A DNA stretch of 64,000 bases from Eledone cirrhosa (lineage: Eukaryota). This document shows positions 1-64,000 of this stretch, piece by piece; positions within the stretch are counted from its first letter, which is position 1; the number at the start of each line of letters is the position of its first letter. Under the pieces are notes generated by a model. That model worked only from the letters and a program-made list of their open reading frames with translations. It had not been told where the DNA came from and did no database searches. The position numbers were made by a program, and so were the translations under genes. The DNA lies in assembly GCA_964016885.1 (NCBI GenBank), contig OZ024740.1:146196001-146260000 (forward strand), read 5' to 3'.

Positions 1-85
1 GCCTCATGCCAAATATATTGTTTATCTGTTAGGTAATTTTACCAAACCACCCAATAAATATTGTTTCAGTTGTTGTAATTGTAGT

Positions 86-325
86 GAAGGTACATGGCTC
101 AGTGGTTAGGATGTTGGACTTGTGATCATAATGTTGTGGGTTTGACTCCTGGACTGGATAGCATATTGTATTCTTGAGTGAAACACTTCATTTCACATTG
201 CTCTAATACACTCAGCTATCATGAATATCATCTATAGCTCGGGATTAAACATGCGATAGACTGATATACTGCCCAGTGGTATCTTGAACCCTGTCTTATA
301 ACACTAATAAAGCCAAGATAAACAC
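86..325 (+). mobile_element. tRNA-derived SINE (CORE-like central domain), decayed
   Basis: A-box-like TGGCTCAGTGG and B-box-like GGTTTGACTCC, then TTCTTGAGTGAAACACTTCATTTCACATTGCTC. Homologous to copies at 14218, 15018 and 58325. End approximate. Confidence 0.75.
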
Positions 326-505
326 TCTGTTCCAAGCTAAATGTTTTTTTTTTTATTTTTTATTTTTTTTTTTTTTTTTAAATTGTAATCTTGATTATCT
401 AACTTAGCTTAGTTAAGATTTCTTCTAATGACTAAATATATCAAAAATATTAAATGTATGTTTTCATTTTTGCTTTGTGATAACAATATTTCTTCTATTC
501 TTCAG

Positions 506-706
506 GTTCTTGGAGCTGCTATCTTTGGATTCTGTCTTTGGCTTCGGTTAGACTTTTGGTATGACTATCCTATAGAAGTTGACTCAGTTCTGAAAATATA
601 CCATATTGCTATTTACATAGCAATTGCAGTTGGTGGGCTAATTATAATTTTTGGCATTATTGGATGTGTTGGTGCAATTGCTTCTCGTTTGGTGCTACTG
701 GTCCTG
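506..706 (+). CDS. Tetraspanin coding exon (end of TM1, EC1, TM2): VLGAAIFGFCLWLRLD...GIIGCVGAIASRLVLLVL
   Basis: ttcag acceptor ends at 505 and gtaagt donor starts at 707. 201 nt, phase 0. Contains the tetraspanin TM2 signature GxxGCxGA. The first coding exon is upstream of the window. Confidence 0.93.
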
Positions 707-725
707 GTAAGTCTGCTCTTTTTAA

Positions 726-836
726 TAATTGTTTCTACTTTTGGCACAAGGCCAGCAATTACCCAGTGCATTACTGGTACTTTATTTTATCGACCCCGTA
801 AGGATGAAAAGCAAAGTTAACCTCCGCGGGATTTAA
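726..836 (-). mobile_element. SINE fragment (Nin/Deu-domain-like)
   Basis: Reverse complement of CTTTTCATCCTTACGGGGTCGATAAAATAAAGTACC...GCTGGCCTTGTGCC. Near-identical to the 3' part of the copy at 57628-57799. Confidence 0.75.
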
Positions 837-2488
837 CCACTGTCACATACTGATAACATTTTTGCTGACTGTTGTTTGTGGGTGCAAATAAGAATTGACA
901 CACATCAAATTGCTAAGCTTCTATTTTATCTTGGCCCAGATAACACTACTCATACTTGGTAACTGCTCTCTCTTTTCACCCTCTTTAACTTTCATATACA
1001 CACACTCACACACATAATTTCTATTTCTCCCGTCTCTATCTTTCTCTCCATCTGCTTATTTTTTTCTTCCTTTCTACCCTTGTCTTTCTGCATCCTCTTC
1101 CTCATAACCCCCCCCACCCCACCCACCCCGTGTTTTTTTATCCTCCCTCATTTTCACCCCCCACCTCTGCACCTTTACATTCTTTTCCTTCTGTTCTGTC
1201 TGTCTCTTCTTTTATTTACTTTCTTTCTCTCTGTCATCTTCTAAACTACCTACTGCAAACAAGGAAAATATATTTAGAATGTTGGTGTAGGGAGACCCAA
1301 CTCTCTACTTTTTAAAATATTTTGTTTGCTTTACTGTATCATTTTCTGATGGCTCTGTGGTTTATTCGCGCCTGGAGATGCAGGTTGCTATTTTTTTATT
1401 TTTTATTCAGACATTCATAACATCAGTATATATAGTTACTGAATAACTGTCATAAAGAGACCTGTAAAGCTTAAGGAATTACATTGACTTTGCTAATGAA
1501 TTAAAGACATTATGATAGTTAAGAAGTCCATCTCATTTGTAATTGGTACAACTGGAATGATCCAAAACTGTTCATGTAATGAGATTCACAGGTTATCTAG
1601 AGATAGAATCATGTTCCAGAAAAAGCAATATTGGCCATTTGTATGCATGTTTTCCAAGATGTAATCAATTCTTTTTGATTCAACCCTCAAATTCCTATAT
1701 TTCTGTGTTCCAGTTCATTTTAAAATAACCAAAAATGTTGTTGAATTTAACAAAATGACTTTATTTGTAAGCTGATCTTTAGAACATTAACACAAATTTC
1801 TAAAATAAAAATCATGATGGAAGGTTTTAATATAGGGATAAACATTTTTAAATGAGCAGCTTTGTATCATGAATCTAGGATTTCAGACAGATATCAGCAG
1901 GGATAAAAAAAATGTTTGATATACCCATCAATAAAAGATTTCTGTTAATATGAAACAATATAATAGTCTGTGTATTTTAAATAGTTATTATGGCTCTACT
2001 ACAAAGCAGTTATATCAATACATGATCTCTGATCAAATACTTGCCTAACAAGTAGAATAAAACAATTCCTTGATTTCTCTAATTTTAAAGAGATGAATAA
2101 CGGTCTCTTATGTAACAGTCTGTTTCTACCTACTGTAGAGACTATTGATTTTTTTCACGAGAAACACGAAGAGCTTTAAGGAATATATGTGATGTTTCTC
2201 GGTATTCAGCAGCAGATATCAAAGAACAAGATGAAATAAAATAGCACAGAAAGACAGTTTCAAATGTCATGATAAAAAAGGAAATTAAAGGAATGAAAGT
2301 TAAAATATATAGATATAGAGAAACATAGCAGATAAATTATTTTAAATGGTTCTGTATCTTTGCTATGAGCTATAAATACAAAAATGAAGTTCAATTGCTC
2401 TATATTTTTAACTTTAAATGCAATATGTCCTCTATTTCTTTCTTTTAGTAAAATAGGTTTTCAAAAGGTTATTCATATATATATTATA

Positions 2489-2675
2489 TGTATGAAAGAG
2501 TCGTTACCCCGACGGCTGAGCTCTTGCCATTTCAACAACTAGTACTGTCTGGAACTAGCTGTTGAAACGGCAAGAGCTCAGCCATTTGGGTCTCGACTCT
2601 TTCATATAACCATACTCTACTACCCCAAGTATCGAGTACTCTGGTGAGTAATGGTCTAAACAGGTTTTTAATGCA
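2489..2675 (+). mobile_element. Short Penelope-like terminal fragment with 5' inversion (~53-bp stem hairpin) between TA tracts
   Basis: Arms at 2491-2543 and 2554-2606 with a 10-nt loop. The right arm contains GAAACGGC, and a unique tail runs into (TA)n. Confidence 0.55.
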
Positions 2676-2749
2676 TATATATATATATATAGCGTGGAAG
2701 ATGGACATTAAACGATGATGATGATATATATATACTCACACACACACAC

Positions 2750-2859
2750 CAGTATTCTGATGATTTGATCAGGCAAAGACTGTAATTAAGGTCGAGTGAC
2801 ATAACTTCTAATGGTCAGCGGCTTTTAGACTCACCTGATTAAAGAAACAATTAATACTG
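2750..2859 (+). ncRNA. Type I hammerhead ribozyme-like motif with long stem II insertion (degenerate stem III)
   Basis: Stem I CAGTATT/AATACTG, core CTGATGA (2757-2763), stem II TTTGATCAGG/CCTGATTAAA, GAAAC (2844-2848). Followed by AATAAA and a TA tract. Confidence 0.65.
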
Positions 2860-3111
2860 TAAATAAACCCTTTTGTACAGCCGACCATGTTATTCTTCAT
2901 TCTTTTAATTTATATATATGTATATATATATTTACTGGATTAGAATCATTTCATTTGTATGAAATCAATTTCATACAGATGCAACAGTTCTAGTCCTGTA
3001 GAAGTCATTTCTATCTAAAATAAATATGCTTCTTCTCTATGAATATATTGAGTACCTTATTTAACTCTGGTTTTTTTCTGATCCCCTTTGGAAAACCATC
3101 CTTAATTTTAT

Positions 3112-3560
3112 TTATAGCTGTACTTTGAATTCCTTGCTAAACTCACTTCCTACTCTTACTTTACTAACAGTTCCTCTGTACATGGCTTGCACTGCTCTCT
3201 CCTCTGTACATGGCTTGCACTGCTCTCTCCTCTGTACATGGCTTGCACTGCTCTCTCCTCTGTACATGGCTTGCACTGCTCTCTCCTCTGTACATGGCTT
3301 GCACTGCTCTCTCCTCTGTACATGGCTTGCACTGCTCTCTCCTCTGTACATGGCTTGCACTGCTCTCTCCTCTGTACATGGCTTGCACTGCTCTCTCCTC
3401 TGTACATGGCTTGCACTGCTCTCTCCTCTGTACATGGCTTGCACTGCTCTACACCTAGTTTCCTTAATACCACCAGATGACAGGATGTGGTTCTCTGGCA
3501 AAGAATGCTGCTTTCCATGCATAGAGTACTATCCTGATTTGTGGTCTCCCTGGTCTTGGC
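3112..3560 (-). mobile_element. RTE LINE RT fragment carrying an internal 28-bp tandem amplification
   Basis: VQAMYRGTVSKVRVGSEFSKEFKVQL matches the RT of the RTE ORF at 62080-63141. Confidence 0.8.
3173..3450. repeat. 28-bp tandem repeat, ~10 identical copies (CCTCTGTACATGGCTTGCACTGCTCTCT)
   Basis: Read directly. The ORF translations repeat every 28 aa, which equals 3 units. Confidence 0.95.
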
Positions 3561-3568
3561 ATTGCAAG

Positions 3569-3613
3569 CTCTCTCTCTCTTTCTCTCTTTCTCTCTTTCT
3601 CTCTTTTTCTCTT

Positions 3614-3658
<45 letters not shown>

Positions 3659-3731
3659 GTCTCTCTCTGTCTCTCTCTGTCTCTCTCTTTTTCTCTCTCT
3701 CTCTCTCTTTTTCTCTCTCTCTCTCTCTCTC
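3569..3731. repeat. (CT)n-rich microsatellite
   Basis: Read directly. Confidence 0.95.
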
Positions 3732-3797
3732 AACATGTTGCTCACAAAATGTAGTGCTAAAGTGGAGTTATAACACTATTAGAGTATTTTACAATGA

Positions 3798-3998
3798 TTA
3801 ATCTTTTAGCATTTACATTACTCTATATTTATTATTGTATTTTCACAGAAAAGGCTTTACTTCACATAATTCTCACATAATATTGAATCTGAGATTTTCA
3901 TATTTGTTTGAGAACAATACCTTAACATAAGTATGAGTGGCCAGAAAGAGGTGAGAGAATTCTGGCCAGATATGGCCGATTTAAATGCTAAAGGGTTA
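3798..3998 (-). mobile_element. piggyBac-type TTAA MITE
   Basis: Ends ttaatcttttagcattta ... taaatgctaaagggttaa. Reverse-orientation homolog of 52784-53011. Confidence 0.75.
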
Positions 3999-4197
3999 AG
4001 ACTTAAGATTGAGAAACCATGAACAGCTTTGTTTACACAGACCTATGTCATGAAGTCACCAGCTTGGTTTTACTATTTAGATATTCTAAACATCAATCTA
4101 TTTTGATATCATGTACACGATGACCTGTCATAATTGCTTTGGATAGAGGGAGTCAATCAGCCATGTAACATCAGTTTGCTTATCCAATCTATTCCTG

Positions 4198-4421
4198 TTG
4201 TAACCATTTTGTTGCCATATTTCTAGTGAAATGCACTATTTGAATTAATAAAGAATCTGAAAGGATTTACTAAAATTATTTCATTAAGATAGTATTTTTA
4301 GCATAACAAAAGCTTGTCACAAAACCTTGTCACTAGATTTTATTTAAATAACCTAAAATGGATGGTTTTTGTTTCACAGAACCAGATATGGTTTTGGGTG
4401 GATTAGGATCAGAAGGGTTAA
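4198..4421. mobile_element. Second TTAA MITE family, decayed (related copies ~1700-1900, 5046-5315, 15925-16165, 50697-50950)
   Basis: Ends taaccattttgtt ... atcagaagggttaa, with a shared internal AT-rich sequence. Boundaries approximate. Confidence 0.55.
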
Positions 4422-5630
4422 AGACTGTAGTGGTAGCTGGAGCAGATTTGGTCAAAGGACACTTCAGTTATTGCAAAACATTCCTATATCTTTAGCACTC
4501 AACATATGTACAGTTTGCAGTTAATCTGGCTATTGATACTTCAGCTATTTTGGTCTGTCTGTAGTATGTGTTATTGTACATGTTTGTGCATGCTAGTCGA
4601 ATGGCAGTTAAAGCTTATGTAGCTTATGATAATGGAGGTTATTAGTCAGCTCTGGTCAAAACAAACTTGTGATCAGACATTCCAGCTATGACTATTTCAT
4701 CTTGTACTTTCAGACAATCTGTATCTAGGATGACATTATCCAATGAGTATTTTCCATTAAGATTGTAGGTAGTGATCTGAGATTTAGCTGTTACTTTTAG
4801 CAAGTTGATCAACCTCATTCAGGTTCTCTTGTTTGAGTGTGTGTGTTTAGGATTTATGGAAGAAAGTGAAACAGGACTAGCCTAACTTCATGAATATAGA
4901 TAAGGCGTTAGAGTTGTGTATTACATGCTTTTATACCTCCTGAAATATTCACTAAAAAGAAACTTATGGTTGAAAGTTTTGTAATCTAGATAGGTATTTA
5001 TATAATTTTGTTTTTAATTGAAAGGAAGGTGTAGTGCACTGAAGGTTAATTCTTTTGTTACTATATTTTTAATGGATACTGCCTAAAATTTTCAAATAAT
5101 TTTGAAAATAACCAAGAATTTGAAGGAATTTAATATAACTTTCTCATTAAGTTTGGAACATAAATGGCCTTACAGAAAATTTATGATGGCCATTTTTTTT
5201 ATTTATTTTTTTTTTTATTTTTTTTTTTTATATTATAGATGAATATAGTTTAAAATAAGCAGTTTTGTATCATTGAACTAAAGGTGGCTCCAAAAATTTG
5301 GTATCAAAGGGGTTAAACAGATGGCTCCCTTTGCTTGAGACTGGTCACCAGAAGGTTTGTACCTGAAAAGTTCCTCTGCAAGGTGCAAACTTGGACAATG
5401 TTTTGTGGACAATGTGTTTTGTGGAAGACCTGTTATCCATGCATTTCAGCCAACCTTGTCAAAGGCTAATACAGCTTGACACCAGTGTCATCATAACTCA
5501 TTTTTCCAGCTGAGGGAACAGGAGCAAGTGAAATAAGGCTTTTCTTAAGGACACAGTGCGCCACTCAATCTGAGGAAACACTCAGAACCTTTCAATTTTG
5601 AATCCAACAAGTGCCACATGCTACAAAGAC

Positions 5631-5684
5631 AAATGTCTGATGACCCTGTGATAAACAAACGGGTGAAACTCCAGAGTAACAAGA
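5631..5684 (+). ncRNA. Type I hammerhead ribozyme-like motif
   Basis: TGT-CTGATGA-CCC...GGGT-GAAACTC-CA-GAGTA-ACA. Stem III is ACTC/GAGT and the GUA triplet is at 5676-5678. Stem I is only 3 bp and the stem II base is imperfect. Confidence 0.65.
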
Positions 5685-5826
5685 TTCACTATTTAGTTTT
5701 AAATAAATGAGCGCACATACACCACACGCACACATGCACTAATTATTAAGACCAACATCCGAAAAGGGCTTGATAAGGATTATATATATGTATAAACCTG
5801 TAGAGCAAATATTTATTATTAGTAGT

Positions 5827-5832
<6 letters not shown>

Positions 5833-5874
<42 letters not shown>
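5833..5874. repeat. (TA)n microsatellite
   Basis: Read directly. Confidence 0.95.
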
Positions 5875-5877
<3 letters not shown>

Positions 5878-6439
5878 CTCACAGTAAAGAGACAAACACA
5901 GATATAAGTGTGTTCAAATCACAAGGGACGCAAACCACCAGGGTGAAGAAAATACTGACTAAAGTACGGTTCACAAAACTCGATTAAAAGGATAAATTAA
6001 GATTTACAAACTGATAACTATCAACATCCAGACAGCTTTAGGTAGAACTGTTTCACAAGTCAGTGAAGAGTTAAAGGTCCAATGGATGTTCAGACCAGTA
6101 ATCACTCCACTACTAAATTTCTTAGACTAAATAATGCAAATGTGTTAAGAGAGCACATGGTTATCGCGAGTCGAATAGGACGTAAGCAACTGAAAAATAG
6201 CAGCTAGAACCATTCGTAATGTAAATGAAATGAAGTGATTAATTATTGAAATAAAATGGGATGATTTACTGAAACCTACCTTTTTCTTTTCAATGCTCAC
6301 TCTGTTTGTATGTGTTTAAGTTTTTCTGTGTTTGTATATGCATGCATGCATTTATAACATTAACAGTAGTTTCATTTATTTTCATTTGATAATTTTGAAA
6401 TCATATTTTTGTGATCATAAAGTTTATTAATGAACAAAG

Positions 6440-6920
6440 TAAATTTAGATTGAAAAGGTTCAAGTATCTAGGGCTGTTATGAGTGATAGCAGGTAGGGTA
6501 CTGAATTAAGTGAAAGATTTGCAGGAGCTGGTGAAGCAATTTCAGCATTCAGTCATCAGGAGGTAGGTGTAAAAGCCAAACTCGCTACCTTAAATTTGCT
6601 ATTCATGCCAATGGTTGTGAACTTTGGGTAATGACCAAAATAATTCGATTGCAAATACAAATGGCCAAAATGGGGTTTCCTCCATAGATTCTTTGGAGTA
6701 ACATTATTTGATAGTGCAGAGTTTGGAAATCAGTTGTTCCAGGTAGAGCCGCTATTTCTCTGAATTGACATTCAGTCAGAATGTCTAAGGAAAGAATTGC
6801 TAGACAGTTTTTACAGGCAAAAACAACCAGCAGAAGACACCCCCCCCCCCCCCCCCCCCCCAAGCAAGATAGTAGAATAACATCCACGAGCTCGACTGGT
6901 CTCACTTGAGGATCCAGCTG
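6440..6920 (+). mobile_element. Highly decayed RTE-type LINE 3' RT fragment
   Basis: Remnant FKYLG and GCELWVMTK motifs. Boundaries approximate. Confidence 0.5.
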
Positions 6921-8899
6921 GGTCAATTGGAGACAGCAGCTTCTGACAGGACCCTCCCAGGAATAGGTTGGCAAAGAATTAACACACAAGCTGCTAAACA
7001 CTAGTGAAATGTTAAGATAGTTGGTCTTTGAGACTAAAACTGGAATCAAATAATTTTTTTATTGCTATTTTGAAGGACATTATCTTTTATTTAAACATAC
7101 AGAAACAAACATGTTTTATTAAAAAAATCAAAATGCTTTTGTTTAGAAACAATGGCATCATATACAGCCACTTGGTAGACTTAAATACTATATTATCATT
7201 TTTTAATGCAGAGAGTTTAAGTGTTAGGCTCAATTAGAAGCTGCTATCATTCTAAAACTGACACTGATAGTAAGATATGTCTTTAGAAAAGTTACTCATA
7301 ATTCAAAAATTCTAATATATATAAATATAAAATATTAAATATCAAATTTTGGTCAGACAGAACAAAAAAGAAATAAAATGTGAGCAGAAAATCAATTTTG
7401 CCTCTTCAAGTGGTTCAGTTGAATTTCTTCTTCTTCACAAGATCAAAGTTGCAGATGACGAATAGCCAATTTATTTTTATTTCATAGATCACCTGACAAG
7501 TAGACTTAATAAACAGAAAAAACCAGCAAGTCACTGTGAAATCGATAGCTATTCTTTATGTGACCTTTCCAATTTGATCCTGTGAAAAGAATCCAATGAG
7601 GTCACAATTAGGTGAAGAAGCAATGGATTGAAAAAACAAAATTTTGTTATATTTTCTAACATGGCATGTTTCTTTCTTTTTTTTTTTTTTTAATTCTGTC
7701 TGGCCGAAATTTGATAGTATGAAATGGTAAAGAACAAAATAATTCAGCTAACAGAAAATGTAATGCAGTTTTTAATCACTCTAAACTGTTTTGTAAAGTA
7801 CAGTAAAAATTTTTATTATCATACTAATAGTCATCTGACCTTTTGTTTTAATTCTTATATCTTTATGGAAGGGCCATGCATATTTAATATATTTTTCATT
7901 AAAAACATCTCAAAATGTCACTGTTCAGTATTGTCAGACTTGTATTTATCTAAAACTCACAGGAGATGAAGACAAAGGTCAAAGAGACAAAATAGCTGTA
8001 AATTACGCATAGTTATTCTATTTCTTGCCATTCATTGTTAGTGCTTTTATAAAAGTTCAAAATGTGAATTTAATTTGTTCTTCAAAAAATGATCTGTGTT
8101 GTCCTAAAACATTATCAGAGGTCACAAATAGTTTAACAAATCTAGTTTAATGAAAAGTAAAGTTCTGTATTTCTATTTGAGTTGTTTAGTAGCTGTTGAT
8201 GTGTATTTATAGAAGCTTCGTGCGTGTGCGTGTGTGTGTGTGGGGGGGGGGGGGGGGTAAATCTCTTCCGAAGCAAGCAATTATCTGTAGAATAAGCTTC
8301 TTTGCAGTATTAGTATACCATGTGGTATATATTCTGGCTACTTGCATTCTGAGTCCAAATCTTGAGGTCAACTTTGCCTTTCATCCTTCCAGAGTTGTCA
8401 TGTTTTGACACAGCTGAAGAATCCTCCAAATTGTTTGTTTGGCAGGTTTTCTGTGGCTGGATATTCTTACCAACCACTTTACAGTGTGTATATTGCGTGC
8501 ATTTATCATATAGCTCACCAATACTAGAGAGGTTGTTTGTACCCTTAACACAACTGAAGAGTCCTCTTGAACCTTATTTGGCATCTGTTCAGAATATGTC
8601 CCTCTATAATATATTTGCCTTCGACTAAACACAGAAAATCAATCCGTACATCTTCCATTTGCCTCATTCTAATTGAACAGCAGGACTGTGGGCTCTTGTT
8701 AAACAAGATTTCTTTAGTTCAGTACAGTTCATTCACTATTGTGTTCTATAGTGCTTAGATTTTTCATAAGCCACACAACAGTAAGTGTGGCACCCAATCC
8801 ACAATTGGGGTCATGGACATTGCACCATGAAGATGAGTGACATTAATTTACATTCCATCTTGGTAAGGCAGGGACTTGTGACATTGTAGCGTATGTGTG

Positions 8900-10340
8900 T
8901 AAAATCATTATCACTATTTTATCCACTTTTCCTTGCTTGGGACTGGTTCTTTCCAGCACAGCATCTCTCCAATCATTGTGGCCCTTTGCCATCTCCTCTA
9001 TGAAATTCAGTGATATGAGATCAGCACTGACAACCTCTGCCTAGATTTTCTTGATCTGCCTCTACCACCAATCCCTTCCCCTGGGATTTCTTGGCACTTC
9101 ACTCAACCATCATCATCATCCATACTTATCACATGGCCATATCAGTGCAGTCTTCTCTCCTGCACACATCTAATTCTTTTTATATCCAGCCTCTCTCTGC
9201 TCATCTATACTTTGCCTTTCATGTGTATTAATATTGCACATCTATTGAAGCATGCTTGCTTCATCTCTTTCTAGCCTTCACATATCTTCCAAGTTCACTG
9301 TCCATGTCTCACTAACCATACATCACACTCTGTACACAAGCATCATACAGATGGCTTTTCTTTCATTGAGAGAAACTTAGCTATTATACTCTTGGTGCAG
9401 CCTCCTCCCTCACCTAGGTAACAGAAGCTATCAACTACTTCCTGGAATTGGAAAATGTGTATTTTACTTGTTCTTACTACTAACTATCCCTGTGCATCTG
9501 CCGCATATAAAGTTTATCCTTTCTGTCAGCCTGTCTAGTATACTAGTAGGCTTCGTGTGTACATCATTTAGTGTTACCACCTACTCCTTTTCCACGTATA
9601 GAGCAAGGCCACTTTCCAGGGTCTTGTCTTCTTTCCTGCTTATCAGAACTTTAGTTTTTCCAAAGTTTACTCTAAGCCCTTTTGATTCTAAGTTCTGTTT
9701 CCAAAGCCAGAGTTTTTTCTCTAGCTCTTTCACAGATTTGATTATTTGAGCCAGGTCATTGGCATACAGGAATTTCCATGGGTAACCTATCTTACTCATG
9801 TTATTGCCTGCAGAACTATAGGCAGGAGTGAACTGAGGATGGTGCTCCAATGTTTTTTTTTTTTGCAATGAACTTAGTGTTTAAAATCATCTGTCTATCT
9901 CATTACTTTAAACAAGTAAAAAGTCACTCTGGTTTGTGGGTTTGCCTGATTAATAGGTGATCAGGTGGCAGACCAGTTTCTCGAAATTAGTGTCTCAAAA
10001 TAGTCAGTTCACTTGTATTACATAATTCTAGGAGCCTCACTCCCCCGCCATTTTTTTTTTAGCCATAATCATATCCACCATGTACTTCAGTGTATCCATC
10101 CCAGTGCTGTCCAACATATCTGCTGAAGTTGCCAGCTTAGATGATGTCTCTCTCATCTGTAACAGAAGTTGACTGTAAAAGTTCCTTATTTAGTCCTGCT
10201 TGTAGTGCTTATCTAAAGATAATTGTTATCTGAGTTTCATAATTCTGTCACTTACTCTAACTACTCAGATTACCTTATCTATCCACTTCAAAGCTAGTAG
10301 AATGCCTGCCCACCTATTCTGTCATCATTACACACACACA
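8900..10340 (-). mobile_element. Decayed RTE LINE fragments
   Basis: Minus-strand GYPWKFLYANDLA...WKQNLESKGLRVNFGKTKVL matches the RTE RT elsewhere in the window, and EN remnants lie further right. Confidence 0.75.
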
Positions 10341-10859
10341 CACCTGCCTAAATAGTGGTAAAACAAAGGTGACTCAATGTTTGTTTCAGAATATGTATTT
10401 TTTGGATTTGTTTCATTACATATTCACATTACAACTGAGTTCCATTTCATGGAACCTCTCTTTCTCTCTTTCTCTTTCTCTTTCTCTCAACCACTTAATT
10501 CTAGATTTATTGTGTGGCAGCTTGAACAGCTGTTTTATTTTCCTGTAGCTTTGGGTTGACTAATACTTTGAGTAAAATTTGCTAGGAAACTGTGATGTAG
10601 TCTAGGAAGTATAAAATACTTTGGTCTCATGCCAAACATGTCTTTAAATCTTTATCTGCTACTTCCACCAGCTTCTTGATAGTCTGTCGCTCATCTCTTT
10701 CTTGCCTATTCTCTGTACCAGAGATGGCATTGGATCTGTCTTACCTTCTCATCTCTGATGTTCATTCACCCATTCTTCTTCCTACTTACTGCACTATGAC
10801 ACCCACATAATATGGGGATGTCTTCAGACCCCCCCCCCCCCAACCGATATATCCTCCCA

Positions 10860-11301
10860 GATAACCTCACTAGTGCTAGTGTCATGGCCATCATCATATC
10901 TTGTCGCGCCAGTGCCATATCCATTGAAGTGCAGCGTCATTTTCTTCCATCAGGTCTTGGTAGGAGCATGTGGGTCCCAGTGAGCACCCACGGAGGATGT
11001 GGGCTATGGTCTGGGAGGTCTCGCCGCAGGGGCACTCAGCGCAGGTGGCCAATCCCCACTTGTGGAGGTTGTCTCCAGTTTTGCCTGTTTTGGCTCTGGC
11101 CCGGTTTAGGGTTACCCAGTCCTTTCTGCTAAGAGATGTTCCATTTGGGAGGCTTTCATTTGAGCTTGGTAAGGCCGCGTTGGGTGGGCGGTGGTCACTC
11201 TCCCTCCACTTTTCCAACCTGTAAGCCACCGATTGTTCATGCTCCAGGCTATCCACGGTTAAGCTTTTTCGAGATTTTGTCTTCTTGTTTCCTGGTGTCA
11301 T
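10860..11301 (-). mobile_element. Vingi/Ingi-like non-LTR retrotransposon 3' end with CCHC knuckle
   Basis: WVTLNRARAKTGKTGDNLHKWG...CPCGETSQTIAHILRGC is typical of the C-terminus of I-group (Vingi/Ingi) ORFs. Confidence 0.65.
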
Positions 11302-12279
11302 GGTAAAATGCTATCAGTACACTTTGTAAAGTGATTGATATAAGGAAGGTCGTTTTCTAGCCGCAGAAACCATACCAAAAATGGAATGTATGAGTGAGAT
11401 GGGGTTTTCCAACATTCGGATCATTACAACCTATCCAACCCATGTCAACATGGAAAGCAGATGTAAAAATGTTGATGATGATGATAGTATTAGTGATGGG
11501 GAGCCAGAGTAATTAACAATATGTTTGTACAATAATGATTTAATGGAATGGTTGAGAATCAAAACATTGCCATCTTAGGTAAGAGACTTGGTAGAATGTT
11601 TCAAAATATCGAGGTTAGATCTACAAATTTGAGTCTCATAGAATTGAGACCCCTGAAAAGATGTTGGTACATTGAAGACCTAGTCTCTCCTTACCAGCAT
11701 TGTAAATAAACATTTGAAACAAGGATGATGCTTTGTATATTAACTAGTAGATTTGTGCAATGTAATCAGCCTACAACTGAGTCACAGCCAAATCCCTTGC
11801 AAAGCAAATTATATCTTTAAGATAAGTAATAAAATAGAATCTACTTCTGAATACATCAATATCATCACTGTTTAATATCTATTAGTTATGCTTGCATGGG
11901 TTAGGCAAGCTGTCAAGTTCTGGGGGCCAGCGGGGTCAGGTAACCACATCTTGCTGATACAGTTTTTGGCTTGGTTACTATGGCTGGGTGCCTCTGAAAG
12001 ATAAAAATACTTGATGATAGTTAGAATATTTTTTATCATAAGCCTGCTTGATTATGGATTATCTGGGACTAGGCAACAATTGTTTCAACATTACAAAGCA
12101 TTATATAATTGTTTTACTCCTTAGTTTCATGTTTAGAAATATTAATGATTTTTGATTTGGATTTTCGTAGCAAATCATTTGATTTAAGATTGTGTTGAAA
12201 CTGAAACAACTTCAGAATGGAAGTGTTAGTTAAGAACCCACAACTTCCTCTTTCATTTATCACTTTGAAAAATGTTCAT

Positions 12280-12553
12280 ACCGGTGCCATTCCAAAAAGT
12301 ACCCAGTCCACCCTGTAAGGTGATTGTACTGGTACCATTTCCAAAAGTACCCAGTCCACCCTGTAAGGTGGTTGTACTGGTGCCATGACAAAAAACACCC
12401 AATCCACTGTGTAGTGGTTGGTGTTATGAAGGGCATCCAACTGTAGAAAACCAAGCCAAAAACAGTATATGAGCAAGTCGTGGTCACCTGACCTGTCTGG
12501 CCTCATTAATATGATAGCCTGTCTAACCCATGCAAGCATAGAAACAGATGTTA
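12280..12553 (+). mobile_element. RTE-tail SINE/3'UTR fragment with ~40-50-bp internal repeats
   Basis: GTTGGTGTTATGAAGGGCATCCAACTGTAGAAA...AACCCATGCAAGCAT is shared with the RTE 3' UTR. Confidence 0.7.
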
Positions 12554-12556
12554 ATT

Positions 12557-13730
12557 AGTTTTTTTGTTTTTTTTTGTTTTTTTTAATAGAGGTATATTTA
12601 CAGTTGTAAAAATATTACAAATTGTTCACAATTCTTTCAGAATACAAATATAAACACATATAATACAACTAACTAGTGTTAGGAACCTCACAAATATGCC
12701 CTAAAATATATGATCAGTGAGAGAAAGAGAAAAAGGGTAGGGACAAAAACGACCATCAATTCACTACCAAGTGCAACAATTGGCAGCACATCACAAGGGT
12801 CAATGGAAATGTTTGAGGCAAGCCACTTGCCATGGGAAATAGCAAAGCTAAGGCACAGGAACAATCAAGAACCCTTGTGGACATCACCTGACACCTCAGT
12901 AAAGTGAGCCTCCAGTGATAAGAACTTTGCTGTCAGTGGCCTAACTCCACCAAACGTCTCAAATACTACAGGCTGGAAAAAATAATTGTTTGATAGTTCC
13001 CAGTATCTTATTCTATTCCATTCGGCATTGGAAACAGTGACCCTCACATTTACCACAGCATTCATAATGTGGGAGGGAGCAAAGGAGTCATTGACTGTGG
13101 CATCCCAGATGAGACACTTGCTGCATTACCCAGGAGCAAAGGGTAAGGCTGTCTGGTCTCTTCTTATCACTTCTGGATAATCCAGCTGGCTCCAGAACTG
13201 GGGGGGGGGGGGTTATTTACCCAAGCCAGGGCCCACTTAATGGTCAGGTTTAGTTCAGTGAGGTGGGCAAAGTGACCAACATTCATGGAGGCCTGTGGAG
13301 TTGAGAGGCCTTCCACTACGATATCTCAGATCCCCCACACATCAACTCCCACTTGGATTGTAGTGGAGTTGCTGAGCTAGTCCTGACTGAGAAGACCACC
13401 AATGTTGGCCAGAGGCAGGGCATCAATCCAGTCCTCTGAGAACTTTGTGCTTGCAGAAAGTGGCACCTAGAAAATTGAGCAGAATAATCAAAGAGTTAAA
13501 AGGTTTGCTTGAAGGCAGATTCTCCCATACTCTCTGCTTCTGTCTATCCTCGTCAGTATCGGGAACTGACAAACTCAGCTCTCTCTCTCCACATCAGTAA
13601 AGCTTCATCCATCTCCCTGGTGGAACTAATCCATGTTGAAAAGGAGGATGTCACCCACCAAAAAGGGAGCAGACGTGGATGGAGGAAAGAAAGCAAGGTA
13701 GACAAAGACGAGCATTTACATTGACCGAGA
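12557..13730 (-). mobile_element. CRE-like non-LTR retrotransposon 3' portion with restriction-like endonuclease remnant
   Basis: Minus strand reads RPDSLTL..KCLIWDATV...YFFQPVVFETFGG and SEDWIDALPLANIGG, with an A-rich tail at 12557-12585. Frameshifted. Confidence 0.7.
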
Positions 13731-13995
13731 CCTCCAAACCTTTTGTCTATGAAGTGCTACAAAATTTCGTTACACTTTTGCAATCTGGTCACTGATACAA
13801 TATCACTGTAGTTTGAAATATAATTTTCTTATAGTTCCCCCAGAATTATGTAATTTTAAATCTTTTTATAGGTTCATCTGTTATATTATCTATTATTAAA
13901 ATTTAACTATACTGACATAATTTCTGTCATTGTTTGTTGATTTTGGTAACTTGATTGTTTTCAAATGGAAATTACTAAGCAATACAACAAGCAGT

Positions 13996-14457
13996 TTAAC
14001 CCTTTAAGATTTAAACCAGCCATATCTGGCCAGAATTCTCTCGCCACTTTCTGTTGAAGCCAGCCATAACCGGCTGCTCATATTTATGTTAAGGTATTGT
14101 TCTCAAAATAAATACATAATATCAATCTTATAGCTTTGATATTATGTGAGACAATTATGAGAAATGGTGTTTACTGTGAAAATACAATAGTAAATATAGA
14201 GTAATTAAATGCTTTAGTGAAGGCGTGTGGCTGAATGGTTACAGAATTGGATTTGCAATCGTAAGGTTGTGAGTTCGATTCCTGGACCAGGCGATGCGTT
14301 GTGTCCTTGAGCAAGACACTTTATTTCACGTTGCTCCTTCTACCAGGAGTTGCGACTGATAGATAGTATTAGCAATTGGAAAGACCAACGGAAACATTGT
14401 TCCCTCGGTCTGATTTGACGAAAGTCGATCGTTCTTTTCTAAATGCTAAAGGGTTAA
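13996..14457 (+). mobile_element. piggyBac-type TTAA MITE interrupted by a SINE
   Basis: TTAA-CCCTTTAAGATTTAAACC ... TAAATGCTAAAGGG-TTAA. Confidence 0.8.
14214..14439 (+). mobile_element. tRNA-derived SINE with TAAATGCT target-site duplication
   Basis: A box TGGCTGAATGG, B box GTTCGATTCC, CORE-like GTGTCCTTGAGCAAGACACTT. TSD at 14206-14213 and 14440-14447. Confidence 0.8.
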
Positions 14458-14481
14458 AGGCCATTTTATGTGCAGGCCTCA

Positions 14482-14540
14482 TGGCTTCATACTCATCATT
14501 GGCTTCATACTCATCATTGGCTTCATACTCATCATTGGCT
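14482..14540. repeat. 18-bp tandem repeat x3 (GGCTTCATACTCATCATT)
   Basis: Read directly. Confidence 0.9.
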
Positions 14541-15017
14541 CCTCCTTCAAACATTCTTTTACAGCCAGATACCATTTTTGGCATCAATCTTTTTTAGTCA
14601 TCTCTTACGACATACAGTTGGCGTACTTATTTTAAACTGGATACTTACTAAACAATATAGCAACCAATATTAAACAAGATGGCCGCCGAAAGCTATTTAT
14701 TTTTTTTTATCTCTTAACCTTTTAGTCTACTGCTCTATTATTCCATGTGATAAAGTAGTTTTATTGGTACCATTCTACATTAATTCTATAGACTTTTAAA
14801 TATTACTGAATGTTAAATTTCATTCAAATTCTATAAGACTTAATTGTTCCTTCTATATAAGTTTCAGTATTCAAGAATTAGATGTTTAGCTGTATTCCAA
14901 GTCAGGTTTATTTCATGTGTTGTATTGCATTTAATAGAATAATGTGCATTGTTAATGATTTTTAAAAAATATCAATAAGCATTCCATTATATTTTATCCT
15001 AACATAAGTTTGTGCTG

Positions 15018-15298
15018 TGGAGGCACGTGACCTCGTGGTAAGGGTGTTGGACTTACGATCAAAATGTCGTGAGTTCAATTCCTGAGCTAAGTTGCATGTT
15101 GTGTTCTTGAGCAAATTCATTTCACATTGCTCCAGTATACTCAGTTGTAAATGAGTACCAATAATAGCTGGGGGGGCTCAACTCTGCGATGGACTGGCAT
15201 CCTGTCCAGGGGGAAGTCTTGTACTCGCAGTCGCTTTACACCATGAAACTGGGATAAGCACCAGCCTAATGAGCCTTTTGGCTTAAGACTGACTTTAG
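15018..15298 (+). mobile_element. Full-length tRNA-derived SINE with 14-bp TSD
   Basis: tRNA head, CORE-like segment and a GCGATGGACTGGCATCCTGTCCAGG segment. TSD ATAAGTTTGTGCTG at 15004-15017 and 15299-15312. Confidence 0.85.
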
Positions 15299-15549
15299 AT
15301 AAGTTTGTGCTGGTAAAGGAGTGCAGCCTAGTGGATAAGGTGTGGAATTCATAACCATAAGGTTATAGGTTCAATTCTTGGGTCAGATGTGTTCTTGAGT
15401 AAGATGCTACATTACCTGTTGCTTTTCATGATGGGATTGGGGGTGTATATTAGAACACCAAAGAAACCTATGGCAATGCAACCTTATAAGGCCCAGCTAA
15501 AGCTGCATAAGAGGGAGCTGTAGTGGACTTGCTTGCGTGCGCGCACGCA

Positions 15550-15786
15550 CGCTCACTCACTCTTTCACTCACTCTTTCACTCGCTCTTTCACTCACTCTC
15601 TCACTCACTCTTTCACTCTCACTCACTCTTTCACTCTCTTTCACTCTCTTTCACTCTTTCACTCTCTTTCACTCTTTCACTCTCTTTCACTCTTTCACTC
15701 TCTTTCACTCTTTCACTCTCTTTCACTTTTTCACTCTCTCTCACTCTCTTTCACTCTCGCTCTCTCTTTCACTCTCTCTCTCTCTC
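15550..15786. repeat. CT/CACT-rich compound microsatellite
   Basis: Read directly. Confidence 0.9.
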
Positions 15787-17071
15787 CACATTTTTATTGT
15801 TGCTTTTTTTTCTTTTTTTTAAATGGTTACATTTTAATATTTTAATCTTTATTGAAATTACTTGTTTGAATTGTGAATATGAAAGTATACTATAAAACAT
15901 AAATTTGTGTAGGAATATAAAATCTTTTACCCCCTTCGTTTCTATATTTCTAATGAAACACTATTTGAAGGAATGAATAAAGTATCTGGAGTGTTTTACC
16001 TAAATTATTTCGGTATTACGATGATATTTAAAATAATTTAACAAAAGGTTCCTATATCAAATTATGATGGTGATTTTAATTTAAATAGGAATTTTTTTTA
16101 AATTGGTTGTTTTTCTTTTATACAACAAGAAACAGATATTTGGTGGGGTGTACTAAAAGGATTAATATAGTTGTTTAGCCTTGGTCAGCTTTGATCAGAC
16201 AGGTCTCTAATCAAAGGCAGCCTAGATCAGTGGACTCAAACAAGCCATTACATTTTCACCAGTTAAAATGCTTATCTGCAATACAACTAATAGGCTACTA
16301 TTTATTTATTTTTCATCAATATTAATACGCTTATGATAGTAAGTGGGATATGTGAATTAGTACAAAATGTAGGGGACAATTTTTCTGTTTCAAATTTTCC
16401 TTATTCACAAATTGTTCTTCTGCAGGCCACATGTTTGAAACTCTTGGACAAGACCATCCTATCTTTTTATACATCCAAGACTACGTTCATTGTCTTTAAT
16501 TATTTTAGACTGTAAGGTGGGATTTGAAGGAGATTTGGCTACTATTCATAGCAGGGGTGGCAGATAAATTTCATACAAAGTATTACAAAACTTCTTAAGT
16601 AGATTTTGTTACTTAGTTGATAATTTAATGATAATCACCCTGTAAAGTGGTAGTGCCAGTGTCACTATAAAATACATCTAGTATACTTGGTAAAGTAGTT
16701 GGTGATAGGAAGGACATCCGTCATAGAAAACTTGTCAAAGGATCCAAATACTCAGACATGACTACCACTCTAGTATTGGTGCTGTAATAAAATGCATCCA
16801 GTACACACTATAAATTGGTTGATGTTAAGAGTAAAATGGGAAATCCAACCCGTTTAGGAGGATAGTAACTCTGAAGTACTGACATGGTCCACAATGACTT
16901 GTCCAACCCATGCCAACATAGCAAACAGATGTAAAATTGTGGGGTTTGATTCCTCGTAGCACCTGATGGAAACTTCTTTTCCTACCTTTAAGGGTCTTCA
17001 CCCTATTTTATAAGCCACTTTATAGCATCTCCACGCATGAACGCATCACACTTTATACTAATATATATATA

Positions 17072-18587
17072 CTAGCAGAGGTACCCGGCGTTGCTCGGAT
17101 ATTGAATAGCAGTTGTGTATACCATTTATGTCAATACTTCAGTGCTGCTTCGAAAACTATACTTTTACAAAATCGGCTTTTTCCAAAAGGGCATTCCTGC
17201 CCCCAGGGGTCTCCTACCCAATATGTGCCAATTCTGAGAGTTCACATTCATCTGTAGGACAAACGTAGCCCATGTGTCAAGTTTGTGAAAATCGGTTGCG
17301 GACTCCAGAAGTTATGACGTTTTGTTGCATTGCACTGCAGTGCAGTGCTTCAGTCGAATCCAAGTAAGTGGTTAAAATGGTCATCTGTCGGGAGGCCCTA
17401 TAATCAATATCTGGAAAAATAACAGTGCCCATGACCATCCGGAGTACATAAGTAACCGATGTCTTAAGTTTGGTGAAAATACTGTAGAAATGCATAAGGT
17501 TTACACACACACGCGCGCGTTTGTGTGTGTGTCCCCGTCGGGGCATACGTATGTACTGGCCTAAATCTTCACTATTTACTTTTACTATTTTAATAGCCTC
17601 TGTCATTTTCGTTTTCAATTTTATTTACATCATCCGGAGCTGGAAATCATTCTTTTATTTTAAATAGAATATTAGTATAACGACTCCATTTATACCATAA
17701 ACTTGGTCTTGTCTTTGCATGAAATTGTTCTTCACGCTCCACATAACGACGTATTATCCTCGCTTTTTTTCCCGTTCATTGCCAGGGAACGTCTTCACGA
17801 ACCAAAATATCGTCTTCCTATTTTCGTTCAGTTTCTTGAAATATTTACTTCTGCGTTCAGATTACTCTCAGTTCAATTTGAATGGGAAATTCCTGTTTCA
17901 TCGATTTTTCTCCGTAACCATGGAAGCTTGTAGCTTGGAAGTCGACCCAACGCCTCCTCGGATCATTCTGCATAACTGTGTAAATTTTCGCTGCAATCCA
18001 CCAAGCTGTTTTAACGTTTATCCGACTACACCTACATATACAACGTCCGACCACTTCCAATTTATATAGTAGATTTGTTTATATATGAATGACAAAAAGA
18101 AAAGTACAAAACTATACATGAATTGTTTCTACTAAACATTCAATTTAAGACACAACCTACATATTTGATAGGACTCCAGCTCACATCTTTTTCTTCTTTT
18201 GTTCCCCCTGGAGCATTGGGCTGCGAGCCACCCCTACACAACGCCATGTTCTGAGTCTGCTTTCATCTCCACCGAGATGCACGGTGCGTCATGGTGTATC
18301 TAACCATTGTTTTAGGTCTTACTACGGGATTTTACTGCTTTATTTGTATGAAATTGTAAATAAGACAAAAGTATTAGAACAGGGGGAAATAACTCGCCGA
18401 ACGCGATAGTTTTGGGGCCCCAGGGACCACATTTTTTAAGTTAGAAATCTGAAACGTCGTCTATTTGCTTCCTTGGCACTTTTTACATAGGTGTGTAAAT
18501 TTTCACGTCAGTCCAACTACGTCTGCTACCATTTAAGCGTGCACATCTGAATTTCAACCACCACCCATTTCACAAATATATATTAGA
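17072..18587 (-). mobile_element. Non-autonomous Helitron
   Basis: On the minus strand: 5' TC (TCTAATATATA) at 18587 and a 3' GC-rich hairpin (CCGAGCAACGCCGGG) followed by CTAG at 17075-17072. Inserted between A and T with no TSD. Internal AAGTTTGTGAAAATCGG-type motifs. Confidence 0.75.
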
Positions 18588-18934
18588 TATATCTACGCGC
18601 GCGCAGCACACGGCAATCTGTCTCCCTTTTTTTGAAGAATGGTCTAACCCATGCTAGTGTAGAAAAAGGATGTAAAATGGTGATGTCTCTCTCTCTGTAT
18701 AACTAAAAAGATAATTACATTTTCACTGATTATATGTAATCATAAGATTGAAAGATTACTTGTTTATTTTGGGAAACTGACAAAATTATATATTAAATAG
18801 AAAAACAAAGTTGTGTACTATTCACTTACATGATTTCTTTATTTATATAATGAAAGCAACTTGTTAGACTTTAATTGCTCAGTTAAGGCAGTGTTGATGT
18901 GGATTACAATGAGTTATTTACCAATTGAAATAAT

Positions 18935-19140
18935 GGTTTCTCATTTAGGCACAAGGCCAACAGTTTTGGGGTAAAGGAAAAGTCGATTAAATCAACCCCA
19001 GTGCGTTACTGGTACTTTATTTTATTGACCCCAGTAAGGATGAAAGGCAAAGTTAATCTCGGTGAGATTTTAACTCAGAATGTAAAGGGCCGTAACTCTG
19101 TTCTGTTAAGCAAGGTGTCCGACGCTCTACTGATTCTGCC
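18935..19140 (-). mobile_element. Nin/Deu-like SINE
   Basis: Homologous to 57628-57799 in reverse orientation. Confidence 0.75.
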
Positions 19141-19217
19141 CAAATAATATATGTATTAGAACCTTTATAAAATTTCTTAGTGGCTCCTTCTAATCCATTG
19201 TTATACTTCTCTTGCAG

Positions 19218-19292
19218 TTCTTGGTATTCCTGGTCTTAATATTCCTGCTTGAAGTTGCTGGTGTAGCTTATTGCTGTGTCAAAAGAGAGGAG
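19218..19292 (+). CDS. Tetraspanin coding exon (TM3): FLVFLVLIFLLEVAGVAYCCVKREE
   Basis: cttgcag acceptor and gtaagg donor. 75 nt, phase 0. Contains the conserved TM3 Glu. Confidence 0.92.
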
Positions 19293-19331
19293 GTAAGGTT
19301 CCCTCTATTTTGTTGTTGTCTCTCTCTCTTT

Positions 19332-21030
19332 ATCCATGTCTCTCGTTCTGTCCATGTCTCTCGTTCTGTCCATGTCTCTCGTTCTGTCCATGTCTCTCTC
19401 TCTTTGTCCATGTTTCTCTCTCTTTGTCCATGTCTCTCGTTCTGTCCGTGTCTCTCGTTCTGTCCATGTCTCTCGTTCTGTCCATGTCTCTCGTTCTGTC
19501 CATGTCTCTCTTTGTCCATGTCTCTCGTTCTGTCCATGTCTCTCGTTCTGTCCATGTCTCTCTTTGTCCATGTCTCTCGTTCTGACCATGTCTCTCGTTC
19601 TGTCCATGTCTCTCGTTCTGTCCATGTCTCTCGTTCTGTCCATGTCTCTCGTTCTGTCCATGTCTCTCGTTCTGTCCATGTCTCTCGTTCTGTCCATGTC
19701 TCTCGTTCTGTCCATGTTTCTCGTTCTGACCATGTCTCTAGTTCTGTCCATGTCTCTAGTTCTGTCTATGTCTCTAGTTCTGTCCATGTCTGTAGTTCTG
19801 TCCATGTCTCTAGTTCTGTCCATGTCTCTAGTTCTGACCATGTCTCTAGTTCTGACCATGTCTCTAGTTCTGTCCATGTCTCTAGTTCTGTCCATGTCTC
19901 TAGTTCTGTCCATGTCTCTAGTTCTGTCCATGTCTCTAGTTCTGTCCATGTCTCTAGTTCTGTCCATGTCTCTAGTTCTGTCCATGTCTCTCGTTCTGTC
20001 CATGTCTCTCGTTCTGTCCATGTCTCTCGTTCTGTCCATGTCTCTCTTTGTCCATGTCTCTCGTTCTGACCATGTCTCTCGTACTGTCCATGTCTCTCGT
20101 TCTGTCCATGTCTCTCGTTCTGTCCATGTCCTCTCGTTCTGTCCATGTCTCTCGTTCTGTCCATGTCTCTCGTTCTGTCCATGTCTCTCGTTCTGTCCAT
20201 GGTCTCTCGTTCTGTCCATGTCTCTCGTTCTGTCCATATCTCTCGTTCTGTCCATATCTCTCGTTCTGTCCATGTCTCTCGTTCTGTCCATGTCTCTCTT
20301 TGTCCATGTCTCTCGTTCTGACCATGTCCTCTCGTTCTGTCCATGTCTCTCTTTGTCCATGTCTCTCGTTCTGTCCATGTCTCTCGTTCTGTCCATGTCT
20401 CTCGTTCTGTCCATGTCTCTCGTTCTGTCCATGTCTCTCGTTCTGTCCATATCTCTCGTTCTGTCCATATCTCTCGTTCTGTCCATGTCTCTCGTTCTGT
20501 CCATGTCTCTCGTTCTGTCCATGTCTCTCGTTCTGTCCATGTCTCTCGTTCTGTCCATGTCTCTCGTTCTGTCCATATCTCTCGTTCTGTCCATATCTCT
20601 CTCTCTCGTTCTGTCCATATCTCTCTCTCTCGTTCTGTCCATATCTCTCTCTCTCGTTCTGTNNNNNNNNNNNNNNNNNNNNNNNNNNNNNNNNNNNNNN
20701 NNNNNNNNNNNNNNNNNNNNNNNNNNNNNNNNNNNNNNNNNNNNNNNNNNNNNNNNNNNNNNNNNNNNNNNNNNNNNNNNNNNNNNNNNNNNNNNNNNNN
20801 NNNNNNNNNNNNNNNNNNNNNNNNNNNNNNNNNNNNNNNNNNNNNNNNNNNNNNNNNNNNNNCGTTCTGTCCATATCTCTCTCTCTCGTTCTGTCCATAT
20901 CTCTCTCTCTCGTTCTGTCCATATCTCTCTCTCTCGTTCTGTCCATATCTCTCTCTCTCGTTCTGTCCATATCTCTCGCTCTCGTTCTGTCCATATCTCT
21001 CGCTCTCGTTCTGTCCATATCTCTCGCTCT
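19332..21030. repeat. 18-bp minisatellite (TGTCCATGTCTCTCGTTC) with variant blocks and 24-bp derivatives
   Basis: Read directly. Spans the assembly gap. Confidence 0.95.
20663..20862. other. Assembly gap (200 N)
   Basis: Run of n. Confidence 1.
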
Positions 21031-21132
21031 CATTCTCGCTCTCTCTCTTTCTTTCTCTCTCTCTTTCTTTCTCTCTCTCTTTCTTTCTCTCTCTCTTTAT
21101 TTCTCTCTCTCTCTCTTTCTCTTTCTCTCTCT

Positions 21133-21217
<85 letters not shown>

Positions 21218-21290
21218 TTCTCTCTCTCTCTCTCTCTTTCTCTCTTTCTCTCTTTCTCTCTTTCTCTCTTTCTCTCTCTCTCTTTCTCTC
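21031..21290. repeat. (CT)n microsatellite
   Basis: Read directly. Confidence 0.95.
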
Positions 21291-21735
21291 CAAAAGTGTA
21301 CCCACACACCCTTTTTTTTTATCTATAACTAAGATATTGTCAAGTTTCACCTTGAACTTAAAAAAATACTTCGGCTTTCATTTCACAGTTCCTATCAAGA
21401 CAAACATCATGGCAAGACTGTAAAATAGGTTGCCTTACACCATCACCACTATTAACCTATTTCTTGTCTTTATTGTTGTTGTTCCACCCCAACCCTCTGT
21501 CATCCTTACCAGTGATAATTTTTTCCTGTGTGAATTCAAAATGCAATATAATATTCTGTATCCTCATAGACAAGCTTTTGTTTTTGTAAGTGGCTTTTTT
21601 TTCTTATCTGAAGACCTTTGCTTTTATTTTGGGGAAGGACTTTTTCTCTTTCAAGAACATTTAAAAAAATCCCTGTAGCAAGAGACAATTCTGCTATAAT
21701 TGTCCATTATTATAGTTCAACACTGTAGAACTACA

Positions 21736-22110
21736 CAGATGCTATCAACCCAACCCTCCATGTCATCCTTAGCACTAGGAATAGTGGAGGTAAACATGGT
21801 AATCCTGAAAAGGAACAGACAGACGCTATCAAACCAACATTTTCCTATTGAGAAATAATGAAGGTAAACATGGTATTCCAGAAAAGGAACATGCAGACAC
21901 TCTCAACCCAGTAGCTTCTTCCTATCGAGAAATAGTGAAGGTAAACATGGTATTCCAGAAAAGGAACAGGCAGACACTATCAACCCAGTAGCTTCTTCCT
22001 ATCGAGAAATAGTGGAAGTAAACATGGTAAACCTGAAGAGGACAGTAAGAAAAGAACAGGCAGATACTATCAACCCTATATCTTCCCATTAAGAGATAGT
22101 GTAGGAGAAA
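21736..22110. repeat. Degenerate ~77-bp tandem repeat, ~5 copies
   Basis: Recurring CAGACACTATCAACCC...GAAATAGTGAAGGTAAACATGGTATTCCAGAAAAGGAAC. Confidence 0.85.
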
Positions 22111-23513
22111 AACGGTAATGTAATTCAAGAATCCTTCAGGCATTCTATGATGGAGAAAAAAATACCAGTCAGCAGCAATTAGTGCATCCTAATACAAACG
22201 CCTCTGTATGAAATACAAATCATTTGTATGTTGACGTAAGTTGGACTGGACTTTTTGAGACAATGTTTTACAACAGGATGCCTTTCCTGACACCAACATT
22301 TTCTGTTGCTTAAGACACACAGGGATACAGTGTACCTTTTCTAAACAGGATACACTCTGTGAATGTGTGGACACACACACTCTTTGCATTGATTTTTGTT
22401 GTTGTTGTTTTTTTTTCTCTATGCTGGTATGGGTTAGGATTTTTTGAGATGATGTTTTACTGTCGGATAGTTGTTCCTAACACCAACCCTTTTAGTTGAT
22501 TCTTATGGCAGCTAGGATGTGGTGTATTTAAACGAGATACACATGGAGGATATTTACTGGAGTATCGGTGAGGTATCCCTGTCTCATGATATCTCGTATA
22601 TGGAAGTGGGGGAAACTGCAGAAAGACATTTGTCTCCAGGTTGTTACATCTTTCTCATGCCCATTGTTTTGTTTTTTTATTTTACTTTTCCCTGCTACCA
22701 TATGATCTAGAATAGAGGCATACAAGGATACATATAAAGTTAACCTCGGCGGGGTATAATAAACATACATAAGTCTGGGCTGTGGGTATTTTAAGTGATC
22801 ATATCAGAACTACCTCAGTAACTGTATGAGAATGCCAAACCAACAGTGAAACCAACATTTTATGATGCATAAACATATTGCATATGCTTCCATATATGTC
22901 TATATTATATATTTGTGAGTGTGTGTATGATATATGTATACGTGTGCATGTGTAAATGTTTGTTTCTTAGTATGTGGTGGTTGTGTGTGTGTGTGTAGTT
23001 TGGTTGAATTATTAGAGATGCCTTGCCATATCTGTTCTGGTTCTTTGCTTTCTGAGTTCAACTTCTGTACCTTACTGGAGTCATATCAATAATTAGGTTA
23101 TTGCGTGGTGCTGGCATCAAGTCCTGTATAAATATATCACTGTCTATAGAACTCCAATGAACTCACAAAAATAATATAGTGTGTCTTCATGGGAGTCCTT
23201 TACATCTAGGAGTGGCAGAATTGTTTTTTTTTCTGTGATGGTGTATGAGGTTTATACATTGTCTAAACCTTCTGTTTACAGACTCCTTCCAAATTGAGGA
23301 ATTAATTGCCTCTGAAACAAGTTTGTTTCCTGTATCATTGAGTGTTAAGGCTAACTCAGATAAATTGACTTGTGTTGCTAATCAGGCAAATATGACCTAG
23401 ATAAATTCCAATGTATGTCTGTGTGCAGATGTGTATATGTTGTGCGCGCACGCATATGGTGTTTGTGTATGCATGTGCATATGGTGTGTGTGTGTGCGCG
23501 TATGGTATGTGTG

Positions 23514-23817
23514 TATATCAAATAATGTTTATGAATAAACATTTGAAAGCCTTTAGCTATGAATTGTAAATGTGATGACTGATGTCATCTACCTTGTTCC
23601 AGCAGAAACAGGGGGAAGCAACCAACAGCACTGTTTCTGGCTATTTGGCCATTTTCAAGGTCACACACCCCTTCCTTGCCTTCTTCTGGAACTCAAATAA
23701 GCGTACTTCCCTTTGCTTCTGCTGGAACAAGGTAGATTACATCTGTTATCACTTTTAAAATTCATAGCTAAAGGCTTTTAAATGTTTATTCGTAAACATA
23801 TATATTATTCGATATAT
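23514..23817 (-). mobile_element. Penelope-like inverted-repeat element (~100-bp arms) enclosing a hammerhead
   Basis: Arms at ~23514-23618 and 23706-23817, flanked by TG/TA tracts. Confidence 0.7.
23618..23664 (-). ncRNA. Type I hammerhead ribozyme, U3-A8 core variant
   Basis: Minus strand: GUGACC-UUGAAAA-UGGC(CAAAUA)GCCA-GAA-ACAG(UG)CUGU-U-GGUUGC. All three stems close and the cleavage triplet is GUU. Confidence 0.8.
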
Positions 23818-24554
23818 ATATTTATGGGGGAGGGTGTCTGTGTATAGGTGTGGGCATGTGTGAATCTAGGTCTGCATCAGCATGGTTAAAAATTCAGTGA
23901 TTAGGTCTCAAGAAAAATGCCAAGCAGCAGAAATACAAAGTTTATAATACCTAACGCAGGAAGAAATGTTTTGTTTCAGGCATTGGTGCTTTGAGAAGCA
24001 AGCAAGAAAGTTTTGTAGTAGTACAATGTAAAATGAGTGCTGTAACAGAGGCATTGTGTTTTGTGTGGTTTTTGGTCTGTGTATGTGTAGTTGTTGTATG
24101 TATGCACCGCCATGCTTAAAATGCCCAACAAACACTGTCAATACAGCGCCTGTACGCTCTATCAGGAGTTACGGGCCCATACATACATACATACATACAT
24201 ATCATCCTACCACATTCTCTTCAGCACACAATGCTACGGCACTTTCAACTTCTCCATTCTGATCCTGCCATTTTCTTATTCCCCTCATATTCCTCTCTTC
24301 CTTAGGTCATGCAGATTGCAGACACAATCTCCCTACCACCACCTCCACATATGCAAACTGGATCATTTAACTGTTCCTGCTGTGCTACCTGTCTATTCCA
24401 GATATTAATGGTTTCCTCTTTGACATGGACAGGTTCACCTGCCCCACAAGTATCCTCATCTATTGCATTATATGCCAATTATCTGCTCAGCTGTATGTAG
24501 ACTAGACAGGCTGAAAATTAACCAATAGATTTGGCAAACTCCTTTGGGTTGTCT

Positions 24555-24730
24555 TAAAGTTTCTAATTTAGGCACAAGGCCAACAATTCCTGGGGAGAAA
24601 TCGATTACATCAACCCTAGTACTGGACTGGTACTTTATTTTATCGACCCCAGTTTTGAACTTGGAATGTAAAGGGTCATAAATGCTGCAAATCATGTTGT
24701 CTGACGTTCTTATGGTTCTGCTAATTCACT
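24555..24730 (-). mobile_element. Nin/Deu-like SINE
   Basis: Contains GGCACAAGGCC...TGGTACTTTATTTTATCGACCCC. Confidence 0.7.
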
Positions 24731-25149
24731 GCTCTTTTGAAAACAATGCTAGGTTACCTGACCACATTTCTTTGCACCTCTGTTTAACTGTTTCGATACT
24801 AGACTGCCCCTGACTCTGATACAAAACTGTTTGTTTTAATGTGTTTATATTTATCTCCATCTCTGCAATTGGTTTCCCTACATCCTTGTTACAGTGAGAG
24901 CAAATAATTTTCTATCCTGGAACAACACAACCACATTGGCTAAACAACTGTATTACCATCCTATCATACACATAACTGCACCCATGCACCTACACATATA
25001 AATACACACACACATATTGCACCACTCATACAGTTCATTCAGCTACACACATATATACATAGACTAGACCCCTGCGCACGTGCGCGCTCACTTGCACACG
25101 CTCACTCGCACATGCTCCCTCGCACTCGCACATGCTTCCTCGCACATGG

Positions 25150-25356
25150 ACTCACACACACTCATACACACACACTCACTCACGCTCTCTCTCGCTCTCT
25201 CTCTCTCTCACTCTCACTCTCTCTCACTCACTCTCTCTCACTCACTCTCTCTCACTCACTCTCTCACTCACACTCTCTCACTCACACTCTCTCACTCACT
25301 CTCTCTCACACTCTCTCTCACACTCTCTCTCACACTCTCTCTCACGCTCTCTCTCA

Positions 25357-25392
<36 letters not shown>
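25150..25392. repeat. CA/CT compound microsatellite
   Basis: Read directly. Confidence 0.9.
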
Positions 25393-25399
<7 letters not shown>

Positions 25400-26267
25400 C
25401 AATGCATGCTGCATGCATTCACATTTAATCATGTATACACACACATGTGCATTTCACTACAAATGCATACACTTTAATACATATACATATATAACCATGT
25501 AACAGTGTACACGCATGCGTACATATACACACGCACACAATCTGCCACTGCTATAGTTGACTTGTTCACCCATTGTATTTCTTTTATAATCAGTCTCTTA
25601 TCTGTACAACCTCTTTTCCACTTCTCTACTACTTTCACTCTGGCATTCATTTCACATTATGCCACCATAATAACATGTGTAATTTCATTCCATAGGTTTT
25701 TTTTTTTTCTTTTCTATTATTTTCTTTCTGCTTTTCCTTGAAGAATGACTACCATACTAAACATAGAACATTTCTAATTTATTCTCTTTTCTAGAATTAA
25801 ACTAATATTAGCTTTAAACTAATATGCAGAAAAGGAGTAGGTAGAAACTCTACACTGTCCACAATGCAAATCTAGGGTACACAGGAGGTGTAGCAGGATA
25901 GCATGCAAACTAACAGGAAAGGAAGACTTTGCATGTAATAGATATTCAGGGAAAATTGATAGTAACCTTATCAGTGATATAAATCCACGAAGGATCCATA
26001 TAAGTGGTTGATAGCTCCTGCTACCTAGGTGACCAGAAATCCCAGTGGAAGGAAGTTGCAGTAGAGGAAGGCGAAGGAAGACCTGGGCAGAAGTTATGAG
26101 AGCTGATCTCATATTGCTGAAGCTCATGAAGACATGACAAAGGATCACAAGTGGAGAGATGTTGTGCTGAAAAAAGCCTGTCCAACCCATACAAGCATGG
26201 AAAAGCAGGCATAAAATGATTAACTCTGTATTTCCATTGACTTGTACTGAGACCTTCCTTTACATAT

Positions 26268-26306
<39 letters not shown>

Positions 26307-27299
26307 CATTCATTCATTCATTCATTAAGGCCAATCTTGTTACTTTGGAGTTTCTCCTATGCACTCACAGGAGAAATTCTAGAGTAATATTGAGCACTCA
26401 TTTTTGCAATTGTCATTATTGTATATATAATATATTTGCACACAAACCACACGCACACATGCGCCAAGCACATCTTGTTGCTATTTCTTGGACAAAAAAT
26501 TTATTTGAATGCATTCTGAAATTTCTGTCTCTGGCATTTAAAAGATTAGATGAAATAGGATTTTAGTTTAACTGTAATATCTAGATTCAGTATCTTGGCT
26601 GTGTTTGACACTTTTATTGTAAATCTTGTTGCTGCTTGAGAAACTTAAAAATTAGATTTAAAAGCATACATCTCTAATATTCAAATGTTTTATCATTAGA
26701 GTAAGATTATGCCAACAACATTGCCAGTGCTGATTAAACTGTTTTTACAGTACATATCACGTTAAGTAGTATAACAACCAATTATCGTGTAGCAGCAACC
26801 TATTTCTGATGTTGCTCTAAGCATTTTAGTTGAATTCTCATATTTAATCCCTCCCTGCATTAAAAGAAGTGTGAGAATTAGTAGTCACATAAATGTTTAC
26901 ATGATTTCTCAGAAAAGCCTTATTGCAATATGCTGTTTCTTTAACATGAATATTATATTAATGGACCTGCTCGCCCTCCTGCGAAATGTAATGTAAAATG
27001 CAATTTTTTCTTGTCTCTCCAGCCTTTCAGTCCATTCATTCATATACCCGTATCCTCGCCCAGAATCCAATCTTTTGCTCTCTCTCAATGCTATTCTATA
27101 ATTCTGTCTGGTTGTTCTAAATAATCTTCTTGTATTTTAAAATCCCATTATTCGCTTAATACTGTTATATGCTTGTCCAATTATGCCCAAAATTCGAAGA
27201 TTTTATTTAAACCCTCTCGCTAACTACCCCATACCCATCCCACCCGCCCCCCACTCTCCACCATTATTATTAGGACCAATCATAAGTCAGCGGCCTATG

Positions 27300-30200
27300 C
27301 TATCACTTCTGGTTGCTTTTTGATATGATGGATGGACTAAGGAATTCTGGAGAGTCTGAAAAATCTGGACACTCAGTGACAATGCCAAAGATAGACAAAT
27401 TCACCTCATGCTGCCGGACGAAAAGGCAAGGACTCCCCCTCTTTGTTTCGGCCGCGGATGGCCAACATAACCCCATCCCCCTCACCCATTCCCACCCACC
27501 AAACGCAATCCAAAACTTCAGAGTTGGTACCATGAATGTAGGCACCTTAAAAAGTCGCTCTAACGAGGTTGTAGAAATGCTTGGACGTAAGGAGGTTGTT
27601 TGCTGTATCCAAGAGACCAGGTGGAGGGGTGGGTCTGCAAGATTCATTGTGGGTAAAAAACGGTGCTATAAGCTTTTCTGGGTAGGAAATGACAATGGGC
27701 TGGGTGGGGTAGGAATCATGTTAGCAGAAAAATGGGTAGATAAGATAATAGACGTAAATAGAGTGAACGACAGAATAATTAAAATAAGACTTGTCCTAAA
27801 TAGAACTACTGTGACAGTAATATCTGCGTATGCACCCCAATCCGGACTGCCTGGCGCTATAAAAGACAGATTCTATGAGACATTGATGCTCACTACCTCC
27901 CAAATAACCGACAGTGACTACATAATTATTGCTGGCGACCTAAATGGTCACATTGGACAACATGTTGACGGCTATGACGGAATCCATGGAGGCTATGGGT
28001 TTGGTACTAGAAATGAGGAAGGCTCCAGAATCCTGGAATTCTGTGACGCAAATAACCTAACTATCTGTAACACTAACTTCAAAAAATGAGACAATCACTT
28101 GATCACCTATAGATCAGGGGAACACGCCAGTCAGATAGATTATATCCTTACCAGAAGACGTGATAGTGTCTGTTCTAAACACTAAATCCCTCCCCCATAA
28201 CGAATCCACTTGCCAACATAGACTCATAGTCAGCGACCTCATAGTCAGGACAAGACGTACTCAACAACAGAGGAGGACTATCTTCAGGAGAAAAATATGG
28301 AAGCTAAAGGACCCCACAGCCAGTAGTAAATTTTTACTTGATGCTTTCGATTACTTGATGCTTTTGACAGTGCTTTCGACAGTAAGGAAGAGCAATTAGT
28401 CGTACAATATAGAGGAACAGTGGGAATTCCTGAAAGCTAACCTGCTGAAGGCGGCAGATGAAGTCTGTGACTGGAGCAGGCCTATAGGCAGGAGGAGAGT
28501 AACGTGGTAGTGGAACAGTAAGGTGGAGGAGTCAATTAAGGCCAAAACGTAGGCTGGGAAAGTATGGGGGAAGTAGAGAAGACTATCAAGTGGCCAGGAG
28601 GGAAGCTAGGAGACAAGTGTACTTCGCAAGAAGGGAAGCAGAGGAAAGAAAGTTCAAGCATGTTCTACAATGCGAGGACCAAAAACGTGAGGTGTTCAGG
28701 ATTACTAGGCAGTGTGTCAAGGAAAATCGTGATATTGTTGGGGAGAAGTGTGTCCTTAATGATGATGGTGTACTTACCATCACTGACGCTGATAAGGTAG
28801 CTTGGAAGTGTCACTACGAAAGGCTACTAAATGAGGAGAATAAATGGGAGAAAGACAGTCTCCCCCACATCGATCCAATAGAGGGACCAGCAGTGCTAGT
28901 TGAAGGTAGTATAATAAGTAAGGCAATCAAAGATATGAAGACGGGTAAGGCGGCTGGGCCTTCGGAAATAGTTGCTGAAATGCTGAAAGCATCTGGAACG
29001 GTGGGACACACTATGGTCACCCGGATAGTAAACCAAGTCATACAGAATGGGGCCGTTCCGAAGGACTGGCGTAGCAGCATCATCATTAACTGCTACAAGG
29101 GTAAAGGAGTTGCCCTAGATAGGGGTAACTATAGAGGCATTAAATTAATCGACCAAGTCATGAAGGTCACATGTTCATCAGGGCTCCGTTCTTAGCCCCC
29201 TCCTATCTATTTATTATTGCCCTTCAGGCTATAACAGGAGTTCAAGACCGGCTGCCCATGGGAACTCCTATATGCCGATGATCTAACGCTCATAGCTGAA
29301 TCAATGGCTGAACTAGAGAAGAAATTCCAAACATGGAAGCACGGCCTAGAATCAAAAGGCCTTAAAGTTAACTTGTGTAAGACTAAAGTTCTAGTTTGTA
29401 GGAAGGAAAATAGGGCACCGGTCCCATCTGGGAAATGGCCATGCTCAGTGTGTAGGAAAGGAGGAGGCAGAAACTCCATTTTATGTCCCAAATGCAAAGT
29501 ATGGGTGCATAAAAGATGTAGTGGGATCACAGGTAAGCTAACTAAGAATATAGATTTTATATGTGGCCGGTGCTCTGGTGCAATAAGTAGCAGCAAGTGC
29601 CTACAGAATACTAGCTCATTCCATTGCACAGATGGTTCTATAGAAATAGTGGACACCTTCCATTACTTGGGCGACAAAATCAGCAGTGGGGGAGGGTGCT
29701 CTGAAAGTACAGTAGCTAGTCAGAACGGGATGGAAAAAGTTCAGAGAGCTTATACCACTATTAGCTGCTAAAGGGTTCTCTCTAAAAATGAAATGCAGGC
29801 TGTATGATGCCTGCATACGAACAGCAATGTTACATGGCAGTGAGACCTGGGCATTGTGTGCAGAGGATATATGCAGACTGGAGAGGAACGAAGCTTGCAT
29901 GCTCCGTTGGATGTGTAATAGTAATATACGTGAACGGCAAAGCATAAACGAACTAAGGGAAAAATTAGGAATAAGAGGGATCAGATGTTGTTTACTTGAG
30001 AGAAGACTACGTTGGTATGGTCATGTGATGCGAATGAAAGACGACAGCTGTATAAAAAAAAGTGCAGGGCGATATAAAAATAGACGGTAGCCACGGAGTA
30101 GGCAGACCCAGAAAAACCTGGGACGACTTGATAAATTCCGACCTCACACACTTACACCTCTCCAAGACAATGTCACTGGACCGAGATCTTTGGCGCTACA

Positions 30201-30408
30201 CAGTAATACAGAAGACCCGCCTTGCCTAAGTAAAAACCTTGCAGTCCACACTGTAAATGTGGTTGGTGTTAGGAAGGGCATCCAGCCGTAGAAAACCCGC
30301 CAGACAGTCCTATACGAGCAGGACAACCAATCTTGCTGCAAGTGGGAAAACTCCCGTCCAAACTCATGCAAGCGTGGAAGATGGACGTTAAATGATGATG
30401 ATGATGAT
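27300..30408 (+). mobile_element. Near full-length RTE LINE, inactivated (APE endonuclease, RT, PHD-like finger, 3'UTR, (GAT)n tail)
   Basis: EN motifs GTMNVGTL, CIQETRW, SAYAPQ, AGDLNGHIG and RT motif LLYADD. Stops and frameshifts, plus a ~110-codon deletion at ~29171 that removes the first catalytic Asp region. 5' end approximate. Confidence 0.92.
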
Positions 30409-30719
30409 TATTTCATTTAGCTTGTTTTTCCATATTAATTATTATTTGAAACATATTTATCTTCTCGTTATTGGTGTGAAAATATAAGCATTCAAATCTT
30501 TACATATCAAATAGTAAAGTATTTTCACATGTAACAGATTCCTATAGAGAAAATCGGTTATAAAAATAGTGTTATGAAACATTTATTTCTCTGGATATGT
30601 TTGTTTCTTTCCTTGTTTTTCTCACAGATTATGCACTTTTTGTTTCATTTGACAGATATTTAGATGAATCATTCTGAAATTACTTCACACTTAAATATGC
30701 ATTTGTTTAATTTTATTTA

Positions 30720-31092
30720 TCACGACCATGACCTCTGGCGTCGCGCAGTAATACAGAAGACCCTATTCCACCCCCCCACCCCGGTACAAGCTGAAGCATA
30801 TAGACAATATGCCCCCACACCCTCTCACTGCAAAGTGGTCGTGGAGGTGCCACGGCAAAAAAAAAAAAAAACCACCCAGCCCACACTGTAAAGTGGACGT
30901 GTAGGCACCATGGGAAAAAAGCACCCAGCACTCACTGTGAATGAGGTTGGTGTTAGGAAGGGCATCCAGCTGTATAAATCAACCCAGAATCGGTTCCCAT
31001 ATGAGCAAGGCATGGTCAACCGACTGGCTACTGCCCACAATAGGACAACCCATGCTAGCGTGGAAGAACGGACATAAAACGGTGATGATGAT
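30720..31092 (+). mobile_element. 5'-truncated RTE 3' end
   Basis: Close match to the reverse complement of ~61225-61605. Ends in (GAT)n. Confidence 0.85.
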
Positions 31093-32076
31093 TTAAAAAG
31101 TTGCAAAACATTCAGATTTTCCTATTGATAAAACAGGAAAATACTTAAGTGCCTTTAGTTGATTCAACTTGTTTGCAAGCATTCAACCCAGGTCTGTGTG
31201 AGGAGGCGAGTTTTTCTTTTTGCCAGCATGCACATATCGATGAATATATATATATATATCTTAGTTCTACTTTGAAGTCTCTATGTTTATGTAAATATCA
31301 GTTTCTTTGTATATATTGTTATTTAGCAATATATTTCATCCCTAGTGGCCAATTTAGCAATATATGCTATATTTTTTGTGTATTGGCATTCATCTTTTTG
31401 ATGATTTTTCTCTTGTTTTCAAAAATATTGCTTCTAAAGTGAACATTCCCTTGCAGATTTAATGTTATTAGCATATAATAAATACCAATATTGTTTACAG
31501 ATTTAATTTTCTGATAACATTCTGGAATGTCCATAACTGCCAATGTATATATCATTTAGAAAAGAAAAGGATTTAAATTGTTGCATTTCCAGAAATTAAC
31601 TTGAATGTGATCAATTTTGTTTACCCATAGCTTAAAAATGTAATTTTTAGATTTTCTGAGTATATTTTTTTATCCCAAGAAAATGATGTTGCAAAACGTA
31701 CATAGTTAGAATTTAATTATTGAATGCTTTAAATCAGGAAGGTTACATTTAATTATTTAGAAATGCAAATGATAAATGGAATTAACTAAAACATTTTTCT
31801 TTTAAAGGCAATTCCATATTTAATTGAATTTGATATATTAGAAATCTAAGAGATATAACAACTTAACTCATATTTAGATTAAAACATTCCATCACAATTT
31901 TATGTAAGAAATTTTAAAGTTATTTTCCAAATACCACCTTAATAACGATGAAATTATTTTAGTAGATCCTTTAGAATTCTTGAATTATTTTCAAAATTAA
32001 TTGAACTGTATACAGAATGATTTGCTTTTTGTTTAGTCTTTATCTTATTGTCATGACTTTTCATTTACTATTTTAG

Positions 32077-32181
32077 TTTCAAAACACCATATCAGAGGGG
32101 AACTTATTCAGGGGCTTTATCCAAAGGGAATATGGCACTGATGAAGGAAAGACCCATATCATTGACTTTATGCAGTGGAAA
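32077..32181 (+). CDS. Tetraspanin coding exon (EC2 helices A/B): FQNTISEGNLFRGFIQREYGTDEGKTHIIDFMQWK
   Basis: ttttag acceptor and gtaaat donor. 105 nt, phase 0. Its DxxQ motif leads into LQCCG. Absent from the ORF track. Confidence 0.88.
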
Positions 32182-33483
32182 GTAAATATTACACCTTTCT
32201 TTGTTGTTTCTTTTTTCGGTGTTTTTTTTTTTGTCAAAATATATATGGTTTTGTTTTAACCCAGTTTTTATTAAATTATAGAACAAATAAAATAGAGGCA
32301 CAGGTGTCTTAAGTGTTTCTTACTGTAACACTGGGTGAACCAGTGCCTTGTAATTAGAATTTAATAGATGAAAACTATGCAGAAACTCATTCTATATGTA
32401 TACCAGTGTTGTTTATTTATTTTGTCCTGTTACTTGGCAGACTGACAAACAGACATCAATAAAATAACTACAATAAGTAGTGGGATCAATATGATGGTCT
32501 AAACCTTTGAAGGGAGTTTCCCAGCATAGCCACAGTTCTTTAAATGAAACCAGTAAAAGAATAGATGTTATGCAATGAAATATTCTTCTATTGTCTGCCA
32601 TTATAATTGTCATATTAGCATAAATAATGGAAGAATATTATTGATTTTTGTTCATTGATATTTCAGAAATACTGCTTGAATAAAGTGTTTTCAACCAAAG
32701 CAGTGTGTGTATTTTTGTTTTGTTTTTTTCAACTGGGGTAATGCAATAACTTTGGGTGCAAACTGTGTAATGGTACTGTATATAACTAGATTAAACTTGG
32801 AAAATAACATTAATTAATAGTACCGAAGATATGATATGTGGAGGTGGAGTGATATCATTGAAAAAATATTGAATCAAATACAGAATATAAAGTTGTAGCA
32901 TATTCACATTTCCACTAAAAAAAAATGAGGTCAGCATCACCTTTCATTTGCAGAAGGTACTTAGCATTGCCTGGGCGAACTAATTGCACCACTGATTATT
33001 GAATATTTTAATCTCCTACGTTAAGAGATTGTCCTCTCTTCAAATCTGAGTTTCTCTATAACTATGGAAAAATCTAATGTCTAAGTGTTTGGATGAAAAA
33101 TATATAATCATCATTTTACAACCATTTTTCCATGCCAATAAGGTTTGGGCAGATTATTACTAAATCGGGACTTGATCTCAGCCACTGTCCTCTTAGATAA
33201 GTTGAAGGTCCACATGTCGCTCAGTATGTTCCATATTTGGCATGGTTTCTATGGCTGGATATTCTTCGAAATGACATCACTTTACAGAGTAGACTAGGTG
33301 CATTTTGTAACACCAACACTGTCATGTTCTTGAACTGACTGAAGAGTCCTCTCTTATGTTAGCATTCAAATTTCAACCACTTTACAGTGTGTACCAAGTG
33401 CATTTTATAATGGCACTAATACTAGAAGTCAACTTGTTCCAAGACAAGCATGTTTCAGAGTAATTACAAATTCTATTCTGATA

Positions 33484-33893
33484 AGTATGTTTTAAAACAG
33501 TGAGCGAGTTTGAAATTAGAAATATAAGCTTTCACTGTATTTTTGACTAGAGAAATTTTTAGCCTGATAGTGGGGTTTAGAACCCTCAATCGGGCTAAAA
33601 ATTTCTTTAGTCAAAAATACGGTGAAAGCTTATATTTCTAATTTCAAACTCGCTCAGTTTCAAAACATACTTACTTGTCATTTACTTGGTAAGAATGTAG
33701 CTTCTAATTTGAATGGAAGGAGATGGGTGATGTGTTGGTGTAATGGTAGCACAGTGGTCTGGATAACCAAAGATGTGGGTTTGACTCCCATATACGTCAA
33801 TACTCATCTTTTTCCATTTCTCTGAGGGTTCTAAACCCCACTATCAGGCTAAAAATTTTAGTAAAAAATACGGTGAAAGCTTATATTTCTAAT
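33484..33893 (+). mobile_element. tRNA-containing element with Penelope-like inverted plus direct terminal repeats and 13-bp TSD
   Basis: Inverted arms at 33483-33568 and 33589-33672, direct partial repeat at 33823-33896. TSD TTCTATTCTGATA at 33471-33483 and 33894-33906. Confidence 0.75.
33729..33799 (+). pseudogene. tRNA-like cloverleaf (anticodon position GGA) inside a mobile element
   Basis: Acceptor GATGTGT/ATACGTC, D stem GTGT/GCAC, anticodon stem TGGT/ACCA, T stem GTGGG/CCCAT. The T-loop TTTGACT and T37 are non-canonical. Confidence 0.7.
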
Positions 33894-34314
33894 TTCTATT
33901 CTGATAGTTTCTTTCCTTGCACATCTCACTTATAGAATTCTCTTGACTTTTTACTTTCCTGGCCACTACAATTTGCAACAATTTAAAAGCATCAATCATC
34001 GTCTTCTCCTTCCTTGAATTGTTCTCTCTTGTCCTTTTTTTCTTCTCAGTAACCCCTTGCATTTTAGTGGCTTTATTGCCTTGCTTAGTGTGAGTAAAAA
34101 AAAAATAGAAGGAAAGTGGTGGCTAAAGGAGACATTGATGTAATATTATGAGTGTGTTAGGAGAGACAGTAATGGGATTATATGGAAGTGGGTATTGGTG
34201 GAGAGAGTGAGTAGAGGTTGAAATGAAGAGGTTGAATAAATAACAGCAGAAACTTGAAGCTGGGAGATAGGGAATGGTAGCTATATTATATTATGTTTAT
34301 ATATTATACTATTG

Positions 34315-34465
34315 TAAAAGTGGATGTGTAGGTGCCACGGAAAAATCACCCAGCACTCACTGTAAATGAGGTTGGTGTTAGGAAGGGCATCCATCTGTAG
34401 AAATCAAGCCAGAATCAGTTCCTGTCCCACCCTTGCAAGCAGGGAAAAGCGGACGTAAAATGAAA
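34315..34465 (+). mobile_element. RTE 3'-tail fragment
   Basis: Near-identical to 58520-58655. Confidence 0.8.
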
Positions 34466-35108
34466 ATTTACATTTATTTTAGACTTAATGTTATAAAACT
34501 TTTTATGTCTAGTGTTAAGCTGAATCACCATACAGTAAATCTAAACTCCCATTAGGTAATCTATAATCTTTTGATTGTTAGTTGAAGCCTTTTCACTTCA
34601 CATATATTTACTTTAAGACATGAACATCTCAGCATCCCACTTCAATTTATCATCTAAGGCCTTCAAATTAAAAATAATTTAAAGAGGGTGTTGTAGTTTG
34701 CTGAAGCATTGTATAGTGTAGAAAATAGTGTTTTATTATTGGGCTAAAGCAATGCAAATGGGACGTTAAATAGTAATTGAAAAGACTGGTGTAGTTACAT
34801 GAGCTGGAGTTTTTTGTTTTTTTTTAAATATAATAACTTAGTAATATCATGAGTCGGGAGAGTCATGACTTTAGTTTGGTTACTTTGTGATTGGTGTATA
34901 TTTTGATTATCAGAATTTTTCACCTAATCCTAAGAAATACATTAGCTTTGATATTTGTTTGGATAAGGTTTTTAGATTTTCATTTATCAGGATAAAATGG
35001 TTTTTTTTTCTTTTTTTTTTTTTTTCTCTTTTTTCTGTTCAATAAACACTGGTAATTATGTTTAACATGGTATATGGGTATTTCAATCATTTCTTTATTA
35101 AAACACAG

Positions 35109-35285
35109 CTGCAGTGTTGCGGTGGACAAAAATATTCCGATTATAAGAAATCCAACTGGGCTCAGCAGAACCAAAATAATATTGGCCAAGTACCATTATC
35201 TTGCTGTAATGACTACAAATCTAATGTAGCCACTAGTATCAATAAATATGGCTGCAAAGCAGAAGGATCAGCGACTCACAAGAGA
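35109..35285 (+). CDS. Tetraspanin coding exon (EC2 variable region): LQCCGGQKYSDY...VPLSCC...YGCKAEGSATHKR
   Basis: CCG and PxSCC motifs, cag acceptor, gtaagt donor. 177 nt, phase 0. Confidence 0.95.
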
Positions 35286-35775
35286 GTAAGTATTGTGGGT
35301 TTTTTAATTCCTATTAAATTTTTTGGTGATCAATAATAGTTTAGTGGCTTTGCTTTACTTTCAAGAAGTAAACTGTTGAATTATGGGTGTAATTTCAATA
35401 TATCAATTAGGGTGGGGGTGGGGCTCACTATAGTATATAAGATGCTTTAAGTTCCAAATACCATCTTAATAATGAGTTAATTTTACTAAATCCCTCTAAA
35501 TTTTTCATTATTTTCAAAATTAGTTTTTCATAAGAAATAAAGCAATGAAAGAGTTATCCTAAACTATTCTGTGAAGTAATTTTAGCCCACTTACACATTA
35601 ATTTCACAAGCAGAGAGTTCCAGTTATTGAATCAACTGGAGAACTCAGTTAGATACAATGAAGGTTTAACAATAATAATAATAATATACTATTTCATATC
35701 TTGATATTAACATTTACCCTTGAAATGCAGCATTAACTCTTCATTAATTTATTTTGTTTCTATTTATTCTTGAAG

Positions 35776-35859
35776 GGTTGTGGCAGTGCTATTGTAAATA
35801 TTGTTGAAGAGCGTCTTCTTCTTGTTACTGGAATAGTGGTGGCTATTCTAGCCTTACAG
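35776..35859 (+). CDS. Tetraspanin coding exon (GC motif, start of TM4): GCGSAIVNIVEERLLLVTGIVVAILALQ
   Basis: tgaag acceptor and gtaaat donor. 84 nt, phase 0. Confidence 0.92.
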
Positions 35860-36829
35860 GTAAATAAAATGGAAATCTATTCTTTTATGTTGGTAATAGG
35901 AAGGGCATCCAGTCATAGAAAGCTTGTCAAACATACTCTTCAGTTATGTTAGACATGGAACCCCCTCCCCTTGTGTTGGTGATCTACATGATAAATGTCT
36001 CCAGTACACTATGTAATGTGGTTGATGGTAGGAAGGGTATCCAGCCATAGAAAACTTGCCAAACAGAAGTTTTCTTAAGTTGTCAGATATGACAGCCTTC
36101 CTTATGTTGGTACCACAAATGCACTCAGTTGAGTTCAGGAACATATGTAAGCAAGATGTAGGTCTCCGGTCCATCTGAGAGATCAGTAACTCCAATTGTG
36201 TACTGATTTGGTCTGTGAAAATCCGTCCAACCCTTGCTGTAAAACAGATGTTAAATGATTGACATTAATCCCATTACTTCTAATGTGTAATGTGTTGCCT
36301 TACTATTTGTAAGCAAGACATTAGTCAACCTGAGGCTTAGCTGGTGTCACTTGCTGATGGTGTGTGTAGTGAGATCAAATCCAAGATTGTGGTTATAAAA
36401 CAAACTTAACTCCACATTCATATCTGTCCCTATATTGTAATGTTTGAAAGTGTTTAAAGAAGAAAAAAAATCAATGGAAAAATTGATTTATCAATTTTTA
36501 TCTAATACCTTTTCAGAGGATTTTTTAAAAAGTATTTTCAGTAACTGTTTTTATTTTTATGGTAACTTTCATTTAATACTCTTGTTCTTTTCTTCTACAT
36601 CAATTTTGTTCATTGCATCTTTCATAATATTACAATAAACAATAGCCATTTGTGTTTATAGATAATTACTTTACTTTCTATAAATTTTAATCCTTTATCT
36701 TAGAGAACATATTTTGACAACTTAACTATTTTTAATTATTCAGTACATGTGTGTGTTTCATTAAAAGACATGTAATCAAATTCATCCAAGTTTTAAATAG
36801 AATTTAATGTTTGTTTGATTATTTTTCAG

Positions 36830-36976
36830 TTATTTGGCTTCCTCTTCATTGTATTGCTCATTTGTTACCTACGGAAACCGCCACCACAGCAGCCTGATGA
36901 TGTAGTGTATGAGATGGCTCGCACTCAAGAGAAAGCTCCTTATCCAACTCGTGGAAACACTTACTCCAATTTGTAA
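36830..36976 (+). CDS. Tetraspanin last coding exon: LFGFLFIVLLICYLRKPPPQQPDDVVYEMARTQEKAPYPTRGNTYSNL*
   Basis: tttttcag acceptor. Completes TM4 in frame and ends at TAA 36974-36976. Absent from the ORF track. Confidence 0.9.
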   Translation, partial: LFGFLFIVLLICYLRKPPPQQPDDVVYEMARTQEKAPYPTRGNTYSNL

Positions 36977-37875
36977 CTGCTCCAAAAAGAGACTTTTTCC
37001 ACTGGTCTAATTTAGGCAACAGTGACTGTTATTGCACTAGATGCCCACTTTCCTGTGAATATTGTGTGTATAAAGTTGGTTTACCAGTGGAGAAAATGTC
37101 CTGGAGGTTTCTGTCTGGTACCTTATGGGTAATATCTACTAAAAAGAAAATTGAAAGAGAACTATAGACTCAATATAGTTTGTCAATCCAAAGTGATGGA
37201 TTTAAAACTGCTACAAAAGTCTCATTGTGTAACTTTTTCTCCTCAACTTATTTCTTTAAGAAACAAAAAGTTATATTGTGACTAAGTATTGTTGACTTCA
37301 TTTACTTTCCCTGGCTTATTTTTGCAGTTGGGTTTATCTATTGCCATATTAAAAACATGAATTTGTATAGTGTCTCTTCTTTACAAAAAATATATTGAGT
37401 TTCATAAAGAAGGAAAAAAAAAAATGAGCAAACAATTTAAAGACATACCAAAATTGCAATTAATTTGCCTATCTTCACCAAGTACATTACTTCTCTACAT
37501 CAGTGTTTGAAATCATTTGTCATCTCAAATTTCAATCCAAATATATTTTTATTTGGTGTATATTTATTCTTTACATAATAATAGTTTTAAATATAAGTAA
37601 AACTTGAATGAAACAACATCAAAAGATAAAAAAGAGCATTTAAAGAAAATTATTAAAGAAAAAAATAAATTTTAACATTGAAGACATTAAAACATGAAAT
37701 TTCTTTAGGAGATACAGAAAGATGTTACTTAATATTGTAAGAAATCATAAATGATACCGAATGCTTAACTTAATTTTATTGCTGGTTATAATAAATAGCT
37801 CTTATTTTGGCCCTAGTTCAAATCTTACTATTTTTTGTTAAATTAAAACTGGAACTCGTCTTAATTTGGCAAATG

Positions 37876-37921
<46 letters not shown>

Positions 37922-39242
37922 GGGATGAGGCAATGAAAAATGAAATATTATTCTACTATTGCTAAATGTGTCTGTTCTGAGACGCTCTATAAAGACTGTA
38001 AATAGGAATTTCAAAGTGTTAAATGCTTACAAGTGCTTTTCATTGAGAATCAATTACAAATTATAATGAAAAACAAAATATTTACATTGTTGCATCTTTT
38101 CCTTTTAATTTGATCCCTGTTGAAGAGAAATCTTAAACAGTTTTCAGTTCCATTATAGAAAATTAGTTTTAAACTTTGTCAACACAAAATTCTACTTTAA
38201 ATTAATAATGGCTTTACTTTCCATATTCTGGTACCTCATAATACTCATATAATTGACTTGATTCACTTTGAGTGAAGTGTATTTACATTTTTATATGTTC
38301 ATTTCAACATTCCAGCAATTTTTTTTTAAAGATTGTAGTTTTATGAAATTAGTCAGCCTTTATAGAAATATGTTAACATTTATAACTGCTTATTCTAATG
38401 AGAAGACATTTTTGTAGCGTGCTGTTTCCAGGAAGTACTGCTAAAATCTGTCGCGTTGAAAAAGGTGCTCTGTAGAAACTTTGAATTGAAGTGTTCCACA
38501 TTAATAGGTGGTGCTAACTTAACTATTCTACATTATAGATGGCACTTTGTCAATGTGGTCCATATTAGTGGAAAGTACTGTATTTAATAGGAATGAACAT
38601 AGTAGATTGTTTAAAAATGAAGTGAGGTGCTGCTAAACTGTTAACATCACTGCCAAAATAGTTGTATTTGGTCTAAATTAACTTAATTACTTGATTAACA
38701 ACAAAATATTAGTATTTATTTGTTACCATGAATTCACTGTCATTATCACCCTGTGTGTTAGGACAAAAGACAACATAAGTAGTAGTAGTATCGAATGAGA
38801 TGCCTTGAAGTATTTAGTTATCTTCTGAGTTCAAATCCCATTATTATGAGTTGATAAAATAAGTAGCTGTGAAGTTGTCATTCAACTACACCCTCTGCTA
38901 AATTGTCGATGGCCTTGTGCTAAACTTAGAAATTATTATTGCCCACTATGGCTTGAGTCAAACTGGATGCTAGTAATACATGATCTGATTTATAAGTGAG
39001 TCTCAGTAAAAAAAAAAATTATGCAATAAGAATTTTTTTCGGTGAAGTATCTCTTTCATTTTGCCTTTAAGTGAAGTTTTGGTTCAGTTCACCATTTGAC
39101 ATGTCTGTGTATAACGTATTGTCAGTTATATATATTAATCATGAATATTCAGCATGTATTGGCTTTCATTTTGACATCCAAACCCAAAACGAATTATCAT
39201 TTATATAAGTTATACCTGAAACAATTGTAAATATATCATCTA

Positions 39243-39274
<32 letters not shown>

Positions 39275-39602
39275 GTGTATGTATGTGTGTGTGTATATGT
39301 ATGTGTGTGTATGTGTGTATATGTATGTATGTGTGTGTATATGTATGTGTATATATATATGAAATGTATGTGTTTAAATACATGTCTAAATGTGTGTGGG
39401 TGTGTATTATATATATATGTATATATATACACACACACACGCATACATATTTAACAATTTATCCTTACAAAATTATCTTTCACGCCAAAGAGCAAAATTA
39501 TATGATCCGTTTGTAAAGATAGTCAAATATACATTCTCTATCTTGTATTGAGTACTTATTTGAAATGGTTCTCCCTTACTCTTATAATAAGAGAAACCAA
39601 TA

Positions 39603-39655
<53 letters not shown>

Positions 39656-39980
39656 ATGTGTGTATATGTGTATATGTGTGTATATATGTATATGTGTGTA
39701 TATATATATCTGTATATGTCTATATAAATGTGTATGTATGTATGTATGTATATATATGGCTATGTATGTATGTATATATATATGGCTAAATATGTATGTC
39801 TAAATATATGTGTATATATTCATATATCTAGATATATACATTTATATTTTTGTCAAGAGACAAATATCGGACTAAAAACTAAAGATTCAATTTAAATGTT
39901 GGTCTCTACATTTATTCTAATTCTTTGCCAAGCCTTTCAAGTAGGAAATGATCATGAGAGAGAGAGAGAGAGAGAGAGAT
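39243..39980. repeat. (TG)n/(TA)n/(CA)n/(GA)n microsatellite cluster
   Basis: Read directly. Confidence 0.9.
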
Positions 39981-42900
39981 GATCTTTACTGCAGCTAAGC
40001 TCACTTGGCAACTTAAGAAGACTACATGACAATGCTTATCCCCTATTTGATTTTGTTATCAATATTGAATGGCATTTCTGTATTGTATCTTTTATTTTTA
40101 TTTTTATATTTTCATATCTATTTTTTCAGACAAAATATTATGGAAGGGGGGTTATGTCTATGAAAAATATGTTATTTTAGTTTTTGTAGTTATTGACACA
40201 TTAAAAGAAATATATATATAGAGAGATATTAAAATTTATTCTGTTGCCTTTTTTTTTTTACTTTTTTTATGCAAGTGTGTTTTCCTATTTCTTTTTTTTA
40301 ATGTTTTGTGGAAATACGATATTTAAAAAGTCTTTAAAAATCGAAGTTGTTTATTCTTAGATAACCCTTGATCGAGCAGACCTATGACCAAAGGTATTCT
40401 TTGGATTTGCTAAGTATTTAATCTTGACTTTAAAAGGTTTTAAAGTATATTGCTACAATCTTTTCAGCTTAGACTGCAAATGAATGCTGAACTATTATGC
40501 TATCTTTTTATTCTTCCTTTCCTTTTGAAATCATATATATATATAATTTACAATTGCATATTTTTTAGATAGACATTACACTTTGTTATACTCCAGTTTT
40601 AGTTATTGAACGATTGATTGCTTACATTATGGATATATATATAGGAAATAACTTTTTTTTTAAATAACATTAGCTTCTTTAACTTCATCGAATAACAAAA
40701 CTCCATAGTTGCAATCTGTGAATATTCTGGTTGGTTTTCTAGAAATATGTATAAGTGCCACTTCATTTTAAGTTAAACTTAAAAATCTGTTCTCTTGCTC
40801 AATATTTGAGAGAGGGGTAGTGACTAGTCTAACTTTCTCTTTATTCTCTATCTACAAGATTATTCAAAAGTGCAAGTTGACTCATTCACATATATTTAAA
40901 TAACTTTCCAAATGCATATTTTCCATTTTTCTAAATATTTTTCATTATTCTTGAGACAAGAATTATATCTTTAAGTTAAAACATGTTTTTACATACATTT
41001 AATTTCATAGACTAAACTATGATGGGTATCTCAAAGGAACTTAGTTTGCCCATGACCCTGTCTATTGACCTGAATAAAGGAATTCTTGAGCATATCAAAC
41101 AAGGCAAAGCGGAAGATATTTAATTTCATAATGGTAAAGCTATCATTAATTATTTGCTATATTTGGGTTGATTCTCAATTTTTAAATAACATTTATTTGA
41201 ACAGGCTGAAGTAGGTTTAGTTTTTCTATTAATTTTTAATTCACAATTTCATCAAATGATAATTATGAAACTTAATTAACATTAAAGGGAAAAAAATGAA
41301 TCCATCTTCTTGCTCTGTTTTTTTTTTTGTTTTTTGTTTTTTTTAAGCACAAAATCTTGAAAGTCCTGGAATACTGGCAGTGCCTTGAACAGCTACTAAT
41401 GTACATGATTTGTGACACTAATTGGTTGTGAGCCTTAGTGACACATTTTCATATAATATAAATTGTCTTGCAGAATGCCAAGTCGAATTACAATATAAAT
41501 ATTATAGAAAGTAACAAAAATAACTGTTCTCTTCCAGTTTCACCAAACATTGTGCACATTTGCAATGTTAAATATTTTTTGAAATTGAATAAAGATTTAT
41601 TAAATATTTTTCAGTTTAGTTTTTTTTTTTTTTTTTTTTTTTCTTCAATATTAGGTGCACATTGTATGTTTGTAATCTGACTAGATAAACATTCCAAAAG
41701 TTGCCCTGCAGCTTTAAACTAATTATTCACACTATAAGAGCAACAGCATTGTGTATTAGCAATCACAAAATATATGGTTAAATACATAGATATTTAGCAA
41801 AGATCAACATTGTAAAAATTCATTTGAGTTGAAGATTTTGTAACAAAAATATTTTTGTTTTTTAATATTGGAACGTGTTCTTGTCATGTAAACCATTTGA
41901 GCTAAAATAATTAAATTGAGGATACCTTTCATAATTCTAAAATAGCCTATCAAATAATACTACTACTACTACAATGAAACTGTATAAGAAATCAATTACA
42001 ATCGCTAATTTCTAAAATGTTTACTGAATTAAATTCCATCCCTTTTACCTTACATGTTTCTTGGGCAGATATATTGGCACAAATTCTAGTCTTGAATATA
42101 CTTTACCATAATTGATTTGGTTTAAATCCTGATGAAGTTGACTTTGTCATTCATTACTTTGGAGTCACAATAACTATCAATAATAATATGGGGTTTGATT
42201 TAGTTGTTTCCTCCCCATGCTACAAAAATGGCTTAGTACTGAGTGAATGAAATTCATATTTTCATATTGGCAGTTTAATAAGGTAAGACAAATATACCTA
42301 TTGTGTTGGTATAACATGAATGATTTGGTGGGTATTAAAAATAGGTTCTTGCAATGGAAGGACAATCAAGATTTTTTTTTTTTTTTTTTTTTTATTCTTG
42401 ATGCAAAATGTTTGAATAATTGTCTGGACTGAAGAGAAACTGATAATATTGACCAATCTATTTCTCCTGATTTGAATGTGTTGTGGATTCTCACTGCCAT
42501 ATTTTCTTCACCAACAATTCTCTAACATTGATTCTAACTTCTGTAAGACTATTCTGGATATTTGTATGGTCATTCTATTGTTTAGCAGCTGTCAGTCCTA
42601 CAATAGGGGTATTTGTCTATTGGTAGCCATTCTTCTCATTTGTTTTCACACATCTGCAGAATCAATGAAATTACAATCTGTAGATTCAATCAGACTTGTT
42701 ATTTCTCCATAACATTCAACTTTTCACTTAACACATTTCCCTTCTTCATTCAACATGTATTCTATTTTTCCTACTTCAAGACCATTTCTTTTTGTCCCAT
42801 CTTCAAATTAAAACAGTTTTGAACTACTAGGATCTCTTCCTTGTATTATTGGAGATATATTCCTTACTTTCTACAATAACACAGGTTTTGCTTATTTGCC

Positions 42901-43695
42901 AAGTGGAAGAATTGTAAGTTTAAAAATAGTCTTTAACTTCATTACCCTTGAACCAAATTTCCCCCATCCCCTTCCACTACACAAATACAAGGTAAGTAGG
43001 TGTCAACATATTCACTATATAAATGGATTAAATAATTGAAGTAGAATAAAATGTGGTGAAAGAAAAGCAATGACTAATATTTTTTCAATTTTCAAACAAT
43101 ACAAAGGATAACTTTAGCATCAACGAAATGTAGTCTCTGTTAATTTGCATAAGTGATAAACAAATTGTAAGGTAAATTTACAGAAGTGTATCTTAGTTGG
43201 TATGTGTGTGTGTGTGTGGGGGGGGGGGGGATTAAATAATACTGAGATGCCACTTGCATGACATATCTACAAACGAGTTGAGCCACAAATATATTTTGCT
43301 CAATGTCAATTTCAGCTGAAGAAAAGAAATTGTAAATTTTAATGTTGCAAAAAGATAAATTAATCAGATAATTGTACAACAAACACTTAAACTGCAGAGT
43401 TTGTATGTAAGATGACAATAATACTTCAAATCTCTGAATCTTTAAGTATTGTGTAACTCAAGTTCCATACAATTGTTTTGTTGTATAAGATAGTTTATGA
43501 AAAAGATACATGTAGACTTCAGATGGTTATATGAAGCAGGTGAAAATTTGGTTCCTATTTCTATGAGAGTTGATACATCTAACAATACCCTAATTTTATA
43601 TTACAATGCACAAATAAATCTGTAGCGGAAGTGTTCTTTTTTTTTTTTTTTTTTTTTTGTTTCCCTCTTGTATATTTTTTTTCTTTAACATAAAC

Positions 43696-43739
<44 letters not shown>

Positions 43740-45429
43740 TTGATTATCTCAGGAAATTGGTCAAAATTTCGGAAAACATCTAGCAATGGTTCAACATAAC
43801 CATAATGATGGTTGAGACATGTTTCAATCTTAAAATCTGGGTACACCACCCAACTCCCATAAATTATATGAAATAGTGAAGATAAAAACAAAGTTGGTAA
43901 AATAAATTTCCAAATGTTTTTTTTTTTTCCCCTTAAAGATTAGAGCATTTATTCATCAATTGTGCATAAGTTCTCATGAACAGCATTGCCATAACCCTGA
44001 GAAAGATATCAACATACAACCGCATTTCACTTGCTCAATAATTCATATATTTTATGTAAGAAATTAATATTACTGAGTTTCAAGTATTGAATGAAATAAA
44101 CTACGAGTTCACCTAAGATTTATTATGGATGAATTCCTTTACATTTATACCCCCAGTGTTTCAAGAAATCACTTTTTGCATCTATTTTCCATGCTGGCAT
44201 GGGTTAGATGAGTTATGTTCTGAGATTTGATAGGTCAATGTCCATGCCTTGTTTATACATTCCATTTTGGCATGGTTTCTCCCCAACACCAACCACTTTG
44301 CAGTGTGGACTGGCTGCTCTTCATTATGACACCAGCACGACTACTCTTTGGAGTAGGCTGGGTGCATCTTTATTGTGGCACCGGTTTTTAGTAAAATTTA
44401 GACATGATACTCCAGTATATCCAAAACTAATAGTTTAAACTAACCAAAGAACAATAAAATTAGTTAGCCTTAGAATCTTTTTTTTTTTTTTTTTTTTCTA
44501 CCTGTACTCTAGCAGGCTTGGTTTTTTTGGTTTTTTTTGGTTTTTTTTTATTTTTTTAATGAAACAGCAATATGTATTTTTGTTTTGTTCTTTTTGTAAA
44601 ATGTAGAAATGAGATGTTAGTTGGTAAATTCTACATTACTGAGCTGCAACTTCAGCTAAGTAATATAAATTGATTGATTGGCAAGATTTAAAAAAAAAAA
44701 TTTTATATATTGAATACATAAAAGAAGATAGAAGTGCAATTTCAAGGCTGCAAAAATCTTAAATGTTTCAGTTGTTAAAATACTTAATTTTTTTTTTTTT
44801 CCTTCAAATATTCAGGCGTCCTTGTGTTAACTTTGATATACCATGTCACAGTATTAAACTACGACCTTCCAAGGAAACTGTCTCCACTTTTATCCAAAAA
44901 TTATATTTTATTTAAATGATCTCTAATCCAACCATTATTTTTGAATTCTTGTTCTACAATTTTGTATTCTGTACAAAATTTAAACATTTTTTTTTTTTTT
45001 TTTACCTTCTCTTAGTCTTGTCTTCTATTGTTAATCTTTATTCTTTTATATATATATATATATATATAAATATATACCTGAAAAATACATATTCTTTTTC
45101 TATCAATTACTGTTGTAAAACATTTGCTGTTTTTAAGAATTGTAACTTGATCTGTAATGAAATTATTTTTTTTTTTAGTTCAGCTTTTTGTATATTTCGA
45201 TGTAAATGATCAGTGGGGTTTGTATATTTTTTAAAGATTAGAATGATGTTTTTTTTTTTTCCTTTCCATTCTTGCATTGTTCGCAATATTTTTGTCTAGC
45301 TGGAAAAATACAGTTGTGAAGCCCTTGTTTTAGTGCTTCTGTAGCCAGACATCATTTCACTTAACCACTGAAAAATACAACTCTCCCAATTATTCCCCCA
45401 TAATTCATGTCTGAAGATATTCTTTGATC

Positions 45430-45435
45430 AATAAA
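45430..45435 (+). terminator. Candidate distal polyadenylation signal of the tetraspanin
   Basis: AATAAA followed by a GT/T-rich downstream element (GTTGTGTTGTATGTGGGTTTTTT). More proximal AATAAA also exist, e.g. 37790. Confidence 0.4.
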
Positions 45436-45597
45436 TCTTGTTGTCTATCAGTGTCAGTTGTGTTGTATGTGGGTTTTTTTTTTTTTTCCTTCCCACAGAT
45501 AGGAAGGGGGCCTTTATGAACCAAAAACCTGGGTCTCATGTCAGCAAGCTTAATTCTATTTGAAGATAATTTGTATTGTGCAGGGGGTGAGTTAAAT

Positions 45598-45772
45598 GTT
45601 AACTCTTTAGCATTTAAACCAGCTGTATCTGGCCAGAATTCTCACCTCTTTCTGTTAAAATCACCCATAACTAGCCCTTTATACTGAAGTTAAGGTATTG
45701 TTCTCAAAATAAATATCAAAATATGTGAGATAAAGCCTTTACCATGAAAATACAAACTAATATAAATGCTTA
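45598..45772 (+). mobile_element. piggyBac-type TTAA MITE, decayed
   Basis: Starts ttaactctttagcatttaaacc and is homologous to 52784-53011. Confidence 0.7.
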
Positions 45773-46114
45773 AGTAGTGTTCTATCATAAGTGATTGTAT
45801 TGTGAATGATGAAAGGAGTAGTAGTTTCAAATAAAGAAAATAGAAGGCAAAGGAAAGATTGCATTTTCAGAGATTCCCGTTTTCTTCCCAACAGTACTTC
45901 TGAAAACACATCTAAACAAGTCAACCAAAATATGGAAATACTGGCACTCCAATGAGGATTATGTTCACTTCGAAGAGTGGTTTTAAAAAATGAAAAAAAT
46001 AAAAATTGCTAGGAAGTAAATTACAAGGTTTTTTTTTCAAAGCAGTTATATATTCTCCAATTTCATCAGCACCTGATATCACTTGGTGTAGCAGAACCCA
46101 ACAGCAATGGTGTT

Positions 46115-47330
46115 ATTATAATGAAAATATTGTGTAGTGCTCAGGTGCACTACAACTCATTAAAAGTGTATGCATAGTACATAGGGTAATGTACAAACGT
46201 CCATACAAGACTTAGCGAAGTCAAGGTAAACAACATCCACCCATGAGCCACTGTCAGTGATCCGGGTAATGTCTTCAAGGAACTCGATAAGCTGATCACA
46301 GCAGCTGGAGTTAGGGATAAATCCAAATTGCGAGGGCTGGATGAGGCTGTGAGAGCTCCAAAAGTTTCAAAGTGTTTTTCTGACACAGGATTCCATCAGT
46401 TTGGCAATACAGCTAGTAAGACTGATTGGACGATAGTTGACAGGTGATGTGCGGTCGCCCTTTTTGAATAGGGGAATGACACTGGCAGTTTTCCACTACC
46501 TAGGAGTAGCACCATTGTTGAGACAGTATTGAAAGAAAGAAAGCTGGTGCAAAAGAAAGTACCCGCCACGTTTGAGAAGCAGGTATGTAACACCATCAAG
46601 ACCAGGGGAGGCATAGTTGTGCTTATTCTTAAGGTGACGTCGCAACATTGCAGGTGTAAATTCCATAGTTGTTATGGAATTTGATGTTAGAGATGGTACA
46701 TTCTGGTTTTCAACAGTAAAAATGCTTGCATAGCACTCAGCAATGAGTTCTGCGCATTCTTTGGGATCATCAGTGATCTGGCTTGTGTGGGGATTGTGAA
46801 GAGGACCAACTGGAGAGTGAGGTCTCAGCTTTGAATGTACATATTTCCAGAACACCTTACTATCAGGATTGGTTGCTATGCACTGTCCAAATTCAAGCAC
46901 TGCCTTTTTTGTCACTTGCTTGGGATGGTTGGAAGATTTATTCCGCTTTTTTCTGTTGGCATCTTGATTTATGCAGTTTATATTCCCGTTCAGCATGCCG
47001 ACGTTCTTTCCTGGCAAGTCGGACTGCTGAAGTTTCCCAAATTGCACTTTTTGGGTGGGGTTTTTTCTGCTTACGTGGCACTGATGCTGCACACGCTATC
47101 CATATTGAGTCCAGGATGCTCTGGAGTATAGTGTTCACATCTCCAGAGTTATAGAACTCGTGCTAGTTTGGGTGCTGTAGCTCAGTGCAGTACAAGTTCC
47201 AATCTGCTTTCTTCTAATCAAAGCAAGCAGATTGGAGATGGTTCTGGTTTTTGTTGCTGCCCACAAGAGGCAGATTGGCAATGATCATAGCATGATCAGT
47301 TGCCTAGAGGTTCCTCAGTAGTACAAATGA
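46115..47330 (-). mobile_element. CR1-clade LINE remnant (EN-RT linker and RT start joined to the 3' tail)
   Basis: KVFWKYV...ASPGLDG...WKTASVIPLFKKGDR...NYRPISLTS. Segment ~46120-46190 matches the CR1 3' end at ~54833-54900. Confidence 0.8.
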
Positions 47331-48283
47331 TAACCACTTCAGGAGTAGGGAATATCTGAGCTGTTATTGCCCACACTATAATATACTTCTTTTCTTTCCT
47401 TATCCATGCAGCCACTACCACCACTCCAATCTTTAACCATTTAGAGTATTATTTTTTTTTTTTCCTTAAATCAATTTCTGACCATTTTGAAAGCCACATT
47501 CAAAACAAACAATAGGAAATACAAATTTCATGCTGAAAATGAAACAGTGTAATATTGACCTCAAATATACCCCATCCCCCTTTACAATTGTCCTGGGAGA
47601 TTTTTTTGTCACATATTTCTCAGATTGTATGAGTTTATATGGTATTGTTTACTACTTGCTGCAGATTTGCTCTGATCTTAGCATTAGTCTTTCACTCATT
47701 TACTTCTGCCATATCCATAATGACCCATTTTCTGCTTCCTTCCCCTGTTTGGGAATTAGTGCTTTACTGCGCTTTCTAAGTCCAATACTAACCAAGTAGG
47801 ATTTATTGGATTTAGCTACACATCTGAACCTCTAACCTCCACTGGAAGCACCATACACTATCATCCTCATACCCCACACAATTCTTTGAGTCCTTCAAAT
47901 ATTGCCTTCCCAAGGCACTGATTGCAGAGATTTTGTTCCATTGGAGAAGAATGATATAGAATTGGAATCTGTATATGAAATAGATGGAAGTTTGACAATA
48001 GAAAAACGATTGGTTGTCTAGTGAGCAAAATAACAGCATTTTCACCATTGTATTAACATGCCTGTTTAGTTATAAAATACTCCAACTCAGATAGCTAATT
48101 CTTATCAACTCTGACCTCATCAGCATGACAGAAAAATGTAACAATGTATAGTTTTCATAAATAATAGATCACAAAATTGATATAGTGCAATTTCTGATTA
48201 GTTTAAAATTGCAACAAAAATTTACAATTGGATACATTCCTAAGGAAAAACATAATTAACAGGCTTGTTTAATGAGACATAGA

Positions 48284-48289
48284 TTTATT
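48284..48289 (-). terminator. Candidate polyadenylation signal of ACTL6
   Basis: AATAAA on the minus strand about 160 nt after the stop codon. Confidence 0.55.
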
Positions 48290-48448
48290 AGGTCACATGT
48301 ATTAGCTAGTCGATGAATGAAAGTTTAGTGATTTGAACGATGGTCATCTTTATGACATTTGTAAATAGACAAAGTAACAGATCCTTGAGGTGTTGCCAGT
48401 ATTCCTGCCACTACTGCGGATATGAACTGAAGTCCAAGAGGCTATAGG

Positions 48449-48529
48449 TTATGGACACTTGCGTTCCACACAGCCTTTCCCTCCATCTTCATATTCCTGC
48501 TTGGAAATCCACATCTGTTGAAAGGAGCC
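48449..48529 (-). CDS. ACTL6: Actin-like protein 6 (BAF53/Arp4) last coding exon: [26 protein letters not shown]
   Basis: ctttgcag acceptor. The C-terminus CVERKCP is characteristic of ACTL6 rather than conventional actin. Absent from the ORF track. Confidence 0.95.
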
Positions 48530-50373
48530 CTGCAAAGAGAAACATATTAGAATAAGTAAATATCCATATAGCCCGTATCACATCTTTTAGAAATGCCCAA
48601 GTACTTTTAATTGACACAAAATATCCATAAATATGTTATAAATTTCCAAGTGAAAATTAATCATCTTCAAGGAATCATTAAACACACCACCTCTAAATAG
48701 TTTTCCAAAACCTGAAGATTAATACCCACAATATCAATTGCTGCAAGAAAATGATAAAACATTTGAACAAAAAGTATTCAGACATTGTCATTTTTACGTC
48801 TTTTTCCATGTTTGCATGAGTTAGGACAAGACTTTTGAAGCTGGTTTTCTAACGATGAATGCCCTTCTTGGTGCGAACCTATAACGTATTCTTTAAGTAT
48901 AGGATATATCTTGCAAAACTGCTATGCTGAAAGATATATCAGTCAATATCACTGCTGGCATTTATAAGCATTGTTAATGTTGTGCAGAAACTGGTATATA
49001 CTCCTCACCAATATCATTATCATCACCACCACCAGTTAATGTTTTATTTTCCATGCTTGCATGGGTCAGACGGGTCATCCTCGTTACAAGGCGAGGCAAG
49101 GCAAGCCTGGCCAATTGGCCACACCGAGCCTAGCTCAAGTAGGACTACAGTTTGGTTGTTTTTTTTTACAGCTGGATGCCCTTCCTAACACCAACCACCT
49201 TTACATTGCAGAACTGGGTGGATCCGTATTTGCAAGCTGTGTGGATTTAATCTTTCATACTTAGAATAAATAATGCTTATATTTTGGTAATATAATTACA
49301 TGACAATGAGAGCTCATCCTGGATAAGCTGATTCTTATTGATGGTAGAACTGGAGGGGGGGCAGCAGATAATAAAAGTGGTAGAATGTTGGATTGAAAGG
49401 ATGAAGATGAGAAGTGCATTCTGCTATCATCATCGTTTTATATTCACTTTTCTATGCTGGCATGGGTTGAATGGGATGTTTTGAGATAATGTTTTATAGC
49501 CAGATACCCTTCCTGATGCTAACGCTTTTAGTTGCCTCTCATGACATGCAGGGATACAGTGTATCTATTCTAAAAACCGGGATGTACAAGATATTTGTGG
49601 TGATTTGTTAGGAAAGACCATCAACTAGTTAATAAACCATTAGGAGATGATAAAGTTAATAGAATGAAAACTGCATTTCATACAAATGGATAAAATATAA
49701 CTAACAAGGAAGATTCCACTATATTATATTTTCAGGTATGTATCCCAGTTTTTAGATTAGGTTTACTGTATCCCTGCATGTTGTTAGAATATTACATCAC
49801 AAATTCACTTTATTTCCATAATTTCCAATTTACATCTCAATTATTTCAAACCCTGAACCACATGAAACCACATTAGCAAGACATTCTTGAAAAGTATAAA
49901 ACAGGACTATGACTACATCAGATTAAAAATTAAAGTCATTGCTCTAATACTGCAAATTTTCACAGCAATTTGTCCACTAGTAAAGATACTATAAACATTT
50001 GAATTAACAAATCTGTTTTTAGACATTTTCTTCTAAATCATTACAGGATGTTAAAGTTAACACAACATAGCTGTCTTCAGTTACTTTACTAGGTGTAGGT
50101 AATCACAAGAAACAAAGGTTCTTGTGTCATTAACCAGAGTTTTATTTTTACCATTGCTAAAACTGCAATAAAGATATTTTTATTATTCATTGCCAAGAAA
50201 TATCCATGCTAAGTAATTGTTGCTTCCACGTAAACATCAAATATTATCTACAATGAAGAATTGCTTTCATTATCTGGGATATGAAATTTCCTTCAATTAC
50301 TGGCATCTTGCCACATAATTGACAAATCATTTCTTATTGAAAATTTTCACCATCTTGTTTATTATTATGCTCG

Positions 50374-50404
<31 letters not shown>

Positions 50405-51034
50405 TCTGCTAAGAGAATGAAGCCAACCCTTTTCATTAAACTCTTTTTATTACCTAGTCCCTGTTCATTTTTGTTCAAACTGCATTTCTACCCTTAAGCT
50501 CAATATCAAACATTATTTGCAAGCCTTCTTTTGGAGTGGAACAAGTTTCTGAAACATTATTCCAATTACTATATTAACTCCAACCTTTCTGAGAAGGTTC
50601 AAAGGTAAATTGGCAATAGTATTCCTTCTCAGATACTAAGATTTCTTCTTAAATTATCTATTTTCGATAGGTCAATTTCCTTGGTTAGTGCATTAATCTT
50701 TTCATTACCATATTTCCTCTGAATTCCTGCCTATAATTTTCAAATAATTTTGAAAATTCATAAAATGTTTTAAAGATTTAATTTAGTAAAATATTTTTTT
50801 ATTTTTTAAGCTGATGTTTGAAACATTACATTACATAAATGTTCTTATATAAAATTACGATGGAATGTTTTTTAGACAAATATAAAACAAACTGCTTTGT
50901 ATCCTAGAACCAGGGGCAGTTTCAGACATTTTGGTATCAAACAGATTAAACAAGTAATCATAAAATATTTTGAAAGACATGTGGATTTGAATTCTCAATG
51001 TAAATATATATATGATAATGTTTAAATTACATAC

Positions 51035-51121
51035 CAGAGAGGCAAGAATTGATCCACCAATCCAGCTGCTAAACCGCCTTTCCACAGTTCCTGTGGCAGC
51101 TATTATTTTTAATCTCATGCT
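51035..51121 (-). CDS. ACTL6: ACTL6 penultimate coding exon: [29 protein letters not shown]
   Basis: tttttacag acceptor and gtatgt donor. 87 nt, phase 0. [16 protein letters not shown] motif. No further upstream exon was recognised in the window. Confidence 0.95.
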
Positions 51122-52783
51122 CTGTAAAAATAGTAATGGCAAAAAAGGTTTCTCAATAAATAATGTAAAACAATAACAACAATGACAATAAAGACTATAG
51201 ACTAACAAAATGTTCAACTACAGTTACATTTGATTATCACTATAAACATGACAGAGTAATTGGCAAAAAAACAAGAAGTTGATGCTGTAAAACAAAGTAT
51301 GATATAAGGATTTCTTCTTCTTTAGTTCCTTTTGCCGCCTATTGCACATTGGACAACTTTCACCATTTCTGTAGCTATTTTGATTCATAGGGGTAAGGTT
51401 GCGAGCACAACCCGAAAACCAGCCTAACATTTCAAAGTCAGAGGAGGGAGATTAACCCTAGGTGAGCCAGTAATTCAAATCACTTCACTCTATTTTCAAA
51501 GAAACATTAGATAACACTCCAGTATTGAAATAATGTTTCTTTAAATTGTTTCATTCTACTTTCAAAGATAGTATTTAGCGGTACATCTAGTTCTGAAATA
51601 ATATTTTTTTAAATCCTGGATAATGATATGTCAAGTATAAAAATAATATTTCTTCAAATCATTTCTCTTTTCTTTGGACCTGTAATTCTTGATGGAATTG
51701 TAGGGGTGTCATAGCAGTGTATGTCGTAACTTGGATATTTTTAAAGCTTGGCAGAACAGATCTGCACTTCAGATCTGAAAATAGCCTATTTATTCAAGAG
51801 AAGTGGAGAGAATGGTAGGGGGGAAGTGAGAAACAGATATAGAAGAATATTTGACCCAAATACTGAATTGGTACTTTTTTTATCAACTTCGAAAGGATGA
51901 AAGCCAAAGTTGACTTTGGTGGGTTTTAAAGTGAGAGTGCAGAGAGCCAGAATGACTACCAGAAAGTATTTTATTTGACATTCTAATAACTGCCCATTTG
52001 TCACCTACTATGAATAGATAGTAAAGCATAATTATGATAAGTTGCATAGCCTAATTAGGATTATATTAACAATGATGATTTTTTTTCAATCATACAGCCA
52101 CCAGAAACTTGTATTAACATTAATACAAGCTTGGAAGAATGAAAGATGAAGCCAGTGCTGGGGAACTTAATCACAAAACAGACAGACAAAGCTGAAAACT
52201 GTAATGCATGTCCAGAGTTCTGAACTAAATATAAAACAAAAAAAAAAACAATAATTAGAATAAGCATACTGATTATTTCAGTAATTTTAATGTAATAAAT
52301 TAGAAATGAATGAAGGACATGATTTAGAACATACCGTGTGTATGTGTGTATGTGTATATATATATACATACACACATACATATATATATATCTTGTTATC
52401 ATAATCTTATGTCCATTTTCCATGCTGGCATGAGTTGGATGAGTTGTCACAATCTAACCACATCAAGCTCAAATGTTCTATATTTTGGCATGGTTTCTAC
52501 AACTGGATGCCCTTTCTAATGCCAACTACTTTACAGAGTCTACTGGCATCAGCACTACTACTTTACAGAGTGGGCTGGGTGCACTACCAGTTTACATAGT
52601 GTATTGTGTGCATTTATTATAGCACCTACACTCAACTGATATATTTCATTCCCTTGCCCACAAGCAGCTAGATACTTCAATGCAATTTATTTTGTACCAG
52701 GATTACACTTCTTTTTCAAACCATTATTTCACGCCAACCATCATTGTAAGTTAGTGGATATGCTCCTCTTACTGAAAAGCTAA

Positions 52784-53011
52784 TTAACCCTTTAGCATTT
52801 AAACCGGCCATATCCGGTCAGAATTCTCTCACCTTTTTTGGTTCAAATTGGCCATAATTGCCCCTCATACCAACTTTAAGGTATTGTTCTCAAAATAAAT
52901 GATATCAAAATCTCATAAATTCGATATTATATGAGATAATTATGTAAAGTAAACCCTTTACTGTGAAAATCCAATAGTATATATAGGGTAATGTAAATGC
53001 TAAAGGGTTAA
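52784..53011 (+). mobile_element. Intact piggyBac-type MITE
   Basis: TTAA TSDs and perfect TIR CCCTTTAGCATTTA/TAAATGCTAAAGGG. Confidence 0.85.
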
Positions 53012-53029
53012 GGAGGTAAGTACAATGTT

Positions 53030-54470
53030 TATTGTAAAAGCAGGAGATACAGTCAGCATATTTTCCCCCAAAGAGAGTGGCTGTACATATCTATACCTAC
53101 TTCCTATTGACACAACTGTATAAAAAATACTTAGCAATGAATAGGCCACTGTATATAGAATTTCTTGACCTGGAGAAGACCTTTGTTATGGTTCCATATT
53201 CTATAATCTGGTGGTCACTAAAGAAACTGGTGGTAGATGAATAGCTTATATGAGCCATGCAAGCCATATACAGAGGTGCAGTCAGCAAAGTGAGAGTTAG
53301 CAATGAGTACAGCAACAAATTTAGTGTCCAGCAAGGCTCAATTCACAACCCACTTCTGTTTATCATAGCTCTCTAGGCTATAAAAGAGAACTTTAAGATC
53401 AGCTGTCCATGAACATTTCTGTATGCTTATGACCTAACTGAATCTGCAGTAGATTTAGAAAAAATTCCAGATATGAAAACAAAAGCTAAATAAGAAAGAA
53501 AACAGGACAATGACACAACCCAGAGATATTGAAACTTCTCCACCTGCTTCAGGGGATCTCCGCCCAAATGCAGAGGGCACGGTACAGGTTTGCTTGAGAA
53601 ATGAGTGTCAGTCTTTGCAGCAGTGATTTACATTCCTGCTGTGCAGCACTTGGCAGCAAACCTACCCAGTGCATGGATAATTGGAGATAACCTTCTCACA
53701 AGGTAAATAATACGATACTATCTGAAAATTCCAGCTGACTGATCTTATACCCTCTATTCTTGATACAATTTCCAACCAATCCTATTCATGGAGATTATGA
53801 ACAGGAGAGGTGACAATACACACCCTTCGTGGAGCCCAACACCCACATTGAATGCTTTCAACAGCACCATTAATCCAAACACAAATACTAGGGCATTCAT
53901 AGAAGGACTTCAAAGCAACAAGAAGCTGTCCATTGATCCCATACTCCTCCAGAACCTTCCACAAGTCTTATACAATGTGGTTGTATGCTTTTGAGGTCTA
54001 CCAAACAAACATATACCTCTGAGTAATACTCCCACGATTTCTCAAAGACCTGTCAGTGTAATTATTTGGTTGGTTATGTTGCCTCCGGGGCAGAAACCAC
54101 ACTGTTCATCAGCTAGCAGGTGGTGAAACAATTCTAAACTAAAGATGTACAAGTGATATAGTAGGATCACAGGAAGGCTACTGCACAGGTAGCCACATAA
54201 AACACATAAAACACATTCTCTCAAATGTTTAGATGGCTCCCTGGAAGTACTTGACAGTGACCTAATTAGCAGTAGAGGAGAGGACTCCAAAAGCAAAGTG
54301 GCAGGAGTAAGAACAGACTGGAAATGGTTTAGAGAGTTAAGGGTTTCTCATTCAGTGTAAAGGGCAGATTGTATGATCATTGTGTACAAAGTGCAATGCT
54401 GCAAAGTAATGATACATATGTCTTGAATATCAAGGATTTAGGAAGACTAGTAAAAAAAATGAAGCAAGCA
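53030..54470. mobile_element. Decayed RTE (+; ~53030-53520 and ~54130-54470) with a different RTE fragment on - (~53520-54115) between them
   Basis: Plus strand: KYLAMNRPLYIEFLDLEKTF. Minus strand: LWKVLEEYGINGQLL and DEQCGFCPG. Confidence 0.7.
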
Positions 54471-54514
54471 TGGCCCACTGGGTGTTTTTTATCATGGCAC
54501 AAGCATAATAATAA

Positions 54515-54812
54515 TAATCATCATCATCATCATCATCACCGTTTTACGTCCGTTCTTCCACGCTAGCATGGGTTAGACGGGTTGTCCTGTTGTGGACAGT
54601 GTCTGGTCGGCTGACCATGCCTTGCTCATACAGGAACTGATCTGGCTTGATTTCTACAGCTGGATGCCCTTCCTAACACCAACCTCATTTACAGTGAGTG
54701 CTGGGTGCTTTTTCGTGGCGCCTACACGTCCACTTTACAGTGTGGGCTGGGTGCTTTTTTGCCGTGGCACCTCCACGACCACCTTGCGGTGGGGGGGGAG
54801 GGGGGGGGCATA
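54515..54812 (-). mobile_element. RTE 3'UTR fragment
   Basis: Near-identical to ~61225-61525. Confidence 0.85.
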
Positions 54813-54824
54813 TAATAATAATAA

Positions 54825-55370
54825 TAATGATGATGAAATTATTGTGTACAGTGCTCAGGTGCAGTACAACTCGTCAAAGGTGCATGTACATAGAATAATA
54901 TACAAATGTCAGGGAAGTGAATAGTGTATGAGTCATGATATACATGTGTCCGTGTGTATGGAGGGGGAATATTAAGTGTAGCGTTGGCGAATCTCAGGAA
55001 GCATGGAGGTTTTAAAGGATGCAGTGTCTCGACAGTTAATAACTGATGTAGGTAGTTTGTTCCATGCTTCAGCAACTCTGAGCGTGAATAAATGTTTCCA
55101 AAAGTCATGAGAGCTGTACTGTTTTCTGACTTTGTAGGCATGCCCACGTGTGTTAGACACAGGGAAATCTAAAAGGTACTCAGGGTTGTTGTTGGCAAGA
55201 GGGTTAATAATTTTGTGGGTGTTTACCAAGTCAGTTGCCAGACATTGGAGCTTCAATGTATCCATGCCCAGGCAAGCAAGGCGTTCAGAGTATGGTTGAT
55301 GCCTGATGGAGGGTATTCGCTTGGTTGCAGATCTCTGAACAGTTTCCAGGTGGTCAATGTTCTGAGCATA
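54825..55370 (-). mobile_element. CR1-clade LINE 3' end
   Basis: TRGHAYKVRK...FTLRVAEAWNKLP, the C-terminal signature of CR1. Confidence 0.85.
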
Positions 55371-57627
55371 TCACCTTATAGAGTGGTCTGGGTGCTTTTT
55401 TCGTGACACCTGCACTACAACCTTACAGGGTGGACAGGGGGGCTTTTATCATGGCACCAACACTATTACCTTAGAGGGTGGTCTGGGTGCATTATATCAT
55501 GGCACCAGCATGACCACTTTACAGAGTGGACTAGGTGCATTATATTGTGACAATATCGATACAGTAGCTGTTTCAGTAAGAAGCTCAATAAATTAGCAAG
55601 ACTAGATAGGGAACTAAGAAATTTAATGATTGAAAGCCAACACAAAAAGATTATCATTACTATATTGTAGGAATCTTTTGTGGCTACCAAATTATAAAAT
55701 ATTTCCTGTATGACTACAAAAATTACCTATATTCATTATCATCACCACATGTTTTTTTCAGGTTGGAGACTGTTTTGCAGCAATGTTTTTCTATGGCTGG
55801 ATGCTTGTCCTGTGGTCAGCTGATATTTCATTATTTTTAAGTATGGTATATATTGCTGAGACCAGAAGAGGAGATGGGCTCCACCAGGTTTTAAAATGCC
55901 CTATAAATGCTGTATGTCAACACGTTGCCCCTACAACTCCCTCGGGAGTTACGGGACCATGCAGGCATGTATTCAATCACTAAGCTGCAAGTCATATTGT
56001 TTTGTTTTTTTAGGGACATAAATATCATTGCTTGCAATTTTAAAAAAGGTCTCAATACGGAGATACATGCAACAATTGACATACATACTAAACTACAGCC
56101 ATCACTTGAAATTGAGTATGACTTGGTAGTATGTACCATCCTTTTGTTAAGACTTTTAGGTACCCATGCAATTGCAACAGATACTGATACCCTCTCAGCT
56201 CTCCATCCTTGATCCAGCAGAACATCCAGGATGTGACAGCTGAAAGGAGAGAGGGCTGTACCAGCACTGGACTGGTTCTTTCTTTATCAACCTTGAATGG
56301 ATGAAAGGCAAAGTGAACCATGGCAGGATTTTAACTCAGACTGTAGAGAGCTGGAACAAATATCCAATGCTCCAATGCCCCTATCAGATCAACCACTACA
56401 CATACACTCTGCCAAAGTTACTCATAAGGCATTGCTTGCCTACAGTTCCACGCAGTGAACCTCTTAACCACACAACAATGCCTGCACCCTGTAAAAACCA
56501 AAATGAAACTAATAAAACTGGCTAAACAACATGAAGAAAACAAACTAGTTCTGTTTTCAGTAAGGCCAACAAACAAAACAGCTGTGAAAAAGATAAGGAA
56601 ACAATAACTTAAGTAAATATGGAACCACAAAGCCATGATAAAACATTGGCAAAGAAAAATTTTAAATGGCCAATAAACCTAGGCAAAGCAAAGGTGGATA
56701 AAAAAAGAAATCAGCACTGCTAGAAGCCCAAGACTCAAGCTGTGACCAAAGGGTTTCTAATTGCAGTACAACCTATCCAAAGTCTCCTTAATAGAAGATA
56801 TTGAAAATATATAAGGAAAACATCATCATCATTTAACATCCCTTTTCCTGATTGGCAAGGATTGGCTGGGCTGTCACAGACCAAGTTAGTACTTACTCTG
56901 CTTATCGTTTACATAATTTTCCACATTCTACAGACTGTAGTCAGTGAATACAAAGCAATATAAAATATAACTGTTGAACATGCAAGTAGCACTCCATGAT
57001 GACCTCGGCTATGGTAGCTAAAACAAGCTAAAGAACTTTTAAAAAAAACTGTCAAGAAACCAACACATTATTTCTGGTTGTCAAAAAAACAGTGATAGCA
57101 TTAAGGAATATGCACAGAAAAGAAATCATAGCAATAAACCTTTCGTAATGGTTACAGAGAATGCCCAGATTCAAGGATAAACCTATTCACAAAACCTAAG
57201 AATGTATACACACAACATACAAGAAAATATGTCTACTTCCATAAGTCCTATTGCAAAATATATACAATGAAACAAATATGGCAGCAACTATCACTTCAAA
57301 GCCCCAACTCTATGCTTGAGTTGGCTTTTAACTTTCTATGGTAAACTATTTTAAGATAACACCAAACTAAGCACATGCAGTAATACTGTAAATATAATCT
57401 GACTAAAAATTGCAAAATGTAATACTGTGTAACCTACTAACACTGTTTAGTCAAAGTTGCAAAGTTTCGATGTTGTTTGGCAAGTAGAAACTATATGTCC
57501 ACTATTAACTTCAGTTGATCTGCATAAATGATTCTAAATCTGTTTTATCAACACTGACAAGAATGATCAGTGGTATATTGTGGATAGTAAAATTATATAC
57601 AGAACATTGAACATTATAAGACAATTG

Positions 57628-57799
57628 GCAGTATCAGTAGAGAGTCGGACGCCATGCTTTCCAGCATAGTTACGACCCATTACGATCTGAGTTCAAATCC
57701 CGCCGAGGTTAACTTTGCCTTTCATCCTTACAGGGTCGATAAAATAAAGTACCAGTAATGTACTGAGTAATTGCTGGCCTTGTGCCAAATGTAGAAACA
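57628..57799 (+). mobile_element. Nin/Deu-like SINE with 15-bp TSD
   Basis: B box GTTCAAATCC and the domain GCCTTTCATCCTTACAGGGTCGATAAAATAAAGTACC. TSD ATTATAAGACAATTG at 57613-57627 and 57800-57814. Confidence 0.85.
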
Positions 57800-58324
57800 A
57801 TTATAAGACAATTGTGAATATCATTTTATAATGGTCCCTAATGCCTATTAATTTGTAAAAATTATCAATTATAAATATTTAGGTTTGAAAGACAAATGTG
57901 TCATGTATGAAGACTTTGGTCAATATAATTGTCTAATATTTCTTAATCATTTTGAAAATAAAGAATTTAGTAATATAACTTAGTGGTAAGAAACTCTCAG
58001 GAGAGCTGGGCAGCAGCAGGTCTTCAGAGAAGAAACTCCCCTCAAGCAAGTGTTTCAGCCCTTAACTTCTTGTTTAAAATATGACTTAACAAAGGTTCTT
58101 ACATAAAATTACTATTAGGTTTCACTATAAATTTTTGAAAATATTTACCTCTAACTTCTATTGTACTTTTTCTTGGAGATCATCCAAAAAGAAACATTTT
58201 GATACCCCATTTGTGAAACTAGGATGAATAGTTTAGGAAATACAACAATTTCGATGGTGAGTGAATTGGTCAAAATCTTGCCTAATTAGGCCTAAATGAA
58301 TAATTAATTATATTTGTGATGTAT

Positions 58325-58667
58325 GGAGGAGGTACATGGCTTAGTGGTTAGAGCATTGGCCTTGCAATCGAAAGGTTGTGAGTTCAATTCTCAGAACGGG
58401 TGATGTGTTGTTTCCTTGAGCAAGACACTTTATTTCACATTGCTCCAGTTTACTCAGCTGTAGAAATGAGATGATAGGGACTGGGGTCCATATCATTCCA
58501 CTGCAAAGTGGTCGTGGAGGTGCCACGACAAAAAAGCACCCAGCACTCACTGTAAATGAGGTTGGTGTTAGGAAGGGCATCCAGCTGTAGAAATCAAGCC
58601 AAAATCAGTTCCCGTCCCACCCTTGCAAGCAGGGAAAAAGCGGACGTAAAATGAAATGATGATGATG
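58325..58667 (+). mobile_element. tRNA-derived SINE 5' part followed by RTE 3' tail
   Basis: TGGCTTAGTGG and GTTCAATTC boxes and a CORE-like segment, then the RTE 3'UTR ending in (GAT)n. Confidence 0.75.
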
Positions 58668-61219
58668 TCATATCTTTGAAATTGAGGTGATTACCATCTT
58701 CAAATTACACAAATTAATAGTATCCATGGGATAGCAGCTGCCTATTGTTTTTTCAGGTTCTTGAAAATGAAACTTTTTGGGGGGTCAATTTCTTAAATAT
58801 TCATGTAAAGCCTATTTTGTTGCATGTAACAAACAGTTGTTTTTGCAGTGCAAGAATAAGCTTCTCATGTGTTTTCAGACCTAGTGAAATCCCAAAGTAC
58901 AAGCCACAGAAACTTGATGTTTGGCACATTTGTAGAACTAAATAGTGAGATTTTGGGACATGATACCATTTCAATAAAATTTTAATGGACTATTAAAAAT
59001 GGCTATAAACAATTAAATTAGTGATTAAAGGCCTGTTGCAAGTTTTTCATGCATTTTCAAACAAGGTTATATTGTGATATTTTATGTGGAGGGAGCTCAG
59101 TTTTGATACACTGGTATGGAGTATAAAATTGAATCCTTTCTGTAAGTTTGGAGTTTTAATAGGTATCCCTGTAGAGCTCCATGGAAGGGGCTGACACACA
59201 CACTTTACACGATCATTACATGTCAAAATATATTTTTTCTGTGGACAATTATATATCATTTGAAAGTTCTGGGTGCGAACTTTCTTCTCATATATTTTTG
59301 AACAACATCCGACTCTTACATATCATGCCAGGTCTCGAATTCAATACAGGCATTGCAGAGGCGTAAAAGTTAACCAAAATGTTACAAGGTATTAATGATA
59401 TTTATCAATAAAATTATTTAATTTTATTTAATTATTAATGAAACTTTTTCAGAATTGCATGTAGACCTAGATTAAAAAAAACAACAAAGCATGAAAACTA
59501 ATTCCTGTAAGCCAACCTGTTACAAGGAGAGGGAGAAATTAAAAACGAATTGGCACTACTTCTGGAAATGTAAACACTACCAGAAATTATCCGATTGTAT
59601 TCAAAATAAAAAATTTTAAAAATCATAACAGACTTTAATAATCTACAAAATAATATTCATAGCACAATATAATTTTTATTAGTGAAATTTGACCAATATT
59701 TCTCAAACAAAAACAAAAATTCTGACCTCACTCTCCACATGTTAAAATAGTAAGAAGGAATAAACAAACATTCTCAATACAACGATTCCATGCTAATATT
59801 GGGCTCTAGAAGATTTATGTAGCTCAATTTAGTGCATTTTTTCATAGAAATATGTTTACTTAACAATTAGTTTGTCCATTTCTTGAAATTCTGGCTTAAA
59901 CTCAATATTTGAAGCCTTGGAATCGTGTTCCGTTTCAGCCCCTCCCCCAACTCGGGAATACACCATTTCAACAAGTAGCATCAATATGCATTACAAACAT
60001 CCATGGTATTCCTCTTTTCATTGACTTTGCGCTTTTGTGCCATCTCATGACCAGAATCAGCAATGGCCGTATTGAATTTGCGATAAATTGTTCTTTCTTA
60101 TGGTATAAAAATCTTGAGGAAAATATGTTCTTTATTAAAGCAAAAGAAGTCCTCTTTATGACTGTATCATTTTTAACACAAATCAAGTGCTCCAGGCACT
60201 GAACTAGAACTAGATTTACCGTTCAGCAGTCAAAAATGAAAGTGGGACAAAAGTTGTAAATGTGAGGAAATTTGAGGGTGATTGAAGGGATCTGGCATGA
60301 TGTGTTGGATTTTGATCAAAAGTATATGAGAAGAACTTTCAAATGATCATTTTCATGTCAAAATACATTTTTTTCGTGGACAATTATTAAGCAAAAAATG
60401 GATTTTTGTATAGTCAAACTGTGCTTGTCGCCTCTTCTTGGAGCTCTACTGATACCTATTACTATTGTAGAACCAAGGACAGTTTCAGTCAGTTTAGTGT
60501 CAAGAGGGTTAACAACCTAGGTTCAGCTGCCATTAGCATATTACAATAAATTCCTTTAGTAGTTCCTACAGCAGCTAAACCTTCTCCCTATGTTATGATG
60601 ACTCATCACTTCCCAGCCACAATGAACAATCACAACAGTACATACAAAAAACAGTTCTGCCCTTATTGCACAAGGATTCAAATTCTGCAAGCTGCAACAA
60701 AGACGTCTCCATTACTCAACAACCTGAGATGGTAGCTAAATGGCCTAATCTATATTGTGTCATTTACAACTGTCTTCCTCCACCTACATAATAGAAACAA
60801 CCTTTATACTTTCCTACCTTAGACAGCCTCTGTGAACATCCTTCATAATTATATACTCTCTCTACATCATGAAGAGATGTGGATTCTCAGCAATAGTAAA
60901 AAGGCAACCCAGCTACAAAGTTAGACACCCTAAACAAACCAAATAATATACAAAAAGAGTTCTACCATAATCACATGGAGCATATAGAAAGTGGAAAAGC
61001 CACAAGCTACATGAAATGTAACCCAACTAGAAGAGTAGTAACTAAACAAAAACTAATACAGCCAGTCACTATAGTGCTGGTGGCATCAGAAAATGTACTA
61101 AGTTCACGCTGTAAAATAGCTGGGGATATGAAGAGCATCCAGCCACAAAAACCATGTATCAGATGATGAAGGCCACAACACCTAGTGACACATTGGAAAA
61201 ACAGATATAAAATGATGAT

Positions 61220-64000
61220 CATCTTCATCATCATCATCACCATTTTACGTCCGTTCTTCCACGCTAGCATGGGTTAGACGGGTTGTCCTGTTGTGGGCAG
61301 TGTCTGGTCGGCTGACCATGCCTTGCTCATACAGGAACTGATTTGGCTTGATTTCTACAGCTGGATGCCCTTCCTAACACCAACCTCATTTACAGTGAGT
61401 GCTGGGTGCTTTTTCATGGCACCTACACGTCCACTTTACAGTGTGGGCTGGGTGCTTTTTTACCGTGGCACCTCCACGACCACCTTGCGGATGGTTGGGG
61501 GTGGGGGGGGGGGGGGGGGGCATATTGTCTATATGCTTCAGCTTGTACCCATGGGAGGTCGGGTACTCTGTATTACTGCGTGACGCCAGAGGTCACGGTC
61601 GTGTGTCATTGCCTTTGAGAGGTGTAATTGGGTAAGGTCGGCTTTTATCACCTCATCCCAGGTCATCTTGGGTCTCCCCACTCCGCGGTTTCCATCGACT
61701 TCTAGTGCTCTGCACCTTTTTATGCAGCTGTCATCCTTCATACACATCACATGTCCATACCAGCGCAACTGCCTCTCCTGCACACAGCATTTGATTCCTC
61801 TTATGCTCAGTCTCTCTCTCAATTCATTTATGCTTTGTCGTTCACGTATATTACTGTTACACATCCATCGGAGCATGCAGGCTTCGTTTCTCTCTAATCT
61901 ACGTAAGTCTTCCACCTTCAGCGACCAGGTCTCACTACCACGCATCATACAGTCTGCCTTTCATTCTGAGGGAGAAGCCTTTTGCAGCTAGCAGTGGCAG
62001 TAGTTCCCTGAACTTCTTCCATCCCGTTCTTACCCTAGTTATTGTACTTTCTGAACACCCACCTCCGCTGCTAATTCGGTCACCTAGGTAGCAGAAGCTG
62101 TCTACTGTTTCTACAGAGCCCTCCCAGAGATTGGTGGTACTTGTTTCCTGTGGCTGTTTGCTGCTTGCTGTCCCAGAGAATGGAGTTCCTACCTACACCT
62201 TTCCTACATATTGAGCAAGGCCATTTCCCTGAGGGGATCTGGGTTCTGTTTTCTCGTCTACTTACAAGGACCTTAGTCTTTGTCATGTTGACTTTGAGAC
62301 CCTTTCTTTCTAGTCCCTGCTTCCAAGTTTGGAATTTATTCTCTAGTTCTACCATAGATTCAGCTATAAGTGCGAGGTCATCAGCATACAGGAGTTCCCA
62401 TGGGCATCCAGTCTTAAACTCCTCCGTTATTGCCTGCAGGACTATGATGAACAGGAGGGGGCTAAGAACAGAGCCCTGGTGGACCCCAACCTGTACGCTA
62501 AATTCCTCACTATACTCATTGCTAATCCTAACTTTGCTGACTGCTCCCCTATACATGGCTTGTACCGCTTTCACAAGCCATTCATCTACTCCTAGTTTTC
62601 TAAGAGCCCACCAGATTACAGCACGTGGAACTCTGTCAAATGCTTTCTCAAGGTCTACAAATGCCAGGTAGAGTGGCTTACTTTTAGCTAGGTACTTTTC
62701 CTGTAACTGCCTCACAAGGAAGAGGGCATCAGTGGTGCCTCTTCCTGGTACAAACCCAAATTGCATCTCGTCTAGTTTCACCCGGTCCCTAATCAACTGT
62801 ACTATAACTCTTTCTGTTACTTTCATGACCTGGTCCATCAGCTTTATACCTCTATTGTTTCCTCTATCTAGTGCATCACCCTTACCTTTGTAGCAGTTGA
62901 CAATGATGCTACTGCACCAATCTTTTGGTATGACACCTTCTAGTATTACCTGGTTAACAATACGTGTGGTTATAGTGTGACCTACAGACCCAGATGCCTT
63001 CAGCATCTTGGCAGCTATACCCGATGGACCGGTTGCCTTCCCCATCTTCATATCTTTGATTGCCTTACTTACTACGTTGCTGCTGACTTGTACTGCTGGC
63101 CCCTCTATAGGGTCTACTTGGGGTAGGGTCTCTTCTTCCATGCATTCTCCTCATTTAGTAATCTATCATAATGACTCTTCCATGCATCTTTCTTCTCAGC
63201 ACTTGTGAGGGCAAGCTCACCTTTATCATTCCGGATACACTTCTCTCCAATGACATCACAATTCACTCTGACACACTGCCTCGCAATCTTGAACACCTCC
63301 TGTTTCTAGTCCTCACGTTGCAAAACATGCTTGAATTTTCTATCCTCTGCTTCCCTCCTAGCTAAGTATACTTGTCGCCTAGCTTTCCTCTTGGTCTCTA
63401 TGTAATGTACCCCGCTCCCCCCGTTCTTCCATTCTTTCCATGCCTGTCTCTTGGCCTTAACTGCCTCATCTACCTTATTGTTCCACCACCAAGTCACTCT
63501 CCTCCTACCTGAGGTCTTACTCCAGCCACAGACCTCATCCGTCGCCTCTAGTAAGTTATTTTTTAAGAACTCCCAGTTCTCTTCTACATTGAATGTCTCT
63601 ATCTGTTCTTCTTTACTGCCGTAGGCGTTGAGTAAAAATCTTTAAATCTGTTACTGGTTGAGGGGTCTTTCAGCTTCCAGATCTTTCTTCTCCAGGTTGG
63701 CCTCTGTTTCCAGGTTCGTCTAGTTCTGACTGTGAGGTCGCTGACAACTAAGCTATGTTGGGATGTACATTCCTCACTAGGGAAGGCTTTTGTGTTTACG
63801 ACCGTCCATCTGTCACGTCCTCTGATGAGGATAAAATCTATCTGACTAGAGTGCTCCCCTGATCTATAGGTGATCAGGTGGTTGTCGGGTTTTTTAAAGT
63901 TTGTGTTACATATCGACATGTCATTGGCGTCGCAGAATTCTAGAAGTCTGAATCCTTCCTCATTTCTTGTGCCAACCCCATGGCCTCCATGTACTCTATT
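61220..64000 (-). mobile_element. RTE LINE (EN C-terminus, RT, 3'UTR), frameshifted, continues beyond the window
   Basis: The ORF at 62080-63141 has QFGF, FVDLEKAFD, GVHQGSVLSP and LLYADD, and the element has a (GAT)n tail. Same family as 27300-30408. Confidence 0.95.

What the first reader, a model, noticed from the sequence alone, without database searches (positions are those of the whole stretch)
2489..33893. A set of tiny structured-RNA retroelements (hammerhead- or tRNA-bearing, Penelope-like) scattered through the tetraspanin introns
Seen: at least seven short non-coding inserts (2489, 2750, 5631, 5875, 16939, 23514, 33484) with little shared primary sequence. Each shows some of the same grammar: a structured RNA module (hammerhead core or tRNA fold), a short tail, often a 5' inversion, and in most cases an adjacent (TA)n/(CA)n/(TG)n tract. 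Established: Penelope-like elements (PLEs) carry minimal type I hammerheads in their pseudo-LTRs, form partial-tandem and inverted ends, and are the proposed mobilisers of non-LTR retrozymes. Inference: this genome hosts several distinct non-autonomous ribozyme/tRNA mini-element families that may target microsatellites. No PLE ORF is present in the window.
Basis: partly seen in the sequence, partly recalled or inferred. Interest (0 to 1): 0.75.

Follow-up and report, generated by a model that had tools for sequence, protein, structure and literature searches.

The report
Penelope ends, retrozymes and tRNA passengers
The seven short inserts are real repeats left by Penelope-type jumping genes: one is the cut-off end of a protein-coding element and two more likely are, two are tandem repeats with a predicted self-cutting RNA, and two carry a tRNA-like piece but no ribozyme and likely hitch-hike on the same enzymes.

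Summary
All seven inserts are multi-copy repeats (598-4,439 search candidates each) with Penelope-like (PLE) layout: back-to-back arms, two fixed 3' ends, (TA)n flanks. They are not one class of mini-element. 2750 is the 5'-truncated end of a coding Hydra-type PLE: 25 of 30 loci of its GIY-YIG ORF carry it downstream. 2489 has close relatives joined to a Hydra-type ORF at 3 loci; 5631 has a longer upstream form but no ORF was reached. 5875 and 23514 are about 500-nt and 335-nt tandem hammerhead units (non-LTR retrozymes; U3-A8 core variant). 33484 and 16939 carry a tRNA-like module and no hammerhead; 33484 is a 256-nt tandem unit, two-armed at 14 of 24 loci, with no ORF attached. Only 3 window copies keep a hammerhead core, and hammerhead density here (3 per 64 kb) equals a random genome sample (2.7), so the tetraspanin introns are not special. 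Mostly known biology; the ribozyme-free tRNA passengers were not found in five literature searches, but this scan already noted the 33484-type family on other DNA of this genome. No RNA data were available.

The parts
2488..2676 (+). Family A: two-armed 3' end of a PLE (inverted arm 2488-2543, direct arm 2549-2676), truncated inside HHR stem II so the core is missing; followed by (TA)n 2675-2691
   Evidence: relatives with a full U3-A8 HHR, joined to a Hydra-type ORF at L258, L311, L340
2744..2907 (+). Family B: 5'-truncated 3' end of a coding Hydra-type PLE; type I HHR, core 2757-2763, GAAA 2844-2847, 3-nt deletion in stem III in this copy; (CA)n before, (TA)n 2911-2931 after
   Evidence: fold z=-2.75
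5634..5710 (+). Family C: short PLE-type end starting at HHR stem I; core 5637-5643, GUA triplet 5676-5678, mismatch at the first pair of stem II; likely end of a longer element
5829..5875 (.). (TA)24 array at the 3' end of the family D copy
5876..6215 (-). Family D: part of a ~500-nt head-to-tail HHR unit (non-LTR retrozyme); this copy has lost the core by deletion
16940..17063 (+). Family E: 3' part of a tRNA-bearing, HHR-less element; starts in the T-arm/B box, ends in (TA)n
23514..23825 (-). Family F: two-armed copy of a ~335-nt tandem HHR unit; direct arm 23702 down to about 23514, inverted arm 23706-23825; complete minimal U3-A8 HHR with core at 23658-23652
33484..33893 (+). Family G: two-armed copy of a 256-nt tandem unit without HHR; inverted arm 33484-33588 carries the ~35-nt tail, direct arm 33573-33893 does not
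33729..33799 (+). tRNA-like module of family G (GGA in the anticodon position, short variable arm), set on a long leader-trailer helix and followed by a T5 run at 33809-33813
   Evidence: z=-2.46
33471..33483 (+). Left copy of a 13-bp direct repeat flanking the G insertion (right copy 33894-33906), likely target-site duplication
   Evidence: sequence
506..706 (+). Host tetraspanin exon (further exons 19218-19292, 35109-35285, 35776-35859)

Best explanation
The seven inserts are pieces of high-copy repeats with Penelope-like insertion layout, likely all pasted in by Penelope-like (PLE) reverse transcriptase-endonucleases, and they fall into three kinds: cut-off 3' ends of coding Hydra-type PLEs (2750 shown; 2489 and 5631 likely), tandem hammerhead retrozymes (5875, 23514), and tRNA-bearing tandem passengers with no hammerhead (33484; 16939 likely). 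Mechanism (inferred from the layout and from published PLE biochemistry): the GIY-YIG endonuclease cuts both strands in AT-rich or (TA)n DNA; reverse transcription starts at two fixed internal sites of the RNA, one on each side of the break, giving two back-to-back arms whose outer ends differ by a fixed tail; both arms stop early, often at the hammerhead hairpins, so only 80-400 nt land. Retrozyme and tRNA units supply RNA with such start sites but no protein. In G and E the tRNA module most likely serves as an internal RNA polymerase III promoter; the template must have been multimeric, circular or jumped end to end, because arms run through more than one unit. Most genomic copies, including most in this window, are decayed.
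For: Shown: B end lies 448-1124 nt behind the GIY-YIG match, same strand, in 25 of 30 ORF loci (24 of 29 without the query locus); CxCX5C linker in 20 of 30, RT core upstream in 8 of 30 within the 1.5-kb flank; 3 of 30 B-selected loci reach the ORF. A-type HHR lies ~1.2 kb behind a Hydra-type ORF at 3 loci, 2 of them from the random sample. D repeats head-to-tail in 9 of 22 loci (7 with period 471-521), F in 3 of 18 (325-345). Core covariation in D: C3-G8 in 12, U3-A8 in 6 of 20 copies; B stem II pair 7: C-G 26, U-A 5 of 43. G, chosen by a motif in genome order: 14 of 24 loci two-armed, in at least 13 of the 14 one arm ends at each of two sites ~35-44 nt apart; 30 of 35 aligned arm ends abut TA; no arm continues into an ORF. 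PLE ORFs are abundant (58,965, 26,947 and 49,965 candidates; 18 of 80 random 10-kb pieces). Published: partial tandems, inverted 5' copy, 30-40-bp tail, (TA)n bias, Hydra clade in octopus (PMC8557442); two-strand cutting and two internal RT starts (PMC11167929); U3-A8 core (PMC4209133).
Against: No autonomous partner was identified for D, E, F or G; ORFs near D and G copies were separate insertions. The window's own A subfamily (80% identical over 105 nt to the ORF-linked one) was never seen attached to an ORF in 22 loci. C reached no ORF in the 3 long copies examined (a 4th, L375, was dropped because the anchor did not match). E runs on into a next unit in only 2 of 20 loci, and only 7 of 29 E ends abut TA. 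Within-family stem variation is mostly one-sided; C has a mismatch at stem II pair 1 in 45 of 47 copies; 3 of 5 window segments folded show no folding signal. G arm 5' ends do not pile up at the tRNA start, and a T5 run follows the tRNA in E and G, which should stop polymerase III early. No compensatory change was visible in 15 aligned G tRNA copies. Clade assignment rests on motifs, not a tree.
Confidence: 0.82

Rival explanations
1. All seven are short non-autonomous ribozyme/tRNA mini-elements in their own right.
For: 27 of 30 motif-chosen C copies begin within about 15 nt of the HHR core; most A and B copies are under 350 nt, so short truncated copies could themselves act as source elements.
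Against: B is collinear with a RT/GIY-YIG ORF in 25 of 30 ORF loci; A-type ends follow an ORF at 3 loci; C has a shared upstream extension of 400 nt or more in 2 loci; inversion junctions differ from copy to copy.
Confidence: 0.06
2. In G and E the tRNA module replaces the hammerhead as a cutting site: host tRNA-processing nucleases cut a multimeric transcript to unit length, it circularises, and the PLE enzyme rolls round the circle.
For: No HHR under canonical, U3-A8 or one-mismatch descriptors nor any Rfam ribozyme; arms of 430-649 nt pass two tRNA modules and two T5 runs seamlessly; G keeps a whole cloverleaf on a long helix, and one long E copy folds into a similar enclosing helix.
Against: E's acceptor stem is degenerate while its promoter boxes persist; no covariation in G tRNA copies; read-through transcripts of genomic tandems, or strand transfer between duplicated tRNA ends, give the same layout.
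Confidence: 0.15
3. G and E are ordinary LINE-driven tRNA SINEs, or MITE-like DNA transposons whose inverted ends mimic PLE arms.
For: tRNA with A and B boxes; palindromic outline; the window G copy has a 13-bp flanking duplication and no microsatellite.
Against: The tRNA is internal to a circularly permuted 256-nt unit, not at a fixed 5' end; arms vary from about 60 to 649 nt with variable inner junctions; the two outer ends differ by a fixed tail; 10 of 24 loci are one-armed.
Confidence: 0.06

Closest known systems
Hydra-clade Penelope-like elements (Craig et al. 2021, PMC8557442; sections 6 and 11, passages, supplement searches and supplement part 52 of 59 read)
   Same: C-terminal GIY-YIG endonuclease with CxCX5C linker, canonical HHR near the 3' end, (TA)n insertion, truncation, inverted copy and tail; the end of family C resembles by eye the published Hydra-2_Amil end (HHR and tail hairpin).
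   Different: The HHR of the published octopus family Hydra-1_Obim differs in sequence from A, B and C, so these are other families; tails here are 60-130 nt rather than 30-40; long pyrimidine-rich 3' UTRs of 0.5-1.2 kb.
Metazoan non-LTR retrozymes (Cervera and de la Pena 2020, PMC7229834, passages; Li, Clavereau and Pollet 2026, 10.64898/2026.07.22.740005, parts 1-3 of 5, supplements closed)
   Same: D and F: non-coding head-to-tail units of about 335-500 nt with one type I HHR, dispersed, proposed PLE passengers.
   Different: Mostly 1-1.5 units per site with two-armed PLE ends; F and part of D use the U3-A8 core; circular RNA and cleavage not tested. G and E share the layout but lack the defining HHR.
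TRIMp3: Cassandra, Helenus, Ajax (Kojima 2024, PMC10886601, passages)
   Same: Non-autonomous retroelements with a tRNA- or 5S-derived polymerase III promoter inside their terminal repeat; noncanonical tRNA identity.
   Different: They are LTR-element passengers with 5-bp duplications; the word Penelope does not occur in that paper. G and E would be the PLE counterpart.
Non-autonomous Chlamys PLEs such as MRC1 (PMC8557442, passage)
   Same: HHR-less, non-coding, head-to-tail PLE passengers.
   Different: Algal; resemble autonomous partners at the 3' end; no tRNA module mentioned in the passage read.
Schistosome Sm-alpha/Sj-alpha SINE-like elements with HHR (PMC2770079, passages; their tRNA origin is recalled)
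   Same: Short, high-copy, SINE-like repeat tied to HHR biology.
   Different: They carry the HHR; here tRNA and HHR are in separate families.

Membership tests
Hydra-clade PLE (family B; A relatives) | RT followed by C-terminal GIY-YIG endonuclease upstream of the HHR end | tested here: met
   B: 25 of 30 EN loci carry the end, RT core upstream in 8 of 30; A relatives: L258, L311, L340
Hydra-clade PLE (family B; A relatives) | CxCX5C linker before the EN | tested here: met
   20 of 30 B-linked loci; present in L258
Hydra-clade PLE (family B; A relatives) | Canonical HHR near the 3' end and (TA)n insertion bias | tested here: met
   (B 45 of 67 ends, A 20 of 48 ends abut TA; background 8.7%)
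Hydra-clade PLE (family B; A relatives) | RT phylogeny; N-terminal RWK and DKT motifs; absence of CCHH | not tested
   no reference RTs in the script box; N-terminus of the B-linked ORF not fetched
Hydra-clade PLE (family C and the window's A subfamily) | Physical link to an ORF | tested here: inconclusive
   C: upstream extension in 3 of 30 plus L036, no ORF reached; A: 0 of 22 closest loci
Non-LTR retrozyme (D, F) | Head-to-tail non-coding units of a few hundred nt | tested here: met
   D 9 of 22 loci, F 3 of 18
Non-LTR retrozyme (D, F) | One type I HHR per unit | tested here: met
   window D copy has lost the core, window F copy keeps it
Non-LTR retrozyme (D, F) | Self-cleavage and circular unit-length RNA | not testable with these tools
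   needs RNA or an assay
Non-LTR retrozyme (G, E) | Type I HHR in the unit | tested here: not met
   none in relaxed scans of G (well covered) or E (middle of unit covered by 1-2 copies only); none in Rfam
PLE-type insertion layout (G) | Partial tandem, inverted second arm, 30-40-nt tail on one end, (TA)n | tested here: met
tRNA SINE (G, E) | tRNA head at a fixed 5' end and LINE-like 3' tail | tested here: not met
   tRNA is internal to a permuted unit, 5' ends scattered; LINE-tail homology not searched genome-wide
TRIMp3 (Cassandra/Helenus) | Two LTRs, PBS/PPT, 5-bp duplication | tested here: not met
   no internal region between direct repeats; two-armed ends; 13-bp duplication in the window copy
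MITE / TIR DNA transposon | Constant terminal inverted repeats with identical outer ends | tested here: not met
   arm lengths and junctions vary, outer ends staggered, many one-armed copies

The most novel reading that the evidence does not exclude
Families G and E are a ribozyme-free class of Penelope passengers in which a tRNA-like module takes over from the hammerhead: it supplies a polymerase III promoter and perhaps the cut that makes unit-length or circular RNA, making them the PLE counterpart of SINEs and of Cassandra/Helenus, arisen at least twice in this genome on a shared 3' scaffold.
Probability: 0.4. Interest if true: 0.65.

Novelty: new variant of a known kind. Interest (0 to 1): 0.4.

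Why it matters
Most of the finding is a reminder that 'tiny ribozyme elements' in invertebrate introns are often just the truncated ends of abundant Penelope-like elements, which matters for repeat annotation. The part worth pursuing is G (and E): a young (up to 98% like its family majority), 256-nt, protein-free and ribozyme-free RNA with two sharply mapped reverse-transcription start sites would be a minimal substrate for finding what a PLE enzyme recognises, and a test of whether the hammerhead is dispensable for PLE-driven spread, a question left open in PMC8557442 and PMC11167929.

Tried and rejected
Rfam scans of the window and of 12 loci gave no ribozyme hit, also missing the evident HHRs, so they are weak negatives. 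The HHR-like motif on the minus strand of 33484 lacks the 3-8 pair, A9 and stem I and was rejected. Pfam scan of 94 locus ORFs (of 350 listed) found only one GIY-YIG and missed both PLE queries; tblastn was used instead. ORFs next to D copies (L260, L261) and G copies (L391, L397) are separate insertions. Enrichment of small deletions at the predicted cut site, a lead from note e1-10343661: B 10 of 51 (p=0.002), F 3 of 11 (p=0.04), C 4 of 16, D 1 of 24, A 2 of 56; duplicates and shared descent inflate the counts, so inconclusive. Pile-up of G 5' ends at the tRNA start: not seen. Four short family motifs were absent from the PMC8557442 supplement (line breaks can hide matches). RNA: no RNA holder listed; read laying not used. 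Copy-number extrapolation from 800 kb rests on 0-2 hits for six families and 13 for A, so only orders of magnitude. Literature searches that returned no description of a tRNA-bearing, HHR-less PLE passenger in the listings seen: (open-access library only; Repbase and Dfam not searchable). A sequence look-up of G in the scan's notes returned nothing, a word look-up did. Host identity was not established; cephalopod papers were searched on a recalled resemblance.
Full report
Setting. The window is G000:C1:146196001-146260000 of an unnamed 3.0-Gb animal genome. A tetraspanin gene runs on the plus strand (Pfam E=1.2e-7) with exons at 506-706, 19218-19292, 35109-35285 and 35776-35859. I call the inserts A (2489), B (2750), C (5631), D (5875), E (16939), F (23514) and G (33484).

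Observation. Each insert has hundreds to thousands of genomic candidates. A structural scan allowing the C3-G8 and U3-A8 cores finds 3 hammerheads in the window (B, C, F) against 0.15 in shuffles, but 2.7 per 64 kb in 80 evenly spaced 10-kb pieces, so the locus is typical of the genome. Rfam sees only the tRNA in G. 3' ends abut TA repeats far above the 8.7% background: A 20 of 48, B 45 of 67, C 58 of 86, D 22 of 44, E 7 of 29, F 11 of 33, G 44 of 54; copies that ran to the end of the reference were left out, and some ends are TA-like themselves.

B is the end of a coding element. Of 30 loci picked by the 171-nt insert, 3 continue upstream through a pyrimidine-rich stretch of about 800 nt to a GIY-YIG ORF. 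In the reverse test, 25 of 30 loci picked by that ORF carry B 448-1124 nt downstream on the same strand; 20 of 30 have a CxCX5C linker and 8 of 30 show the RT core within the flank. These are the published marks of the Hydra clade, which inserts in (TA)n and has a family in octopus (PMC8557442). The B hammerhead has a 7-bp stem I, a 10-bp stem II and a palindromic stem III; the window copy has lost 3 nt of stem III.

A and C. The window's A copy is truncated inside stem II. Seven longer relatives among all loci keep a whole hammerhead, 6 of 7 with the U3-A8 core, and at 3 loci such an end lies about 1.2 kb behind a Hydra-type ORF. Those relatives are about 80% identical to the window copy; the window's own subfamily was not seen on an ORF in 22 loci. 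For C, 27 of 30 motif-chosen copies start within about 15 nt of the core or switch there to an inverted arm; 3 have a longer upstream part, shared over 400 nt or more by two of them, without reaching an ORF. Its end resembles by eye that of published Hydra-2_Amil. C has a mismatch at the first pair of stem II in 45 of 47 copies, so it may cut poorly. A, B and C share a short palindrome in the tail between their two end sites.

D and F are retrozymes. Both read on the minus strand. D repeats head to tail in 9 of 22 loci, 7 with a period of 471-521 nt; F in 3 of 18 with 325-345 nt. The D family has a full type I hammerhead with a GUC triplet and a core that swaps between C3-G8 (12 of 20) and U3-A8 (6 of 20), the covariation described in PMC4209133; the changes may stem from one event, and the window copy has deleted the core. 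F uses U3-A8 in 16 of 17 copies and the window copy is complete, although its lowest-energy fold is not the ribozyme. ORFs beside two D copies were separate insertions. This is the known class of non-LTR retrozymes, proposed to be PLE passengers (PMC7229834; bioRxiv 10.64898/2026.07.22.740005).

G and E carry a tRNA and no hammerhead. G is a 256-nt circularly permuted unit. Of 24 loci taken in genome order by a 20-mer (1770 exact matches; 6 duplicate loci dropped from 30), 14 are two-armed, with one arm ending at each of two sites 35-44 nt apart in at least 13; 30 of 35 aligned ends abut TA; none runs into an ORF. Arms reach 430-649 nt and pass two tRNA modules without a seam. The tRNA sits on a long leader-trailer helix and is followed by T5. 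E has a more decayed tRNA with A and B boxes, the same T5 motif and a similar hairpin behind it, and one of two long copies folds into a similar enclosing helix; its tandem form is seen in only 2 of 20 loci. No hammerhead was found in either.

Mechanism. Purified PLE protein cuts both strands of AT-rich DNA and starts reverse transcription at two internal RNA sites, which explains the one-sided tail, and does not need hammerhead cleavage (PMC11167929). That accounts for the two arms and staggered ends of all seven families (inferred). For G and E I favour a polymerase III promoter role for the tRNA, by analogy with Cassandra and Helenus among LTR passengers (PMC10886601), with a multimeric or end-jumped template; the T5 right after the tRNA and the lack of 5' ends at the tRNA start count against a simple version. 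Host tRNA processing making a circle is the bolder rival. Neither could be tested without RNA, and no partner protein was identified.

Novelty. Truncated PLE ends and retrozymes are known kinds. A tRNA-bearing, hammerhead-free PLE passenger did not appear in five searches of the open library, and a 2026 octopus repeat annotation does not mention hammerheads or retrozymes (PMC13282606, passages); repeat databases and bioRxiv supplements could not be checked. This scan had already noted a ~260-nt family of this description elsewhere in the genome and a similar one in another genome; those notes are unchecked and are not counted as support. Verdict: new variant of a known kind, interest 0.40.

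Noticed in passing
L167-L196 (e.g. L175, L177): A young Hydra-type PLE family (86-95% protein identity among the top 150 hits) whose end carries the same palindromic stem III as family B but runs into (ATT)n rather than (TA)n.
   Followed up: partly
L197-L226: A second abundant PLE family with a minimal hammerhead that has an extra base before stem II and ends in (TA)n/(CA)n; its last bases resemble the first end site of B.
   Followed up: partly
window 725-834, 18996-19140, 57623-57804: Copies of an abundant tRNA-type SINE that inserts into (ATT)n tracts, repeatedly inside the 3' UTR of B- and C-type elements, where it can mimic a SINE-ribozyme fusion.
   Followed up: partly
families A and C, 5' junctions: Truncation and the switch to the inverted arm cluster at hammerhead stems (stem II in A, stem I in C), as if the fresh cDNA folds back on its own complement there.
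   Followed up: partly
window 27286-30226 (+) and 61538-63996 (-): Two decayed RTE-type LINE copies in opposite orientation, 71-82% complementary.
   Followed up: no
window 3172-3450: Ten exact copies of a 28-bp unit taken from RTE reverse-transcriptase sequence.
   Followed up: no
window 17573-17859 and many loci: A further abundant (TA)n-associated repeat with fold-back ends that sits beside or around PLE copies (L260, L391); not classified.
   Followed up: no
L139, L072, L002: Diverged relatives of G, D and F respectively, showing that each family has older subfamilies useful for a covariation test.
   Followed up: no
window 54510-54808 and 61211-61509: Two 95% identical 299-nt SINE-like copies, with partial copies at 30916, 34340 and 58528.
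   Followed up: no

Follow-up and report, generated by a model that had tools for sequence, protein, structure and literature searches.

A tRNA-bearing, hammerhead-free tandem repeat family with the insertion footprint of Penelope-like elements

Introduction

How does a repeat spread that looks like a Penelope-like element (PLE) but carries a complete tRNA cloverleaf where a ribozyme would be expected? The question is raised by a locus in the 64-kb stretch of DNA analysed here (hereafter the window). An earlier note on this DNA had read the locus as a Penelope-style, circularly permuted or tandem-transcribed element that uses its tRNA fold as a Pol III promoter or as a signal for RNase P/Z, and had called it possibly undescribed. 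According to the available text of PMC8557442 (Craig et al.), PLE insertions feature partial tandems, inverted 5'-truncated copies, a tail of 30-40 bp usually at one end, and a bias for (TA)n. The accessible sections of PMC11167929 (Frangieh et al.) describe the tail as the stretch between two internal reverse transcriptase (RT) start sites in an AC-rich stem-loop; they further report that PLEs nick and extend both target strands, and that no hammerhead cleavage is needed in vitro. We examined the window copy and its family against this background.

Results

Structure of the insertion in the window

Unit positions are numbered from the start of the tRNA (u1 = 33729), and the unit consensus is 256 nt. 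The layout proposed earlier, namely an inverted arm, a unit of about 255 bp and a partial direct repeat, was borne out (Table 1). The inverted arm is the reverse complement of u95-u201, and starts at 33482 if its overlap with the flank is counted. The 13-nt direct repeat that had been claimed as a target-site duplication (TSD) is exact (33471-33483 = 33894-33906), and the element ends overlap its left copy by 2 nt and its right copy by 3 nt, so that 8-13 nt were duplicated. In a joined-site pattern search, the 13-mer was single in all six matches, which are paralogous empty sites in the older host repeat; the TSD is thus a true duplication. That host repeat (33894-34098) is dispersed, with 72-90% identity to six other copies. 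Two features of the window copy are atypical: its position outside (TA)n, which explains the visible TSD, and a B-box change at 33782. A broken LINE, presumably RTE-like, lies 3.4 kb upstream (27286-30090, + strand) with endonuclease and RT fragments, and is unrelated to the element.

Table 1 Features of the insertion and of its flanks in the window.
Feature	Position	Strand	Remarks
Left TSD	33471-33483	+	Last 2 nt also match the long end of the element
Inverted 5'-truncated arm, u95 to u199-201	33484-33588	-	Outer end of the long (tailed) class
Direct arm, about 1.2 tandem units (u115-u256, u1-u171)	33589-33896	+	Outer end of the short class (u168 = 33893)
Conserved stem closing an A/U/C-rich loop	33619-33658	+	Strands 33619-33625 and 33654-33658; overlaps the hammerhead-half at 33615-33637
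'Tail' of about 37 nt, from the short end site (u168) to the long one (u205)	33643-33677	+	Internal in the first unit of the window copy
Purine-rich leader	33712-33728	+	Pairs with trailer; like the leader of a host tRNA-Gln gene
tRNA-Gln-like cloverleaf	33729-33799	+	43/71 identical to a host tRNA-Gln
A box; B box	33736-33747; 33779-33789	+	Inside the cloverleaf
A58 equivalent (u56)	33784	+	Hotspot of family 5' ends and fold-backs at 33788-33791
Trailer pairing with leader	33802-33818	+	T5 run at 33809-33813, Pol III terminator-like
Right TSD	33894-33906	+	First 3 nt also match the element end
Older host repeat receiving the insertion, outside the element	33907-34098	+	33894-34098 with the right TSD

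Insertion footprint of the family

The footprint was determined on matches to a family k-mer with 1,638 copies, taken in order along chromosome C1 and not picked by structure. The 70 loci yielded 63 distinct insertions after 7 overlapping ones were dropped, mostly of subfamily B and all from that one chromosome; the window copy, three other known sites and the last nine sites in order stand outside the sample. A (TA)4+ run lay within 30 nt in 62 of the 63 insertions, and 42 were tail-out inversions. Almost all outer ends (102/105) fell into two classes, short (u135-172) or long (u196-213). With three of the 42 inversions set aside for an end outside both classes, 38 of the 39 classifiable ones combined one long with one short end (19.5 expected, p 7e-11), a pattern that speaks for two priming sites, with both target strands used. 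The window copy obeys this rule as well, with its long end on the left and its short end on the right.

The Penelope-style, tandem and permuted, non-SINE architecture that the earlier note had seen is supported. The tandem plus inverted truncated copy, the 30-40-bp tail at one end and the (TA)n bias known from PLE passengers were all found, the window copy being an exception for (TA)n. Nor do copies uniformly start at the tRNA 5' end and close with a LINE tail, as those of a plain SINE would; 3' ends lie at two fixed internal sites and 5' ends vary.

Hammerhead-like stretch and putative docking stem

The stretch at 33615-33637 had been likened to the 3' half of a minimal hammerhead that has no core. 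The lack of a working hammerhead was confirmed: no CTGANGA core was found on either strand of the four subfamily consensuses, and no Rfam hammerhead appeared among the 18 matches at E<=5. A role of the stretch as a functional motif became doubtful, in that GAAA is not conserved (subfamily D has GATA) and the preceding bases pair instead with a strand about 35 nt downstream. In this conserved stem, subfamily D carries a compensatory pair (T-A to C-G), and a 2-nt deletion weakens the fold of the window copy (z 0.61). A hammerhead on the - strand was rejected, as the core-like stretch found there has neither stem I nor the essential G, and the + strand is favoured by the G-U pairs. Since the short end lies in the loop of the stem and the long end beyond it, a PLE docking region is likelier here than a hammerhead-half. 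By analogy with the stem-loop described in the accessible part of PMC11167929, we infer that the stem-loop at u140-190 serves as the docking and RT-start region.

The motif, with which resident hammerheads share about 12 nt, may have descended from a ribozyme. A search for hammerhead families sharing the downstream sequence gave 25 pattern matches against 14 in the control, none homologous beyond 12 nt. Two small minimal-hammerhead families (L232, L238, L240, L253; and L237, L241) have a 3' half resembling window 33622-33632. Separately, one hammerhead-pattern locus contained another copy of the tRNA-bearing family.

Resident PLEs

GIY-YIG candidates number 10,596 genome-wide, and the five resident families sampled (L051, L053, L054/L066, L057, L068) carry the Neptune CX4CxxC linker. 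One young autonomous Neptune-type fold-back of 3.3 kb (L066:3460-6725), 99.7%-symmetric and located in (TA)n, has a canonical hammerhead and two unlike ends, a long one and a short one, that lie about 41 nt apart; L058 likewise has long and short ends about 40 nt apart. PLEs are abundant in the genome. PLE protein remnants lie near seven family loci (by position only), with none in the 64-kb window. A search of 40 GIY-YIG loci out of the 150 listed, a sample that leaves Naiads aside, gave no autonomous PLE whose 3' end is homologous (best E 0.8), and none was seen among the 25 hammerhead-pattern matches either. Four motif searches of published Naiad/Hydra consensuses, in which line wraps can hide matches, revealed no shared 3' end. 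As no sampled PLE shares sequence with the unit, it is from the footprint only that we infer the partner.

The tRNA-like module

The internal 71-nt cloverleaf was recognised by two programs. ARAGORN placed a tRNA at 33728-33800, the sole one in the window, and the Rfam tRNA model matched the window copy over model positions 1-71 (53.3 bits, E 2.8e-10). The extended acceptor stem reported earlier is likewise real and specific to the + strand, the fold of 33712-33820 reaching z -3.56 there versus -1.43 on the - strand; a 3-nt bulge follows the acceptor stem. By itself, the cloverleaf has ordinary stability (z -0.13). Rfam miRNA matches to the window element stay under the gathering score and reflect the inverted repeat only.

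The closest parent is tRNA-Gln in a comparison that took in host Gln, Thr and one repeat-borne type out of the whole host tRNA set. Some host tRNA-Gln genes share the leader and the trailer of the element, T run included, which suggests that the cloverleaf stems from a tRNA-Gln gene captured with its flanks. The T5 run of the trailer is kept in all four subfamilies. Among 20 stem pairs compared with host tRNA-Gln, 10 are unchanged, 8 are changed on both sides and still pair, 1 is changed on one side and 1 is broken. Because the eight double changes still pair, the whole fold, beyond the promoter boxes, appears to have been kept, and the cloverleaf would be maintained by selection unless its true parent is an unsampled tRNA. 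A functional tRNA gene was rejected, as the GGA anticodon comes without a long variable arm, one anticodon-stem pair is broken and the anticodon varies among copies. Serine identity was likewise rejected, the GGA anticodon notwithstanding.

Two other sets of tRNA-like sequences were seen in the host genome. A tRNA-Gln cluster (G000:C1:168.21-168.28 Mb; L204-L214) holds at least 22 gene copies, some with altered anticodons. A separate dispersed repeat of about 1.75 kb (L217, L219-L227), with copies about 95% identical, contains a tRNA look-alike with a variable anticodon and a 175-bp inverted repeat, and supplies 10 of the 16 Rfam tRNA matches.

5' ends and the T-loop

Truncation rates were calculated on 103 arms with a normal 3' end. 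At u60-63, 38 ends occurred in 281 nt at risk (0.135/nt), a pile-up of about 30-fold; the rate was 0.027/nt at u55-59 and u64-68 and 0.003-0.007 at u69-131, and the 14 nt on the 5' side of the A58 equivalent (u41-54) had no end in 418 nt at risk. An end at u60-63 was present in 27 of the 63 sampled insertions; this hotspot lies just 3' of the A58 equivalent. Symmetric fold-back joints from all sets lie at u61-62 in 23 of 26 cases, though the unit has 11 palindromic 4-mers, and the joint 33789/33793 was also seen in three of four public runs.

The T-loop carries a GUUCRA motif. In the available text of PMC13129541, TRMT6/61A methylates this motif even in mRNA, and the resulting m1A truncates RT. 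The pile-up at u60-63 is likely an m1A58 stop; both hotspot and inversion would be explained if RT stopped at u57 and the two cDNA ends then annealed through the CATG palindrome. The peak lies 4-5 nt 3' of the expected m1A stop, so trimming has to be assumed. Misincorporation by read-through at A58 is equivocal (4/125 vs 2.6% background, p 0.41), and variant copies number 47 at A58 against 20 at a single control A, where the spectrum is similarly rich in T. The A58 equivalent is retained in all four subfamilies, which leaves the m1A reading without a negative control. If the stop is indeed m1A58, genomic DNA here records an RNA modification.

Alternatively, the tRNA could be mere cargo of a PLE passenger copied from Pol II read-through templates, the hotspot at u61 arising from the T-arm hairpin and CATG microhomology. 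The T5 terminator, which blocks Pol III use, and the unclear misincorporation signal would agree with this, and passengers free of 5S and tRNA such as MRC1 are known (PMC8557442, in its available text). However, RT passes the far longer leader-trailer/acceptor stem (u91 to u69) unstopped, and its stops are confined to the T arm, where they fall on one side of A58. In addition, eight other palindromic 4-mers of the unit are no hotspots, and the compensated stems would imply a tRNA under selection. Cargo is a reading that we take seriously and consider unlikely.

Ends elsewhere bear on how the RNA might be processed. Among 59 tRNA-passing arms, 21 end in u240-u16 where about 9 are expected (p 1e-4), a mild excess that is compatible with a start near the tRNA, that is a Pol III start, or with an RNase P cut; 38 of the 59 extend upstream of the tRNA start. 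Both processing routes raised in the earlier note lose ground: the RNase Z site at u72 shows no 5'-end pile-up (hazard 0.005 at u69-89), and strict dependence on RNase P fits poorly with the 38 upstream-reaching arms and with the bulged acceptor stem of subfamily C.

Copy number, subfamilies and arrays

In the 3.0-Gb host genome, the element gave 4,439 first-look candidates, and exact 24-25-mers of the family occur 1,017 and 1,638 times, from which we estimate a few thousand insertions. There are four subfamilies with units of 256, 260, 290 and 271 nt, all non-coding; the window copy belongs to subfamily A. Divergence from the subfamily consensuses is 2.4-5.2%, with subfamily C the youngest (2.4%). 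Related sequence was present in public runs of two further organisms, in one at a small share.

Variable permutation points and tandem arrays, for which the earlier note had proposed to look, are both present: 5' ends vary, most tRNA-passing arms continue upstream, and arms of up to about 5.5 units as well as tandem arrays occur. Sharing of derived variants is about 2-5 times higher among the tandem units and between the opposite arms of an insertion than between unrelated copies, with the weakest excess in subfamily C; in subfamilies A and D, it is as high among tandem units of the same arm as between opposite arms. Such sharing is compatible with a circle or a homogeneous tandem source, without deciding for it. 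In three long arms (L258, L259, L262) the units differ by shared variant blocks; these blocks, together with the mosaic arrays, keep a tandem-source reading open.

Several large loci were noted. A 38-unit array of the 271-nt subfamily D unit (G000:C4:264915694-264925977; L161, L162) is (TA)n-flanked and ends at the short site; its units are about 12% apart with mosaic shared variants. An origin by one-pass rolling circle was rejected for this array, as the 32 scored units share variant blocks non-adjacently and with no distance trend. A second subfamily D array (G000:C4:61009822-61012308) has at least 9 units, with 9 matches at a spacing of about 272 nt, and at C2:314.54-314.62 Mb family copies recur every ~7.2 kb. 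Genome-wide, the tRNA 24-mer is strand-imbalanced (379 forward vs 638 reverse) and the A/B and D motifs are balanced; the imbalance may mark a large array, a possible source locus.

A PLE could also mobilise an element whose cloverleaf replaces the ribozyme, in that RNase P and/or Z cuts multimers into monomers, which are ligated into circles and copied repeatedly. Conservation of the whole cloverleaf by double changes beyond the A and B boxes, the mild excess of ends around u1 (21/59), the equal sharing in subfamilies A and D and the arms of several units are all in line with this model. Against it stand the lack of a 5'-end pile-up at u72 (0.005 at u69-89), a leader-trailer pairing that extends the acceptor stem, the bulged acceptor stem of the youngest subfamily, and the blocks in L258, L259 and L262, which would be expected from heterogeneous tandem sources or later exchange. 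Moreover, RNase P ends (5'-P, 3'-OH) are ill-suited to RtcB ligation. We judge such circles improbable.

Spread at the DNA level, by a Helitron-like rolling circle or as a satellite unit moved by recombination with fold-back repair, would suit the tandem arrays (38 units at 264.92 Mb and at least 9 at 61.01 Mb, C4) and the AT-rich targets, but the TSD, the 5' truncation and the tRNA-specific stop all point to reverse transcription. The two fixed 3' ends and the one-long-one-short rule are identical to those of a resident Neptune PLE, and even the 38-unit array ends at the short site in (TA)n, which makes this route very unlikely. A conventional tRNA SINE that depends on a LINE and was rearranged once, or by twin priming of the L1 type, would share the tRNA-derived A and B boxes, the TSD and the variable 5' truncation. 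It is hardly credible for copies with an internal tRNA, no poly(A) or LINE-type tail, multi-unit arms, and inversion with one long and one short end in 42 of 63. Classical L1 twin priming yields non-overlapping arms and was rejected, since the two arms here overlap in sequence.

Discussion

We conclude, with a probability of about 0.75, that the family is a high-copy, non-coding tandem repeat of 256-290 nt, hammerhead-free and mobilised in trans by a (TA)n-targeting PLE RT/GIY-YIG protein. The architecture, the (TA)n targeting, the two fixed 3' end classes paired in each inversion and the 5'-end hotspot were observed directly. In the mechanism that we propose for mobilisation by a PLE, a multimeric or repeatedly copied RNA would first be made. 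Its foremost candidate source, at slightly less than even odds, is transcription of tandem source copies by Pol III, driven by their tRNA A and B boxes and reading through the T5 run. The PLE protein would bind the u140-190 stem-loop and nick both target strands, and RT would be primed from each strand, at the long site (u202-212) on one and at the short site (u156-172) on the other. Both cDNAs would then often stall, as we think somewhat more probable than the converse, at m1A58 of the T-loop. Stalled cDNAs might either anneal to each other at u61-64, through the 4-nt palindrome there, or be joined to the TA flank, and so produce a tail-out inversion with a TSD; unmodified templates would be read through to give multi-unit arms such as that of the window copy.

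The conserved T5 run is the main difficulty for the Pol III model. Located 10 nt past the tRNA, it should stop Pol III before the RT-start region, so the model needs read-through; as 38 of 59 arms also extend past the tRNA start on its upstream side, the template cannot be a simple Pol III monomer. A more far-reaching version, which we regard as doubtful, is a ribozyme-free 'retrozyme', where the place of the hammerhead is taken by a tRNA gene captured together with its leader, trailer and terminator. The RNA would be transcribed, methylated and cut into monomers or circles by the tRNA enzymes of the host, a PLE dimer would prime from both target strands at two fixed sites, and the thousands of genomic copies would form a fossil record of an m1A58 stop. 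If true, the way in which PLEs form inversions and tails could be read directly from these natural copies.

SINEs are defined as parasites of LINEs and retrozymes by their hammerheads; a tRNA-bearing, hammerhead-free PLE passenger closes the gap that separates the two. How PLEs make tails and inverted insertions is an open question, for which the family provides unusually clean statistics, and with the sharp stop beside its T-loop, the 256-nt substrate suits in vitro tests of PLE insertion. In addition, its thousands of copies are liable to be mis-called as tRNA-Ser genes or miRNA hairpins.

No description of a tRNA-bearing, ribozyme-free PLE passenger was found in the literature searched, a body without Repbase, Dfam and most subscription journals. 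The suggestion that the element is undescribed holds for that literature, and is tempered by two relatives described in the partly accessible sources below, Sm-alpha (a tRNA tandem with a hammerhead) and MRC1 (a ribozyme-free passenger). According to the available text of PMC2770079 and PMC6765202, the SINE-like Sm-alpha and Sj-alpha of schistosomes resemble our unit in carrying a tRNA-Gln-related Pol III module internal to the propagated unit and in occurring as tandem and dispersed copies, and multimeric transcripts have been proposed for them. Sm-alpha differs in its active hammerhead, whereas the present family has the tRNA and no core on either strand; the PLE tail and inversion footprint of our family was not met in the descriptions of Sm-alpha available from these two sources.

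Animal non-LTR retrozymes are likewise non-coding tandem units of 150-400 nt, proposed to be non-autonomous PLE derivatives (PMC7229834, accessible part), a size and form that the family shares. They are defined by type I hammerheads and circular RNA (available text of PMC7229834 and bioRxiv 10.64898/2026.07.22.740005), whereas our family has a tRNA in each unit and no hammerhead; in the accessible text of the preprint, 'tRNA' occurs 0 times. From a SINE2, the family has the tRNA-derived A and B boxes and lacks the 5' tRNA head, the monomeric form and the LINE-type tail. The TRIMs Cassandra, Helenus and Ajax are non-autonomous as well and use an internal small-RNA gene (in Helenus a tRNA) as Pol III promoter, but they follow an LTR mechanism with PBS/PPT and a 4-5-bp TSD (PMC10886601, in its available text, where 'Penelope' occurs 0 times).

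MRC1 and other non-autonomous Chlamys PLEs are, like the family, ribozyme-free passengers with pLTR and multicopy head-to-tail insertions; they reside in green algae, as a rule have a 3' end in common with their partner, and have no tRNA reported in the accessible text of PMC8557442. The resident Neptune-clade EN+ PLEs match the family in (TA)n target, tail-out inversion and long and short ends about 40 nt apart; they differ in being autonomous, with RT, CX4CxxC linker and C-terminal GIY-YIG, and have no sequence homology to the unit, and the L054 family differs further by its canonical hammerhead. From these likenesses, the family is probably a non-autonomous PLE passenger akin to the retrozyme, Sm-alpha and MRC1 types, and its mobilisation by a PLE is likely.
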